DNA from: Macrostomum lignano
Taxonomy: Eukaryota
Reading direction: 5' to 3'
Assembly (NCBI GenBank): GCA_002269645.1
Contig: NIVC01000628.1
Location: forward strand, 124,001-188,000
DNA length: 64,000 nucleotides
Shown here: piece after piece, positions 1-64,000 of the stretch
Numbering within the stretch: position 1 is the stretch's first letter
How the letters are laid out: every line of letters starts with the position of its first letter
Program-made: the position numbers and the translations under genes
The notes under the pieces: generated by a model
Database searches by the model: none
The model's input: only the letters and a program-made list of their open reading frames with translations
What the model was told of the DNA's origin: nothing

Positions 1-22
1 TGGAATCCCACCCGCCTCCCAG

Positions 23-2076
23 GCGTTCCTCCGCGGCGTGACGGTGGTGATCAAACGGAAATTCTCAGCCTCGGCCTTCTGGGACGACTGCGCCCGCTAC
101 CAGTGCACGGCGGCGCAGTACATCGGCGAGATCTGCCGCTACTTGCTGGCCCAGCCTGCCAAGCAGTCGGACAGGCGGCACCGGGTTCGCGTCATGTTCG
201 GCAACGGGCTCCGGCCGCAAATCTGGCGCGAATTTCAGCAGCGATTCGGCGTCGATAAAATGGGCGAATTCTACGGCGCCACGGAGTCCAACTGCAACAT
301 GGTGAACATTGACAACACGGTTGGCGCTGTGGGATTCCTCAGCCAGATCGCGCCCAGCGTCTACCCGCTCCGGCTGGTCCGGGTCGATCCCGACACTGGC
401 GAGCCGCTCAGGAACCCGCGGGATCAGCTGTGCGTGCCTGCTGGTCCCGGCGAGCCCGGCGAACTTATCGGCAGTGTTGTGCCCGGCGACGCAATCCGCG
501 GCATCGACGGCTACGTGTGCAAGCAGGCCACGGAGAAGAAGATGCTGAGAAATGTGCTGCGCCACGGCGATTGCTATTTCTCTACTGGGGACGTGCTGGT
601 CATGGACGAGCTGGGCTATATGTACTTTAGGGACAGGACTGGGGATACGTTCCGGTGGAAGGGCGAGAATGTGTCCACCTCTGAGGCGAGTTGCCGCTTT
701 GCTTACTGCTTCAGTAGGGGGCGGATTGATACAGACAGTCTAGAGTGAGATGAGATTAAGAGGCTAGAGTGAGATTAAGAGGCTGGAGTGAGATGAGGTT
801 AAGAGTCTAGAGTGAGATTAAGCGGCTAAAGTGCGATTAAGAGGCTGGAGTGAGATTATGAAGCTAGAGTGAGATTAAGAGGCTGGAGTGAGATTATTAA
901 GCTAGAGTGGGATTAAGAGGCTGGAGTGAGATTAAGAGGCTGGAGTGAGATGAGATTAAGAGGCTAGAGTGAGATTAAGAGGCTGGAGTGAGGTAAGAGG
1001 CTGGAGTGAGGTAAGAGGCTGGAGTGAGGTAAGAGGCTGGAGTGAGGTAAGAGTTTGGAGTGAGATAAGAGTCTAGAGTGAGATTATGATGCTAGAGTGA
1101 AATGAAAAAAGAGGCTAGAGTGAGATTAAGAGGCTAGTGTGAGATTAAGAGGCTAGTGTGAGATGAGAATAAGTCTGGAGTGAGATAAGATTAGGAGGCC
1201 AGATTGAAATGAGAATAAGTCTGGAGTGAGATAAGATTAAGAGGCTAGATTGAGATGAGATTAAGAGGCTGGATTAAGGTAAGATTAGGAGGCTAGAGTG
1301 AGATGAGATTAATAGGCTAGAGTGAGATGAGATTAAGAGGCTAGAGCGAGATGAGATTAAGAGGCTAGAGCGAGATGAGATTAAGAGGCTAGAGCGAGAT
1401 GAGATTAAGAGGCTGGATTGAGATGAGATTAAGAGGCTAGAGCGAGATGAGATTAAGAGGCTAGAGCGAGATGAGATTAAGAGGCTGGATTGAGATGAGA
1501 TTAAGAGGCTAGAGCGAGATGAGATTAAGAGGCTAGAGCGAGATGAGATTAAGAGGCTGGATTGAGATGAGATTAAGAGGCTGGATTGAGATGAGATTAA
1601 GAGGCTAGAGTGAGATGAGATTAAGAGGCTAGAGTGAGATCCTCACCATTTCTCCCTAATCCTGACCTCCTGTTCCCGCATGTGCCCCCCCCCCCCAGGT
1701 GGAGGCCTGCCTGTCCAACGTACTCTCGCTGGCCGACTGCGCTGTCTATGGCGTCGAGGTGCCCGGCAACGAGGGCCGCGCCGGCATGGCGGCTGTGGCC
1801 GATCCCGAGGGCCGCGGTGTTGAAGTGGCCCGGCTGGCCCAGCACCTGCCCCATCTGCTGCCAGCCTACGCCAGGCCGCTGTTCCTTCGAATTGTCCGCC
1901 ACATCGAGGCCACCGGCACCTTCAAGATGAAGAAGACCGAGCTGCGCAAGGACGGCTTCGATCCCGACAGGTGCTGCGGAGATCCCCTCTACTACCTGTG
2001 CTGCCGGTCTGGGCAGTACCTGGCCCTGGATGGGCCTGCATTTGCCGCCATCGCTAGGGGAGAAATCCGATTCTAG
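23..2076 (+). CDS. SLC27A: Long-chain fatty acid transport protein (FATP/SLC27 family), 3' part; exons 23..685 and 1699..2076; 5' exons lie outside the window
   Basis: FATP motifs [56 protein letters not shown]|VE and TGTFKMKK. Acceptor cccag at 21-22, GC donor AG|GCGAGT at 686 and acceptor ccccag at 1697-1698 join in phase 0. Confidence 0.93.
740..1640. repeat. Intronic minisatellite with a 19-24 bp unit (GAGATGAGATTAAGAGGCTAGAGC-like)
   Basis: Tandem copies fill the FATP intron. Confidence 0.95.
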
Positions 2077-2119
2077 GTGCCTGTCACTCCGAGAGGGGAC
2101 TGGTGGGCCTGTCACTCCG

Positions 2120-2895
2120 ACTGGGGATGTTCTGTCACTCTGATTGAGGACTGTCTGTCACTCTGATTGAGGACTGTCTGTCACTCTGATTGATGACTGT
2201 CTGTCACTCTGATTGAGGACTGTCTGTCACTCTGATTGAGGACTGTCTGTCACTCTGATTGAGGACTGTCTGTCACTCTGATTGAGGACTGTCTGTCACT
2301 CTGATTGAGGACTGTCTGTCACTCTGATTGAGGACTGTCTGTCACTCTGATTGAGGACTGTCTGTCACTCTTATTGAGGACTGACTGTCACACTTACTGA
2401 GGATTGTCTGTAACTCTTTGGGATTGCCTGTCACTCTTGTTGGGGATTGCCTGTCACTCTTGTTGGGGACTGTCTATCACTCTTGTTGGGGACTGTCTGT
2501 CACTCTTATCGGGGATTGTCTATCACTCTTGTTGGGGACTGTCTGTCACTCTTATCGGGGACTGTCTGTCACTCTTGTTGGGGACTGTCTGTCACTCTTA
2601 TCGGGGACTGTCTGTCACTCTTATCGGGGACTGTCTGTCACTCTTATCGGGGACTGTCTATCACTCTTGTTGGGGACTGTCTGTCACTCTTATCGGGGAT
2701 TGTCTATCACTCTTGTTGGGGACTGTCTGTCACTCTTATCGGGGATTGTCTATCACTCTTGTTGGGGATTGCCTGTCACTCTTGTTGGGGATTGCCTATC
2801 ACTCTTGTTGGGGATTGCCTGTCACTCTTGTTGGAGATTGCCTGTCACTCTTGTTGGGGACTGTCTGTCACTCTTATCGGGGATTGTCTGTCACT
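2120..2895. repeat. 23-bp minisatellite (CTCTGATTGAGGACTGTCTGTCA drifting to CTCTTGTTGGGGACTGTCTGTCA)
   Basis: Period of 23 bp read directly; it produces the spurious ORFs at 2404-2953. Confidence 0.95.
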
Positions 2896-3746
2896 CCTAC
2901 TGGTTAATCAAAGAGCTAATTGCAGGTGTCTGGCACTGAGCCAGCCGCCGTGACGATCACATAAGTTTTCCTGCACAGTCTGTGAACAAATTTGTCTCAT
3001 TAATAGAAGTTTCTATTTAGTTCAGGCGTTTCGCCCTCACTCTGTATCCCAGTGTGTGTCCCTCTTAATTATTTACTATGACGCCAAGTAGTTCCAATTC
3101 TCTCTAATCCTCTTAAATGGTTTTATTACTTGACTTATTTGCTTCATTTTTTATATAAAATGCAGTTTAGTTTAAACTTTTTTCAGTTAGCCACTGTCTT
3201 TCATTGTGTTAGAATCCCTGTAGCTGACCTTCTATGTTCACTGAGTAATTCGATCATTAGTACAGGCAAATATGAGAATATTTATCAATTGACCATGTGC
3301 CTGCAGTTTCCTTATGACTGGCCTTTTTTAATTTGTTATCATATTGTAGTAGCCTTTGATTTTTTTAATTTTCTGTAAATGTCGTCACTGTTTTTCTAGC
3401 TTTTTTGTTTGTTAATAACAAGATTACCTTGCGCAGCTGCAGACCATTCCTTCGCATTATTTAGCATGGAATATATAAATATAGCCGTGAGCTATTGCGT
3501 CTGAACAACTGACTGACTTTATAATCAGTTTCATTTCTGCTTATTGTTTTGTGTAATTTCCTGTCAGTTAAAATATGTTTTCAAAATTATATTAACAAAA
3601 CTGTTGGGTAGGAATACAAATTGCTTTGACTGAAATTAATACTTCAACAATGGTTTGTCACGATTTCGCTTTGATAAACTGTTTGCTGGCAATTTGGCTT
3701 TCAAGTTCTTTTTTAGGACTGGCAACGGGGTCTATTTGATGTTTCC

Positions 3747-4161
3747 ATGTCTGTCTGTCTGTCTCTTTGTGTCTGTCTGTCTGTTTGTCTGTCTCTTGGT
3801 GTCTGTCTGTCTTTCTGTCTGTCTGTCTGTCTATCTGTCTGTCTGTCTCTTTGTGTCTGTCTGTCTGTCTGCCTGCCTGTCTGCCTATCTGTCTGTCTGT
3901 CTCTTTGTGTCTGCCTGCCTGTCTGCCTATCTGTCTGTCTGTCTCTTTGTGTCTGCCTGCCTGTCTGCCTATCTGTCTGTCTGTCTCTTTGTGTCTGCCT
4001 GCCTGCCTGCCTGTCTGTCTGTCTGTCTGCCTGTCTGTCTGTCTGTCTCTTTGTGTCTGTCTGTCTGTCTGCCTGCCTGTCTGCCTATCTGTCTGTCTGT
4101 CTCTTTGTGTCTGCCTGCCTGTCTGCCTATCTGTCTGTCTGTCTCTTTGTGTCTGCCTGCC

Positions 4162-4194
<33 letters not shown>

Positions 4195-4478
4195 GCCTGT
4201 CTGTCTGTCTATCTGTCTCTTTGTGTCTGTCTGTCTGTCTGCCTGTCTGTCTGTCTGTCTGTCTGTCTCTTTGTGTCTACCTGTCTGTCTATCTGTCTCT
4301 TTGTGTCTGCCTGTCTGTCTGTCTGTCTCTTTGTGTCTGCCTGCCTGCCTGTCTGTCTGTCTGTCTGCCTGTCTATCTGTCTGTCTGTCTGTCTGTCTCT
4401 TTGTGTCTGCCTGTCTGTCTGTCTGTCTGTCTGTCTCTTTGTGTCTGTCTGCCTGTGTGTCTGTCTGTCTGTCTCTCT
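3747..4478. repeat. Compound (CTGT)n microsatellite with CTTTGTGT interruptions
   Basis: Seen directly; source of the CLSV and RQTD ORFs. Confidence 0.97.
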
Positions 4479-4813
4479 GTACTGTATTGCAGTTTATTAT
4501 CCGGTCCATATCGCTTTGAACTTCACTGCTTGGATGAGCCAGGCGTACCGCGGCCCAGCTCGCGAGCATTCAAATTACGAGCGTATTTCGAATCGAATAT
4601 TTAACTCAAATACTTCAGTTTTAAAGTTTCAGCATTTCAAGAAGTCAAGTAAGGAAGGTCTAATTATAAAAATTACAATAAAATTGCATACGGTACGTGC
4701 ATTCCAATTAGTATGTGCACTAGAAAAGTACATTTACAGTCTGGCTGTAAATGTACCGTCAGCCAGCAAGTACACGTGATGACAAATAAGCACCGGCCAA
4801 ACCAGCTCTGAGC

Positions 4814-6782
4814 TCATTGCCCTCCACTCCACTCGGACAGCAGCTCCCGGAATCGCGCGATCTCGTTGGCGAACTTTTCCGGCTGTTCTTCCGCTTGCCG
4901 ATAGAATGCCGCCGACGTTCGCAGCGCCTCGATGAGCGGCGTCGCCGGCAGCCAATCGCCGCAGGCCTCGGCCGCCTTCTCCACGCTGATTGGTCCGCTG
5001 GTCACGGTGGGGTAGAGCTGGCTGGCCGACTCGCTGAATTCGATTCTCGGCGCCTCGGGCAGCTCCATGGCTTCGGCCAGCCGGCCAACGAACGCCTCCG
5101 CTGTCCAGGTCTCCTGGTAGGCGAAGTTGAAGATTTCCTTGACTGAGCCGAGCGGTCTGGCCAGGCGTCTGTAGCGATCGACAAGGCCGACCAAGAAGTC
5201 GGCCACGTCGCCGACGTAGGCCAGCGACATTCGGGCGTCGCGGCTGAAGCTCGGCAGGCGCACGCGGCCTGCAGCCGCTCCGTGAACTAAGTACCAGAAC
5301 CTGTAGCTGGTGTCCCTGGGCCCGAACGTGTCCGGGATGCGCACGATGGTGTAGTCGTAGAGAGCCCCATTGTGCTCTGCGGCCAGCAGGTCGACAATGA
5401 ACTCCGCTGTGAGCTTCAGCTCCGCGTAGCGACGTCCGGCGCGCAGACGGTTGCGTAGCGCCGCGTCGGACGGGAAGGCGCCGTCAGATTCGCGCGACCT
5501 GCCGGCGTGTCGCTTGTCCGACACGTCGTAGACGGAGTCGGTGCTCAGGTACACGTAGTACTGGAACCGGCCGGTCAGCAGCTGGACGCTTTGCATCACT
5601 GCTACGTCAGCGTAGCCGGAGAGGTCGATGACGGCCAGGAACGGCCGCGCCTCCAGCTGCGAGAGGCTGGCGCAGTCCGTGAGGTCAAAGTTGCGGTCGC
5701 AGGTCAGCACCCGGCTGTGGTGGCTGCTGTGCCACTGCCAGTAGGTGTTGTTCCTGTGCAGGGTAGTCACATTGTAGCCGCGCGAGGCCAGACGCTCCAC
5801 AGTGTGGCTGCCGATAAAGCCGTTGCCTCCGAGCACGAGGATGTCTCTGGCGCGGCGGGAGGGCGGAGTTGGTGCGCAGATTGTGACTTTGAGCACTGCA
5901 ACGATTGAATCAAGGCAAAATTTGATCCGTCAAGGAAGGGACGCAATGATGCAGTCCAGCTCCCAGGAATAGGGACACAATGATGCGGTCCAGCTCTCAG
6001 GAATAGGGACACAATGATGCGGTCCAGCTCTCAGGAATAGGGACACAATGATGCGGTCCAGCTCTCAGGAATAGGGACACAATGATGCGGTCCAGCTCTC
6101 AGGAACAGGGACACAATGATGCGGTCCAGCTCTCAGGAACAGGGACACAATGATGCGGTCCAGCTCTCAGGAATAGGGACACAATGATGCGGTCCAGCTC
6201 TCAGGAACAGGGACACAATGATGCGGTCCAGCTCTCAGGAACAGGGACACAATGATGCGGTCCAGCTCTCAGGAACAGGGACACAATGATGCGGTCCAGC
6301 TCTCAGGAACAGGGACACAATGATGCGGTCCAGCTCTCAGGAATAGGGACACAATGATGCGGTCCAGCTCTCAGGAATAGGGACACAATGATGCGGTCCA
6401 GCTCTCAGGAACAGGGACACAATGATGCGGTCCAGCTCTCAGGAACAGGGACACAATGATGCGGTCCAGCTCTCAGGAACAGGGACACAATGATGCGGTC
6501 CAGCTGTCAGTAATAGGGACACAATGATGCGGTCCAGCTCTCAGGAACAGGGATACAATGATGCGGTCCAGCTGTCAGTAATACAGACACAATGGTGCAA
6601 ACCAGCTCTACCTAGCCCGCAGACAAAATCCTCAACCCCTGAGTTTACCTGTTCCCCTCGGAGTGGTCCCTCGGTGCATCGGGATCCGCGTAGCGACTGT
6701 TCAGGTGGGCCAGGCTCGGGGAGGCGCAGCAGGCGGTGACCACCAGCAGCACAGTCAGCAGCAGCCATCGTTGATGCGGCAT
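4814..6782 (-). CDS. Extended SDR / NAD-dependent epimerase-dehydratase-like protein with predicted signal peptide; exons 6649..6782 and 4814..5846 (388 aa)
   Basis: Exon 1 reads MPHQRWLLLTVLLVVTACCASPSLAHLN..., with donor AG|GTAAAC and phase-2 acceptor cgccag|A. It contains Rossmann motif ILVLGGNGFIG, YVYLSTDSVY and YxxxK (YAELK). Confidence 0.82.
5940..6600. repeat. 34-bp minisatellite (AATGATGCGGTCCAGCTCTCAGGAAYAGGGACAC)
   Basis: About 19 near-identical copies inside the SDR intron. Confidence 0.96.
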
Positions 6783-7209
6783 CTGCGCGCCTGTTCTTCG
6801 TTTCTGCACTGCTTCCGATGCACGCGGAACCTTTTACCGTGGGGTGTTTTATCCTTCCTCTAGGCTGGGAGCATCGAATGATTTTCTTCCCCTAATCGGT
6901 GCAGTGCACATTCTTTCTTCCCTGCTGATTCATGCATAAATTTCTCCCTCAAGTTCGCACAGTTTCGCATCGGAAAAATCCCTATACACACTGTACATTC
7001 TCTGAGGCTGTACGCTGCGCTTGAAGGGAAGCTGACAGCACGTTGTTTCGAATTAAAAGCAACAGAATATTGCTACAGTTTTCCCTGCAAAGTAAAGGTT
7101 TGCATCAGGTTTGTTCAACAAATTACAAGGCTTGATGCAGGGGTCCGCAAAATTCTTAACCTCTAAGGGCCAGATTAATATGAGCTAAGATCTAGCTCGT
7201 TAGCTCAGG

Positions 7210-7480
7210 CTAGATGAGAGAGGAAAATAGAGGGAATAGATGAGGAGAGGAAAGTGGATAGGAAAAATGAAAGAGGAGAGAGATGACGAGAGGCAAGAGA
7301 GGTAATGAGATGAGATATGGGAGGAGAGAGAAGAGATGAGAAGATGAGACGAGAGGAGAAGAAGGGAGAAGAGAGGAGCGAGAAGAGAGGGGAGAGAAGA
7401 GAGGAGAGAATAGAGAGAAGGGTTCATGAGATGAAAGAAGATCAAAAGAGAGAAGCGGTGGGACAGTAGGGAAGAGAGCT
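7210..7480. repeat. GA-rich low-complexity tract
   Basis: Purine-only runs of GAGA and GAAG. Confidence 0.85.
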
Positions 7481-7869
7481 GAGATGAGACATAAACCTGA
7501 AGAGGACCTGACTGCTATTGTGCTGTTTCAAAGGACCTTTGATTCATGCTTACACCTGCAATCAGTTTCGAAAGTTTAAAAAGTCGTCTCATTAAGAAGT
7601 AAAAATCATAATGCATTTAGAATTTTTTCATCAAGTCCGCCCGCAGAGGTCATCGCAGCAGCTCTTAGCGGACCTACAGAAGGGGCTTGTCAGCCGTCAA
7701 ATCCAGTTTCTTTATAAATTTATTTGAAAGAAAAATAAACGAAATCGCAGAGAAAATTTAATCAAACAGGAAGAAAACAAATTGTACACACAGGGACTGT
7801 AGGGGCAGTGGAGGGAGGGCAAGTCACCTAGTGCAGGCTCTGAACTTTGCTTTCAGCTCGGCCTTCAAA

Positions 7870-7905
7870 TTTTGATTGGCTGGGTACGGGTGAGTCACGT
7901 GATGA
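7870..7905. promoter_or_regulatory. Possible promoter element cluster (ATTGG/CCAAT box plus GTCACGTGAT E-box) upstream of the SDR gene
   Basis: Motifs gattggct and gtcacgtgat are adjacent; function is inferred only. Confidence 0.3.
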
Positions 7906-8172
7906 CTTGGATTTTGGTTTGCCTAAGAAACTCCATTTTACAGCCGCAAAGTCCCTAATAAAAATATTTTAAATAAAATAATAAATAGTAATAATGTTAG
8001 CGGGACTTGAAGTTTGCCAACATTTATACCATTGAACGGTGCATCAGTAACTCAGAGAGTGATATCAGCATAAAGCAATAAAACAATTACATAAAGCAGT
8101 TCGCGCGAACCCAGCGGTGGCAACAGAGGGGTTTACCGCAATTGACTGCCAATCAACAGGTTGTGTCATCCT

Positions 8173-9886
<1,714 letters not shown>

Positions 9887-10211
9887 GTCTACACGTTGTT
9901 TGTGTCTTCTAAAGCTCAGACAGGTAAAGTTTAGTTTACAAACTTAGCTAATGCAAAACGGAAAATTCGCAAACAAAAACTATGTTAAAAATGAACGTCT
10001 AAGCAAGTCGTAGCAACGAATCGTTATAACAAAAACGGCATAGTTACGAGAAAAAAATCTGGCGCGGTTTCAAATTTAATTCATCGCGATTTTTATACAG
10101 CTCTTCGTCTGCTCGGAGCCATAGCTTACTTTTTTAACTTCTTTATTCTGCCTTTACCGTCTGTCCTTCCTAAGTTTCTAGCGTAGGTTAAAATAAAGTA
10201 TTGTTTTCAAT
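9887..10211. promoter_or_regulatory. Putative bidirectional promoter between CYB5D1 and the CFAP97D2-like gene
   Basis: Divergent ATGs are about 325 bp apart. An RFX/X-box-like half site TAGCAAC lies at 10011-10017. Confidence 0.6.
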
Positions 10212-11774
10212 ATGCATCGGTACCACTACAACCTTTTTCCATGCCAAAATAGGCTTCTTCAAATGCAATATGACAAAGCTGCTTATCAACGTCATATGGA
10301 TGGGGTATGTACTGCCCGATTCTCTTCGTAGGAGCTAATTTTGTAAAATGGTTTAAAATTATTCCTTATTTTCCTGTCTTATTCATCTAATAAAGTTCAA
10401 AGTTTTTTTAGCCAGGCTTGTGTCATTTAAATGCTTTTTTGTTTAGAATTAGAGTCTGTATAGAATAATTTCTAAAAATTTTACATCAATGTACTCTAAT
10501 TAACAGCATAGCCCATTCTCTATTGGAAAAACCATAATTAGTCTTACTAAAGGCGACTTTTTAAGTCACTACAAAGCGTTTAAACGTATTCACAAATATC
10601 CAGGTTCGAAAGGCTCGCCCAAAGGTGGACACCAGTTCACCGCAAACCTTCATTCATCTGCATCTCAAGCCGAAGAAGCTACAGCTAGAGGAAGAACGGT
10701 TGGCCATCATTGAGCGCGACAACCGCCTGCTGCTGGAGAAGATGTCCACCATCATGCGGAAGCAGAGCAGAGTGGACAATGTTAACAATTACGAACCGAA
10801 GAGGTCAGTCAGTCAGTCAGTCAGTCAGTCAGTCAGTCAGTCAGTCAGTCAGTCAGTCAGTCAGTCAGTCAGTCAGTCAGTCAGTCAGTCAGTCAGTCAA
10901 TCAGTCAGTCAGTCAGTCAGTCAGTCAGTCAGTCAGCCAGTCAGGGCACAAATTAACAAAAAATCATTCAATAATTGCAGCCTGAACCGAGAGAAGCGAC
11001 AGCGCGAACTACTGAAGGTCACGCGCGACAATAAGAGCATGATGGAGCGCATCATCAGCAGGTCAAGCATGCGACAGGAGCGGGAATGGGAGGCCGACTG
11101 GCAGCGGAATCTGGCTTATATGGACAGCATCAGCCGCTACCCCACTGGCTGGTGGGAGAAGGTGCGCGCTTGAATAAAGTCCTTGAGGATCTTCTTCTCC
11201 GCTCCCTCAGTCCTTGGGAATCTGCCTCTCCGCTCATTCAGAACTTGAGAATCTGCCTCTCCGCTCCCTCAGTCCTTGGGAATCTGCCTCTCCGCTCCCT
11301 CAGAACTTGAGAATCTGCCTCTCCGCTCCCTCAGAACTTGAGAATCTGCCTCTCCGCTCCCTCAGAACTTGAGAATCTGCCTCTCCGCTCCCTCAGAACT
11401 TGAGAATCTGCTTCTCCGCTCCCTCAGAACTTGAGAATCTGCTTCTCCGCTCATTCAGTCCTTGAGAATCTGCTCCCCCCCCCAGTGCTTGGATCTCCTG
11501 TGATCCGGTCTGTCTCTCTAATATTCAACTGTATTTAATTTACAACCCCGTCGAACTTCAGGAGAAAACGTCCATGTCGCTTCAGTCGCAGAATCGCGGC
11601 GGCAGCAGCCGTGACGGAGGTCGCGAACGAACTTCGAAACGCTCTGGCGGCGGTGGCAACGGCAGCAACAGAAGCCGCGGCTACGACAGCGGCAGCTTCG
11701 CCTCCACATCCAAGGGCGACGAGAGCGAGAAGAGCGGCGAGAACCGGTCGCAAGCAGACATGCAGCAGCAGTGA
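10212..11774 (+). CDS. CFAP97D2: CFAP97 domain-containing (CFAP97D2/KIAA1430-like) ciliary protein; exons 10212..10304, 10604..10803, 10981..11161, 11562..11774
   Basis: MHRYHYNLFPCQNRLLQ, VDTSSP..HLHLKPKKLQLEEERLAIIERDNRLLLEKM and SLNREKRQRELLKVT match the family. All junctions are GT-AG and in phase. The last exon is low-complexity and less certain. Confidence 0.85.
10804..10942. repeat. (GTCA)n microsatellite beginning at the donor of CFAP97D2 intron 2
   Basis: Sequence reads AG|GTCAGTCAGTCA... Confidence 0.97.
11195..11470. repeat. 31-bp minisatellite (GAATCTGCCTCTCCGCTCCCTCAGAACTTGA) in CFAP97D2 intron 3
   Basis: About 9 copies with a 31-bp period. Confidence 0.93.
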
Positions 11775-12879
11775 TCGCCCCCCCCCTCCAGACTTTCCAA
11801 CTCCTTGCACACCTTGCCGGATAAGCATTGTTTCCCAATCCCAACTGAACTCCGCGTCACCTGGGGAAATTGAATAACTATTATTCCAATGTGTCCTCCG
11901 GTTCAGGCAGCTTCTCGCTCACTCCAGTAGCATCATTAGCGCGAGAAGGAATCGATCGCTTGCGCTCCAGGTTTGATGGGGTCATGTAAAAAGCTAGCTA
12001 GAAGTTATTTCCTTCCCCTACCCGCCTCCCCTTGTAAAAACCGTCACTGAGAAATCCATCCCCGTCGCTCCCGGGCCCGGTAGCAACCAGCTCGCCCACC
12101 TCAGCAACCGCTGTCAAAGCTGTTAGGCTTTCTTTTACGACCTGCGACAGCGGCGGAGAGGCCCTTGGATGGAGAGCGCCGCTCTCTACATGGCCAGTTT
12201 TGCTGAGCGTTCGCTCTGCTTCTCTGCAGATGAGAGACAATTATATTAATAAAATATATTGCCCAGGGCCAAGCCAGAGCAACCCTCACTCCCCGCCCTG
12301 TTGAGAATGATTCCAGACTGGTTTTTCCGCCAATTTGCCTTGCCGCTTCTGCAAAATTCTCGTGCCGTGACTTTTTTTCTGCTTGCGGGTGTCCAAGGTT
12401 TTTTGTCAAACTCTGCTGCCAATAATGTTTTACACCTTTCTGTTGTCGAGGCAATTTTCGCACCCTTTTAATTCTCTTGTCCTCGCTTTTTTGCCGCATT
12501 CATCTTTTTTGACACAATTTTTTGTTTCAATTTGCACCACTGTCTTTTTTTAGGCTGCCGAAATTGGCATTGCAATAACTGCTGCGAGACTGCTGTACAA
12601 CAAATCTAGTCCGGCTTCATGCAAATTTAATCGATTTTTTAATTTTCACACAGCTTCCAAAGCTGCTCTAAAGTGTCGGGTTGCACCCGAGAACGAGGTG
12701 TGCATCGAATCTAAATATACTAAAAATGAAAAGAAAAAACGTTTTGCACTCGAATGAATAGAAAAGAACAAAACGGTGGTGCCCTTGAATAATGCATTTT
12801 TGTGTCAAACTAACACACATTTTGCCAAATAAGGCCAACTACCCTACTAGAAGTACTGTATAGAGGAGTGTGGAGAGAT

Positions 12880-13430
12880 AATAGAGTCCATTAGTTGGCT
12901 GGTTATTATCAATCAGGCCGCCAGATAAGAGCGATCCCGTTGAAAGCGTTGACAAGACATGACAAGAGTCGCTAAAGAGATGTTGCAAACAACTCTCTAG
13001 CGACTCTAGCAACACTGGGGCGACTCTTGGGACTTTTTAACGACTCAAACGCGTCTAATGCGACGGAGAGGTGACTGTTGCGTCACAAGCGCGTCACGTC
13101 AGTTGTAGAATCGTAAAAGAGTCGCAAGAGTCCTTTAAGACTCGTTGTGTAGGCGCATACCTTTGTGACTCGAATTCATCAAGCGACGCAAATGCGCTTC
13201 ACACACAACTCAAGTGACTCTGGGACGCTTCTTGGCGTGGGCACCGCTTTCATCGGGGATGAGCGAGTTGTCAGCGCTAGATTCTACTGCCGAGAGAAAC
13301 TTGTGTGTTGTGCCGTCGGCGACTTCAGCTGTCAGGCCAAATCGTCGAGGCTCCCGAGACGCGCCCTGAGAGACAACAGCAGGGACAAGAAGGACAGGTG
13401 CTAAGAAGGGTTTTTTGCTAGAGACTCTGA
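12880..13430. mobile_element. Putative non-autonomous element with multiple hairpins and iterated GAGTC/GACTC motifs
   Basis: Hairpin at 12966-13006, imperfect inverted repeat 13020-13046 / 13108-13133, and about 10 GACTC/GAGTC pentamers. Termini are not defined. Confidence 0.35.
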
Positions 13431-13900
13431 CAGGGTTGCACTTGGGAGGTTTGAATTCCTAGTCTCAAATAAATCGTCAGCAATCATCAAAAATATCTCA
13501 GAAAACGATCAACACGCTTGCCTCGCAAGATTAGACAATCGGATGTGTCTAATGGAACATCACATTTGGATTCAAATGGAGTGCGTTTTAATTCGCGTTT
13601 TAAAGTGATAAACTGAGTGCTTCTAGCGCGCAGTTCCTGAATCCTTTTTAAGGGTTTCGACGAAAGCTTTTTATTAAACGCATCATTTCCTGCCTGTTAG
13701 CATTTTCATAGCAACGATTTGTTGACTGCTCACAGCTTTGAAATAACAAACGGGTTTTTTTCACCCTCCGGCGAATCACTACTCTCGGCTAGCGCTTAAC
13801 GCGTAAAAGCCTATTTAAATGGACTGATTCGTTTGGTAGCAGGTTTAAATTTTTGCTGAGACTATAGCTGCAATAACCGCTACAATCCAAGGCTGTAACG

Positions 13901-14917
13901 ATGAGCTCACCGAAGCTATGGAACGCTGTTCTCATCGTGTTCGGCCTGCTGACAGGTGTCCGGTGCGCGCAGCAGACCGCAGTATATCAGCAGGCCGATG
14001 CCCAGTGCGCACCGGAAGATTCACCGATAGTCCGAGCTCGAATCCTTGCAACGGCAACTACACCTTCGGCGACGAGTTGCGCGATTATGGCTTCGCAAAC
14101 GGCGCAGACTGGCGCTCTGGTGGCGCAGTTCCGCCGAGCCAGCCGGCAGTGCACCATATTCCAGTTTCAATCCATCTGCCAGCACCTGATGCCTGGCAAA
14201 ACCTCCGGATGCTACGTTTACTTTCGCTTTCCGATTGACCATGGGTTGCTGAACGCCAAGCTCAGCAATGTGTGGGTGGGCGACCGCGCCGGCAAGCTGG
14301 AGAACCTGGTTTGCCAGGCCCATGAGGACACCAATCGGCTCTACCCGTTCAACATCCAGTGGAGCAGCGAGGGCGCCTATTTCGACGGCACAACGGCCTA
14401 TGCGGTGCTGAACAAGTCGAGCCTGAACTTTGCCAGCGGACTCACCTGGCTGATGAAGCTAAAGAGGCAGCCTCAGGTTCAGCCGATCCTGGAATTCGCC
14501 GACTGCAACAATATAAACGGCGTCACCGGTTACGGCATTCACCTGTGGGAGAATGGCGCCCCTGGTCAGCTGTACATCAGGGCCAACCGAATCACGGGAA
14601 GCCTGCTGCCGTTTGTCTACTCAGCAACTGATGCGCTGCCGCTGGGCCAAAACGACTGGCTGAACATCGCCTTCACGGCCAATGGGAGCAACTTTGATGT
14701 CTTCGTGGCTGATTCCTTCCTGCCAAGGCACACCCTCTCTCTTTATAGCGACAACAACCCCAATCCCATAACCAACTCGAACGCCTGCCTGTACCTCGGA
14801 ATGCGAGTGGAGCCAGCCAACAATCCCAGGTTCAAAGGCACCATGAAGGCGCTGGCCTTCGCTGGGACGAGCATGTCGGAGGCGGAGATACGCGAGTTCT
14901 TCTCCATCTTTGAATGA
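13901..14917 (+). CDS. Single-exon secreted protein: signal peptide, degenerate PAN/apple-like Cys module, C-terminal LamG/concanavalin-A-like domain (338 aa)
   Basis: Hydrophobic N-terminus ending in VRC-A. Cys spacing C..SATSCAI..CTIF..C..CYVY. LamG-like motifs GAYFDGTTAYA, WLNIAFTANGSNFDVFV, LYLG and FKGTMKALAF..MSEAEIREF. Confidence 0.75.
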   Translation: MSSPKLWNAVLIVFGLLTGVRCAQQTAVYQQADAQCAPEDSPIVRARILATATTPSATSCAIMASQTAQTGALVAQFRRASRQCTIFQFQSICQHLMPGKTSGCYVYFRFPIDHGLLNAKLSNVWVGDRAGKLENLVCQAHEDTNRLYPFNIQWSSEGAYFDGTTAYAVLNKSSLNFASGLTWLMKLKRQPQVQPILEFADCNNINGVTGYGIHLWENGAPGQLYIRANRITGSLLPFVYSATDALPLGQNDWLNIAFTANGSNFDVFVADSFLPRHTLSLYSDNNPNPITNSNACLYLGMRVEPANNPRFKGTMKALAFAGTSMSEAEIREFFSIFE

Positions 14918-15309
14918 AGAGCAAAAATTGGCAAGAGTTTGTGCCTGGCCACAGATAATGAGCATCTGATTGCTGCACACTCGATATCTGCGGTTTGAAC
15001 ACTTGAAGAGGCTTATAACTTTCCGAACACATTTCCAATGTACGGACTGAAAGTACGATTAAATAAAGATAAGATGCCGCATCAACTTTCTTAGGCTTAA
15101 GCAGTCTTAAATTTAATTTTACATGCCGGCATTGAGTCGTAAGAAGAGTGATGGCACGTTAGAAGACCGCGTGATGCGTCGTAAAAAATGATAGTAATAA
15201 AAAACTAAATTAAATAATTAATATAAGTTAATAGCTAGTGGTTATTGGTCCAGTAGTTCTCCCATTAGCCTAATTCAATGGTAGATTGTATTGTATGCAA
15301 CTGAGCTGA

Positions 15310-15337
15310 ATAATGGCCAAAACAGGAGTGCGCGTAG
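15310..15337 (-). repeat. Copy of a short dispersed hairpin element with a CTACGCGCACTC core
   Basis: Matches the reverse complement of the right half of 26769-26819. Confidence 0.55.
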
Positions 15338-16132
15338 GAGTCTGGGACCCAGTTTACAGTGAGGTTGGCATAGCAGCTAAAACGAACAGCGAAATGATAT
15401 GAAACTGTCCCTTTTACTGCTTAAAATGGTACTCAACCGAAAAGTAAATCTCGAAATCTCGAATGAAGCTTTGTGTTGAACTCTGACTCGACTGACTTCG
15501 ATCATTTACGAACTGTGGATTCTGGGTTCAGTGCTCGGGGTGGGTTATTTGTCTGGTGAGGGTCTGCGCACTTTGTGTACATCGTTGCTCATTCTCCCTC
15601 CTCGTGCAAGCCTTATCTCTGTCACCCACCCCAATGCAATGCTGCGATGCTTGTTAAATTTATGTTCTTACCTAAGACTGACTTTAATAACCTTGTGTCA
15701 ATGCTGAGAGTTAAAGCTATTAATTTTCCCTTCGAATTTTAAATACCTTACTGCAGGGGATGAAGTATTTTACCTAATGACTCAAGAAGATAGGGATACG
15801 AGCGTACAATGTAAATTCTAGAAAAATTCATCAAAGACATGACGCAAGCCAGAATGCAGCCTAATTGTGTATTAAGGTCTCGTTTGCAATTCTGAGGTAC
15901 AGTACAAGGATGAACCAAACGTTCGTACGTTCTGGCACAAGCCGACATTGCGTGCTGACCTTCCCCAGCTGGTGCAGGAGGTGCAAAACGCTTCGTTGCG
16001 ATATTCACAGCTGGCCAGATAGAGTGCAAGTGCTGCATCTTGGACCCTCTGTTGATGGTCGGCCAGCCCGTGGCCGAACTTCAAGACCCGTGTCGCCGCT
16101 TAAAAACCGATGGTTGCTGCTTCCGTGCTGCT

Positions 16133-16919
16133 GTGTTCTGAAGGGCGTCCTGACCCTCAGTTTCTTCTGAAGGGCGTCCTGACCCTCAGTTTCTTCTGAA
16201 GGGCGTCCTGACCCTCAGTTTCTTCTGAAGGGCGTCCTGACCCTCAGTTTCTTCTGAAGGGCGTCCTGACCCTCAGTTTCTTCTGAAGGGCGTCCTGACC
16301 CTCAGTTTCTTCTGAAGGGCGTCCTGACCCTCAGTTTCTTCTGAAGGGCGTCCTGACCCTCAGTTTCTTCTGAAGGGCGTCCTGACCCTCAGTTTCTTCT
16401 GAAGGGCGTCCTGACCCTCAGTTTCTTCTGAAGGGCGTCCTGACCCTCAGTTTCTTCTGAAGGGCGTCCTGACCCTCAGTTTCTTCTGAAGGGCGTCCTG
16501 ACCCTCAGTTTCTTCTGAAGGGCGTCCTGACCCTCAGTTTCTTCTGAAGGGCGTCCTGACCCTCAGTTTCTTCTGAAGGGCGTCCTGACCCTCAGTTTCT
16601 TCTGAAGGGCATCCTGACCCTCAGTTTCTTCTGAAGGGCGTCCTGACCCTCAGTTTCTTCTGAAGGGCGTCCTGACCCTCAGTTTCTTCTGAAGGGCGTC
16701 CTGACCCTCAGTTTCTTCTGAAGGGCGTCCTGACCCTCAGTTTCTTCTGAAGGGCGTCCTGACCCTCAGTTTCTTCTGAAGGGCGTCCTGACCCTCAGTT
16801 TCTTCTGAAGGGCGTCCTGACCCTCAGTTTCTTCTGAAGGGCGTCCTGACCCTCAGTTTCTTCTGAAGGGCGTCCTGACCCTCAGTTTCTTCTGAAGGGC
16901 GTCCTGACCCTCAGTTTCT
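16133..16919. repeat. Near-perfect 29-bp minisatellite (GAAGGGCGTCCTGACCCTCAGTTTCTTCT), about 27 copies
   Basis: Contiguous units with no spacers; one variant unit near 16610. Confidence 0.97.
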
Positions 16920-18391
16920 GCAATTAGCTGGTGTTGGTCCTGTGGCGCAGGAAAACTAGATAAAAATTCATCTTCAACGGCACCCTACCCATTGAAGCTT
17001 CCATTGGACTCAAGATCGGTGCAAGAGTGTACTTTGTCTAGCCGTTACGTTGGAAGTCTTACAAACTAGATCGCCGTTAGTTGTATTCAAATCTCTTCTA
17101 AATATTACTCTGGAAAAACCTCAATGTTCAAATTCGTGTTGTTTTTCGCACTGAAAAGATTGCTGAATTTATCAGTGGTAACAAAACTCTGCCATGCCAA
17201 ATGAACATTTGCTCACTTGCAAACGCTGTGAACCGCATGAAAATGATTGTTTGAGAATTCTGTAGGAACGATGGCAAAATTAGTTTATTAGTACGTCATG
17301 TTCATCATGGCCTAACAACATACTCTTAACAACCAGCTCGCCACGGGGAGTGCTAGTCGCCAACTTTACATTTTTAACCCGCTTAAATAACCGGTTGGAA
17401 CTCATTTTTTGTATACTTCTTCCTTATCCACCCAAACTCTTGTACCCACCTCTGTGCTCTTGTACTTATTTTCAATTGCTAACAAATTAATTGGTCTTAA
17501 GCCTTTATATATTCCTTTGTTTCTTTCAAACAAGATGCTCATTGTTGGACGAAATGCACTGGCCAATGAAATGTAATAAAATAATCGAATTTAAAACAAT
17601 TGAACTAATTATATGTGCTGATTATTTCTTTCGTGTATCTACTTTTCATTAAGCGAGCTTTAATTTAGTGGGCTTTTCCACAACTTTAGATTTCTTAGGC
17701 GAAGCTCCGGTAAAATTTCATATAGATACGCCGGGGCTGAGGCCTCAGTCGCTTGAATTCTCCGCCCTCTGCCGCCGAGTTGGGCGAGTTGCCGCGAGTT
17801 GCCGCGTGGCAGGGGTTCAAGCAACCAAAACGTGAAGCTCATTTTCATTCCTATCACAGGCGAAAACGTTAAAATACGCAGGCGAAAGCAGATTAGTTGG
17901 GCTTGGCCGTTTTCTTTTGGTTGAGTTAGAGGTTAGTCTTTGAGTCCTTTCGCCGCTCTTTCTCGCGCACTTGGCTTCTCACCCACCGGCCCGGCCACGT
18001 GCTGCGCTCGTCAAACTTCTCAGACTGACTAACCTCGTCTGTCAACCGCATCGCCTTCGCTCGCCGCCTCACCTTTGCCTTCTACTCGTATCTGCTGGCT
18101 GTTACAGTTTTGACACGTTTGCATGGTTGCTTTCCACTGTTGGCTTCCATTATTCCATTCATTCGCCAAAGGTAGAAGGCTGTGAAAACTGAGCTTTGAA
18201 AGCAGTGTTCGTTGATTCAGCTGGCAAATAACTGTCAACTGTGTAGAGATAAGATATTCTAATCTATGCATTAGACTGAAAAAGCGACAGAGTAAGGGTG
18301 ATAAATATCTAAATAGCGATTAATTTATTTTTGCAAGTTAACTGGCCCTCGCCAGTTTGAAGACAACTGACAGCCTTTTTCATCTTCTGCG

Positions 18392-21300
18392 ATGGAAGCT
18401 CATTCTGCAACGGAGTCTGCAACAGCTGCTCAGCAGGAGCAAAAACCGGTGAGCAAATGCAGGAAGTGCAGCAGCCACCTTTTCAAATCAAGCGAAGCAA
18501 ATTTTGAATTTTTGAGAAGAGACATTTGTAACCTTTTGAATTAGGGAAAAATTGAGCTTACAAAAAATCTCTCGAATTATGCAAATCAAAGCAGACGTCA
18601 ACTTTATATGCTCTGAATTAAACCGACTGCAGTCGATAATGTGTAGAACGAGTCGACTAGAATGTGATAAAGTTCCTACCTTGGGCTTCTAGGGGGATAA
18701 TATTGGGATTTACGTCTTCAATGGGTCGAAAAACTGACGTCGATCAACTGTTGTTCCGCGTTTCTAGGCAACTGCTCCGACAAGTTGCCGATTGCAGACA
18801 GTCTGGTTCCTGGTTGCCCCACTGTTTGGGTAGCGTAAAATATACATACGTTGAAGCGTATATTTTTGCCAATTGTACTTTTTGATGGGATGCAATACGA
18901 ACGCGAAAATCATGCCAGAAGAGTGGAAAAAAGGGGAACTACCTACTATGCACTCGCTGCCAACCAAATAATTATCAATCTGCTCGTACAATAACGCTAG
19001 GCTTAACTAGATGTTTTTTGTTTTAAATAGTCAATGCAACGACAAAAGAACAGAATGCGAGGGCATGAGTATTTCTAGGAAAGCAAAATCATAGAGAAGT
19101 TTAAATTGGCACCATTTTTATGAGTGTACAAAGACTAGTAGGTAAAGTAGAGTCTACAAGTCTTTAGATTATTTCCTCCCCTTCTTCTTTCCGAAAAAAA
19201 GAACACAATGGCTCTCTCGACGATACTTCGCTTGGCCTTTCAACTACCACTTTACTAAAGGACATTGTGATGGTCGAAAATTGATATTAACTACAAGAAT
19301 TTATGTTTTCAGGTTTGTAGTGATATTTTAAAGTACGAGCGTAAAGAAACAAAGCACCGATCTTCTATGATACAGAAACTTCTCAGAGCTTTTGATATTG
19401 GTTCGTTTTCTTACCGTAAAAAACGTAATTACGGGTTGCGAACTCCAGAAAAGCTACCTGGACGAGCTGCCGTACTACTCCAACTACCAACTGGCCGATG
19501 ACGAGGTGCCCCTGGCCAAGTACCTGCTTCCCGCCGACTCTGCCGAAGTGCAGCGAGGTGTCGAGTCCGGCCGCTTCCCGACGCTCTCCGGCTTGGCGCG
19601 GCTGCAGCGGCAGCGAGGCCAGCCGCCCAATCCGTTGGGCGACGCGGCGAACGAGTCGCCGCCGGCTCCGTTTCCACCGCGACGCACCAAAACGGAGCTG
19701 CTCGAATCGAAGGACTTTACAGAGACGGACAAGTTCGCCGAGTCGGTGACGCCGTTGCCAAGCGACGACTGGGAGCAGCTGGCGGAGCGGCTGTTCGAGC
19801 AGAGCCGCAGCAACCTGGAGAAGGTGAGGGTCGCGTTCTGCTTCGCCTGCGCGCACCGGCAGCTGGCAGAGGTTGCTGAAGAAACTCCGGCATACAAAGC
19901 TATCCGGGAAAATGAGGCGACGGATGTATTTGAGAAGCTGCTTGGGTAAGTTCCATTTTCTGGTCGATGTTTTGGTCTTTTGAATCTTTACATAGAAACT
20001 TTTGACGTGAATATTTTAGTAGTAGAAAAGCAAAAAATGTTATTCTGTATAAGACCACTTGACTTACTTGACTTAGCTGCAGGGCTGTCCCGGAGGGGAC
20101 ACAGCGGGAAGGCGCGGGTGCCCATTCCGCTAGTCCCTGAACGGCCGACGCGTCGCTATGGACGGAGGGTTGGCGCCGCCCAGGGAGGTCTCCCAGTGTC
20201 GCCAGCAGCTATAATGCTCTCTGGAAAGGAGAGATAAGACCATAAGACCAGGTTACAAGTAGATTGTCGAATGAGTTCATCATATCCTCATAGGTGACCC
20301 TTAGACCCATAGACAAATAGGAAGCCCTCTAAGAGCGTAGTACAGAGGCAAACCCAAAGGAATCCTCACAGTCGACGTTTCAAAATCAATGTTCCATGCT
20401 GTACGCTCATTATTCAACGCTTCGGAATCATTATTTAAGGCTACTAAAATGCTTTCATGGTACAATGGTTAGTGGTGTATATGGTTTTGAGGTAGACAAT
20501 GATTCGTTTTTCACGAGTGGCTACGCGCACTCGTCACATTGGCCATTAATTTAAATTCTCGCTTCATAATAGCTGTACGAGTATTGATTGAATTGTCTAT
20601 AGTCGAAACAGGACTTTCAGTTAATGACCAGCCATTAAGCAAAGGTCATTACCGTGAAGTGACATTTCGATCAATAAAGTTTATTCAGCGAATATTAACC
20701 AAGACTATCTGATGATAAAAACATTAGTCAGTGTCTTTTACATTGACTTTAGCATTTCGATTCGTTTCCAAGGATTCGAAACTAATTTTTTCAGCTGTGG
20801 AAAAGTGCCAAACAAGAAGCTTTACGGCTACAAAAAGGGTGCGGACTCCGACTCTGGCGTAAAGGCCGAACTCGGTGGCTGTTGGTTCGCGTGCTACGTT
20901 GAGGGCGAATGGCGATTCGTTGACCCGCACTGGGGTGCTACGGCTGTGATGAACCACGATTCCGGCAGATATGGCTCCATTGACGATAAGGGCCGAGTCA
21001 GCAGTGCCAGAGAACAGAAGGGACAGAGCGTATTTTACCGTGATGAGTTTCACTTCCTGACTGATCCAGAAAGGCTGATCACAAACCATTGTCCACAACA
21101 GCATGATCTGGAGTGGCAGCTGCTAGCGAGGCCACTCAGTATTGAAGAATTTGAACTTTTTCCTCGCTACTTTGGAGGTTCTGCCATAGAAATGGAATTC
21201 TACGATCTGGAGCCGATAAACTATCCTTATAACGTCATCGTAGCAAAGCCGGGACCCGTTGAGATTCTGTTGAAGGAGCGATCGGGAGAACAGTATAGGT

Positions 21301-24300
21301 ACAGCGGGCAGCTAAAGATACACAAGAAGCACATCAACAGTGAATCAAAGACAGCCATTTTGAGTGCCCATCAGGAGAAGGCCTGCATCAGCAAGGGGAT
21401 CCGTGTGTCAAAGGATACCGTCAAGTTCATCTTTGAGCCACCATATCCAGGACAATACGCTCTGGAAATCATTCTCTGGCGTCAGGTCAGTGAGGTTACG
21501 CTAACTGGATGTAAGTTCCTTACGTATACGATCCACTGCCCTCAAAACTGGGAATCGGTCGATGTCATCCCGGAGGGCCAGGAAAATCTTCGCGAGTTCG
21601 GACCAGGACAAGACCTTCAACGAGCTGGACTAACCTCAGAAGCGCCCGGAGAGCTGAAGGCTGCCGACGGAGAGGCATCGCTGGAAATTGCACCGCTTGA
21701 TGAGGACGAAAAACCTAGTAGTGACCATCTGAGGTGAGAGACTATGAGAGCCACATTCTATACTGAGAAATCAGAAAACAAACAGTTAGGGCATGGCTAC
21801 TATTCAATACGATTCCCTGCAGACAACAAATCACCACAGCAAACAGACAATAATCAGTTAGAATCTTCATACGCTCGTAAAAACATCATTTTCTGTGGCA
21901 TAAGACCAGCAAGACATCATTCAAATATTGATTTTGTGGTTATACTAACCAACAGAAAAAAATGAATCAATAACCAGCCAATTAAAAAATCTGATTCCGA
22001 CAATATTTACATTGCAGAAGTCTGACGTGCCAAGCGCTGGGTCCGGACAACAAGCCCCTGCCGACGGGCAGCGTGCTCGTGTGGCGCGACGATCGCCGCA
22101 ACGCCTTCCTGTTCCTGGCGCCCGATTCCGGCTACTACGCTCTGGTGCTCTACGAGAACGGTCGGCCCGTCGGCCAGTTCCTGGTGGACGCCAGCAGCGA
22201 AGCCAAGGACGGCGCGAGCTTCCCGCTGCCCGACTGGAGCCGTGTCGGAGGTCTCGGACTCGCCGCTGTAAACAAGGCGGACGGCGGAGGCTGTCGGCTG
22301 GTGCCACTGAGCCACCAAACGCCGTACGTTCGAACCGAAGAGTTCGAGTTGGCGATGCGCTTCGGTGTTGATGGCGCAGGCGAAGAAGGCGACGCAGGTA
22401 TCGAATTGAAGTCGGAGATGCTGGGTGTCGGAGCGGACGGAGGGACCGAGTCGGTCGGCGACTACTCGTTAGTGAGCGGCGTCGAGGGCGGCGGCTTCGA
22501 GGTGCGGTGCCGGTTCCCGAGAGCGGGCCACTACCTGCTCCGCCTGTCGTTCCGAGAGAGCGGCGGAGACTGGCGCCCGTACTTCACGTACTTCGTGCGA
22601 GCTGTGGGCCAGCTGGACGGATCGGCATCCGCGTTTCCGAGCCTCGGTGCGGACTGGCCGGTCGGCGGAGCGCTCATCGAGCCGCTGGACCGCACGCTGT
22701 CCGTTGGACAGCCGACGCCGATATGCCTCCGTCTCGTGGATTCCGCAGCTATCGGCGCTGTGGAGGTGGTCGACGAGCGAAGCGGCAGTCGGGAGCCGTT
22801 GAGTCGCGACCCGCAGGACCCGCGGTTGTGGTTCGGGTCCGTGACGGCATCTGCGGGTAACACCGATGGAGCGAACGCTGCCGGGAGCGGCGGCGTGACG
22901 GTGGTGGCCCGTGTCAACGACGGCGTTGAGACACAGCTTGTAAAGTTCGACGTCGAGTCGGGAAGCAGCGCGGAGGCCAAGGCGGCGGCACTGCGCGAAG
23001 CTCGGGAGCTAAACGAGCGACGTCGGGTGGCCGAGGAGAATCGGCAGCGGAAGCGGGAGAACCGGCGCCGCCACGAAGAGGGACTGGAGCCGCTGCCTAC
23101 CCAGGTGCATTTTTTAATCCTACTTGCACATGTATCTCAGATTTTTGCGATTGATTAGTAAATAATGGCACCGATTGATCGCTTATTTCACAAGTTACGC
23201 TTTTACTTTTATCTTTATGTAGGATTCGCTTAAGAAATTGGCTGAAGCAGAAGCTGCTGCAAAAGCGGCGGCAGAGGCAGAAGCCGCAGCCAAAGCCAAT
23301 GCGGCGTCCAACAAGACGTTTGAAAGGGTGGAAGTGGCTTCAAAAAAATCGACTGACTCGAAGGCAGCTTCCAATGAAGCTGTGAAAGCGGCATCCAGGG
23401 CGGAATCTGCCGGTCAGGCGGTGACAACGGCGGGTGCCGCAGTAGAGGCGGCTGTTCAGTCAGCGGCCGAAGCTGCCAGGACTGCGGCTGAAGCTGCGAA
23501 GTCAGGTGAAGTTAAAAAAGCTGCCAAGGCGGCGAAATTAGCGGAGACAGCCGCTCTTGAAGCGAAATCTGCCGCTCAGGCTGCAGTGAGTGCCGCGACC
23601 GATGCGCGTACGGCCGCCAAAGCGTCTGCCGAGGCGGAACAAAAAGCCAAGACGGCGGCCGAGGCGGCGAGAAACGAAGCGGACCAAGCAGCAGTGGAAG
23701 CTGAGAAATCAGGAAATGACCAAACCAAAAAGGCCGCTCAAAATGCCGCAACACTGGTCGATGAGGCGGAAGCTAAATTGAAGACGTCAAAGGAGGCTTC
23801 AGAAAAGGCTGCCGCGGAAGCTGACGCCGCAAGTAAGAAGGCCGCGAAGGCCTCCTCAGATTCTGAGGCTGCAAGCAAATCGTTAGCTGAAGCGAATGCG
23901 GCAGCGACAACAGCTGCTGAAGCAGCAGCAGCGGCAAAGGCAGCCGAGGCAGAAGCTGCGGCGGCAGCGAAGGAAGAGGTCAAACTTCTCATTTCTCAGC
24001 TAGACGAGGCGCTGCTTAGTAGAAAAGTTGTTCAGTTGCGCAAGGCGATCAAGGCTTTGGAACCGCACGAGTTTGGATTGCACCGCTATCACGAAAGGAA
24101 ACTGCGGGAAGCTCGGCTGACACTGACTGCGCTGCAGAATAGGAAGGGTGCGTGAGGAACGACGAGGTTGTACAGTCCGATTTCAATGAGGAGTTCATAG
24201 TTTTGTGGTTTACATCCAGGTCAACATTCAGTTGAAATTCTCAATGAAGTCATACGAAAGCCTGATACAGGTATAGAGGATTAGAGACAAACCAGATTGG

Positions 24301-26062
24301 AACCTGATGATTTTGAATTCAGCTTTTGTTTATCTGATGCATCATTCTTGAGTTACCCGACCAGCTCACCTCCCACCCCTGCAGACATACGGGACGCCAT
24401 GGCGGACGCTCAGCGAGCCCGCAGCACCGACCGCCTGCGCGCGTTGGTGCACCGTCTGGAGGCTGAAGCCGAGTCGCAGCCGCTGACGGAGGCGCAGCTG
24501 GCGCTGTTCAGCGAGGACCTGCGGCTCGCCAGAGAGGCCATCCAGCGAGATGACAAGCTGAAGCGAATTCCCTCACACCGGCTGGAGATGAGTCCGAAGA
24601 GTCTGTCCGAGCTGAGGCAGTACAGCCGGCCAGTGGAAACGGTGCACCGAACGGTGCAGGCGCTGCTGCTGCTGCTCGGGTACTACGAAAAGCGCACACG
24701 GGTGAGCGATCCGCGCTTCATCATTTGCCGCTTCTATGGATTCATTCTGAGTCTGGGACAAACTATTGAAATGCCTTCATGTAAATAAGTACTTTCCTGA
24801 TTTAATCAACCACATTAGGGTGTCGAAAGGAAGTTTACAAGGTGTTTAGCAATTGCTTAACAATGTCCCTTTGGCGCAAATTTGAATTCCATTTAGTTTA
24901 ATGAACGTTTCTTGATTATTTATTAATTATATGGCCCTCTAAAACAGTGATCGAATTACACTACTGCAAGTAGTGGATATTGGTGGAGTGGATTATCATA
25001 CATTTTTTCTCCACCTGACAGAAATGGCCTCGCTGCCAACCGCTGTTGAAGAGCATCAACAAGTCTGTCGCGGACTTTCAGCCACGCTTCGTTGATCCGC
25101 GCATCGCTGCCCGAAGTTCGGAGATTCTGAGCAGTATCGACAAGCGCGAGATCGCCCTGCAGAGCGCTGCCGCCTTCGCTTTCTATGAATGGGTTCGTTC
25201 GAGTTCGAATAAGCAACGTTTTTGAAATTTCGTTCGTAAGCGGAATCGAAAATACGATCTTATCGCCCGAATATACGGGTACTTGGGCCTTGACCGCACA
25301 GCGTTCATGTGACAGTCGTTTCCTACAAATGAATTAAGCCGAAAATCATGATCTCACATGTTATCTTTACGTTAGACACCATGCATTAGCTACACCCATA
25401 TCATGCATCCCAAGGTTGGGAGTTTTGGCCTGATCTGACTAATCACGCACAAGTCGCAGACTCACCATCCGGAAGTTATTAGCGAAAATCGTAATTTCGA
25501 TTCCGTGGTTAATTGAGTAAATTATTTACAGGTCTTGCTTCATTGGGCCGATAAATAAGAAATTCTAGCTCTGAGTTTACTACATATTGGCCTATTAGTG
25601 TGTGAATTTTTGCTTAAATCTGAATTGAATTGAAGGGTCTCTAAAAATGTTTGAATGCGCTGGGGTAGAACCTAGAAACCCTGGGGCTACAGGGAACATA
25701 CTTGGATGGGATCTTCCCTGTGTGCCTGGTCGAACTGCTCTGACAGGATTTCGATAGCAGTCGGCAATTCGGGCTGCATTTTGTCGCTTACAGTAAGTTG
25801 ACATCCCACTTGGCTTCCGGTTCCGACTTCTCCGACTGAACCCCCTGTCTCAAAGAGTTTTGACTTTAATTTTCTAATATTCGAATCCTTGCAGGCAGTC
25901 AAAACAGCGAACTCGATCAAGGAGGCGTCAACACCGGAGACCTTCGTTCCGGCCAGCATGAAGCAGCAGATACTAATCCTTGGCGTCACCGAAGAAGAGG
26001 ACGCCACGTGGGACTTCGACGACGAAGGCATCCGCAGGAGGTCGTCCGTGGTGCCTAAGTAG
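18392..26062 (+). CDS. Hillarin/KY-like transglutaminase-fold protein, paralog A; exons 18392..18448, 19449..19945, 20795..21733, 22018..23104, 23223..24147, 24385..24701, 25022..25192, 25895..26062 (1386 aa)
   Basis: The eight exons join in phase (4161 nt). Motifs LEKVRVAF, GYKKG, WFACYVEGEWRFVDPHWG, EFHFLTDPE and WQLLARP are present, followed by beta-sandwich-like repeats, an Ala-rich helix, and a hillarin-like C-terminus (LSELRQYSRP..VQALLLLLG, AAAFAFYEW). Exon 1 is less certain. Confidence 0.8.
20513..20534 (+). repeat. Short dispersed hairpin element ACGAGTG-GCTACGCG-CACTCGT
   Basis: Perfect 7-bp stem with the same core as the copies at 15310 and 26769. Confidence 0.6.
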
Positions 26063-26768
26063 ACTCCAGTCTATCTAAAGACGACGAAAGGCCCCCCCAG
26101 AAAAACGACTGTGATTTTCCTAGACGCAGCACAATAGTTATCCAAGGACCGCTGGTAGCTAGTAAGAGGACGTGACACACAATCCTGGCTTTCTAAGATT
26201 TAAGGATCTTATAATGATTTTAATATTCATCAAGCTCATTAAAGAGGCAAGAAGGGTTTACATTTTCTTTCTTGTGACCAGTAATTGTTCTTATTATTTA
26301 TATTGAAACATGTATCTTTATATACGAGTAGGTTCTTCTTTTTGTGAGCTAAAGTGCCACATGTACTTTTAATATATTTTTTTTCCACTTGACCGAAGAG
26401 AAGTATATACGAACTAAGTAATAATTGCCTAGATTATATCATTGCAAAGAACTTTTACCCAGACAAAATGACAAGTCAAAACGGCCATTATTACACTATT
26501 CAGCAGCAGATTTTTCAAACTGATAAGAGCAGGCATACTGCTATGATTTTATTAAGCTAATTAAAAGTTTATGACTAGCGAATTCAACTGGCCCTCGCCA
26601 CGCGTAATCAATGTACACCATACTCTCTGTCTAAGTGACCAATCAGTTCACCCACCCCATCTCTCGTTCAATTTAAGTGTAAAAAACGACGTTCTAACTC
26701 GTCCTTGTGTTCTGTCTGCTGGATAAAAGTTCTTTATAATGTGCTTGTATAGTATGCTGCATCGTTGA

Positions 26769-26819
26769 ATAATGGCCAGAAACACACGTGCTACGCGCAC
26801 TCGTGTTTTTCGCCATTAT
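26769..26819 (+). repeat. Longer copy of the same hairpin element (ATAATGGC...GCCATTAT)
   Basis: 8-bp terminal stem plus an imperfect inner stem around CTACGCG. Confidence 0.6.
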
Positions 26820-27617
26820 AAAACTCCGCAACATACTATACAATCTACCGTGCTGTTCGATTCTTTTATAACAGATCGCGTTCCTAGATTTTTAAGAGAG
26901 TTGATTTCACATCTAGCTACTTAAACAAAAGTGAAAAGTCGCCACCCTTTGCCCCAGTGAGCAGTGTCTTTCGACCAGCGTCTATCACCTGGCCAACCAT
27001 TTTGATAGTAAAAAAAGCTTGAAAAAACAATGAAAACCGGGCGGAAGCTTCAAATCCATCCGATCTTTGCCTCCACGAGTCCACTCCTCCCAATCCCTCC
27101 TCACCCAGCCCAACTCTGCGTCCCGTGGCGCAAGTTGCGTCACTCAAAAATCAATATAACTGTGCTCGAATTTACTGCGCATTCTCAAATGGTGACGACT
27201 TTTTAATTTTGTTGAGTATAGATGTGCCTGCTCCATTGCCAACCTTCTCCTCTTATTTATGATTCAATTATTACCAAGTTTTTCGATAGAATTCTCGCAT
27301 TAATTTGTGACGGAAGTCAACAAGCGGTCTTAATAAACTTTTGCCTGATTTCACCTAAAGAGATATGGTGTGAGATTCTTCTTTTCTGAAGTTCTCTTCA
27401 AGGCAAAATTACTAAATTAGATTCAAAATTTGATGAGCTGGGCAAGAGATAAGAACTCTTCAAAAGCTGATACAGTATCTGAGAAACACTCTGTGATAGC
27501 ACAGCGGGATCGGTTAAACACTTCTTGAGAATATTTAAGCATTGGCAACTTGAGCGAGCAGAGAAAATCCAGGCAAGAGAAAAGGCTTCAGTGATTAGAC
27601 AGTATCCGCTCCCGACC

Positions 27618-30600
27618 ATGGAAACTGCTGAGTCTGGCATGGTAAGTACTGGCACACTTAAATTTCAATTAGCATTGAGTCGTGTTTACAATCCGATTGT
27701 TGGTTTCTTTTCATTCAAATAATAATTCATTCATTGAACTTGAATGCATTCTTCGCTCGTTCCAAAACAAGATTTTGCCTCAAATTTTTTGTAAGTACCG
27801 GGTACGACTCTCAGACCCACCAGCTCGTCTTTGACTCCTCTTCTCCTTCATATTCATCCTCCATCCAACCCCCATGATACCTATCATGTCGTCTCCAAAC
27901 CTATCATATCGTCTCCATACCCTCTCGTCTCCATCTAGTCTCCATACCCTCCATCTAGTCTCCATACCCTCCATCTAGTCTCCATACCCTCCATTTAGTC
28001 TCCATACCCTCCATCTAGTCTCCATACCCTCCATCTAGTCTCCATACCCTTCATCTAGTCTCCATACCCTCCATCTAGTCTCCATACCCTCCATCTAGTC
28101 TCCATACCCTTCATCTAGTCTCCATACCCTTCATCTAGTCTCCATACCCTCCATTTAGTCTCCATACCCTCCATCTAGTCTCCATACCCTCCATCTAGTC
28201 TCCATACCCTCCATCTAGTCTCCATACCCTCCATCTAGTCTCCATACCCTCCATCTAGTCTCCATACCCTTCATCTAGTCTCCATACCCTCCATCTAGTC
28301 TCCATACCCTTCATCTAGTCTCCATACCATCCATATAGTCTTCAAACCCCTGAGTAGTCCCTGAGTTGGTCCTATAATATTTGGTTAGCAGACCTGTAAT
28401 TGAGCGCAAGGTTGCTTGCTGCTTTCAGTTAAGATGCGCTGAACAGAAATTTACAATTTAGAAATTTAGCAGTTTTGTCTGAGACAGTGAGAGAATGCTT
28501 TTTGTATCAATTGACTTAGGCGAGCTACCTGGACGACCTGCCGTACTACTCCAACTACCAACTGGCCGATGATGAGGTGCCCCTGACCAAGTACCTGCTT
28601 CCCGCCGACTCTGCCGAAGTGCAGCGAGGCGTCGAGTCCGGCCGCTTCCCGACGCTCTCCGGCTTGGCGCGGCTGCAGCGGCAGCGAGGCCAGCCGCCCA
28701 ATCCGTTGGGCGACGCGGCGAACGAGTCGCCGCCGGCTCCGTTTCCACCGCGACGCACCAAAACGGAGCTGCTCGAATCGAAGGACTTTACAGAGACGGA
28801 CAAGTTCGCCGAGTCGGTGACGCCGTTGCCAAGCGACGACTGGGAGCAGCTGGCGGAGCGGCTGTTCGAGCAGAGCCGCAGCAACCTGGAGAAGGTGAGG
28901 GTCGCGTTCTGCTTCGCCTGCACGCACCGGCAGCTGGCAGAGGCTGCTGAAGAGAAGCAACCGTATGAAAATATTCGACTTGGAAACTGCAGCGAAGTTT
29001 TTGCCGCGCTACTTATGTAAGATTGCCAAGCCATACTAGAAATCGTTCACTCGCACCAATGTTTCAGGTTCCAGAATAAATAAAAATGCAATATTTGACG
29101 CGCTTTCAGCAATTATCTACGAGTGTGTCACTAAATTTGGTAACCCACAGTAAGACAGGCCTGCATGACATTCGAGTTGTGCATGCCAACTATTGTTAAG
29201 TGGGCTGAGGACCCAACTGCAAGGCCATGAATGATACACGTATTTCACCAACTCTCTTTGATCATACATGCGCACAATCGGCACAATCAGCACTGAGCCT
29301 CAGTGCGGCCTTGCCAAGCCTCCAAATTTCATCAGCGCGTCGACCGCATGTGCCTGCATCAGCTGTGACTTCGTTGGTCACTGGCCTTCACCGAGGCGAA
29401 GCTTCTGAACATTCAACAGGTGACACCAGGTAACTATGGACACCCTGTTGCAACAACAACAACAAAGTACTTCACCCGCCAGCCACACAGTGGCTAGAAA
29501 GAGGGGAAAAGTCAGAGAGCGCGTCTCTGGGCCATAGCCCTCAGAAAGTCACAACCCCCAGCTTGGTCCAGGGCGCCAGCATCGGTCAAAAGCCTATCAG
29601 GGTATCTCGCCGTTCGCCCTTGGCCTCGCCTGCGCGGTCCCTGCAGCTTGAGCAGCAGCACCTCGTGCAGCGGCTCAGGGCAGCGAGCCTCCGACCGGAT
29701 GACGTGGCCAGCCAGTCGAAGTCGCCGCAGGTCAGAAGGCCGCATCATGCCCTTGTGTAGAGGCGTGCCCTCGTGTAGAAAGCGGCGTTGGTCTCGCTGC
29801 CGGAACCGCTGCGCACTCCGAAAGCCGCACGCAGCATGGCCGCATGCGCAGCGTCCAGCTGCCTCTCCTAAGCGTCCGTCAGGGTCCAGATCTCGGTGTT
29901 GTACAACAAGACAGTCTCAACGACTGCCTGAAACAGCCGAGCTTTGAGCCCGTCATCCAGGGCCTCAGAATGGAGCGCGGAGCGCACAGAACGAAACGCG
30001 GCACAGGCCAGGCCTTGTCTTCTCACCAGGTTGTCGGCAACGTCCGGCACGAGGCCGCCGAGGTACAGGAACCGCTGGCAACGGGTAAGCATGATTGCCT
30101 CCCGGGCAGCGTCTCGGTAATTGATCTCGACAGGCAGGTTGGAGGACACCGTGAAGACTACCGTCTTCCGTGCGTTCAGCATGAGGCCGACTCGCGATGC
30201 TGCTGCCGTCAGGCCATCCAGCAGCCGCTGAGCGCCTTCAGCCGACGATGACAGCAGCGCGAGGTCGTCCGCGCAGCCGAGAATGGAGAGCCGCTTCTCA
30301 GGGTGCCACCGACTCATGCGTCTTCGCAGCAGGAAGCCGTTGGGTAGGCCGGTCCTCAGTACCCAATCCAGACCAAGCACAAACAGGAAAGGCGCCAGAG
30401 TGTCACCCTGCAGCACGCCTGACGACGTGCTAAATTGGTCCGACAGTCCATCTGGCGTCATCACAGAAGCGGTCGTATCCTGGTACATCAACATGATGGC
30501 GGAAATCAGTTGGTCCGGTTGCAGATTTCTCTATTTTCGCTGATCAAGCCTCAGTGGGCGAACCTCAACTGCTCGACATCCTCAGCTAGTCTCTCAAGCA

Positions 30601-33600
30601 TTCCGTCATCATCCCGATGCCGTCGACACCTTCAACAGATAGCACCAGATGACTTTGCATTTTTCTTCTTCTCTAGATACGAGCTACATTTCTGAAACAT
30701 AAAATTATTTTTACCAGTACCTGTTGAAGGACAGAAGCTCTGCCTGGGTGAAGGCCAGTGACCAAAGAAGTCAGGGCTGATGCAAACACGTGTAGTCGAT
30801 GCGCTGATGAAATTTTGATGCTTGGCAAGGTTGCACTGAGGTGGAGTGCTGCTTGGTGCACAGGGGTGTACTGAATGCACTAGGGAAACTTGGGAATACT
30901 CGGGGAAAGATTCGACCTTCTGGCAGAATCGTTGAATATCTCGACAGTCCAAAAAGCTTGTTTAGCCCGTTTTTCTGAATTTCGTGTGCCTGCGTTGCTC
31001 CGTTCTGGCGCAGCAAAAAAGTTGTCAAGGGGGGGGGGGGTAATTACACCTTGATAGGTCGACGGGCGGAAAAATGGCTTCGGATTCCTACCGTTAAATA
31101 GTCTATGCAAAAAATCCTCTAATAAATTGGGCACTCCTATCCTGTGTACTATTTAACTTGAATAATTTGAAACATTTGCTGATATTATGCGGGAATTATT
31201 GTTAATTATTGCTTGAATCTTTAAGATCACTTTGAAAATGGCTTGAAAATCTCACCTGACCCTATCGGACACAATTTAGCATAGCCGGTGTGCCGATGCA
31301 AGTAATTACCGGCTACAAGAAGGGCATCGGCTATGAGTCTGGGCTCAGGGCACCACTTGGCGGCGTCTGGTTTGCCTGCTACGTCGAGGGCGAATGGCGA
31401 TTCGTAGATCCGCACTGGTCCGCGCAATCCGTCAGCGGTTTCGAGGCAGGCAACTACAGACAGGTGGATGAGCGCGGCCTTGTGAATGATGTAACAGAAG
31501 TCGGCGGCACCACAGTCTACGATCTCAACGAGTTCTGGTTCCTGACTGACCCGCACCAGTTCGTTGTCAGTCACTTCCCCAGCGAAGACCAGCTCGAGTG
31601 GCAGCTGCTGGCCAGGCCGTTGCAATTTGAAGAGTTCGAAGAAATGATCGACTACTTTGACGGCACGGAAACGGAGATGAACGTCTACCAGCTAGAAACA
31701 GTCAGTCATCCAAAAAACGTCATCATTTCAAAGCCCGGATCCGTAGAAATCCTGCTCCGAGAACTTACTAATGAGCAGTACATGTACGAAATGCTGCTGA
31801 AAATACACAAGAAGCACATTGCTGACGGATCGAACTTGGCGCATTTGACTGCCTACCAACAGAAGGCCTGCGTCAGCATAGAGACTGCAGCATTATTTCT
31901 TACTTTTGAAATACAGGCGTAGCTACTGAACTATTACCAATTGCAGAAATTTGACGTGCCAAGCGCTGGGTCCGGACAACAAGCCCCTGCCGACGGGCAG
32001 CGTGCTTGTGTGGCGCGACGATCGCCGCAACGCCTTCCTGTTCCTGGCGCCCGATTCCGGCTACTACGCTCTGGTGCTCTACGAGAACAGTCGGCCCGTC
32101 GGCCAGTTCCTGGTGGATGCCAGCAGCGAAGCCAAGGACGGCGCGAGCTTCCCGCTGCCCGACTGGAGCCGTGTCGGAGGTCTCGGACTCGCCGCTGTAA
32201 ACAAGGCGGACGGCGGAGGCTGTCGGCTGGTGCCACTGAGCCACCAAACGCCGTACGTTCGAACCGAAGAGTTCGAGTTGGCGATGCGCTTCGGTGTTGA
32301 TGGCGCAGGCGAAGAAGGCGACGCAGGCATCGAATTGAAGTCGGAGATGCTGGGTGTCGGAGCAGACGGAGGGACTGAGTCGGTCGGCGACTACTCGTTA
32401 GTGAGCGGTGTCGATGGCGGCGGCTTCGAGGTGCGGTGCCGGTTCCCAAGAGCGGGCCACTACCTGCTCCGCCTGTCGTTCCGAGAGAGCGGCGGAGACT
32501 GGCGCCCGTACTTCACGTACTTCGTGCGAGCGGTGGGCCAGCTGGACGGATCGGCATCCGCGTTTCCGAGCCTCGGAGCGGACTGGCCGGTCGGCGGAGC
32601 GCTCATCGAGCCGCTGGACCGCACGCTATCCGTTGGACAGCCGACGCCGATCCGCCTCCGTCTCGAGGACGCCACAGCTATCGGCGCTGTGGAGGTGGTC
32701 GATGAGCGAAGCGGCAGTCGGGAGCCGTTGAGTCGCGACCCGCAGGACCCGCGGTTGTGGTTCGGGTCCGTGACGCCATCTGCGGGTAACACCGATGGAG
32801 CGAACACTGCGGGGAGCGGCGGCGTGACGGTGGTGGCCCGTGTCAACGACGGCGTTGAGACACAGCTTGTAAAGTTCGACGTTGAGTCGGAGAGCAGCGC
32901 AGAGGCCAAGGCGGCGGCACTGCGCGAAGCTCGGGAGCTTAACGAGCGACGTCGGGTGGCCGAGGAGAATCGGCAGCGGAAACAGGAGAACCGACACCGC
33001 CGCGATAAGGGACTGGAGTCGCTGCCTGTTTGGGTACTTAATAAAGTTGTTCTGCCATCGGTTTTATCTCGAAATGCATTTGTTCGAAATATTTTTGGTA
33101 TTTTTTATCCTTTTCCTGACAGAGTCACGCTGAGGTGAGAGCTGCTGCCGATTTGGCTGCAAAAAGGCTGGCCTTGGCGTACGAGAAAGAAGAAAAAAGA
33201 GCAAAAGCTTTTGCGAAATCAGCTGCGGCAGAAAGAGCTCAAGCTCAGAGCCTAGCAGCAGCAAAAGCAGCGGCTGAAGCCAAAGCGGCTTTGAAAGCGG
33301 CAGCAATGGAGGCATCAAAGTTGGCGGCTTTAGCACTCGCGGTGTCGAGGGCGGTGGCCGAGTCCCAATCGGCAGTATTGGCGGCTGCTGATGAGGAACT
33401 GGAAACAAAGACCGCGGCTGATGCGAAGGATATCTCGGCGGCATCGTATCGATCGGAAATGACTGAGAAGGCGGCTGTCAAAGCCAAATTAGCGGCTGAG
33501 TCAGCGAACGACGTGGCAGCCGAATTGCAGGCGCTTGCAGCTGCAGCAGCAGAAGAAAAAGTGACTGCCAGTTCGGCAGCTGATGCGGCTTCAAAAGCGG

Positions 33601-35395
33601 CTGAGGCTGCAGCCTTCGATGCGGAGATCGCCGGTTCTCCGCTACCCGACGAGGCTGCAAAGTTTGCATCATCAGCGTCGCACGAGGCCGAAGCTGCTGC
33701 CAGGGCAGTCACCGAGATCGCTGCAAAGTCAGCCACCGAGGCTTCCATCGCGAAGAGGGGAGCCCGCATGGCGGCTGCTTCGGCGGAGACGGCAGCAAAG
33801 TCAGCTGCGGTTGCGGCTGCTGCAGCGCAGGAGGCCACAGAAGCGATTGCGGCGGAAAAAGCTGAGCTGAATTACCTGATTGCTGAGCTGGACGTGGCCT
33901 TGTTGGACCGAAAGTTAACTCGGGTGCGCAAGGCCGTTGAGTCGTTGGAGGCTCGCGAAAAGGAGCTGCGCGGCAGTCAGTCGAGTAAGCTGAAGGAGGC
34001 ACAACAGACTTTAACGGCGCTACAGAATAGAAAAGGTTCTGTTTTTCTGTTGACAAAACAAGTGGCAGTTGTGCTTAAATTCTGATGTATTACTGAAGGT
34101 AGCTTGTATTGTAAAACCGTCACATTAATTTGGCCAGTGACAATTTCGATCCCGTGCTCTATCCAACCTCCGCAGACCTTCGGGACGCCATGGCGGACGC
34201 TCAGCGAGCCCGCAGCACCGACCGCCTGCGCGCGTTGGTGCACCGTCTGGAGGCTGAAGCTGAGTCGCAACCGCTGACGGAGGCGCAGCTGGCGCTGTTC
34301 AGCGAGGACCTGCGGCTCGCCAGAGAGGCCATCCAGCGAGATGACAAGCTGAAGCGAATTCCCTCACACCGGCTGGAGATGAGTCCGAAGAGTCTGTCCG
34401 AGCTGAGACAGTACAGCCGGCCAGTGGAAACGGTGCACCGAACGGTGCAGGCGCTGCTGCTGCTGCTCGGGTACTACGAAAAGCGCACACGGGTGAGTCA
34501 AGGACTACCCAAGTAGAAGGGCGGGAAACTACATTTTCGGGGAACTTTTGAGAGGCTGGTTTTATTGAAGAAATACATACCGGAGAATGGAGGTTTTCAT
34601 TTTTTCAGCGTAAAATTTGTAATGATCCATTTGATGGCGGACAGACCCAATGTTCATCTTTTAAAACGACTTGATTTTCTGTTAGTTCTATAGATATTCG
34701 TAGAGCTTTTTTGTTCAGAAAGTTTGTATTTTGTGTTAATTTTATGAGCGCAATCCTAATTGCATGACCTGTGTCCAAACATCGTAAAAATGACACAACT
34801 TAATTCATTCGCAATTTCGCATTGAGGGCGGAGAAGCTTTTTAAATGCTAGGTCGGTGTGTAGTGTACAGAGTGCAGAGCTTGTGTTCTATAGATTGTAC
34901 TGTGCAGTCATTTTGCTGCCCCTCACTGGGTCTGTTTACTCGTGAACTTCTCCACGTTACCAACAGAAGTGGCATCGCTGCCAGCCGCTGTTGAAGAGCA
35001 TCAACAAGTTTGTCGCAGACTTTCAGCCGCGCTTCGTTGATCCGCGCATCGCCGCTCGAAGTTCGGAGATTCTGGGCAGCATCGACAAGCGCGAGATCGC
35101 CCTGCAGAGCGCTGCCGCCTTCGCCTTCTACCAATGGGTTCGTTTGAGGAATTTTTCTTGACAATGAGAGTGCAGCATGGGAGCCTGACTCCTTCATCAA
35201 TCAATTTTACTCCAGGCGGTCAGGACCACGCAGTCCATCAAGGATGCAGCCTCAGTGGACAGTTTTGTTCCAGCCAGCATGGTTCAGCAAAGGTGGATCC
35301 TTCGGGTCACGATGGAGGAGGACTCTGCGTTGGACTTTCAAGACAAGGGCATTCGCAAGAAGAGTGCACGTCGTCCTCGGACTTCAAAAATTTGA
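27618..35395 (+). CDS. Hillarin/KY-like paralog B; exons 27618..27641, 28520..29016, 31280..31918(?), 31947..33033, 33123..34035, 34176..34492, 34967..35137, 35216..35395; possibly disrupted at 31920
   Basis: Exon order and phases match paralog A, and exons 2, 4, 6 and 7 have identical lengths (497, 1087, 317, 171 nt). Exon 3 runs into TAG at 31920-31922 unless a 28-nt intron is removed. Confidence 0.72.
27930..28330. repeat. 20-bp minisatellite (TCCATACCCTCCATCTAGTC)
   Basis: About 20 copies in paralog B intron 1. Confidence 0.96.
29288..29421 (+). repeat. Left arm of an approximately 135-bp imperfect inverted repeat
   Basis: Aligns to the reverse complement of 30719..30851 at roughly 80-85% by eye. 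Confidence 0.85.
29448..30520 (-). mobile_element. 5'-truncated, inactive RTE-clade non-LTR retrotransposon fragment (RT and thumb regions, 3' (TTG)n tail)
   Basis: Motifs GVLQGDTLAPFLF, CADD in place of YADD, FLYLG, ETVLLY..EIWTLT and RRLRLAGH. It has an in-frame TAG at 29868-29870, a later frameshift, and a (CAA)n tail at about 29453-29465. Confidence 0.9.
30719..30851 (-). repeat. Right arm of the approximately 135-bp imperfect inverted repeat
   Basis: Pairs with 29288..29421. Confidence 0.85.
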
Positions 35396-36596
35396 ACTTT
35401 AAACTCACACTTCTTTGCTAAAAGTAGACAAATAGTATAGCATTTCCCAGTCAATTTGGTCCGCGCCCCTGATTTCCTTCTCCGTCAGCAGTGACAAAGC
35501 TGGCGCTACTTTCCGAGTCACTCGTTATTGCTATTGCTTATTAACGGCTTTTAAAATGAATACGCGAAATAAGTGCCCCCAGGATTAAATTGAGTGGAAC
35601 GAAACAGCATATTTGGCCATAGACATACCTCTAGTGACGGCGGAATGAATTGGAATTCTCTATTGCGGATTAAATTGAGTGCTTCTAGGACCAAATTGAC
35701 CGAGAAATGCTATTTTTCAAAACTGAATTTTCAAACGCATTGAAATCATGGGAAATCATCCCAAGAGCAATTTTGCAGTCAAATTTATCAATCAATTGAG
35801 ACTACGATATTCAAACCTGTCGAATTCCAAATGATTTTGTAAACATTACAGAAGATTTTGACTTTTTCATCGTTTTAGCAACATTCGTGTACTGTACGTG
35901 CTTTAAATACCTGCCGAAATTTTTTTCTGTGCAAACGAAAGTCCAAGACTGCCACAGACAACTTTTGGGCTTTCGACCACAGACAAAATTTTGTCGGGTA
36001 TTATAGAATTTAACCATCACGAGTGAACGTGAAGGAATCCCATTGTTAGATGAGTCATCGTGAAGCAATGCACAAAACCGTGCAGGAATGCATTTCTTCG
36101 CCTAATGCTTTTTCAGTGAGATTTTACCATACTCGTTGACATCCACTCATGCACGCAAAAGCGTGCAAGAATGCCATTCCTGCATGGAGAATCAGCCGAC
36201 AATGAGACATGGACGCCATAGATATTTTTGAGCTTATCGAGGCTGATATAGCCTGGCTAAAAACACATAGCCGCAAATAATGAGACCAGTTTGATGGGTG
36301 CTGCACCACAATGCTCTAGATTTGCGACCTTCAACAAAGATCAGATTGCTGAAAAGATCGACGCCGCAGTGCCTGCCAATACGAAGAGGAAGAAGAAATG
36401 GGCCGTCAAGCCAAATGAGCCGTCAAGTCCAGACATGAGGCCATCCTGAACGGCGGACACACTGGATTGCTGGTGCTCAAGCCAATTGAAGAGTGAAGCA
36501 ACGCCGAATGGGCCTACTAGCTGCGGATGATTTGAGGCAGGACTCAATTTGAGACCAGTTACATGAAATCTGACCATAGACTACGCGAAAGTAAGG

Positions 36597-36654
36597 CATC
36601 CTACCATGGACTTCTATACTTAGCATGCTAAGTATAGAAGTCCATGCATCCTAC
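36597..36654. mobile_element. Perfect 42-bp palindrome (36605..36646) flanked by the 8-bp direct repeat CATCCTAC; ultra-short TIR-only element
   Basis: CATGGACTTCTATACTTAGCA|TGCTAAGTATAGAAGTCCATG is self-complementary with no mismatch. CATCCTAC occurs at 36597-36604 and 36647-36654. Confidence 0.75.
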
Positions 36655-36963
36655 GAAGAAGAAAGGCCAAGTTAAATAAGCCATTAGTCGGTTTTAAACG
36701 GTTTCAACGGATTGGGCATTTCAGCCAAAAGTTGGGTAATTGAAATAATGATGTGACAGAATATATTTGAATGAGAATTCTCGGTGTAAAATGTGCGCGA
36801 TGATTCATCAGTCTACACTAATGCGTTGCGTCACTGCACGGGAATATCGTGAGTCAGTCTGTGGAGTGTGGAATATAGTTAATACAATGGCTGCAAATTT
36901 CATCGGCATTGCAAGCAGAAGCAATAGCAGTTTAGAATGATGAGCGGCACGCTTAAGCAATCT

Positions 36964-38009
36964 TTATACACCAGGCGTCTTCCAGCACATGACGATATGG
37001 CGACCAATCTTGAAGAAAAATGACAGCCCAGGCTCGTGGCTATAGCTGGCCCAGTACTGTCCCGTAACCATGACAACGTGCCAAAGCTTGCCGAACTGGC
37101 CGTCCAGCTTCTGCTTCAGCCGGCCAGCGACATCTTTCTCATCTTTGCCGCGTCTCTGGGCGTCGCGAAATATTTCAGTCAGGTCCACCTGCATCTCTAG
37201 GCCCATGCTGGAGGCGATGACGGTGACGTCCTCCGGCAGCCGGTTACTCCTCAGACACTCGGCCTTGAGCTGGTTGAGTCGGTAGATTCGCCTAGGTTAG
37301 GAAAATGCGATGGGTTGCTTTCGTGCGTTACCACGAGTTCATTCGACGCATTGCACGAAGTTGGGTTTTGCGAGCTAATGATGACGCAGCAATATGTGCT
37401 CTAAAGAATAAAAAGTTCAATTGAATCATGAAAAACAGTATACAGTCTTACGCTTGCTTCGGATTGAGCCCCAGAACGTTGCAGTATTCGTCCAGTGTAA
37501 TCGCGCCGTCATCGTTCTCATCAAATAGCTTCATCCATTTCTGAAAAAGCGAATTCGGTAAATGCCATGACTTGGTTGTTTGTGTGTAACTATTACTCAA
37601 TACTATCTGCGAGTCTGATGAATGCAGCTAAATAACATTTCAGCGACCATTTTACCTACCTTGATACCAACATAAGATCTGTTAGATCAGTTTAAACCCT
37701 TAAATACCGGAGTCCGGATCACCGTGTGAATAAGTACACAAAGCGTTGGAAACACTGGAAGCTACAAACCTCGCCAAAATTGGCCTCAAACTGGCTGCTG
37801 CTGGTCATGTAGGCCGCTAATTCATCCGGTGTGATGGACTCGCTCCGATCCTTGTCGACCGCAAAGAACGCATCAAGGAAGGGATTCTGTGCAGCTGCCT
37901 CCTCTGCTGCGACGCGTCCCGGTGACAACGGCGGTGGAGCAGGCGATGTTGAGCCCGAAGCGGAGGCAGTGGAGTGCGCTGGCGACACAGAGAGCGACAT
38001 GCTTCGCAT
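36964..38009 (-). CDS. Tegument allergen-like (TAL) protein: two EF-hands plus a dynein light chain-like domain; exons 37770..38009, 37452..37540, 36964..37291 (218 aa)
   Basis: EF loops DKDRSESITPDE and DENDDGAITLDE. DLC-like region LKQKLDGQFGKLWHVVMVTGQYWASYSH..FFFKIGRHIVMCWKTP. GT-AG introns in phases 0 and 2. Confidence 0.9.
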
Positions 38010-39991
38010 ATAGAAATATAGCTAGTAGCCTTATTCCCAGCGGGTGCACTGCGTTTTCCACTACTGCTTTGTATTAAACCCTGGCTCTCCATGAGCAATG
38101 ACTAAGCGCAGTCTAAAAATAAGCTGCAGAGCAGCGCTGTGTTCTCTGCATGGTCGCGATAATAAAAATGCCACTCCTGCAGAAGAACCCAGATTTAATT
38201 TGTGATGCGAGATTAAGGCTGAGTCCCGATCAAGAACGGATCAAGGGTAGCTGGGGCCAGGACAGTTCAGGACTTCGCGTAAATAAAACATGCAAGTTTT
38301 CTATACTAGCCCACTTTTAACCACAATGCTTGGTTGCTCCAGCTTCTCTGAGCAGTTCTTAAGCTGATCATCCCTCATCCGCAATCTGTCTGCTGGCAAC
38401 CTAGAGTCTCCACTGTTAAATTAATTATTTAAATGTTTCTTAAGTTACCCCTACCACCCGTTTCGCCTGATGACACTCCTAACCAATTTAGTAAATGGAC
38501 GTTAGCGACTGCTAGAAAAAACAAAGGAAAACAAACTTCGAAATGATTGACTCAAGGACCTTGGATTGACTCATCCCGTGAATCGACAAATCCAATATAA
38601 GATTGTTTAAAAGTAAATTTATGTCCATGTAGTGATAGAAAGCTTAGATATTACTACAAATATTCTGCACGTTGCCTTTAAATCCTTTGACTGCCTGGGA
38701 TCTTAAGTTTGGATATCCAGTTGTAAATTAGTTGCTGTTATGTTTTTTTTCTTTTCTCTAGGAATTTCTGCTGCTATATAGTGAGCTAAGTCGTTTTTAT
38801 ATACAGCAAGTTTTAGCCAAAGCATTTGAATTAGCGCATGTTTAGATGCATATTTTTTAATCAAAAACTATTGAATTGAAAGTAAATATTTAATTAAGAT
38901 TCCGTTTCCTTCTGTCTAATATTCGAATGTGTAGAGCAGTGCCAAAGACTCCAATCAATATTTCAAAAGAATCTAAAAGATTTTCGCTATTTAGTAGTTT
39001 AAATATTTTTGCTAGAGCGACAATCTAGAAAAAAGTTCAACAACGTTGAACTTTTTTGTTTGTCTTTTTGCAACTAAGGTTATCCGCGGCAAATTGACGT
39101 AGGAGCACATTAACAGGCAAGTCAGGGTTATTAACACTTTGAAATGGTACCGCATGTCGTGAAACAGGTCACTGATTCACTGTTATTAATTTTATACCTA
39201 CTTCCCGTTCTCACCCAGAGTAGTTTTTTACTATAATATCTAAATATACTAAATCTCTAATATTTGTATGCTTGTCCATAACTCTCTAGTATTAGTAAGA
39301 TATACTATTACTATGTTTCAAAGCACCGCACCACTTAGCTGATATTAGCAAAAATAAAACTTAAGCAATTCACGTTGTCGTTTTGTTGATTATATTTTAG
39401 AATTTACATTTGCTACTTGCTACAAGTAAATATAGTATATGCATTTATAATTTCGAAATGCTGTTTTTAAGGCTGATTATTAGAGTTCTTAGGGGTGAAT
39501 ATGTGTTGCAAACTAGTCACGTGCAATCAGATACAATTAGATTGTACTCTTTCCAATTTTTGGGTTGGCTTGTTTTGCCTCTTTTTATTTCAAATTTTGT
39601 ATTGCATTTTCATCCTCTTTCTGTATTACTTATTTTAAGACCTAAAGCATAGTCCTAAAAATTAAGGACTTTAGCTTATTGTTTTCTTAACTTAAAAATT
39701 TTAAATAGGCTTTTAAAATAGATTTTCTAATTCAAAGAGCTAAAATATTTAAACGGAGTTAGAATATCATTTTCATCTTTAATAATTTTAACCAACATAT
39801 ATAAAAACAATACCGTTATAATATTAATAACTTTGTTGTAACTGGAGCTATGAGTATTTTCCTATACTAAAAACTGAAATACGTTAAATTACCATGTATA
39901 ACAAAACGCTTGCTTTCCATGTTATGCCTTAGTTTCGCATTTTTATAGTGAATGATGATACACGTGTGTTTTCATTTCTGTTCCAAAGAAT

Positions 39992-42972
39992 ATGCCAGAA
40001 GGAAACATTTTACAAGTACTAGACTACTACAAAAATTATGAGCTAGAAGGAGATGAAATTCCATTAAATAACTATCTTTTGAGTTCCCCAAAAGGATTTC
40101 CAACTTTGCGCAGCCTGGTTGACAGTCAGCTGCAAGCTGCCAAACCGAGTGCGGCGAGGGCCAACCAGCCACAGCCAACTCCGTGTAGCAGACGAAAAGA
40201 AGAGCTGTTTCAGATTCAGAAATTCACCGATATTGATCAGGCAGCAGAGTCGGTGCAACTGAACTGGCAGGACGGCTGGGAGACGCTTTCTCAGAAATTG
40301 TTTCGGAATTCGACCGGCGATCTCGAAAAAGTGCGCTCTGCTTTTGTGTTTACCTGCAGAGACTGGAACAACGGACTGCCAGCTCGCAACAAAGAGAGCT
40401 CAGCGTATAGGCTTATTCGAGAGAGAAACTATGCAGAGATTTTTGAGAACTTGGTCAGGTAAGGACTGCTCATTCTGAAGAGTTCAGGTTCAGTCATTCA
40501 GTTTGTTAAGGAAATTAATTTTTGTAGCAAATTGTGTGTAAAGATTGTTGAAGAAGAGCACGTGAAGCCTGTATGTACGATTTGATGCGAGAGTGCCTTG
40601 AAAGTGCTAAATTTTTATTTTAGAAAAGAGACTATCGCATTGGGAGTGAAACCTAGTAGATTAGCCTCTTAGCAGACCAGTGTCTTAGTAAACCAGTGTC
40701 TTAGTAGACCAGTGTCTTAGTAAACCAGTGTCTTAGTAGACCAGTGTCTTAGTAAACCAGTGTCTCAGTAGACCAGTGTCTTAGTAGACTAGTGTCTTAG
40801 TAGACCAGTGTCTTAGTAAACCAGTGTCTCAGTAGACTAGTGTCTTAGTAGACTAGTGTCTTAGTAGACCAGTGTCTTAGTAAACCAGTGTCTCAGTAGA
40901 CCAGTGTCTTAGTAGACCAGTGTCTTAGTAGACCAGTGTCTTAGTAGACCAGTGTCTTAGTAAACCAGTGTCTCAGTAGACCAGTGTCTTAGTAGACTAG
41001 TGTCTTAGTAGACCAGTGTCTTAGTAAACCAGTGTCTTCGTAGACCAGTGTCTTAGTTGATCAGTGTCTTAGTAAACCTGTGTCTTAGTTGATCAGTGTC
41101 TTAGTAGACCAGTGTCTTAGTAAACCAGTGTCTTAGTAAACCAGTGTCTTAGTTGATCAGTGTCTCAGTAGACCAGTGTCTTAGTAGACCAGTGTCTTAG
41201 CAGACCAGTGTCTTAGCAGACCAGTGTCTTAGTAGACCAGTGTCTTAGTTGATCAGTGTCTTAGTAAACCTGTGTCTTAGTTGATCAGTGTCTTAGTAGA
41301 CCAGTGTCTTAGTAAACCAGTGTCTTAGTAGACCAGTGTCTTAGTTGATCAGTGTCTCAGTAGACCAGTGTCTTAGTAGACCAGTGTCTTAGCAGACCAG
41401 TGTCTTAGCAGACCAGTGTCTTAGTAGACCAGTGTCTTAGTTGATCAGTGTCTTAGTAGACCAGTGTCTTAGTAAACCAGTGTCTCAGTAGACCAGTGTC
41501 TTAGTAGACTAGTGTCTTAGTAGACCAGTGTCTTAGTAAACCAGTGTCTTAGTAAACCAGTGTCTTAGTAGACCAGTGTCTTAGTAGACCAGTGTCTTAG
41601 TAGACCAGTGTCTTAGTAAACCAGTGTCTCAGTAGACCAGTGTCTTAGTAGACTAGTGTCTTAGTAGACCAGTGTCTTAGTAAACCAGTGTCTTCGTAGA
41701 CCAGTGTCTTAGTAAACCAGTGTCTCAGTAGACCAGTGTCTTAGTAGACCAGTGTCTTAGCAGACCAGTGTCTTAGCAGACCAGTGTCTTAGCAGACCAG
41801 TGTCTTAGCAGACCAGTGCACCGAGAGTCTTGAGGCTCGATCGCACCTCCATAAAATGGAGTAAATTTTTGCGTGATCACGCAACTTGTAAATATTCTTT
41901 AGTCCCTTTGTGCGCGAGTGCTGCGACTTGACGGCTCATTTAGCGTAGCGGTGCACTAACCAAGAGTGACTTAGTGAGCCTTTTCCCATATTAATGAAAG
42001 TATAGCAAACGCAGGAAAATATTTCAGAGCCGGAGGCGTACCAATAGAACGAATCGAAGGCTGGAAGAAGTCTGCAGACTCCAAAGTTGGCTTCCATGTC
42101 AGACGATCGGTAAATCCTTGGCACGCCTGCTTCGTGAGCGGAGAATGGCGACTGGTTGACGTCCATTGGGCTGCCTCATCGGTATTCAGCAGCCGCTCTG
42201 GTAGATACCAAGAGCTGGACAAAGATGGCGAGTTGTCCCAGACCCTGACAGCCAGTGAGACCCCTCAGATTGAGGAGAAATTTGGCCGTAACGAGTTTTT
42301 CTTTCTAACTGATCCCGAGAAGCTGGTAATGAGCCACTACCCGGACAATAGGAGCTGGCAGCTGCTGAAGAAGCCCATCGCGAAGCTCGAGCAGTTCGAG
42401 CAGATGCCGCACTATTTTGCCGGCTCTGAGCAGGCCATGCCGCACTGCTGGCAGGTGGAGCCGCTCAACTATCTGAAAAATGTCATTCTAGCTGAAGAGG
42501 AAGGCCGAGTTGAGATTCTGTTCAGGTAATTTATTTTACAATTTTGGACGTGCAAACTTTTCAACAGCTCGTCGTACACCCGTACAAAGTGCCGATTGGA
42601 ATGGACATTGCAGAGTGCCTGACGCCGAGCTGCTTCGAGATTTAGAATTCGATGCCAAGGTCAGCATCGCCAGCAGGTGCTTGTCGAGTTCTGATGCGCC
42701 GGCATCCAACAGGTTGAAACATGGCAGAATCATTCGCTGCGACCGGCTTGGTCCTGCACCATCGGACATTGTCCGGGTTGTGTTTCGGTCACCTTGCGCT
42801 GGCAAGTTCGCTCTGACAGTTCGAATTAAAAAGAAGTATGGAGGCAGCGGCTGGGCTCGACTGGCCACCTACATTGTGCACTGTCCTGTGGTAGGTGTCC
42901 CGTGGTTTGTCTGCCTCAGTCTGCCTTTCCTTAGTCTAGGGAAAGCCATGTGTTTCTCTGTCATCAGCATTG

Positions 42973-43063
<91 letters not shown>

Positions 43064-45132
43064 TATCATCATCATCATACTGTGCAATTTTATTTTCAAC
43101 ATTACGAGCGTATTAGAGATCGCCTACTGAAGAGTAGCAAGTAAAGAATTTTAAGCGACTTATGTTGCGTGCGAAAGGCGCACTAAAAGTTTTGAATTAT
43201 TAAAGTTTATTACAATTTATAAAAAAATTGAAACCATCTGTTTCAAAAAGCAGTCCTTGTCTATCGTGAGTTACACTTGCACTTTCCTGCTAATCTGTGA
43301 AATTATATTGTTAATGCAGGTATCTAAAGAATCAAAATTATCAAAGTCATCTCAACCGCCAAATCCAGAACCAGAGTCAGAGTGCGGCCCAAATCTCAAA
43401 ACAAGGATCAGTGATCATAGATCCGCCAAATCAAGACACAAATCCAAAGCCATATTCAAGGCCAAATTCAGATCTAGATGCAACTCCAAAACCAGAGCCA
43501 AAACCATACATCTGGAGCCAAAACCGGAGTTCAAGCCCTTTGGGTCGAAAGTTTCCAATGGGAAATTTGACCAGAGAGCAACTAGCTCAGTTGCGCAGCT
43601 ACCCGAAGCCGCCAAAATGGGAATTCAAGGCGGTCAAAGCCATACTGCTCATGCTGGGCTTTTACGAAGGACGGAGCAACGTGAGTGGCAGGACGGTTTT
43701 GTAGGGTGGCAACAATTTCAAGCATACGAAACGTTTGCTAATTTAAATTTCAGAAATGGGTCCGCTGTCAGCAACTAATCTCTGCCATACCTCAGGCGGC
43801 CAACGATTTAATTATCGAATCCGTTCATCCGGAAATCGCTGCCAGATGCCTGCAACTCGTCCAGTCGAAATCTGGTACGCCAGCGGCCAAGGATAACCCG
43901 GAAGAGAAAGCTTCGTATATCTTCAGGGAGTGGGTGAGTTCGCGATGCAATTGCGATGTGACTGAGGGTCAGGGCATGAGATAGGTGTCGGGAGGGGCAG
44001 AGGGGCAGCGCGTGAGGTGGGTGTCGGGAGGGGCAGGGGAGCACGTGGAGGTGGGTGTTAAGAGGGGCAGAGAGGCATGGCAGCGCGTGAGGTTTCGGGA
44101 GGGGCAGGGGGAGTGCGTGGAGGTGGGTGTTGAGAGGGGCAGAGAGGCATGGCAGCGCGTGAGGTTTCGGGAGGGGCAGGGGGAGTGCGTGGAGGTGGGT
44201 GTTGAGAGGGGCAGAGAGGCATGGCAGCGCGTGAGGTTTCGGGAGGGGCAGGGGGAGCACGTGGAGGTGGGTGTTGAGAGGGGCAGAGAGGCATGGCAGC
44301 GCGTGAGGTTTCGGGAGGGGCAGGGGGAGTGCGTGGAGGTGGGTGTTGAGAGGGGCAGAGAGGCATGGCAGCGCGTGAGGTTTCGGGAGGGGCAGGGGGA
44401 GTGCGTGGAGGTGGGTGTTGAGAGGGGCAGAGAGGCATGGCAGCGCGTGAGGTTTCGGGAGGGGCAGGGGGAGTGCGTGGAGGTGGGTGTTGAGAGGGGC
44501 AGAGAGGCATGGCAGCGCGTGAGGTTTCGGGAGGGGCAGGGGGAGTGCGTGGAGGTGGGTGTTGAGAGGGGCAGAGAGGCATGGCAGCGCGTGAGGTTTC
44601 GGGAGGGGCAGGGGGAGTGCGTGGAGGTGGGTGTCGGGAGTGGCAGGGGAGCGCGTGGAGGTGGGTGTCGGGAGTGGCAGGGGAGCGCGTGGAGGTGGGT
44701 GGTCGGGAGTGGCAGGGGAGCGCCTGGAGGTGGGGTGTCGGGAGGGGCAGGAGGAGCGCGCAAGGTGTGGGTATCGGGAACGGGTCTTTAGTTTCAATTT
44801 ATTCGCTGGAATAAAATTTCTGTCAAAACTTTATGTATGCAATCTAACATTAAATTCTCAAGGTTGAAAAGAACGCCAACGCAGTCAAGGAGGTGACGCC
44901 GCCCGGCGAGTTCAAAGCAGCTGACAAACAGCGGCAGGTGCAGCTGTTCGGCATCACACCCGAGGAGGAGGCCCATTGGGACTGGGAGGACAATATAAAA
45001 AAGTCTGAAGTGGCCCAGAAATTCATCTGCTTTTGCGACTATTGTCACGTTGCGATCTATAATAACGATTTAAAGATCCACCTGCACTGCAACGTGTCCA
45101 GAGCGAATGGCTTGCGCAAAAATGCACTGTGA
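39992..45132 (+). CDS. Hillarin/KY-like paralog C (shorter, divergent); exons 39992..40458, 42028..42525, 42614..42890, about 43330/43369..43680, 43754..43933, 44863..45132
   Basis: Motifs DLEKVRSAF, YAEIFENLV, GWKKS, WHACFVSGEWRLVDVHW, FFFLTDPE, WQLLKKP, LAQLRSYPKP..VKAILLMLG and KWVRCQQL. It lacks the equivalents of A/B exons 4 and 5. The acceptor of the fourth exon is ambiguous. Confidence 0.72.
40670..41818. repeat. 16-bp minisatellite (ACCAGTGTCTTAGTAG), about 70 copies
   Basis: Seen directly in a paralog C intron. Confidence 0.97.
42963..43078. repeat. (CAT)n trinucleotide microsatellite
   Basis: Intronic; source of the poly-I, poly-H and poly-M ORFs. Confidence 0.97.
43985..44760. 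repeat. G-rich 72-bp minisatellite with degenerate flanking subunits
   Basis: Period of 72 bp between 44101 and 44173; lies in the last intron of paralog C. Confidence 0.95.
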
Positions 45133-46845
45133 GACTAAATGGTGATTACAGTCTGAACATTTCGTAGAAACTGGGAACCTTTTGACTCGTTAACGTTTTA
45201 CAAATGGCAATGCTCGTATGTAAGACTGGGTTAATCTCTTGTGTTATGAAAATATTTTGCATTTCTAAAGTACTAAAGAGAAAGTAAATGCATGATAGCG
45301 GAGACAGGAGAGTCAGGTTATGGGTGGGGGTGGGAAGAAATGCGAGAAAGGAATCTGAGAAATCGAGGAGAGGGAGAGCAGAGATGGAGAGAATAAATAG
45401 AGAAGAGATGAAGAGAAGAGAAAGAGAGAAGATGCGAGGAAGGTGGGCGTCGGCAACACTGCTGGTACTCCAGTTTCTGCTTTTTCATATCCTAATATTG
45501 CCGTTGTGAACTCGCGTATTCTTGTTCAAATCAATTTGCTGCTGATATTTTGATTTGATACATAAACTTTGATTTGCAGATTTAATATATTCATCATTTG
45601 TCAACAACATTATTTATTAGCACATTGGACTTCGGAATCATTTTCGGCGAGTTTTTACAACAGATTGGCGCTGCTTTTTTAATCTAGAAATAAATTAACG
45701 TTTTACAATAAAGCTGGCTATTTTACTCAAGAAGCGCCCGTTATTGCTTTTTTAAAATAAATATTCAGAAATGCTGGCATGAGCAAAATACTTTTTGATT
45801 TTCTTTTTTTGAAGGGAGTGTGAACCTTCAATTGTTCACAATTGAACAATACCGCACATATACATATGTACATGAAATTCTGCGGCTTGCAGTGATTAAG
45901 CTAGGCTCAGGGTTTAAATTGGGTTTCAAGTTGTCGCATTGGCTTTCAGGATGCTAAACTAAACTTGGTTTTACAGAGCCGTATTGGTGTTAGTAGGGCA
46001 CAGTTAGGCGTCCAGGAGGGCGCGTATAAGTTATCAAGGGCCGTTATTCAGATGTCTATCTGGGCCGGAACAAACCGGGTGCCACTGCCCCACATTTTCA
46101 TATAGGTGTCAGTAGCGCATTGTACAATGTAACCTAATGAATCTCCATGAACTGCTGACCTCCCAAAAATACATAGAGAGGTTTGACCGCCAGCATGAAA
46201 TCCATACCTTGAATGAGGTTGACTATCCATGAATTAATACCTATTTATCTTCATATATTGAATTTGCCATGGTGCAGTTTTGATTGTTTGAAATTTTTTT
46301 TTAAATTCTTTATTTCTGGAAAATATTTAAAGTAAATTTACGTACTCGTAATTTTGTTTTTCCTAACAGGTTACTCAGTAACATTTTAAAAGTGGTTTTC
46401 CTGGTTTCTAGAAAACTTATAAGTAGGTAAAATTAAACACCTAACTTTCAACATTTAGGGCTCTGAGCTGAGACTAGCTGTTGACGAATCTTTTGGAAGA
46501 AATTGTTTTTATATTGATTTTTTTGCTCATTTTTTAGAGTTACATTACTCATACCAGACTGTAACGTCTGTAAGTATCTATACAGTCTACAAATTCCTCC
46601 ATTTGACATTGTGTCATCTCCACTTCAGGATAGGCCTACTATACTGAGTGATAGTGTCAGTGATAGGCCTACTGAATAATTGTATAACGTTTAAAAAACT
46701 TTTCATTAATCACAATAAGAAGATATTCCTACGTTAATATTGTTAAACCATAAAATTAAATTAAGTTAGGCCTCCTTAGCTACTTTATTTGTTGGTCTTA
46801 AGCCAGTTAAGTATTTAATCTAGTCCAGACTAGACAAATTTTATC

Positions 46846-55110
<8,265 letters not shown>

Positions 55111-56139
55111 GCTGAGCTGAGCTGAGCCAGCCATGCTTATTTACGAGAATCTATCTCTCAGATAAAGCCCAATTTAATCGCGTCCATCTGAAAAAAAAAC
55201 ATTTATTGCACCTGTCTGGGCTTTACGAGTAATATGTCCGCTCTCGTATTTTTTTATTACCGTTTTGCGCTCATTTTGTAGTACTCGCTGTAGCAAGTGC
55301 ACGTGCATTAAGGTTTGGTTTTGCCTGTTTCTATTTAGCGTGCAATTTCTTAAATCATTGATATGTAATAACTGACACTAAGACTGGACATAGTCATCGT
55401 TTATTCACTGTTTTTTAGCTGGTCTAGCAAATTTAATTAGTATGTCGCTAATACTACTACTACTGTCGGCAGTTATCGACAGTAGTTCATTGCAAGCATA
55501 TAGATATTTTTTATTTTTCAATCGTTTATTCTTTAGCCAGCGTGTGCAATTAAAAATGATAACAACCAGAAGTAAAAAAATGATAAGTCTGTCAGCGATC
55601 TGTGATAACAGAAATTGGTGAAACGGATGGATTGAATTGAAATTGAAATTTCATAAGGCTCTGTTTTAGGACGCGACTATTCGAGCCATTGTTTTTCTTA
55701 ACTTTCATTCATTGAGGCCTATAGATACTGCTTGGTAGTTTATGCATATAAATTATTATATTGTGTGAATATGATAAAATAATAATTTTTGTATTGCGAA
55801 TCAGCAAGTGCTCAGCACTTCATCAATCAATTTGTTGGACTTCTCAAACCCTACAATCCCAGATCTCTCAGTCGATCTCGGTTAATCTGTAATTACAGTT
55901 TTACATTTGTTGCTAATTTATTATTTTATTACGAGTAAATTGTGCAGTTCACATTTTCAGCGCAAATTTGGGCAATTCTGAAAATATATTAAATAAAATT
56001 GCTTGCTAGAATGACTCGCATTCACCTGTGCGTTGGCTGTTTTGCCTCAGCCTCTTTGGGCGAATCTGTACCCGCATCTTGGCTAAGTAATTCGCCTTGC
56101 CTCTTTTGCAACAGACCTATGCTTGTGGGCGCCGCCGCT

Positions 56140-57080
56140 CCCACCCCATCTCCCCGATGTGAGTCTCCTCTTCGGGGCGCCGCTTCTCCAACACCCCACC
56201 TCCCCGATGTGAGTCTCCTCTTCGGGGCGCCGCTTCTCCAACACCCCACCTCCCCGATGTGAGTCTCCTCTTCGGGGCGCCGCTTCTCCAACACCCCACC
56301 TCCCCGATGTGAGTCTCATCTCCTCTGCGGGGCACCGCTTCTCCACCAACCCACCTCCCCGATGTGAGTCTCATCTCCTCTGAGGGGCACCGCTTCTCCA
56401 CCACCCCACCTCCCCGATGTGAGTCTCATCTCCTCTGCGGGGCACCGCTTCTCCACAAACCCACCTCCCCGATGTGAGTCTCATCTCCTCTTCGGGGCAC
56501 CGCTTCTCCACCACCCCACCTCCCCGATGTGAGTCTCATCTCCTCTGCGGGGCACCGCTTCTCCACCAACCCACCTCCCCGATGTGAGTCTCATCTCCTC
56601 TGAGGGGCACCGCTTCTCCACCACCCCACCTCCCCGATGTGAGTCTCATCTCCTCTGCGGGGCACCGCTTCTCCACAAACCCACCTCCCCGATGTGAGTC
56701 TCATCTCCTCTGAGGGGCACCGCTTCTCCACCACCCCACCTCCCCGATGTGAGTCTCATCTCCTCTGCGGGGCACCGCTTCTCCACCAACCCACCTCCCC
56801 GATGTCTGTGCAGGGCGCCGCTTCTCCCCCACCCCACCTCCCGATGTCTCTGCAGGGCGCCGCTTCTCCCCCACCCCACTTCCCCGATGTCTCTGCAGGG
56901 CGCCGCTTCTCCCCCACCCCACCTCCCCGATGTCTGCAGGGCGCCGCTTCTCCCCCACCCCACTTCCCCGATGTCTCTGCAGGGCGCCGCTTCTCCCCCA
57001 CCCCACCTCCCGATGTCTCTGCAGGGCGACGCTTCTCCCCCACCACACCTCCCGATGTCTCTGCAGGGCGACGCTTCTCC
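56140..57080. repeat. C-rich minisatellite whose unit changes from 50 bp to 55 bp to about 43 bp
   Basis: A shared core of CCCCACCTCCCCGATGT and GCCGCTTCTCC persists throughout. Confidence 0.93.
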
Positions 57081-58109
57081 GCCTCCCATTGATCTTTGAA
57101 GTTTATGGAGTGCCCCCTCCAAGTGTCACTAAAGAAAATCAATGAAGGTCCGGTATTATAAAAATTCTCGCCCTGAATGCAACTGTGGGGATTATAGATC
57201 TTCAGAGGACTGCTCTGTCTCCCGGGCAGCTTTGCATTGGAATGGCCGTTATTGGCGTTGTCCGTCTCCTCAGCTGGCTGTATTTTATTTGCATATAATC
57301 GACTTTCAGGGATTTAAAGCAATCCGCTGTGCCCACTGGGATGGGGGGATTTCTACCGACTCGGCTCCTCCTCAGCTAGGGAGGAATAGCTAGCGCTGCT
57401 CACAGTTTGAAAATCCCCTCTGCCGGATCGAATGCCCGCATTTGCATGATCTTGCCCCCCGCTGCCCATCGGCGCCTGCACATGATATCCCAACTTTCCT
57501 AGCAGTTCTTTATATCCCTTATAGACAATCGATTTCTCTTGGGTAGGGGAGATTGAGGCTGAGGGGGGATTTATCTGACTCTCCGGAAGGGATGCGGCAG
57601 TAGGGGATCTGCGGGAGCAAGTAAAGCCGTCGTCATCTTTGACTGACAACCTGTCTGCTTCTTCCGATATGATCTGCATGGAATCCCGGAGCGAATGCTT
57701 TGGGGAGAGGGGATAATTCAGCTTCTCTGATCCCAAGCCTCATTCAGCTTGAAGATAAACAGGAACTGCGCCTTGGGCCCCGCCTCAATTTCCCGGGAAT
57801 AATCGGAGGCCAACCTTCTCCTCCCCGTAATTTGATTGCCGCGCCAGGCGCCGCGCTCCCAAATCTCCCCACTATTTCCCAGCGCAAGGGCCCCTTCCCT
57901 ACGGCTACTGATCGGGGCGACTTGGAACTGGCCTTTGCGTGAGGAACCAAACTGTTATGTATGACATGGAAAACAACAGACTCGGGGGGGGGTATGGGTG
58001 GGTCTAGGGCCTGTGTAACCTTCGCAGTCACGCATCGCGCTTATTTGGCTTGTGCCTGAGTCAAAATAAAAAAAACAGCCAGAATACAAGTCAGAGACAG
58101 ACTGGTCGC

Positions 58110-58187
58110 TTTCACAAGCTAAGTTGTGAGCTAGCGGAGTTTTCGACGATACGAGCGTATGAAATTGGCTCGTATGAGCTTGTGAAA
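58110..58187. other. Small nested-hairpin element
   Basis: TTTCACAAGCT / AGCTTGTGAAA form an 11-bp inverted repeat enclosing the ATACGAGC / GCTCGTAT 8-bp inverted repeat. Confidence 0.55.
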
Positions 58188-59199
58188 CGCAACATAGCCA
58201 GATGCTAAAAATAGCACATAATCTCTAAACTAAGTTGTCTATGATAGCGAGCGTTCACCTCTGAGAATCTCGACTAGTCCAGCTTCACAAGACACCAGGG
58301 AAATAGACTAAGCGAACAGGCAAAAATGTGGAAATGCTTGCTCCTTCAATTGCTTGCTCATTTTCATATTTTAGTCTCGCAATATGCTATAACTTTCTTT
58401 AACCCTTACTTACTTGCCCTTGCAAATCTCGAGAGCGGCAAAGAGAAACAGACCGGAGGCTGTTCATCATTAGCACGGTATTTCTTATAACTATAGATTA
58501 TATTTCATTTTTAGTATATTGGATTTTTATTATAACGTCACAAAGTTTTAAATGATTGCGGGAAATCGGCTGGGTAATAAATACGTCAGATGTGCGGGCG
58601 CAGCAGCGGGGGTGTGGGGTGTTGGCGTCTGTGATTAACTATGCTGGCCATGGACCTCTGCATGCTCTGGACTGGGAGCGATTACCTCGCTGAAAAGTGG
58701 AAGAACCTCTGAGAAATTTCAAGAAGTCTCCAGTTGTATGAGCGTGGGTCTGCTCCCAGTCCAGGTTTATTAGAAACTAGATTAAAATCAATTAGAAATA
58801 GCAATAAAAAGCAAAGAAACATTATATGGTTGCAGGACTGCGAAAGTATTAGGCAAAAAGTGTCACTACAGTATTTATTTCTTTTTTGACATATCTGCAG
58901 AATGGTCCGTGTGGATGCACGTAAGGAGGTCAGGACGCAAAAAATAAATCGCTTTATTTTCGGTGCACACAAGGCTTGTTTTAAGAGTATCATTTTGCTA
59001 TAAGAATTGTAACAGTTTTTATAACGATCTTTGTTTATGTACATCTAACGAGAATGCGATTCAAAAAGCCGCATTGAATTTCAGACTGTTATTATGGGTC
59101 ATTTCGTGGCGCAGAATGTCATTTAAAGTTATTGAAAAAGTACTCAGCTTTCTCAATTTCAGGCATGTACATATTAGCACCTACCCCTCTCCATTCTCT

Positions 59200-59962
59200 T
59201 CATTCTCCAGCACAAACCTCACTCCATTTCCCTCATCCACAGCCCCACCTCACTCCATTTCCTTCCTCCCCAGCCCCACTTCACTCCATTTCTTCCTCCC
59301 CAACCCCACCTCACTCCATTTCCTTCCTCCCCAGCCCCACTTCACTCCATTTCTTCCTCCCCCAGCCCCACCTCACTCCGTTTCCTTTCTCCTCAGCACA
59401 AACCTCACCCGATTTCCTTCCTCCCCAGCCCCACCTCACTCCGTTTCCTTCCTCCCCCAGCCCCACCTCACTCCGTTTCCTTCCTCCCCCAGCCCCACCT
59501 CACTCCGTTTCCTTTCTCCTCAGCACAAACCTCACCCGATTTCCTTCCTCCCCAGCCCCACCTCACTCCGTTTCCTTCCTCCCCAACCCCACCTCACTCC
59601 ATTTCCTTCCTCCCCAGCCCCACCTCACTCCATTTCCTTCCTCCCCAGCCCCACCTCACTCCATTTCCTTCCTCCCCCAGCCCCACCTCACTCCGTTTCC
59701 TTTCTCCTCAGCACAAACCTCACCCGATTTCCTTCCTCCCCCAGCCCCACCTCACTCCGTTTCCTTTCTCCTCAGCACAAACCTCACCCGATTTCCTTCC
59801 TCCCCAGCCCCAACTCACTCCGTTTCCTTCCTCCCCAGCCCCACCTCACTCCGTTTCCTTTCTCCTCAGCACAAACCTCACCCGATTTCCTTCCTCCCCA
59901 GCCCCACCTCACTCCGTTTCCTTCCTCCCCAGCCCCACCTCACTCCGTTTCCTTCCTCCCCA
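59200..59962. repeat. Pyrimidine-rich minisatellite of about 31 bp with two alternating unit types
   Basis: Units CCCCACCTCACTCCGTTTCCTTCCTCCCCAG and CACAAACCTCACCCGATTTCCTTCCTCCCCAG. Confidence 0.94.
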
Positions 59963-60111
59963 GCGACCCTATTACAATCAGTAGCACTATATGACCTTAA
60001 CAGCAATATTTTGGGCACAAATAATCCATGAGAGTATATGGCAAAACAAAGATCATTTTGAGTTATTTTTCAGTAACAAGCAGCCGTTAAACACTTTATC
60101 ATATCAGGTGG

Positions 60112-63100
60112 CTAACGGCGCTGCCTTCTGTCGCGCCTATAGAACAATAGGCAAGCGTCCCTAGTCAGCATGTGGACCGCCTTCGGCACCACCTTAGTCT
60201 CGGCCAGCCGGCTCGGGTCCAGCCAAGGGTCCAGGCGGCCCAGGTCGGTGACCTCGGGAACAGCGAAGCCGAATGTCGCAGCTGTGGGAGCAGACAGAAC
60301 GACAATAAGTTCAGTGATCTGCATGGCTACCACTCCTGAATTCAATTGAGCCGACAATCACTGGCTAGCTATCTTTTACAAATTCCTGAGGTTATTCCGC
60401 TAACCGCTAAGCACACACACCCGATTACACAGGGTGTTACAGCGGCCCTGACTTGCTCATCATCATACAGAAATCGAACTGAGGGACTTTGCTGCGCGAG
60501 TTATCAGTATTAAATTAGCTATATGTAATTACTTTTACAACTGAAAGTTACACACCTGACTCGAGGCTTCTATAGAAGATTGCCGGGACATTCCGATTCC
60601 TCCCTGATTAATTCCCTTATTTCCCAAGCCAATTAGGTGAATCCGAGGTGCAGTCAGCCGAGAGCCGGGGGAGTATTCAGGCAGTCAGTCACCTGCTGCT
60701 TACGGGAGGTCCTCACTGCAGTTCGGCAGTTCCAATAGGCCGAACAAAGGCTCAAAGAATGTCTGATTAGAGCTACAGACAGAAAAACATACACACCCGG
60801 GAGCTCAAGGTAGGAAGGTAGGCCCGTTCCCCATCTGCAGTCTATGCCCATCTCCGTCCGGGGAAATTTCTAGAATACTTCCGATTTCAGGGAACAGAAT
60901 CCCGCACTACCCCCAATGGAAAAGCAACACAATAGGAATGAATAGTCAGAATAAGGATAATGGCAGTCAGTCAGACTCTCCCTGACTCTTCATGCTCTGC
61001 TTTTGTTCGCTTTTTCCCCCATTTTTCCGCCTGACATCCCGAGCTATAGGTTAGACAGATATCTAAGCTTGGAAAGGACTGACGACTCTATGAATTTGAA
61101 TTGGAAATTGAAATAGATGACGATTTATGACCCACAGAGCAGTCTCAGGATCTGCTAATGCAATTAATCAATGACCTTCAGTTGCACCACTGTCACGGCG
61201 TTTCAAGCAATAACGAGCAAGCGTCTTTGATTGGGATTTGTAGAGTAAGAATCTTTTTGCTATAAAATAATTGATGATTTATGTAGCTTTCGTATGACCG
61301 TCTGCAGTTCGGACCCAGAAATTATTGATAAATGGATTTAGAATGGAATACATGTACTTGTAGGATTCGCATGAAGTGACCTTGAGAAAATGGTTCGATC
61401 GTTTCTTTAGAGGCTTTTGACGTGATATTGGCTCTGTGGCGAATTTCTTAGTAACTTCTTCATTCAGTTGATCTGCCTTCGTCTCTGTTTACTCTGTTTT
61501 CTCTCCCTCTCTGCCCAGTTCAGTCTTGTTATTCTTATCTCTCTCCCTCTCTGCCTTCTGATTGGCTCTTCAATCTGACCTCTATCCTCAGTTGTGCACT
61601 CCACCCCTCCCTTTTCTTCTCTTCATGTACGCTTAACCCCCCCCCCAATAATTGAATGTCTTATATAAATATGAGTACACTCATTTTGGGGGCCCTGCGC
61701 CCTGCTTACTGTTTTTTCACTTCCAATTAATCTTTTACAGTTTAAAATAGCTAGTACACTAAATAGTTCATTACTTTATCTTAGTCTTCTGTACCGGCAG
61801 TCACGTGACAACTTTTTCCGATATCCATGTTGGTCTGCGCTTCCAAAATGAATGGCGTGACTTCAGACTTCAGAGTGACTTCAAATCAGTCAAGCAAGGA
61901 AGATAATTCCCGGGTTTTAAAGTCTAGTCTATTGTATTGTTTAAAAATAGCTTCTGGATCTGGTTTCGCGTGACTCATATCAATGGTCTAAACAAGGACT
62001 ACTTAAGTAGATACGTTACTTTAGTCATCCTTGAATCTAAAAATAGAAACTTTTTGAACGGCCCAGCCAATCAGCGCCGAGATAGTGTATACAAAGAGTA
62101 TGCTAAAAGCATAAGGCGAGAATCCCCAAAAAACATAAATTTGTAATGTGGGAATCCCTGGCTTCAAAAAAAGACGAGTTTTCTTGGTTAAAAATAATAA
62201 CTATAGTGAAGAGTTCCTAGTTTAAAAATAGCAATAGGCGGGAATCCTAAAGTTAAAAATAGAAAAGCTAGACTGCACTCACATCCACACTCGGCCATGC
62301 TGTTGAACAGCAGCCACCGGCCCTGCTGCGGCCAGCGGAGCAGGCAGACGTACCGGTCCCGATGCCGGCAGACGGCCGCCCACAGCCGCATTTGGCTAAC
62401 TGCGGAGGCTGGGGAAACTCGAAGTCCGGCACCAGCCGCAAATCGGTGCTCAACTTCATCGGAATAGCTGATCTCTGATGCTGCGTGATCGTTGTCGCTG
62501 GAGTGGGCCTGCGGATTTATGTGCTTTGTGAGTTCATCTCACCTGACCTCTGCAGATACCATAGAGATCTCATTTCACCTGACCTCTGAAAATACCAAAG
62601 AGATCTTATCTCACCTGACCTCTGCAAATACCAAAGAGATCCCATCTCACCTGCACTCCGCAAAAGCAGTCGCGGCAGAAAGCAAAGCCGTTCACTCTGC
62701 AGCTGTTCGCCGCGGCCAGGCAGCTGCGGCACTCCAGCCGGGCCAGCCGGCCGCAGACGGTGCAAGGCCTCGGCCGGCCAGCCAGCAGCCGGGAGATGTC
62801 TATGGCCGGAAGTGGCACGGTGTCCGGCTCGGTCTGCAGCACCAGGCTGATTGGCGGCCGGGCAAAGGAGCCGGGCGGCAGGGCGCAGTGCAGCAGGAAC
62901 TCGCAGTCCAGCAGCTGGCGTTCGGCGCCTTCGTCTGCCCTGACCAGCGCCCGCGAGAGCTGCAGGCGGTGGCGCGACTGGGCAACCGACGAGCGGCGAC
63001 GGTTGAGGGCGCCGCCAAGGAGGAGCTCCAGGCAGAGGCCGGGGTCTGCAGCGGTGAGTAAGAAATTGTAGGGATTTTAAGGTAATGGGAGATTTTATGC

Positions 63101-64000
63101 GATAAACGAGCGCTATATGTACTCAATGACCCTGAGCAAGGAAGAGTCTATACTCAATGACCCTGAGCAAGGAAGGGTCTGTACTCAATGACCCTGAGCA
63201 GGGAAGGGTCTGTACTCAATGACCCTGAGCAGGGAAGGGTCTGTACTCAATGACCTGAGTAAGGAAGGGTCTATACTCATTGACCCTGAGCAGGGAATGG
63301 TCTGTACTCAATGACCCTGAGCAGGGAATGGTCTGTACTCAATGACCCAGAGCAAGGAAGGGTCTGTACTCAACGACCCTGATCAAGGAAGGGGTCTGCA
63401 CTCAGTGACTCGAACAGGGAAGGCGTCTGTACTCAATGACCCTGATCAAGGAAGGGGTCTGTACTCAGTGACTCGAACAGGGAAGGCGTCTGTACTCAAT
63501 GACCCTGATCAAGGAAGGGGTCTGTACTCAGTGACTCGAACGGAAAGGGGGTCTGTACTCAATGATCCTGAGCAGGGAAGGGTAAGTGCCAATTTAAACA
63601 AACAAGTAAGTACAGGAGACAAAATGGGCGAAAAAGAACATCTAACACACTGTACTTGACGCTAACCAGCGGTACACACTCACAAGAGCTCACGTACACG
63701 CGGTCTTGAATGCATTTTTCCATTTAGAAAAATTCAAGATTAAGATAAAGAATGCCATGGGATCTGATACTGCTTAATCTTCAACAGAGCGGAGCGAGAG
63801 AGAGAGAGAGAGAGAAAGGATGCAGCTGTGAGATCGATGACCTTTCCTTCTCCTCTAACTGCCATTCAATTCGCTTGCAATGCCGGAACTCAGAGAAAAC
63901 AAACAAATAAATGAAAACTTGATAACCTGCCGCTGGCCACTGACTGATGGCTGCGCACAGCTGGCAAAGTGCAAAGGAGAGGGATCCGCTTTCCCCGAGC
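60112..64000 (-). CDS. CYLD: Divergent CYLD-like ubiquitin-specific protease, 3' part; exons 63927..>64000 (tentative), 62651..63045, 62283..62508, 60112..60281
   Basis: DPGLCLELLL, QLLDCEF, PPISLVLQ, B-box-like PRPCTVCGRLARLECRSC..FCRDC, MRLWAAVC..YVC..WLLFNSMAE and GFAVPEVT..LTRDACLLFY parallel the CYLD USP domain. Phases are consistent. Confidence 0.82.
62510..62653 (-). repeat. 36-bp repeat containing four copies of the splice donor CAG|GTGARA in a CYLD-like intron
   Basis: TCTCACCTG or TTCACCTG ends at 62545, 62581, 62617 and 62653. Confidence 0.9.
63120..63585. repeat. Approximately 31-bp minisatellite (GTACTCAATGACCCTGAGCAGGGAAGGGTCT)
   Basis: Lies in a CYLD-like intron. Confidence 0.92.

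Follow-up and report, generated by a model that had tools for sequence, protein, structure and literature searches.

In the copepod Tigriopus californicus, gene conversion between GOT1 paralogs is confined to exons whose neighbouring introns cannot be aligned, and the converting genes retain diverged islands (PMC3728101). The model of Teshima and Innan, as it is cited in that paper, belongs to the same background. The mammalian gene pairs BMP8A/B, DDX19A/B and TUBG1/2 have undergone long-lasting partial concerted evolution, in which a higher GC3 was read as support for biased conversion, and most known conversion cases lie within 55 kb (PMC2720389). In duplicated fungal ribosomal protein genes, homogenisation is limited to the coding sequence and has been ascribed to cDNA donors (PMC6993855). 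A literature search on gene conversion in the flatworm Macrostomum lignano returned nothing on the locus described here, where two paralogs, A and B, alternate between nearly identical and strongly diverged coding blocks.

The window, a 64,000-nucleotide stretch whose identity as part of M. lignano Mlig_3_7 contig NIVC01000628.1 was confirmed, carries gene A (PAA79557.1, BOX15_Mlig000318g3) at positions 18392–26062 on the plus strand. Exact spliced mapping of its 1386-aa product (P0001) resolves eight exons (18392–18448, 19449–19945, 20795–21733, 22018–23104, 23223–24147, 24385–24701, 25022–25192 and 25895–26062), in agreement with the coordinates that the original prediction, made from the DNA letters, had assigned to exons 2, 4, 6 and 7. 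The product is a KY-like/transglutaminase-like protein. The Ig-like_KY family (PF23265) matches P0001 with 28.5 bits, above the Pfam gathering cut-off of 27, and all proteins recovered in a protein search came from M. lignano apart from a single distant one from a leech, the nearest relative outside M. lignano in that search being a Helobdella KY-like protein. This domain, the source names and the Helobdella relative together constitute the likeness to KY (kyphoscoliosis peptidase)-like transglutaminase-domain proteins. The label of a transglutaminase-like domain comes from source names only, and Pfam lists no transglutaminase family for P0001 at E up to 1. Unlike in KY-like proteins, the sequence encoded by exons 4–8 of gene A matches no Pfam family or solved structure; it comprises additional sequence of Ig-like appearance, a region rich in alanine and a C-terminal module. 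We had taken exons 6 and 7 to resemble a dynein stalk or microtubule-binding region, a reading that was dropped as nothing relevant was found in Pfam (E up to 1) or in a sequence search of solved structures.

Paralog B is unannotated and lies on the same strand, about 9–10 kb downstream of A. Its exons 2–8 were located by tblastn and translations at 28520–35395 on the plus strand (28520–29016, 31280–31877, 31947–33033, 33123–34035, 34176–34492, 34967–35137 and 35216–35395), whereas exon 1 of B was not found by these means. Corresponding exons of the two genes are offset by 9071–9945 nt, which fits the distance range of most known conversion cases. In the window, exon 3 of B is truncated by a 448-bp deletion (junction at 31877/31878, plus strand; alignment with L003 22170–22617) that takes the last 325 nt of the exon along with its donor site and a further 123 nt of intron 3, and the earlier comparison of exon 3 between the paralogs had to be corrected for this loss. 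An intact B on another contig matches UniProt A0A1I8H883 and A0A1I8JCF9. The B-like protein model P0002 had no contig placement by exact look-up, and the locus was reached via A-like members of the cluster. Intron 2 of B also harbours a reverse-transcriptase fragment.

Comparison of A with B by BLASTN revealed four shared blocks, all on the plus strand. Block 1 covers exon 2 except for its first 3 nt and last 63 nt (A 19452–19882, B 28523–28953; 98.6% identity over 431 nt, no gaps), block 2 corresponds to exon 4 (A 22011–23098, B 31940–33027; 96.6% over 1088 nt, gapless), block 3 to exon 6 (A 24371–24706, B 34162–34497; 97.6%), and block 4, the weakest of the four, to exon 7 (A 25018–25203, B 34963–35148; 92.5%). 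The longest perfect runs measure 291 nt in exon 2, 209 nt in exon 4 and 137 nt in exon 6, lengths that do not arise by chance at a background divergence of 40%. By comparison, exon 3 gave only two weak BLASTN matches (76% and 66%) and the introns gave none; a further search for residual intron homology by global and local alignment yielded only a 13-nt T-rich patch.

Synonymous divergence, calculated per exon by the Nei–Gojobori method and in a sliding window, alternates between blocks of low and of saturated divergence and is not uniform per exon. The pS between A and B is 0.00–0.14 in the exon 2 core, exon 4 and exon 6 and about 0.2 in exon 7, as compared with 0.54–0.98 in the exon 2 tail and exons 3, 5 and 8; the corresponding dS is 0.07–0.10 in exon 4, 0.01–0.05 in exon 6 and 0.12–0.29 in exon 7. 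Among the paralog-specific exons, exon 3 (20795–21733 in A, plus strand), which encodes the transglutaminase-like core and the first Ig-like_KY domain, differs at 39–41% of nucleotides with a saturated pS of 0.77 and an amino-acid identity of 53%. It escaped conversion despite strongly conserved protein motifs. Exon 5 (23223–24147, plus strand), encoding the alanine-rich region, differs at 47% of nucleotides with dS >2, and exon 8 (25895–26062, plus strand), encoding the C-terminal tail, at 33–35% with dS 1.3–1.4. These values bear out the earlier reading that exons 3, 5 and 8 and the introns are strongly diverged, that exon 3 carries synonymous changes even in conserved motifs, and that exon 6 is nearly identical over its 317 nt. 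The near-identity claimed for exons 2, 4 and 7 holds with qualifications: the diverged tail of exon 2 measures 63 rather than about 70 nt, 17 paralog-specific sites remain in the final third of exon 4, with 12 of these falling in the terminal 52 nt, and exon 7 is a shared block but only 92.4% identical (13 of 171 nt differ).

The edges of the blocks are defined by paralog-fixed sites in the window copies, A_W and B_W, and in independently assembled copies on L002/L003, A_2 and B_2. Exon 2 has no such site between exon positions 19 and 434, while its tail (19883–19945 in A, plus strand) has 32 paralog-fixed differences in 63 nt; block 1 thus ends inside the exon, 63 nt before the donor, and the copies on both contigs agree on this position to the base. 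Exon 4 is likewise free of fixed sites at positions 1–727, and its fixed sites cluster in the last 52 nt. Altogether, the shared blocks hold 23 consistent paralog-fixed differences in both contigs' copies, of which 14 are no more than 55 nt away from an exon edge. The predicted collapse of identity at the splice sites was observed: converted exons share 4–9 and unconverted exons 4–7 of the 20 intron bases beside their junctions, which is the chance level. A few intron bases match by eye, but given these counts, an extension of A–B identity into the introns was rejected as proof of a genomic donor. In contrast, the idea that splice sites as such bound conversion was not supported, as one edge lies inside exon 2 and the 3' end of exon 4 is only partly homogenised. 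Conversion is therefore more aptly described as limited to blocks of persisting similarity than as exon-restricted; in A and B the two descriptions coincide, because the introns can no longer be aligned and the blocks of similarity are, as it happens, exons.

A third copy, X (in L004), differs from A with a dS of 0.05–0.07 in exons 2–6, and introns 2, 3, 5, 6 and 7 of the two copies are 15–21% different with many indels. By comparison, intron 4 is identical at 118 of 118 positions and is contained in a perfect run of ~800 nt that extends from the end of exon 4 through the entire intron into the first part of exon 5. Intron 4 was co-converted with the adjoining exon sequence, and this run therefore requires a genomic DNA donor; the co-converted intron belongs to the X–A pair, whereas the flanks of the A–B blocks fit a genomic or a cDNA donor alike. 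X and A are a younger pair than A and B, and the three copies show successive stages of escape from conversion, with introns escaping first and whole exons later.

As judged from the sequences, A and B are old tandem duplicates in which recurrent gene conversion, templated by genomic DNA, very likely maintains the near-identity of four coding blocks. The pair is taken to be old because synonymous sites are saturated wherever they are free to diverge. A break in one copy would be mended from the other, and repair would succeed only where a few hundred bases remain ~90–95% or more identical. The unalignable introns and exons 3, 5 and 8 would fail to pair, and conversion tracts would end within the similar blocks, such that block cores would stay homogenised while edges would erode slowly. 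Selection for different function may have let the exon 2 tail together with exon 3, and exon 5, escape. A farther-reading interpretation, in which the mosaic is itself a selected arrangement with exons 2, 4 and 6–7 kept shared by conversion and the exon 2 tail with exon 3, and exon 5, held apart by selection, is improbable; if true, it would mean two enzymes on one continually re-synchronised scaffold. In a bolder variant of the same idea, the sharp A–B edges could stem from repair by spliced RNA or cDNA in germline stem cells.

The original prediction had also raised RNA-templated conversion. A reverse-transcribed, spliced mRNA as donor would copy only exon sequence, with identity stopping at splice sites, and A–B identity indeed falls to chance within a few bases of 7 of the 8 shared-exon edges. 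In addition, dS in the shared exons is far below intron divergence, the criterion applied to fungal ribosomal protein genes (PMC6993855), and the fragment in intron 2 of B indicates that reverse transcriptases exist in the M. lignano genome. However, sharp edges and a dS below intron divergence are unspecific, since unalignable introns yield both with a genomic donor as well. The edge inside exon 2 and the partial homogenisation of exon 4 indicate that divergence, not splicing, sets the limits, and exons 3, 5 and 8, which belong to the same mRNA, were not homogenised. Furthermore, no intron loss was found in any copy: A, B and X retain all seven introns, even the one that separates the neighbouring shared exons 6 and 7, and the perfect X–A tract contains the whole of intron 4. 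A cDNA donor is thus unlikely, and RNA templating is not needed.

The mosaic is replicated outside the window. A_2 and B_2 differ by 5.2% in exon 4 and by 38.7% in exon 3, and P0002 and P0009, protein models of a different source, show the same alternation. Because it recurs on independently assembled contigs, the pattern is very improbable as an artefact in which near-identical exons were collapsed or cross-polished in a polyploid, repeat-rich assembly. Chimeric scaffolds and redundant haplovariants are reported as many in Mlig_3_7 (PMC10733133), and L002 and L003 are redundant, with differences that are mostly gaps typical of long-read errors; but the 23 paralog-fixed differences persist within the shared blocks on both contigs, and polishing is unable to turn 40%-diverged sequences identical.

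Variation between these contigs further supports continued exchange. Among 1989 shared-block sites, 15 vary both between A_W and A_2 and between B_W and B_2, as against 1.9 expected (p = 1e-10). At 10 of these 15, the variants group by contig (A_W = B_W, A_2 = B_2) in a test of paralog grouping that spans contigs of one assembly rather than species, while a more complex history has to be assumed for the four crossed sites (A_W = B_2, A_2 = B_W). The dS between A_W and A_2 is 0.103 in exon 4 versus 0.045 and 0.044 in exons 3 and 5, and that between B_W and B_2 is 0.048 versus 0.024 and 0.017. Such raised between-contig divergence in the shared blocks is expected if conversion imports variants, and is the opposite of what nucleotide-level constraint would produce. 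These data show that exchange between A and B continued after the contigs' versions of the locus had diverged. Consistent with the original prediction of recurrent conversion and of shared modules alternating with paralog-specific ones, block-wise dS, variants shared on one contig and raised divergence between contigs all point the same way. An absence of exchange, with exons 2, 4, 6 and 7 under very strong nucleotide constraint (imposed by RNA structure, codon usage or some overlapping element), agrees with the GC3-richness of these exons, as expected of strongly codon-biased sequence, but is very improbable: synonymous divergence of the same gene between contigs is higher, not lower, than in exons 3 and 5, A and B on one contig share variants, and constraint cannot keep dS at 0.01–0.1 while neighbouring exons saturate. 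A recent duplication with extremely fast divergence of exons 3, 5 and 8 and the introns is scarcely credible, as it accounts for the low dS of the shared exons and nothing else, whereas introns and exons 3 and 5 have diverged at an ordinary rate, with only 0.5–5% difference between the versions of the locus on the two sets of contigs, the introns of A and B have no alignable sequence at all, and synonymous sites in the conserved motifs of exon 3 are saturated.

The shared blocks are also compositionally distinct, as had been noticed in the comparison with exon 3. Within this one gene family, GC3 in the shared blocks as compared with elsewhere is 0.795 versus 0.544 in A (Fisher p = 4e-23) and 0.785 versus 0.584 in B (p = 2e-14), and GC drops from 0.66 in the exon 2 core to 0.43–0.49 in its tail. 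In the non-converting paralog C, which provides an outgroup, the exon 2 homolog has a GC3 of 0.49, as compared with 0.79 for A and B, with similar values in exon 3; the unconverted exon 8 of A, however, is also high in GC3 (0.77). Young singletons in the shared blocks comprise 66 strong-to-weak and 17 weak-to-strong changes, which fits a GC content kept above mutational equilibrium. The suggestion that conversion is GC-biased is consistent with the GC3 of 0.79 versus 0.54–0.58 and with the contrast to paralog C, though these do not amount to proof. Conversion between A and B is probably GC-biased, and such repair would account for the high GC3 of the converting blocks. We know of no examination of GC-biased repair in Platyhelminthes.

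Comparison with the described systems places the A/B locus among clear but ordinary cases of gene conversion, as a new example of a known process with no new mechanism. Like GOT1 of Tigriopus (PMC3728101), it has diverged islands inside homogenised genes and one copy that is degenerating while still exchanging. The contrast is more extreme in A and B, where dS of 0.01–0.1 and saturation alternate over seven exons, escape extends to entire large exons (939 and 925 nt), and several independently assembled locus copies within one polyploid genome repeat the pattern. As in the mammalian pairs (PMC2720389), concerted evolution of two nearby duplicates involves only some of their exons, the others having diverged, and GC3 is higher in the concerted part; however, in those mammalian pairs the intervening introns are homogenised too, as compared with none in A and B, and a co-converted intron is seen only in the younger X–A pair. 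With the fungal ribosomal protein genes (PMC6993855), the locus shares coding sequence that is nearly identical at synonymous sites beside diverged introns and flanks. In those very highly expressed genes the whole coding sequence is homogenised, as compared with only some exons in A and B, where an edge within an exon and the co-converted X–A intron make a cDNA donor unnecessary.

The A/B locus thus provides a clean, internally replicated instance of mosaic concerted evolution in a flatworm, for which the homeologous copies in Mlig_3_7 serve as natural replicates, and its GC3 contrast hints at GC-biased repair. For work on this gene family, the exon-level identity of A and B will create ambiguity in orthology trees, in the mapping of reads and the expression counts drawn from them, and in targeting by RNAi or CRISPR.

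Searching with the provisional translation of gene A returned only Macrostomum lignano proteins and one distant leech protein. The top match, PAA79557.1 (BOX15_Mlig000318g3, 1386 aa), is encoded on NIVC01000628.1 of assembly GCA_002269645.1 (Mlig_3_7), and window 8392-36062 matches its locus at 100% identity. Exact spliced mapping of PAA79557.1 places the plus-strand exons of A, with the numbering of the original prediction, at 18392-18448 (exon 1), 19449-19945 (exon 2), 20795-21733 (exon 3), 22018-23104 (exon 4), 23223-24147 (exon 5), 24385-24701 (exon 6), 25022-25192 (exon 7) and 25895-26062 (exon 8). The A protein is labelled a transglutaminase-like domain protein in source records, and its sole curated domain match is Pfam Ig-like_KY. 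For the module encoded by shared exons 6-7 (24385-25192), a suspected resemblance to a dynein stalk or microtubule-binding region found no support in Pfam or in a sequence search against solved structures.

The tandem paralog B lies downstream of A on the same strand, with exon 2 at 28520-29016, exon 3 at 31280-31877, exon 4 at 31947-33033, exon 5 at 33123-34035, exon 6 at 34176-34492, exon 7 at 34967-35137 and exon 8 at 35216-35395. The window copy carries a clean 448-bp deletion (junction 31877-31878; compare 22170-22617 of L003, a contig with a second version of the locus), which takes the final 325 nt of exon 3 together with its donor site and 123 nt of intron 3. Reading through the junction leads to a stop codon; exon 3 skipping would preserve the frame. 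The B version on L003 is intact, whereas window B carries the deletion and no annotation in the record. The 2.3-kb intron 2 of B houses a minus-strand reverse-transcriptase fragment (29868-30494; Pfam RVT_1, E = 9.5e-9) that looks like a retroelement remnant. A much more distant paralog, C (~40010-44991; 38-42% amino-acid identity to A), contains homologs of exons 2, 3 and 8 but lacks counterparts of exons 4, 6 and 7. Its intron contains a 16-nt minisatellite (40526-41700), and one reading frame stays open through a 72-nt repeat (43892-44755). Minisatellites with 8-72 nt units crowd the whole window (e.g., also 15991-17044 and 53731-54742). Some are wholly uniform; the 29-nt array spanning 15991-17044, for which 27 registers are listed, is 100% identical across its core (16136-16899).

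BLASTN between A and B reveals four ungapped, strongly similar plus-strand segments and almost nothing more: A 19452-19882 with B 28523-28953 (98.6%), A 22011-23098 with B 31940-33027 (96.6%), A 24371-24706 with B 34162-34497 (97.6%) and A 25018-25203 with B 34963-35148 (92.5%). Exon 3 yields two weak matches (76% and 66%), and the introns give zero BLASTN matches. Base by base, identity begins and ends within a few bases of the exon 2 acceptor and of the acceptors and donors of exons 4, 6 and 7; in exon 2 it ends 63 nt ahead of the donor. Synonymous divergence alternates accordingly, with dS of 0.13-0.24 in exon 2 as a whole, 0.07-0.10 in exon 4, 0.013-0.05 in exon 6 and 0.12-0.29 in exon 7, as against a saturated pS of 0.77 in exon 3 and dS above 2 in exon 5 and 1.3-1.4 in exon 8. 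A 40-codon sliding window reproduces the blocks rather than a uniform dS, and the diverged block containing exon 3 starts inside exon 2. Perfect runs of 291, 209 and 137 nt are beyond chance at a background divergence of 40%. The predicted exon mosaic is confirmed, and the pattern is real and highly non-random. Four details needed adjustment: exon 7 is similar but only 92.4% identical, exon 4 is near-identical overall but retains paralog-specific sites in its 3' third, the diverged tail of exon 2 measures 63 nt rather than ~70 nt, and exon 3 is indeed diverged but its end is gone from window B.

The original prediction allowed that the shared exons were homogenised from an RNA template. Their dS lies far below intron divergence, a criterion applied to fungal ribosomal protein genes (PMC6993855), though this pattern is not specific. 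The intron flanks of A and B do not discriminate a genomic from an RNA donor (4-9 of 20 nt match beside shared exons, 4-7 of 20 beside diverged ones); comparison of A with X, an extra A-like copy, does. X (PAA56120.1, 815 aa; 10001-17100 of contig NIVC01002661.1, here L004) lies upstream of the A copy of that locus version; a deletion of 32 nt shifts the frame in its exon 4. The dS of X from A is 0.05-0.07 in exons 2-6 and ~0.21 in exons 7-8, and divergence is 15-21% in the alignable parts of introns 2, 3, 5, 6 and 7, which carry many indels; the pair displays the same exon-favouring homogenisation as A and B at an earlier stage. Intron 4, by comparison, is identical at 118/118 positions, which has a chance of ~0.83^118 (~3e-10) if intron 4 diverged as the other introns did; it lies in a perfect run of ~800 nt that begins late in exon 4 and finishes within exon 5 (A ~23032-23830; L004 ~13330-14120, the latter estimated). 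High identity also reaches 60-100 nt into several further introns. This ~800-nt identity links X and window A on different contigs, and the locus versions differ by 2-5% elsewhere. Because spliced RNA cannot provide intron sequence, conversion in the A/B/X family uses genomic DNA. In addition, one A-B block edge falls inside exon 2, all seven introns are kept in every copy, and exons 3, 5 and 8 are unhomogenised despite sharing an mRNA with exons 2, 4, 6 and 7. An RNA template is therefore unsupported, and for A-B it is unnecessary and unlikely.

That the mosaic is an assembly artefact is contradicted by further copies of the locus. The A protein cluster contains three further annotated proteins, encoded elsewhere in this assembly on contigs L002, L003 and L004. 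Over 19 kb, L002 and L003 share 99.7% identity (12 mismatches, 33 gap openings), a pattern suggestive of redundant haplotigs in which long-read errors persist. Frame-breaking gaps interrupt B exons 4 and 6 on L002, where the sole gene model over B (28009-29060; at least 172 aa) takes an ATG inside exon 6 as its start, probably because indel errors upstream truncated the annotation. The upstream neighbour of L003 differs from that of L002, and one of the two contigs may be chimeric. Both hold a second version of the entire tandem, which aligns collinearly to the window, introns included, at 93-98% identity; L004 holds a third version of the locus, with X. Three versions fit the three homeologous subgenomes (~2% SNP divergence) reported for Mlig_3_7 (PMC10733133). 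The second version repeats the mosaic: the difference between its A and B copies (A_2, B_2) is 5.2% for exon 4, 1.9% for exon 6 and 4.7% for exon 7, compared with 38.7% for exon 3, 47% for exon 5 and 33% for exon 8. The UniProt models A0A1I8H883 and A0A1I8JCF9, which have no NCBI accession in the cluster table, likewise join a B-type exon 3 to shared exon 4. Moreover, A and B retain 23 differences within the shared blocks that are the same in both locus versions, indicating real copies that were assembled separately.

Recurrent gene conversion between A and B is supported by block-wise dS, coincident variants and between-version divergence. Across 1989 aligned shared-block sites, the window copy of A (A_W) differs from A_2 at 69 and that of B (B_W) from B_2 at 55. 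The variable sites coincide at 15 positions, where 1.9 are expected (p = 1e-10); A and B of one contig share the same base at 10 of these 15, and the crossed pattern occurs at four. Six of the ten same-contig sites fall in a 185-nt part of exon 4 (22243-22427), the clustering expected from one short conversion tract. In shared exon 4, dS between versions reaches 0.103 for A (0.045 in exon 3, 0.044 in exon 5) and 0.048 for B (0.024 and 0.017), as expected where conversion brings in variants of the paralog; nucleotide-level constraint holding the shared exons alike predicts the reverse. The unequal depth of the blocks (exon 6 < exon 4 < exon 7) requires more than one conversion event. Given saturation across the remainder of the gene and introns that no longer align, the blocks could have stayed convertible only if they never diverged far, and it is from this that we infer recurrence.

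Paralog-fixed differences concentrate at block edges: positions 1-3 and 18 of exon 2, 12 sites in the last 52 nt of exon 4, position 3 of exon 6, and positions 3, 8, 165 and 166 of exon 7. None occurs in the first 727 nt of exon 4 or at exon 2 positions 19-434. The edge within exon 2 falls at the identical base in both locus versions, so that splice sites are not supported as literal limits of the tracts. DNA-DNA recombination would need similar sequence on either side of a tract; block cores would then be converted often, edges seldom, and sequence past a diverged stretch never. The observed edges, including that inside exon 2, are what such a requirement predicts, and the similar stretches happen to be exons because the introns have nothing in common.

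The predicted GC enrichment of the homogenised blocks is borne out by GC3, which is 0.795 in shared blocks and 0.544 elsewhere in A (Fisher p = 4e-23) and 0.785 and 0.584 in B (p = 2e-14). Within exon 2, GC content is 0.66 in the shared part and 0.43-0.49 in the diverged tail. The exon-2 homolog of the non-converting paralog C has a GC3 of 0.49 compared with 0.79 in A and B, and its exon-3 homolog 0.61 compared with 0.56-0.67. Young single-copy variants in shared blocks comprise 66 strong-to-weak and 17 weak-to-strong changes, as expected of sequence kept above its mutational GC equilibrium. GC-biased conversion, reported with raised GC3 for mammalian gene pairs (PMC2720389), is plausible here as a correlation within one gene family, with A exon 8 (GC3 0.77) as a contrary case.

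The A-B pair belongs with described conversion systems, and its mechanism is textbook. As in the copepod GOT1 paralogs, conversion is confined to exons beside unalignable intron sequence, with islands of divergence inside converting genes (PMC3728101); as in BMP8A/B, DDX19A/B and TUBG1/2, concerted evolution is partial and GC3 is raised (PMC2720389). Among the papers searched, none deals with gene conversion here. What distinguishes it is the size of the contrast, an alternation that runs across seven exons, and the internal replication and successive stages offered by X-A, A-B and the three locus versions. In practice, the shared exons will confound reads, probes and trees for the A/B family.

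What the first reader, a model, noticed from the sequence alone, without database searches (positions are those of the whole stretch)
18392..45132. Tandem cluster of three hillarin/KY-like transglutaminase-fold genes, all apparently catalytically dead
KY-type TGc domains use a Cys-His-Asp triad (C-x-x-YA-x-LF, HAWN, W-x-x-x-D) (established). All three paralogs keep the Asp (VDPHW, VDVHW), but the HAW position reads GCW, GVW or NPW, and the nucleophile position is E, L or E. None shows an N-terminal LIM domain as in hillarin. A and B add extra beta-rich domains and a 300-aa Ala-rich segment, while C lacks these. This looks like an undescribed lineage-specific family of pseudo-enzyme scaffolds with modular length variation.
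Basis: partly seen in the sequence, partly recalled or inferred. Interest (0 to 1): 0.72.

Follow-up and report, generated by a model that had tools for sequence, protein, structure and literature searches.

The report
Dead transglutaminase genes with dynein-like microtubule tips
Three neighbouring flatworm (Macrostomum lignano) genes encode hillarin/KY-type proteins with no working enzyme site; each unexpectedly ends in a copy of the small domain that dynein motors use to grip microtubules, so they are probably microtubule-anchored scaffolds.

Summary
Window 18392-45132 carries three spliced + strand paralogs: A (1386 aa), B (1275 aa) and C (634 aa). All three are homologous to KY/hillarin transglutaminase-like proteins. 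At the Cys/His/Asp positions they read E/G/D, L/G/D and E/N/D, and none has a LIM domain.

- A dead triad is normal for hillarin-like proteins and is already in the literature.
- The family is not flatworm-specific. The same architecture occurs in molluscs, annelids, brachiopods and amphioxus.
- The "extra beta-rich domains" are additional KY-family Ig-like regions.

The last ~130-150 residues of A, B and C are a homolog of the dynein heavy-chain microtubule-binding domain (MTBD).
- A family profile hits 81 dynein PDB chains, best E 2e-12.
- The AlphaFold model has pLDDT 91.6, and the top 18 Foldseek hits are all dynein stalk/MTBD structures.
- Pfam does not call this domain, and I found no paper describing it.

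Every MTBD-bearing relative lacks both Cys and His. One M. lignano paralog carries actin-binding CH domains in place of the MTBD.

Best reading: cytoskeleton-anchored pseudo-enzyme scaffolds. Microtubule binding is inferred, not shown. B has lost its Ig-like core and may be defective.

The parts
18392..26062 (+). Gene A, 8 exons, 1386 aa. Exons: 18392-18448, 19449-19945, 20795-21733, 22018-23104, 23223-24147, 24385-24701, 25022-25192, 25895-26062.
   Evidence: Frame-preserving GT/AG junctions give a single open frame ending in one stop. Intron positions and phases are shared with B and C.
19449..21733 (+). A exons 2-3: KY-like transglutaminase-fold domain plus the first Ig-like_KY domain (aa 20-497). 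Triad codons are E173 at 19908-19910, G213 at 20877-20879 and D228 at 20922-20924.
   Evidence: Pfam Ig-like_KY scores 28.5 bits against a cut-off of 27. Family profile alignment to canonical C-H-D members is; coordinates are.
22018..23104 (+). A exon 4: beta-rich region (aa 498-859) that ends in a highly charged helix-like stretch. It is homologous to the regions after the first Ig-like domain in other KY-family proteins.
   Evidence: Weak Ig-like_KY match at E 0.084. phmmer matches the post-Ig regions of many relatives, including mouse Ky 469-603 and Branchiostoma proteins.
23223..24147 (+). A exon 5: Ala/Glu/Lys-rich segment (about aa 865-1110, 27-47% Ala), followed by heptad-like helical sequence leading to the MTBD.
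   Evidence: Translation and 60-residue composition windows. It has no DNA similarity to the corresponding exon of B.
24385..26062 (+). A exons 6-8: coiled-coil lead-in, dynein-type microtubule-binding domain and a conserved C-terminal tail. The MTBD core is aa 1241-1331 at 24600-25192; the family HMM match spans aa 1210-1353.
   Evidence: Profile against PDB hits 81 dynein chains, best E 2e-12. AlphaFold gives pLDDT 91.6 and pTM 0.83. The top 18 Foldseek hits are all dynein stalk/MTBD.
27618..35395 (+). Gene B, 8 exons, 1275 aa as modelled. Exons: 27618-27641, 28520-29016, 31280-31918, 31947-33033, 33123-34035, 34176-34492, 34967-35137, 35216-35395. Triad codons are L162 at 28979-28981, G202 at 31362-31364 and D217 at 31407-31409. 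The MTBD core is at 34391-35137.
   Evidence: Model and coordinates are. Exons 2, 4, 6 and 7 are 92-98.6% identical in DNA to those of A. Exon 1 (8 codons) is tentative.
31878..31946 (+). Deletion scar in B. About 104 codons of the Ig-like_KY core, plus the intron, are missing here compared with gene A and with the near-identical M. lignano protein P0001. The frame continues only if a 28-nt GT..AG segment (31919-31946) is spliced out.
   Evidence: tblastn shows P0001 residues 195-298 have no counterpart between 31877 and 31942. Sequence view is; junction list is.
39992..45132 (+). Gene C, 6 exons, 634 aa. Exons: 39992-40458, 42028-42525, 42614-42894, 43472-43680, 43754-43933, 44863-45132. Order of modules: TGc, Ig-like_KY, a ~40-aa Pro/Lys-rich linker, then the MTBD (core 43579-43933). 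Triad codons are E144 at 40421-40423, N185 at 42113-42115 and D200 at 42158-42160.
   Evidence: Model and coordinates are. Public M. lignano proteins P0005, P0181 and P0182 are 90-98% identical to it. Ig-like_KY matches at E 6.5e-4. The MTBD HMM matches at E 3e-27. AlphaFold gives pLDDT >90 over the TGc core, and Foldseek's best hit is FAP246 at E 3e-15.

Best explanation
The three genes are paralogs in Macrostomum lignano (or a near-identical genome). They belong to an old bilaterian subfamily of hillarin/KY-like pseudo-transglutaminases.

Each protein has three parts:
- An N-terminal transglutaminase-fold domain that has lost the Cys and His of the catalytic triad, followed by KY-type Ig-like domain(s).
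- A spacer. In C it is about 40 residues. In A and B it is about 700 residues of extra Ig-like and Ala-rich helical sequence.
- A C-terminal domain homologous to the six-helix microtubule-binding domain at the tip of the dynein stalk. It is entered through a CC1-like helix and has only a short CC2-like return helix.

Proposed mechanism (inferred): the MTBD docks the protein on the microtubule lattice constitutively, with no ATPase to switch its affinity. The spacer sets how far the N-terminal module projects. The dead TGc/Ig module works as a protein-binding platform, as the inactive TGc of Cyk3 does for Rho1-GDP. On this reading the proteins are microtubule-anchored adaptors of different reach, not enzymes.

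Shown here: domain homologies, loss of the triad, conservation of the architecture across phyla, and purifying selection.

Inferred: actual microtubule binding, the identity of the partner, and the cellular site (cilia, sperm, neurons or the division apparatus).
For: Species. Proteins 90-100% identical are annotated in M. lignano. The M. lignano contig NIVC01000952.1 is collinear with window 32025-46439, with the main aligned blocks mostly 95-99% identical in DNA.

Family.
- The TGc+Ig profile finds 976 relatives at E<1e-10. Named ones include 'hillarin-like', 'HIL-like', 'ltd-1-like', 'kyphoscoliosis peptidase-like' and mouse Ky.
- Ig-like_KY passes the Pfam cut-off in A.
- The nearest solved structure, by sequence (E 1.3e-4) and by fold (E 3e-15), is FAP246 of the Chlamydomonas ciliary central apparatus. 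Transglutaminase 2 and protein 4.2 follow.

Dead site. The triad columns read E/G/D, L/G/D and E/N/D.

MTBD.
- A 30-sequence profile of the C-terminal module hits 81 dynein heavy-chain PDB sequences. The best is E 2e-12, covering residues 16-127 of a 141-residue yeast MTBD construct.
- 12 of 30 members touch PF12777 weakly.
- The AlphaFold model of A's last 185 aa has pLDDT 91.6.
- The top 18 Foldseek hits are all dynein stalk/MTBD. Probability is 1.00 for the isolated MTBDs and 0.75-1.00 across all 18. TM-score is 0.61-0.67 to isolated MTBDs.

Conserved architecture.
- In the local sequence set (three window models plus ~190 fetched proteins), 63 sequences carry the module. In full-length proteins with one such module it lies at or near the C-terminus. 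Exceptions are fragments and multi-module models such as P0010 and P0079.
- None of their TGc domains has Cys or His at the triad columns. The C-H-D, K-H-D and T-N-N classes lack the module.

Filament-binding logic. The closest M. lignano paralog outside the cluster, P0007, has three CH (actin-binding type) domains where A has the MTBD.

Selection. dN/dS between the window and the second M. lignano copy is 0.16 for C and 0.28 for the 3' part of B.

Precedent. Inactive TGc domains act as binding modules in Cyk3, and hillarin and LTD-1 are linked to septins or actin-like patterns (PMC3718969).
Against: - Microtubule binding was not tested. I could not check whether the tubulin-contacting residues of dynein are kept.
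- In dynein the MTBD depends on a long antiparallel CC1/CC2 stalk. Here the return helix is only about 20 residues, so behaviour may differ.
- Foldseek E-values for the MTBD model are modest (6e-3 to 0.1), although the hits are uniform.
- The window proteins on their own hit no dynein and no PF12777. The link needs the family profile.
- Gene models lack transcript support. B has lost most of its Ig-like_KY domain and may be non-functional.
- P0007 is an automatic gene model and could be a fusion artefact.
- The phyletic spread comes only from the best 150 representatives of one search.
Confidence: 0.6

Rival explanations
1. One reading: an undescribed, flatworm-specific family of pseudo-enzyme scaffolds that varies in length by adding or losing modules, with no particular cellular anchor.
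For: The word-indexed search returns only M. lignano proteins for the window sequences. The genes carry no functional annotation. Modular length variation between A/B and C is real.
Against: The exhaustive HMMER search finds thousands of relatives. The same TGc-Ig...MTBD layout occurs in molluscs, annelids, a brachiopod and amphioxus. Inactive TGc proteins are a described subclass. The C-terminal MTBD homolog gives a specific anchor.
Confidence: 0.1
2. The C-terminal module has the dynein MTBD fold but was re-used for something other than microtubules. Possibilities are binding septin or actin filaments, or another protein, or simply capping a coiled coil.
For: Conservation between the module and dynein lies mostly in core positions (E-I-R-S..P, LLG, W, S.A..F/Y.W), which says little about the binding surface. 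There is no long CC2. Drosophila hillarin is reported to act with the septin Pnut (PMC3718969 and PMC3081291).
Against: In the solved structures searched, the matches to this fold and profile were dynein MTBD/stalk structures. The module is strongly conserved across phyla, usually at the C-terminus. A paralog swaps it for another filament-binding module, CH domains, which fits a cytoskeletal anchor.
Confidence: 0.22
3. The domains are still enzymes that use a shifted or non-canonical active site. Candidates are the Cys next to the lost His position in A (GGCWF), the Cys three residues after the nucleophile position in B (LGNCSEVF), or the His in C (NPWHAC) and in VDPHW.
For: Such residues do exist close to the canonical positions. 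Coordinates of the models were not available, so I could not measure geometry.
Against: The candidate residues differ between the three paralogs and are not conserved in the family: C/V/P after the His column, and A/C/Y at +3 of the nucleophile column. All 63 MTBD-bearing sequences in the local set lack both Cys and His at the aligned columns, with many different replacements. That pattern indicates relaxed constraint on catalysis.
Confidence: 0.04
4. Part of the cluster is decaying. Gene B in this window is a pseudogene or a crippled copy, kept similar to A only by gene conversion, so the locus has two functional genes rather than three.
For: B lacks about 104 codons of the Ig-like_KY domain that are present in A and in the near-identical P0001. 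It reads through only with a 28-nt 'intron'. Its first exon is tentative. A and B exons 2, 4 and 6 have dS of 0.02-0.08, while exons 3 and 8 are saturated. This is a conversion-type mosaic.
Against: All other B exons are open with canonical splice sites. The 3' part of B shows dN/dS 0.28 against the second M. lignano copy. The deletion could be an allele or an assembly error.
Confidence: 0.35

Closest known systems
Hillarin / hillarin-like proteins (leech Hillarin, Drosophila D-Hillarin; NCBI 'hillarin-like' and 'HIL-like' of bivalves)
   Same: They share the KY-type transglutaminase-fold domain followed by Ig-like_KY, with a catalytically incomplete triad. The mollusc proteins named 'hillarin-like' (P0029) and 'HIL-like' (P0031) also carry the same C-terminal MTBD-type module.
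   Different: The window genes have no LIM domain and only one TGc domain each. The two-domain K-H-D proteins, which look like classical hillarins (P0011, P0014, P0017, P0018, P0021), keep His and Asp and show no MTBD module.
KY (kyphoscoliosis peptidase), vertebrate muscle protein
   Same: The TGc + Ig-like_KY core is homologous. Mouse Ky (P0087) is hit at E 3.8e-28, and its post-Ig region matches A exon 4 weakly.
   Different: Ky keeps C-H-D and has no MTBD module. The window proteins have E/G/D, L/G/D and E/N/D.
Dynein heavy chain stalk tip (microtubule-binding domain; Pfam PF12777 region; PDB 6kjn, 6rzb, 3err)
   Same: Sequence-profile homology runs over the whole MTBD (E 2e-12). The predicted fold is the same bundle of short helices entered by a CC1 helix. 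The dynein MTBD is six helices, H1-H6, that bind the tubulin intradimer interface (PMC6629372).
   Different: There is no AAA+ motor and no long antiparallel stalk. The return helix is only about 20 residues, followed by a family-specific tail. The domain is C-terminal in a non-motor protein. Pfam does not call PF12777 on the window proteins.
FAP246 (Chlamydomonas ciliary central-apparatus C1 protein; PDB 7n6g, 7sqc)
   Same: It is the closest solved structure to the TGc+Ig module by both sequence and fold. It is a microtubule-associated, non-enzymatic structural protein.
   Different: FAP246 keeps a His at the aligned position (nHCW). Its match covers only the TGc/Ig region, and no MTBD homology was seen. 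Identity is about 14%.
Cyk3 (yeast cytokinesis protein with an inactive TGc domain)
   Same: It is a transglutaminase-like domain lacking the catalytic Cys that works by binding a partner, Rho1-GDP (PMC3718969). It serves as the functional analogy for a dead TGc acting as an adaptor.
   Different: [quoted passage not shown] Direct homology to the window genes was not tested here.

Membership tests
KY/hillarin-like transglutaminase-fold family | Homology of the core to the transglutaminase-like (TGc) fold | tested here: met
   A profile of A/B/C/P0002 hits 976 proteins at E<1e-10, including mouse Ky and named hillarin-like proteins. Foldseek on the C model hits FAP246 at E 3e-15, then TG2 and protein 4.2. 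Pfam Transglut_core itself is only sub-threshold: B scores 16.1 bits against a cut-off of 23.
KY/hillarin-like transglutaminase-fold family | KY-type Ig-like domain (PF23265) directly after the TGc core | tested here: met
   A scores 28.5 bits against a cut-off of 27. C matches at E 6.5e-4, below the cut-off. In B the domain core is deleted.
Active KY-type peptidase/transglutaminase | Cys-His-Asp catalytic triad | tested here: not met
   The aligned columns read E/G/D (A), L/G/D (B) and E/N/D (C). Mouse Ky and four other domains read C/H/D.
Hillarin / LTD-1 proper | N-terminal LIM domain | tested here: not met
   There is no LIM hit in A, B or C. No LIM-like Cys/His pattern occurs in any + frame of 14000-46000. 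The same scan does find LIM in a relative, P0090.
Hillarin proper | Two tandem W180/TGc domains | tested here: not met
   The family HMM finds exactly one domain in each of A, B and C, even with filters off. The K-H-D relatives show two.
Dynein-type microtubule-binding domain | Sequence homology across helices H1-H6 of the dynein MTBD | tested here: met
   The family profile A5 hits 81 dynein PDB sequences, best E 2e-12, covering 16-127 of 141 residues. A, B and C match that profile at 1e-43, 6e-41 and 3e-27. Single window sequences alone give no dynein hit.
Dynein-type microtubule-binding domain | Predicted fold superposes on solved MTBDs | tested here: met
   The model has pLDDT 91.6 and pTM 0.83. 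Foldseek ranks 1-18 are all dynein stalk/MTBD. Probability is 1.00 and TM 0.61-0.67 against the isolated MTBDs 6rzb_C, 6kjn and 6kio, and 0.75-1.00 across all 18. E-values are only 6e-3 to 0.1.
Dynein-type microtubule-binding domain | Long antiparallel CC1/CC2 stalk linking the domain to an AAA+ ring | tested here: not met
   No AAA or dynein motor domains are found. The model shows a CC1-like helix of about 25 residues and a return helix of about 20 residues, then the family-specific tail and the C-terminus.
Dynein-type microtubule-binding domain | Binds microtubules at the tubulin intradimer interface | not testable with these tools
   This needs co-sedimentation, TIRF or cryo-EM. Conservation of the contact residues was not evaluated.
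Cyk3-type inactive TGc adaptor | SH3 domain plus TGc that binds Rho-GDP | tested here: not met
   There is no SH3 hit in Pfam. Rho binding cannot be tested here. I use this family only as a functional analogy.

The most novel reading that the evidence does not exclude
These genes represent a conserved bilaterian family (seen in Spiralia and amphioxus) in which a true dynein-type microtubule-binding domain has been detached from the motor and fused to a catalytically dead KY-type transglutaminase/Ig module. If so, it would be the first recognised non-motor use of the dynein MTBD. It would define a new class of microtubule-associated proteins whose reach is tuned by spacer length, and it might explain the old, uncharacterised 'H domain' of hillarin.
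Probability: 0.45. Interest if true: 0.75.

Novelty: new variant of a known kind. Interest (0 to 1): 0.55.

Why it matters
Hillarin-like proteins are generally inactive.

What would matter is the C-terminal domain. The dynein MTBD is normally discussed only as the tip of the motor's stalk, where its affinity is set by coiled-coil registry.

A stand-alone, motor-less copy, conserved across several phyla and always joined to a dead transglutaminase module, would have three consequences:
- It would give a natural 'constitutive' MTBD for studying how this fold binds tubulin.
- It would assign a concrete, testable function (microtubule anchoring) to a large set of proteins now labelled 'uncharacterized', 'KY-like' or 'hillarin-like'.
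- It would point to where to look for the long-unknown role of hillarin-type proteins: axon hillock, cleavage furrow, cilia.

M. lignano supports RNAi and transgenesis, so the idea can be tested directly.

Tried and rejected
- Pfam on single exons gave almost nothing. Spliced models were needed.
- The word-indexed protein search returned only M. lignano hits in all three uses, even with a 17-sequence alignment. It therefore says nothing about phyletic range; the exhaustive HMMER search did.
- The C-terminal region of A alone, and a three-sequence A/B/C profile, gave no PDB hit apart from a chance TTK match. Only the 30-sequence family profile revealed dynein.
- The full-length AlphaFold run on gene C was usable only for the TGc core. 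MAFFT had misaligned C's MTBD against other proteins' Ig domains, giving low-confidence spurious strands. I did not use that part.
I used cross-family alignment instead.
- I considered A+B+C being one long gene. I rejected this because A and C end in stops, and each unit begins with the conserved N-terminal motif that starts the public M. lignano proteins.
- I considered recent whole-gene duplication for A/B. I rejected it because exons 3, 5 and 8 and all introns are unrelated or saturated, while exons 2, 4 and 6 are 96-99% identical.
- Literature searches for hillarin/KY combined with the dynein MTBD, or for 'MTBD-like', found nothing relevant. The library lacks the original hillarin papers.
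- A first attempt to pull tubulin-contact residues from PMC6629372 gave too little detail to score conservation.

Full report
WHAT IS THERE

The window is eukaryotic and intron-rich. On the + strand between 18392 and 45132 I reconstructed three genes from long stop-free segments joined by frame-preserving GT/AG junctions.

- Gene A has 8 exons (18392-26062) and encodes 1386 aa.
- Gene B has 8 exons (27618-35395) and encodes 1275 aa as modelled.
- Gene C has 6 exons (39992-45132) and encodes 634 aa.

Several introns lie at the same codon and phase in all three genes. One splits the TGc domain after '..VF..LL'. One lies inside the C-terminal domain after 'YYEKRTR/FYEGRSN'. One lies after 'YEW/REW'. 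These shared positions show that the three genes are paralogs.

SPECIES

The window proteins match Macrostomum lignano proteins at 90-100% identity.

- P0001 and P0003 correspond to B.
- P0005, P0181 and P0182 correspond to C.

The M. lignano contig NIVC01000952.1 (locus L001) is collinear with window 32025-46439, with the main aligned blocks mostly 95-99% identical in DNA. The window is therefore M. lignano or a near-identical genome copy. The B-C tandem arrangement is reproduced in an independent assembly.

I built an HMM from A, B, C and the paralog P0002. I aligned it to the 150 best representative relatives, which include mouse Ky.

- Canonical members read V[C]xGY..LF ... [H]AWN ... [D]xTWG.
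- At those three columns A reads E/G/D, B reads L/G/D and C reads E/N/D.
- Codon coordinates are given in the parts list.

Pfam finds Ig-like_KY in A above its curated cut-off and in C below it. It finds a weak Transglut_core match in B. It finds no LIM domain. A pattern scan found no LIM-like motif in any + frame from 14000 to 46000.

The AlphaFold model of C is confident over the TGc core. Its best structural match is FAP246 of the Chlamydomonas central apparatus (E 3e-15), followed by transglutaminase 2 and protein 4.2. FAP246 is also the best match by sequence.

A and B contain a 362-aa beta-rich exon and a 308-aa exon whose first ~245 residues are 27-47% Ala. C lacks both.

THE INTERPRETATION NEEDS CORRECTION ON THREE POINTS

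First, a dead triad is the rule in this family, not the exception.

- Among the aligned domains of the top 150 representatives, only 5 are C-H-D.
- The rest fall into classes such as K-H-D, R-S-H, T-N-N, K-N-H and x-G-D.
- The literature already recognises a subclass of inactive TGc proteins that includes Cyk3, hillarin and LTD-1 (PMC3718969).

Second, the family is not flatworm-specific.

- The exhaustive HMMER search gave 3289 hits at E<1e-3.
- Proteins with the same end-to-end architecture come from Lottia, Pinctada, Argopecten, Pecten, Mya, Haliotis, Patella, Ruditapes, unionid mussels, Owenia, Helobdella, Lingula and three Branchiostoma species.

Third, the 'extra beta-rich domains' of A and B are homologous to the regions that follow the first Ig-like domain in many relatives, mouse Ky included. 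They are ordinary family modules that C lacks.

THE OVERLOOKED PART: A DYNEIN-TYPE MICROTUBULE-BINDING DOMAIN

The last exons of all three genes encode a conserved module:

..L.ELR.Y..P......V.ALLLLLG.YE.R..KW.RCQ.L....................IAAR.........SAAAF.F.EW..

By eye it resembled the tip of the dynein stalk, so I tested that idea.

- The module alone, and a three-sequence profile of it, hit nothing in the PDB.
- An HMM of the module found it in about 45 of the 150 TGc relatives, usually at the C-terminus.
- A 30-sequence alignment of these modules (A5) then hit 81 dynein heavy-chain sequences in the PDB. The hits include cytoplasmic dynein-1, dynein-2, and inner- and outer-arm dyneins. The best E-value is 2e-12, spanning essentially a whole isolated yeast MTBD.
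- Twelve of the 30 members also touch Pfam PF12777 weakly.
- AlphaFold on A's last 185 residues, using this alignment, gave pLDDT 91.6 and pTM 0.83.
- The model shows a lead-in helix, a bundle of short helices, a ~20-residue return helix and a short helical tail.
- Foldseek ranks 1-18 are all dynein stalk/MTBD structures. Probability is 1.00 and TM 0.61-0.67 against the isolated MTBDs, and 0.75-1.00 across all 18. The E-values are modest, 6e-3 to 0.1.

I regard homology to the dynein MTBD as established. Microtubule binding remains an inference.

Pfam scans of full-length relatives at E<=1e-3 do not report the domain. Four literature searches found no description of it. The original hillarin papers are not in the library, so I cannot exclude that their 'H domain' is this module.

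A DISTINCT SUBFAMILY

In the local set, made of the three window models plus about 190 fetched proteins, 63 sequences carry the MTBD module.

- None of their TGc domains has Cys or His at the triad columns.
- The C-H-D (KY), K-H-D (two-domain, hillarin-type) and T-N-N/T-N-Q (LIM-bearing, LTD-1-type) classes lack the module.

The window genes therefore belong to a separate, unnamed branch. It combines a doubly inactivated TGc, Ig-like_KY domain(s), a spacer and an MTBD.

Within M. lignano, the nearest paralog outside the cluster is P0007 (1384 aa). It has three calponin-homology domains (E 4e-54) where A has the MTBD. If that gene model is real, the same pseudo-enzyme module is attached to either a microtubule-type or an actin-type filament binder.

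HOW IT PROBABLY WORKS (INFERRED)

The MTBD fixes the protein to the microtubule lattice. With no AAA+ ring and only a stub of CC2, no ATP-driven registry switch is possible, so binding would be constitutive.

The spacer sets the reach. In C it is about 40 residues. In A and B it is extra Ig-like domains plus roughly 250-370 residues of Ala-rich and heptad-like helix.

The TGc/Ig head would bind a partner rather than modify it, as Cyk3's inactive TGc binds Rho1-GDP.

The nearest solved relative of the head is a structural protein of the ciliary central apparatus. M. lignano is densely ciliated, so cilia or sperm are plausible sites. I have no direct evidence for this.

The genes are under purifying selection. 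dN/dS is 0.16 for C and 0.28 for the 3' part of B between the window and L001.

STATE OF GENE B

B lacks about 104 codons of the Ig-like_KY core. These codons are present in A and in P0001, which is 99.5% identical to the B exon just upstream of the gap. B stays in frame only if 28 nt (31919-31946) are removed. That is very short compared with the 73-2262-nt introns elsewhere in my models of these genes.

B may be a damaged copy, an allele carrying a deletion, or an assembly artefact.

A AND B ARE MOSAICS

By blastn:
- Exons 2, 4, 6 and 7 are 92-98.6% identical.
- Exon 3 is 65-76% identical.
- Exon 5 and all introns show no similarity.
- The similarity tracts begin and end within a few bases of the exon boundaries.

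Synonymous divergence by exon is 0.019, 1.37, 0.076, 0.69, 0.037, 0.29 and 1.38.

This pattern fits repeated gene conversion limited to exons that are still similar. It does not fit a single recent duplication. C has no DNA-level similarity to A or B.

VERDICT

The 'pseudo-enzyme' reading is correct but already known in kind. 'Lineage-specific' is wrong.

The C-terminal dynein-type MTBD makes the locus a new variant of a known kind, and it gives a concrete, testable function.

Noticed in passing
window 36967-38021, - strand (between genes B and C): This gene encodes two EF-hand motifs followed by a dynein-light-chain (LC8-type) domain. The orthologous 218-aa gene in the M. lignano contig has precomputed Pfam hits EF-hand_7 and Dynein_light. 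From memory, the layout matches the flatworm tegument-allergen-like (TAL) proteins. Its position next to genes with a dynein-type MTBD may be coincidence.
   Followed up: partly
window 19452-19882 / 28523-28953; 22011-23098 / 31940-33027; 24371-24706 / 34162-34497; 25018-25203 / 34963-35148: Genes A and B share exon-bounded tracts of 92-98.6% DNA identity, while the introns and exons 3, 5 and 8 are unrelated or saturated. Synonymous divergence ranges from 0.02 to more than 1.3 between exons. This looks like exon-limited gene conversion, possibly cDNA-mediated.
   Followed up: partly
window 31878-31946: Gene B lacks about 104 codons plus an intron relative to A and to the public M. lignano protein P0001. 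This removes the Ig-like_KY core.
   Followed up: yes
window 27929-28349; 40667-41818; 42961-43078; 44004-44760: Four large tandem arrays lie inside introns of B and C: 20 nt x 21, 16 nt x 72, TCA x 39, and a G-rich 72 nt x 10.5. The last one produces a long spurious ORF and the strong GC skew at 44-46 kb. Similar minisatellites occur elsewhere in the window, for example at 2400-2950, 3650-4600, 51300-52000, 52400-53400, 56650-57150 and 59000-60000.
   Followed up: partly
L001 3725-6035 versus window 36045-36052: The second M. lignano assembly has about 2.3 kb between B and the EF-hand/DLC gene that is absent from the window. This is an insertion/deletion difference between copies or haplotypes.
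   Followed up: no
P0007 (M. lignano protein, not in the window): This is the closest paralog of gene A outside the cluster. It has the same N-terminal TGc/Ig module but carries three calponin-homology domains at the C-terminus in place of the MTBD. It could be a real domain swap or a fused gene model.
   Followed up: partly
P0006, P0010, P0013 and other relatives (not in the window): Many non-window family members start with MGC(G/N)xS, a likely N-myristoylation/palmitoylation signal. A, B and C do not. Some mollusc proteins (Lottia P0006; Pinctada P0010) repeat the whole TGc-Ig(-MTBD) unit three times.
   Followed up: no
window 2-2073 (+), 4817-5929 (-), 13877-14914 (+), 50571-53764 (+): By eye only, the flanking ORFs look like an acyl-CoA synthetase/fatty-acid transport protein, an NAD-dependent epimerase/dehydratase-like protein, a secreted LamG/pentraxin-like protein and a Miro-type mitochondrial Rho GTPase. 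None was checked with tools.
   Followed up: no

What the first reader, a model, noticed from the sequence alone, without database searches (positions are those of the whole stretch)
36597..36654. Perfect spacerless 42-bp palindrome with an 8-bp target-site duplication
CATCCTAC-[CATGGACTTCTATACTTAGCA TGCTAAGTATAGAAGTCCATG]-CATCCTAC. An 8-bp duplication is characteristic of hAT and P-type transposases (established). The insert appears to be nothing but two fused 21-bp terminal repeats, so it could be a minimal transposon or a hairpin-intermediate repair product. Perfect symmetry implies a recent origin, and it could extrude as a cruciform.
Basis: partly seen in the sequence, partly recalled or inferred. 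Interest (0 to 1): 0.72.

Follow-up and report, generated by a model that had tools for sequence, protein, structure and literature searches.

The report
Transposon excision scar in a flatworm
The 42-bp perfect palindrome between two copies of CATCCTAC is real, and it is most likely the repair scar left when a P-element-type "cut-and-paste" transposon jumped out of this site in the flatworm Macrostomum lignano; this is a known kind of scar, not a new kind of element.

Summary
CATCCTAC (36597-36604), a perfect spacerless 42-bp palindrome (36605-36646) and CATCCTAC (36647-36654) are all present, and chance does not explain them.

The window is Macrostomum lignano assembly Mlig_3_7, contig NIVC01000628.1:124001-188000. 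Three other paralogous or redundant contigs carry the identical 58 bp, although their flanks differ from the window by 0.6-2.2%. The structure is therefore genuine genomic sequence. It is older than the split between these copies, so it is not a recent event. No empty site was found.

About 545 bp away, the other three contigs carry a polymorphic 2.1-kb element that the window lacks. It has 116-bp terminal inverted repeats, an 8/9-bp target duplication, a THAP domain and a P-transposase HTH remnant. Its tip, CAGGGACAACTAAA, matches the palindrome arm, CATGGACTTCTATA, at 10 of 14 positions in fixed register.

Published Drosophila P-element excision junctions have the same architecture: an 8-bp duplication, 14-17 nt of each inverted repeat joined head to head, then the 8-bp duplication again.

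Best reading (about 0.6): an end-joined excision footprint of a P-superfamily element. The main rival is a mobile repeat-only mini-transposon. I could not exclude it because the whole genome was not searchable with these tools.

The parts
36597..36604 (.). Left copy of the 8-bp target-site duplication, CATCCTAC
   Evidence: Read directly. Identical in the three other contigs.
36605..36625 (+). Left arm, CATGGACTTCTATACTTAGCA. Interpreted as the outermost 21 nt of the left terminal inverted repeat of the excised element.
   Evidence: In fixed register it matches the tip of the neighbouring P-like Element A at 10 of the first 14 and 11 of 21 positions (binomial p about 3e-4 and 6e-3).
36626..36646 (-). 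Right arm, the exact reverse complement of the left arm, joined to it with no spacer. The centre reads GCATGC.
36647..36654 (.). Right copy of the 8-bp target-site duplication, CATCCTAC
   Evidence: Read directly. Identical in the three other contigs.
36052..36060 (-). Context: the unoccupied target site (CGATGACTC on the minus strand, single copy) of the P-like Element A. The other three contigs carry that element here, flanked by two copies of CGATGACTC.
36964..38009 (-). Context: EF-hand plus dynein-light-chain gene (BOX15_Mlig028751g1 in this contig). Its stop codon lies about 318 bp from the palindrome, which therefore sits in the 3' flank of the gene.

Best explanation
This is an excision footprint of a P-superfamily (P-element/THAP9-like) cut-and-paste transposon.

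Proposed sequence of events:
1. An element whose terminal inverted repeats begin CATGGACTTCTATACTTAGCA inserted here and duplicated the 8-bp target CATCCTAC.
2. Its transposase later cut it out. P-type transposases cut the transferred strand exactly at the element tip and the other strand many nucleotides inside the repeat (17 nt in Drosophila). Each broken chromosome end therefore keeps the target duplication plus a 3' single-stranded tail made of the outermost repeat nucleotides.
3. The two tails have the same sequence. After fill-in or annealing at a self-complementary motif, end joining produces: duplication, tip, inverted tip, duplication. That is a perfect spacerless palindrome.

Here 21 nt of each tip survive. 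This implies either a stagger of at least 21 nt in this family, or a few nucleotides of repair synthesis copied from a sister copy before joining.

The scar arose before the paralogous copies of this region separated, and has since been inherited passively.

What is shown: the structure itself; its presence in four diverged copies; a recently active P-like element with a related tip next door; and the identical architecture of experimental Drosophila footprints. What is inferred: that a full element once sat here, and that its transposase makes a long staggered cut.
For: (1) Architecture. An exact 8-bp direct repeat flanks two head-to-head 21-nt arms with no spacer.

(2) Experimental precedent with the same architecture. 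Tables 1-3 of Chan et al. 2010 (PMC2895639) list sequenced P{wa} excision junctions:
- acccagacCATGATGAAATAAC(AT)GTTATTTCATCATGacccagac, the commonest short-microhomology junction (14 isolates);
- the (TA) junction (5 isolates);
- a blunt 17+17 join.
Each is an 8-bp duplication, a perfect 30-34-bp palindrome of repeat tips, and the 8-bp duplication again. The same paper states that the ends left by excision carry 17-nt non-complementary 3' overhangs. The review PMC7776569 gives the 17-nt staggered cleavage and the 8-bp duplication.

(3) The superfamily is present and recently active at this locus. The three other contigs carry Element A (L001 11959-14039):
- 2081 bp, with 116-bp terminal inverted repeats 99% identical;
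- flanked by duplicated CGATGACTC;
- absent from the window, which has the single, unoccupied site.
It encodes a THAP domain (32.5 bits, E 1.5e-7 after joining two adjacent reading frames; THAP2 structure E 0.006). It also encodes a P-transposase HTH remnant (PF12017, 24.4 bits against a cut-off of 23).

(4) Tip similarity in fixed register: CATGGACTTCTATA against CAGGGACAACTAAA, 10 of 14 (p about 3e-4). Like the Drosophila P element, the arm begins CATG.

(5) P elements need internal transposase-binding sites as well as the terminal repeats. A 42-bp tips-only piece is therefore more plausibly a scar than a mobile unit.

(6) It is not an artefact. The identical 58 bp occurs in four contigs whose flanks differ by 0.2-2.2%. 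The 21-mer occurs nowhere in the bacterial/archaeal, viral or JGI metagenome collections.
Against: No element with exactly these termini was found, and no empty-site or occupied-site allele of this position was found. All four available copies carry the scar.

The arms are 21 nt, longer than the 17-nt maximum seen in Drosophila footprints, so an extra assumption is needed (a longer stagger, or limited repair synthesis).

Element A is a different family (11 of 21 identity). Its duplication reads most simply as 9 bp rather than 8. Its assignment to the P superfamily rests on a THAP domain plus a short (25-residue) HTH match, and no catalytic domain is preserved.

Only about 70 kb of non-redundant M. 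lignano sequence could be examined, so the copy number of the 42-mer in the 764-Mb assembly is unknown.
Confidence: 0.6

Rival explanations
1. It is a minimal, repeat-only non-autonomous transposon (an extreme MITE). The 42-bp unit itself was inserted here by a transposase supplied in trans, creating the 8-bp duplication.
For: The anatomy is equally compatible: complete inverted repeats, tips outward, and an exact duplication. Repeat-only MITEs are known in another superfamily, for example human MADE1 (80 bp: two 37-bp repeats and 6 bp between them; own knowledge). A small MITE-like element is polymorphic 900 bp away, so short DNA elements do move in this genome.
Against: There is no second copy at up to 4 mismatches in the window or in the lineage-specific parts of the other contigs. 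No predicted protein in the 5.8-billion-cluster collection reads through the open frame WTSILSMLSIEVH, although this is a weak test. P-type elements need internal transposase-binding sites that a 42-bp unit lacks. No mobile element this small is documented for an 8-bp-duplicating superfamily (own knowledge).
Confidence: 0.15
2. It is a scar or deletion derivative of an element from another 8/9-bp-duplicating superfamily (hAT, Merlin, MULE). One example would be an internal deletion that happened to remove everything between two 21-bp inverted repeats.
For: An 8-bp duplication is also typical of hAT. Merlin gives 8-9 bp and MULEs 9 bp or more (own knowledge). The repeat here can be read as 9 bp, and Element A's duplication reads most simply as 9 bp, with long repeats reminiscent of MULEs.
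Against: hAT and MULE transposases form hairpins on the flanking DNA and leave only a few nucleotides derived from the flank. This is own knowledge, and the abstract of PMC5499845 listed says that MULE transposition resembles that of hAT and Transib. The arms here are not derived from the flank. CATGG departs from the hAT tip consensus YARNG at position 3. A deletion ending exactly at both inner repeat boundaries with no spacer needs a coincidence that the staggered-cut model does not. The only transposase remnant at the locus is THAP plus P-type HTH.
Confidence: 0.12
3. It is an assembly or library artefact, such as a palindromic linker or a chimeric long read.
For: Synthetic linkers are often perfect palindromes, and Mlig_3_7 was built from PacBio, 454 and Illumina data.
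Against: The same 58 bp is at the same position in four contigs whose flanks carry different substitutions and indels. The 21-mer is absent from three very large sequence collections, where a common linker would be expected to turn up. A linker would not be flanked by a duplication of the local sequence.
Confidence: 0.02
4. It is a functional palindromic site, either a dimeric protein-binding site or a cruciform-forming regulatory element, kept intact by selection.
For: It is unchanged in four copies. Each strand can form a 19-bp hairpin (-18.2 kcal/mol, z = -9.9). It lies 318 bp downstream of a gene.
Against: The surrounding 450 bp is almost as well conserved: 2 substitutions and 1 indel among three copies. 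Zero changes in 58 bp is therefore expected without selection. The flanking direct repeat has no role in such a model. No Rfam family matches anywhere in the window.
Confidence: 0.03

Closest known systems
End-joined excision footprints of the Drosophila melanogaster P element (P{wa} junctions, Chan et al. 2010, PMC2895639)
   Same: The 8-bp target duplication is kept on both sides. Between the two copies, the outermost nucleotides of the two terminal inverted repeats are joined head to head. With a short self-complementary or blunt join this gives a perfect spacerless palindrome. Both tips begin CATG.
   Different: The arms are 21 nt here, against at most 17 nt in Drosophila. The host is a flatworm. 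This example is fixed in four paralogous copies of a natural genome rather than recovered in a laboratory cross. The parent element has not been identified.
Internally deleted P elements produced by interrupted gap repair (own knowledge; the combined strand-annealing and end-joining repair class described)
   Same: Both ends and the target duplication are retained and the interior is lost. Element A next door (THAP and HTH remnants, no catalytic domain; 2081 bp in L001/L002 and 1856 bp in L004) is of this kind.
   Different: Such derivatives normally keep hundreds of bp at each end, including the transposase-binding sites, and they stay mobile. The 42-bp structure keeps only the tips.
Zebrafish Pdre2 / THAP9 P-like elements
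   Same: They are P-superfamily elements outside insects, with an 8-bp duplication, short terminal inverted repeats (13 bp) and many internally deleted copies.
   Different: No repeat-only scar is described for them in the text I read. Their sequences were not compared here.
MADE1, a repeat-only MITE of the human Hsmar1 mariner family (own knowledge)
   Same: It is a tiny palindromic unit made almost entirely of two terminal inverted repeats.
   Different: MADE1 is 80 bp with a 6-bp spacer and a TA duplication. It has thousands of copies and belongs to Tc1/mariner. Here there is a single locus, no spacer and an 8-bp duplication.
hAT excision footprints (Ac/Ds, Hermes)
   Same: The 8-bp duplication is retained at the empty site.
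   Different: hAT footprints contain only a few nucleotides, templated by hairpins on the flank, and not about 20 nt of each element end (own knowledge).

Membership tests
P-superfamily excision footprint | Both copies of the 8-bp target-site duplication are retained | tested here: met
   CATCCTAC at 36597-36604 and 36647-36654, 8/8 identical. A 9-bp reading is possible only by sharing one G with the palindrome.
P-superfamily excision footprint | Between the duplications there are only the outermost nucleotides of the two terminal inverted repeats, tips outward, joined head to head | tested here: met
   21+21 nt, 100% complementary, 0 nt spacer. This is the same layout as the sequenced Drosophila junctions.
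P-superfamily excision footprint | Retained arm length is no greater than the transposase stagger (17 nt in Drosophila) | tested here: inconclusive
   The arms are 21 nt, longer than 17. The stagger of flatworm P-like transposases is unknown.
P-superfamily excision footprint | A parent element with the same termini exists in the genome | not testable with these tools
   The M. lignano assembly cannot be searched by DNA here. Only about 70 kb of non-redundant sequence was read (window plus L001, L002, L004), and it holds no such element. A related tip (10 of 14) is present on Element A.
P-superfamily excision footprint | P/THAP9-like transposase genes are present in the same genome | tested here: met
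   Element A encodes THAP (E 1.5e-7; PDB THAP2 E 0.006) and Tnp_P_element HTH (PF12017, 24.4 bits against cut-off 23). Its presence/absence difference between copies shows recent mobility. No catalytic domain is preserved in this copy.
MITE / minimal non-autonomous transposon | Multiple copies at unrelated sites, each with its own target-site duplication | tested here: inconclusive
   There is one locus only in the sequence available. There are no hits in the viral, metagenome or prokaryote collections. The whole genome was not searchable.
MITE / minimal non-autonomous transposon | Presence/absence polymorphism (an empty site with a single copy of the target) | tested here: not met
   All four copies of the locus carry the structure. 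No outgroup species was available.
hAT transposon or hAT footprint | Tip consensus YARNG and an 8-bp duplication; footprints of a few nucleotides derived from the flank | tested here: not met
   The 8-bp duplication is met. The tip CATGG has T where R is expected. The 42 bp between the duplications is unrelated to the flank. The hAT consensus and footprint type are from own knowledge.

The most novel reading that the evidence does not exclude
The 42-bp unit is not a scar but the smallest known mobile eukaryotic transposon: two 21-bp terminal inverted repeats and nothing else, mobilised in trans by a flatworm P/THAP9-like transposase. This would imply that, unlike Drosophila P, this transposase needs no internal binding sites. 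A milder variant: it is a scar, and its 21-nt arms record a staggered cut longer than the 17 nt of Drosophila.
Probability: 0.1. Interest if true: 0.6.

Novelty: new member of a known kind. Interest (0 to 1): 0.33.

Why it matters
If the reading is right, this is a naturally fixed P-type excision scar outside insects. It would be indirect sequence evidence that the unusual long staggered cut of P transposase is shared by flatworm P/THAP9-like enzymes.

Together with the polymorphic Element A next door, it shows that P-like DNA transposons were active in Macrostomum lignano both before and after its recent genome multiplication. That matters for understanding the large indel differences between its paralogous subgenomes. 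It also matters to anyone looking for an endogenous transposase for flatworm transgenesis.

For genome scanning in general, it gives a rule of thumb. A short perfect palindrome bracketed by an exact 8-bp direct repeat should first be read as a staggered-cut excision scar, not as a new element or a recent event.

Tried and rejected
- **Exact scans for the 21-mer** in the bacterial/archaeal genome, viral and JGI metagenome collections: 0 hits each. This argues against a common linker but says nothing about the flatworm genome.
- **Exact-protein look-ups** of the three short reading frames next to the palindrome, hoping for independent read assemblies or empty-site alleles: none on record.
- **A chimeric query** of six local reading frames. 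It found only the annotated EF-hand/dynein-light-chain protein, which did give access to the paralogous contigs.
- **A profile of the only frame that stays open across the palindrome** (WTSILSMLSIEVH), meant to find predicted proteins reading through other copies. With random flanks it returned nothing.
- **My first reading of the 2309-bp difference** between the window and L001/L002, as a single truncated P-like fragment with a one-sided deletion. This was wrong. It is two separate insertions, one of them a complete element bounded by inverted repeats and carrying a target duplication.
- **A search of the solved-structure database** with the HTH-bearing frame: no hit.
- **Ten long ATG-initiated window reading frames** looked up, in order to sample more of the genome: none is in the collection.
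- **Literature.** The primary cleavage paper and a footprint paper were not held in the library. The supplement of the assembly paper held no table of transposon classes.
- **Pattern scans of the window.** I looked for other copies of Element A or its tip, for the shared tip pattern CA.GGAC..CTA.A, and for other palindromes bracketed by a duplication. Nothing turned up except the finding itself.
- **The self-complementary centre GCATGC** was considered as evidence for microhomology joining and rejected. Every perfect even-length palindrome has a self-complementary centre, so it carries no information.

Full report
**1.

Reading the window gives CATCCTAC (36597-36604), CATGGACTTCTATACTTAGCA (36605-36625), its exact reverse complement (36626-36646) with no spacer, and CATCCTAC again (36647-36654).
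- The repeat finder reports the arms as 21 nt, 100% complementary and 0 nt apart.
- The 21-mer has no other match in the window at up to 3 mismatches, against 0.00 expected in shuffles. It has none at up to 4 mismatches either.
- The 8-mer is not rare in itself: 3 copies against 1.33 expected. Its position on both edges of the palindrome is what is improbable (4^-8).
- A scan for any perfect palindrome with arms of at least 10 nt bracketed by 8-bp direct repeats found only this one.
- The base before the left repeat and the last base of the palindrome are both G, so a 9-bp reading is possible. Only the 8-bp reading leaves both arms complete.

**2. Where the window comes from**

The window has no tRNA or Rfam matches. 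It is full of minisatellites and carries intron-bearing eukaryotic genes.
- A reading frame with an epimerase domain matched a Macrostomum lignano UniRef protein at 96% identity.
- A query built from the short frames around the palindrome found BOX15_Mlig008204g3, an EF-hand plus dynein-light-chain protein of M. lignano.
- That protein's cluster has members at four loci of assembly Mlig_3_7, GCA_002269645.1.
- One locus, L003, is 100% identical to the window over 21,037 bp. This places the window at NIVC01000628.1:124001-188000, plus strand, and the palindrome at 160605-160646.
- The palindrome lies about 318 bp beyond the stop codon of the gene, which runs on the minus strand (36964-38009). 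No gene is annotated on its other side for about 10 kb.

**3. It is genuine genomic sequence and it is not recent**

The other three loci are L001 (NIVC01000952.1), L002 (NIVC01002661.1) and L004 (NIVC01001797.1). All of them carry the identical 58 bp.
- In two aligned blocks, of 2.5 kb and 3.5 kb, L001, L002 and L004 differ from one another by 0.16-0.88%. They differ from the window by 0.64-2.2%.
- This fits the published description of Mlig_3_7: mostly three paralogous copies with a 2.2% SNP rate, plus some redundant contigs (PMC10733133).
- The structure therefore predates the deepest split among the available copies. An assembly artefact would not recur at the same site in diverged contigs.
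- Its perfect preservation needs no selection. The surrounding 450 bp shows only two substitutions and one indel among three copies.
- No empty-site copy was found.

**4. What lies next to it**

Comparing the window with the other contigs shows several insertion/deletion differences close by.
- **Element A.** This is the informative one: L001 11959-14039, 2081 bp, with 116-bp terminal inverted repeats 99% identical that begin CAGGGACAACTAAAACCC. It is flanked on both sides by CGATGACTC.
  - L002 has the same element, and L004 has an 1856-bp version.
  - The window has a single CGATGACTC at 36052-36060, the unoccupied site, about 545 bp from the palindrome.
  - On one strand Element A encodes a THAP zinc finger. 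The frame alone scores 21.8 bits. After joining it to the next frame, which supplies the C-x2-H and PSVF parts, it scores 32.5 bits with E 1.5e-7. It also matches the THAP2 structure at E 0.006.
  - Further downstream there is a remnant of the P-transposase HTH domain (PF12017, 24.4 bits against a cut-off of 23).
  - No catalytic domain is left. Element A is therefore an internally deleted P/THAP9-like element that inserted after the window lineage separated.
- **Tip comparison.** In fixed register, the tip of Element A and the palindrome arm agree at 6 of 7, 9 of 12, 10 of 14 and 11 of 21 positions: CAGGGACAACTAAA against CATGGACTTCTATA. The binomial p is about 3e-4 for 14 positions and 6e-3 for 21. 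They are different families, but they share the kind of tip expected of related transposases.

**5. Mechanism**

P transposase cuts one strand at the element tip and the other strand 17 nt inside the inverted repeat. P elements make 8-bp target duplications, and they also need internal transposase-binding sites (review PMC7776569).
- After excision, each chromosomal end carries a 17-nt non-complementary 3' tail, and end joining occurs at these tails (Chan et al. 2010, PMC2895639).
- The sequenced junctions in that paper's Tables 1-3 are built exactly like this finding:
  - acccagac-CATGATGAAATAAC(AT)GTTATTTCATCATG-acccagac (14 isolates);
  - the (TA) junction (5 isolates);
  - a blunt 17+17 join.

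  Each is an 8-bp duplication, a perfect 30-34-bp palindrome made of the two repeat tips, and the duplication again.
- The structure here is the same with 21-nt arms.

I therefore read it as follows. A P-type element inserted at CATCCTAC and later excised, and the two tip-bearing ends were joined. The extra 4 nt per arm need one of two things: a longer stagger in this family, or a few nucleotides of synthesis from a sister copy before joining. The latter is the 'repair synthesis then end joining' class that the same paper describes. The self-complementary centre (GCATGC) cannot be used as evidence for a microhomology join, because every perfect palindrome has one.

**6. Rivals**
- **A mobile repeat-only mini-transposon** fits the anatomy equally well and is the main rival. 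Against it: there is no second copy in the sequence I could read; P elements need internal binding sites; and nothing this small is known for an 8-bp-duplicating superfamily. The 764-Mb genome could not be searched here, so I leave it at about 0.15.
- **A hAT or MULE origin** fits the duplication length. It does not fit about 20 nt of each end being left behind, because those enzymes form hairpins on the flank and leave only a few flank-derived nucleotides. Here the arms are unrelated to the flank.
- **An artefact** is excluded by the four diverged copies and by the absence of the 21-mer from three very large collections.
- **A selected binding or cruciform site** has no support. Each strand can fold into a 19-bp hairpin (-18.2 kcal/mol, z = -9.9), but the flanks are conserved to the same degree.

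**7.

So are the transposon origin and the mention of P-type transposases. 'Repair product' is close to the mark, but the hairpin mechanism is not the fitting one. 'Recent origin' is contradicted. 'Minimal transposon' remains possible but is less likely.

**8. Novelty and score**

The kind of object, a P-element excision footprint, is well established experimentally. A fixed natural example in a flatworm, with 21-nt arms and a recently mobile P-like relative next door, is a new member of that kind. Its interest is modest (0.33). It hints that the long staggered cut is conserved beyond insects, and it documents P-like transposon activity before and after the genome multiplication of M. lignano.

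**9. Limits**

The steps that would settle them are listed separately.

Noticed in passing
L001 11959-14039 (also L002 5169-7249 and L004 11966-13821); unoccupied site at window 36052-36060: Polymorphic P/THAP9-like element ('Element A'). It has 116-bp terminal inverted repeats 99% identical, is flanked by duplicated CGATGACTC, and carries a THAP domain and a P-transposase HTH remnant but no catalytic domain. It is 2081 bp in L001/L002, 1856 bp in L004 and absent from the window.
   Followed up: yes
L001 14061-14267; site at window 36040-36045: A second insertion, 207 bp, present in L001/L002/L004 only. It lies 15 bp from Element A and is flanked by CAATGG. It has no terminal inverted repeats but contains an internal 34-nt inverted repeat (L001 14064-14146). 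Its nature is unknown.
   Followed up: partly
window 35438-35712: A 275-bp MITE-like element with 25-bp terminal inverted repeats (TAGCATTTCCCAGTCAATTTGGTCC / GGACCAAATTGACCGAGAAATGCTA). It is present in the window but absent from L001 and L002 (a gap at the same place in the window-versus-L004 BLAST suggests L004 lacks it too, but that alignment was not inspected), and the site is TA-rich. The exact target duplication is ambiguous.
   Followed up: partly
whole window: The window is Macrostomum lignano Mlig_3_7 contig NIVC01000628.1:124001-188000 (100% match to L003). The locus exists in four contigs of that assembly, three of them only 0.2-0.9% apart. This agrees with the published paralog and redundancy structure of the assembly.
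   Followed up: yes
window 31878 / L001 18139-18586: A 448-bp segment is present in L001 and missing from the window. The junction has 1 nt of microhomology and no inverted repeats, so it looks like a plain deletion or insertion rather than a transposon.
   Followed up: partly
window, about two dozen arrays, e.g. 740-1640, 2109-2903, 5937-6609, 16136-16919, 40667-41818, 44004-44760, 52446-53328, 53910-54825, 59207-59964: Minisatellite arrays are exceptionally dense: periods of 16-107 bp, up to 72 copies, and 51 Tandem Repeats Finder rows. The 16-bp array at 40667-41818 differs in length between the paralogous contigs.
   Followed up: no
window 26745-26843: A 99-bp imperfect inverted repeat: 47-nt arms, 79% complementary, 5-nt spacer. 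There is no obvious target duplication. It may be an old MITE or foldback remnant.
   Followed up: partly
window 20712-23158 and 31296-33138: Two stretches about 10 kb apart encode near-identical reading frames (both contain MRFGVDGAGEEGDAGIELKSEMLGVGADGG...). Each is preceded by a related frame: the first of these (20712-21737) gave a weak, sub-threshold Pfam hit to an Ig-like KY domain, and the second (31296-31922) was related to it only by eye. This indicates a tandem segmental duplication inside the window.
   Followed up: no
window 29868-30494 (-): This reading frame contains what looks by eye like a reverse-transcriptase motif (…GVLQGDTLAPFLFVL…), probably a fragment of a non-LTR retrotransposon. 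It was not scanned against Pfam.
   Followed up: no
window 36291-36449 (+): A short frame, RFATFNKDQIAEKIDAAVPANTKRKKKWAV, lies between the palindrome and the Element A site. From memory it resembles the N-terminal motif of Crypton/DUF3504-type proteins. Pfam gave no hit.
   Followed up: partly
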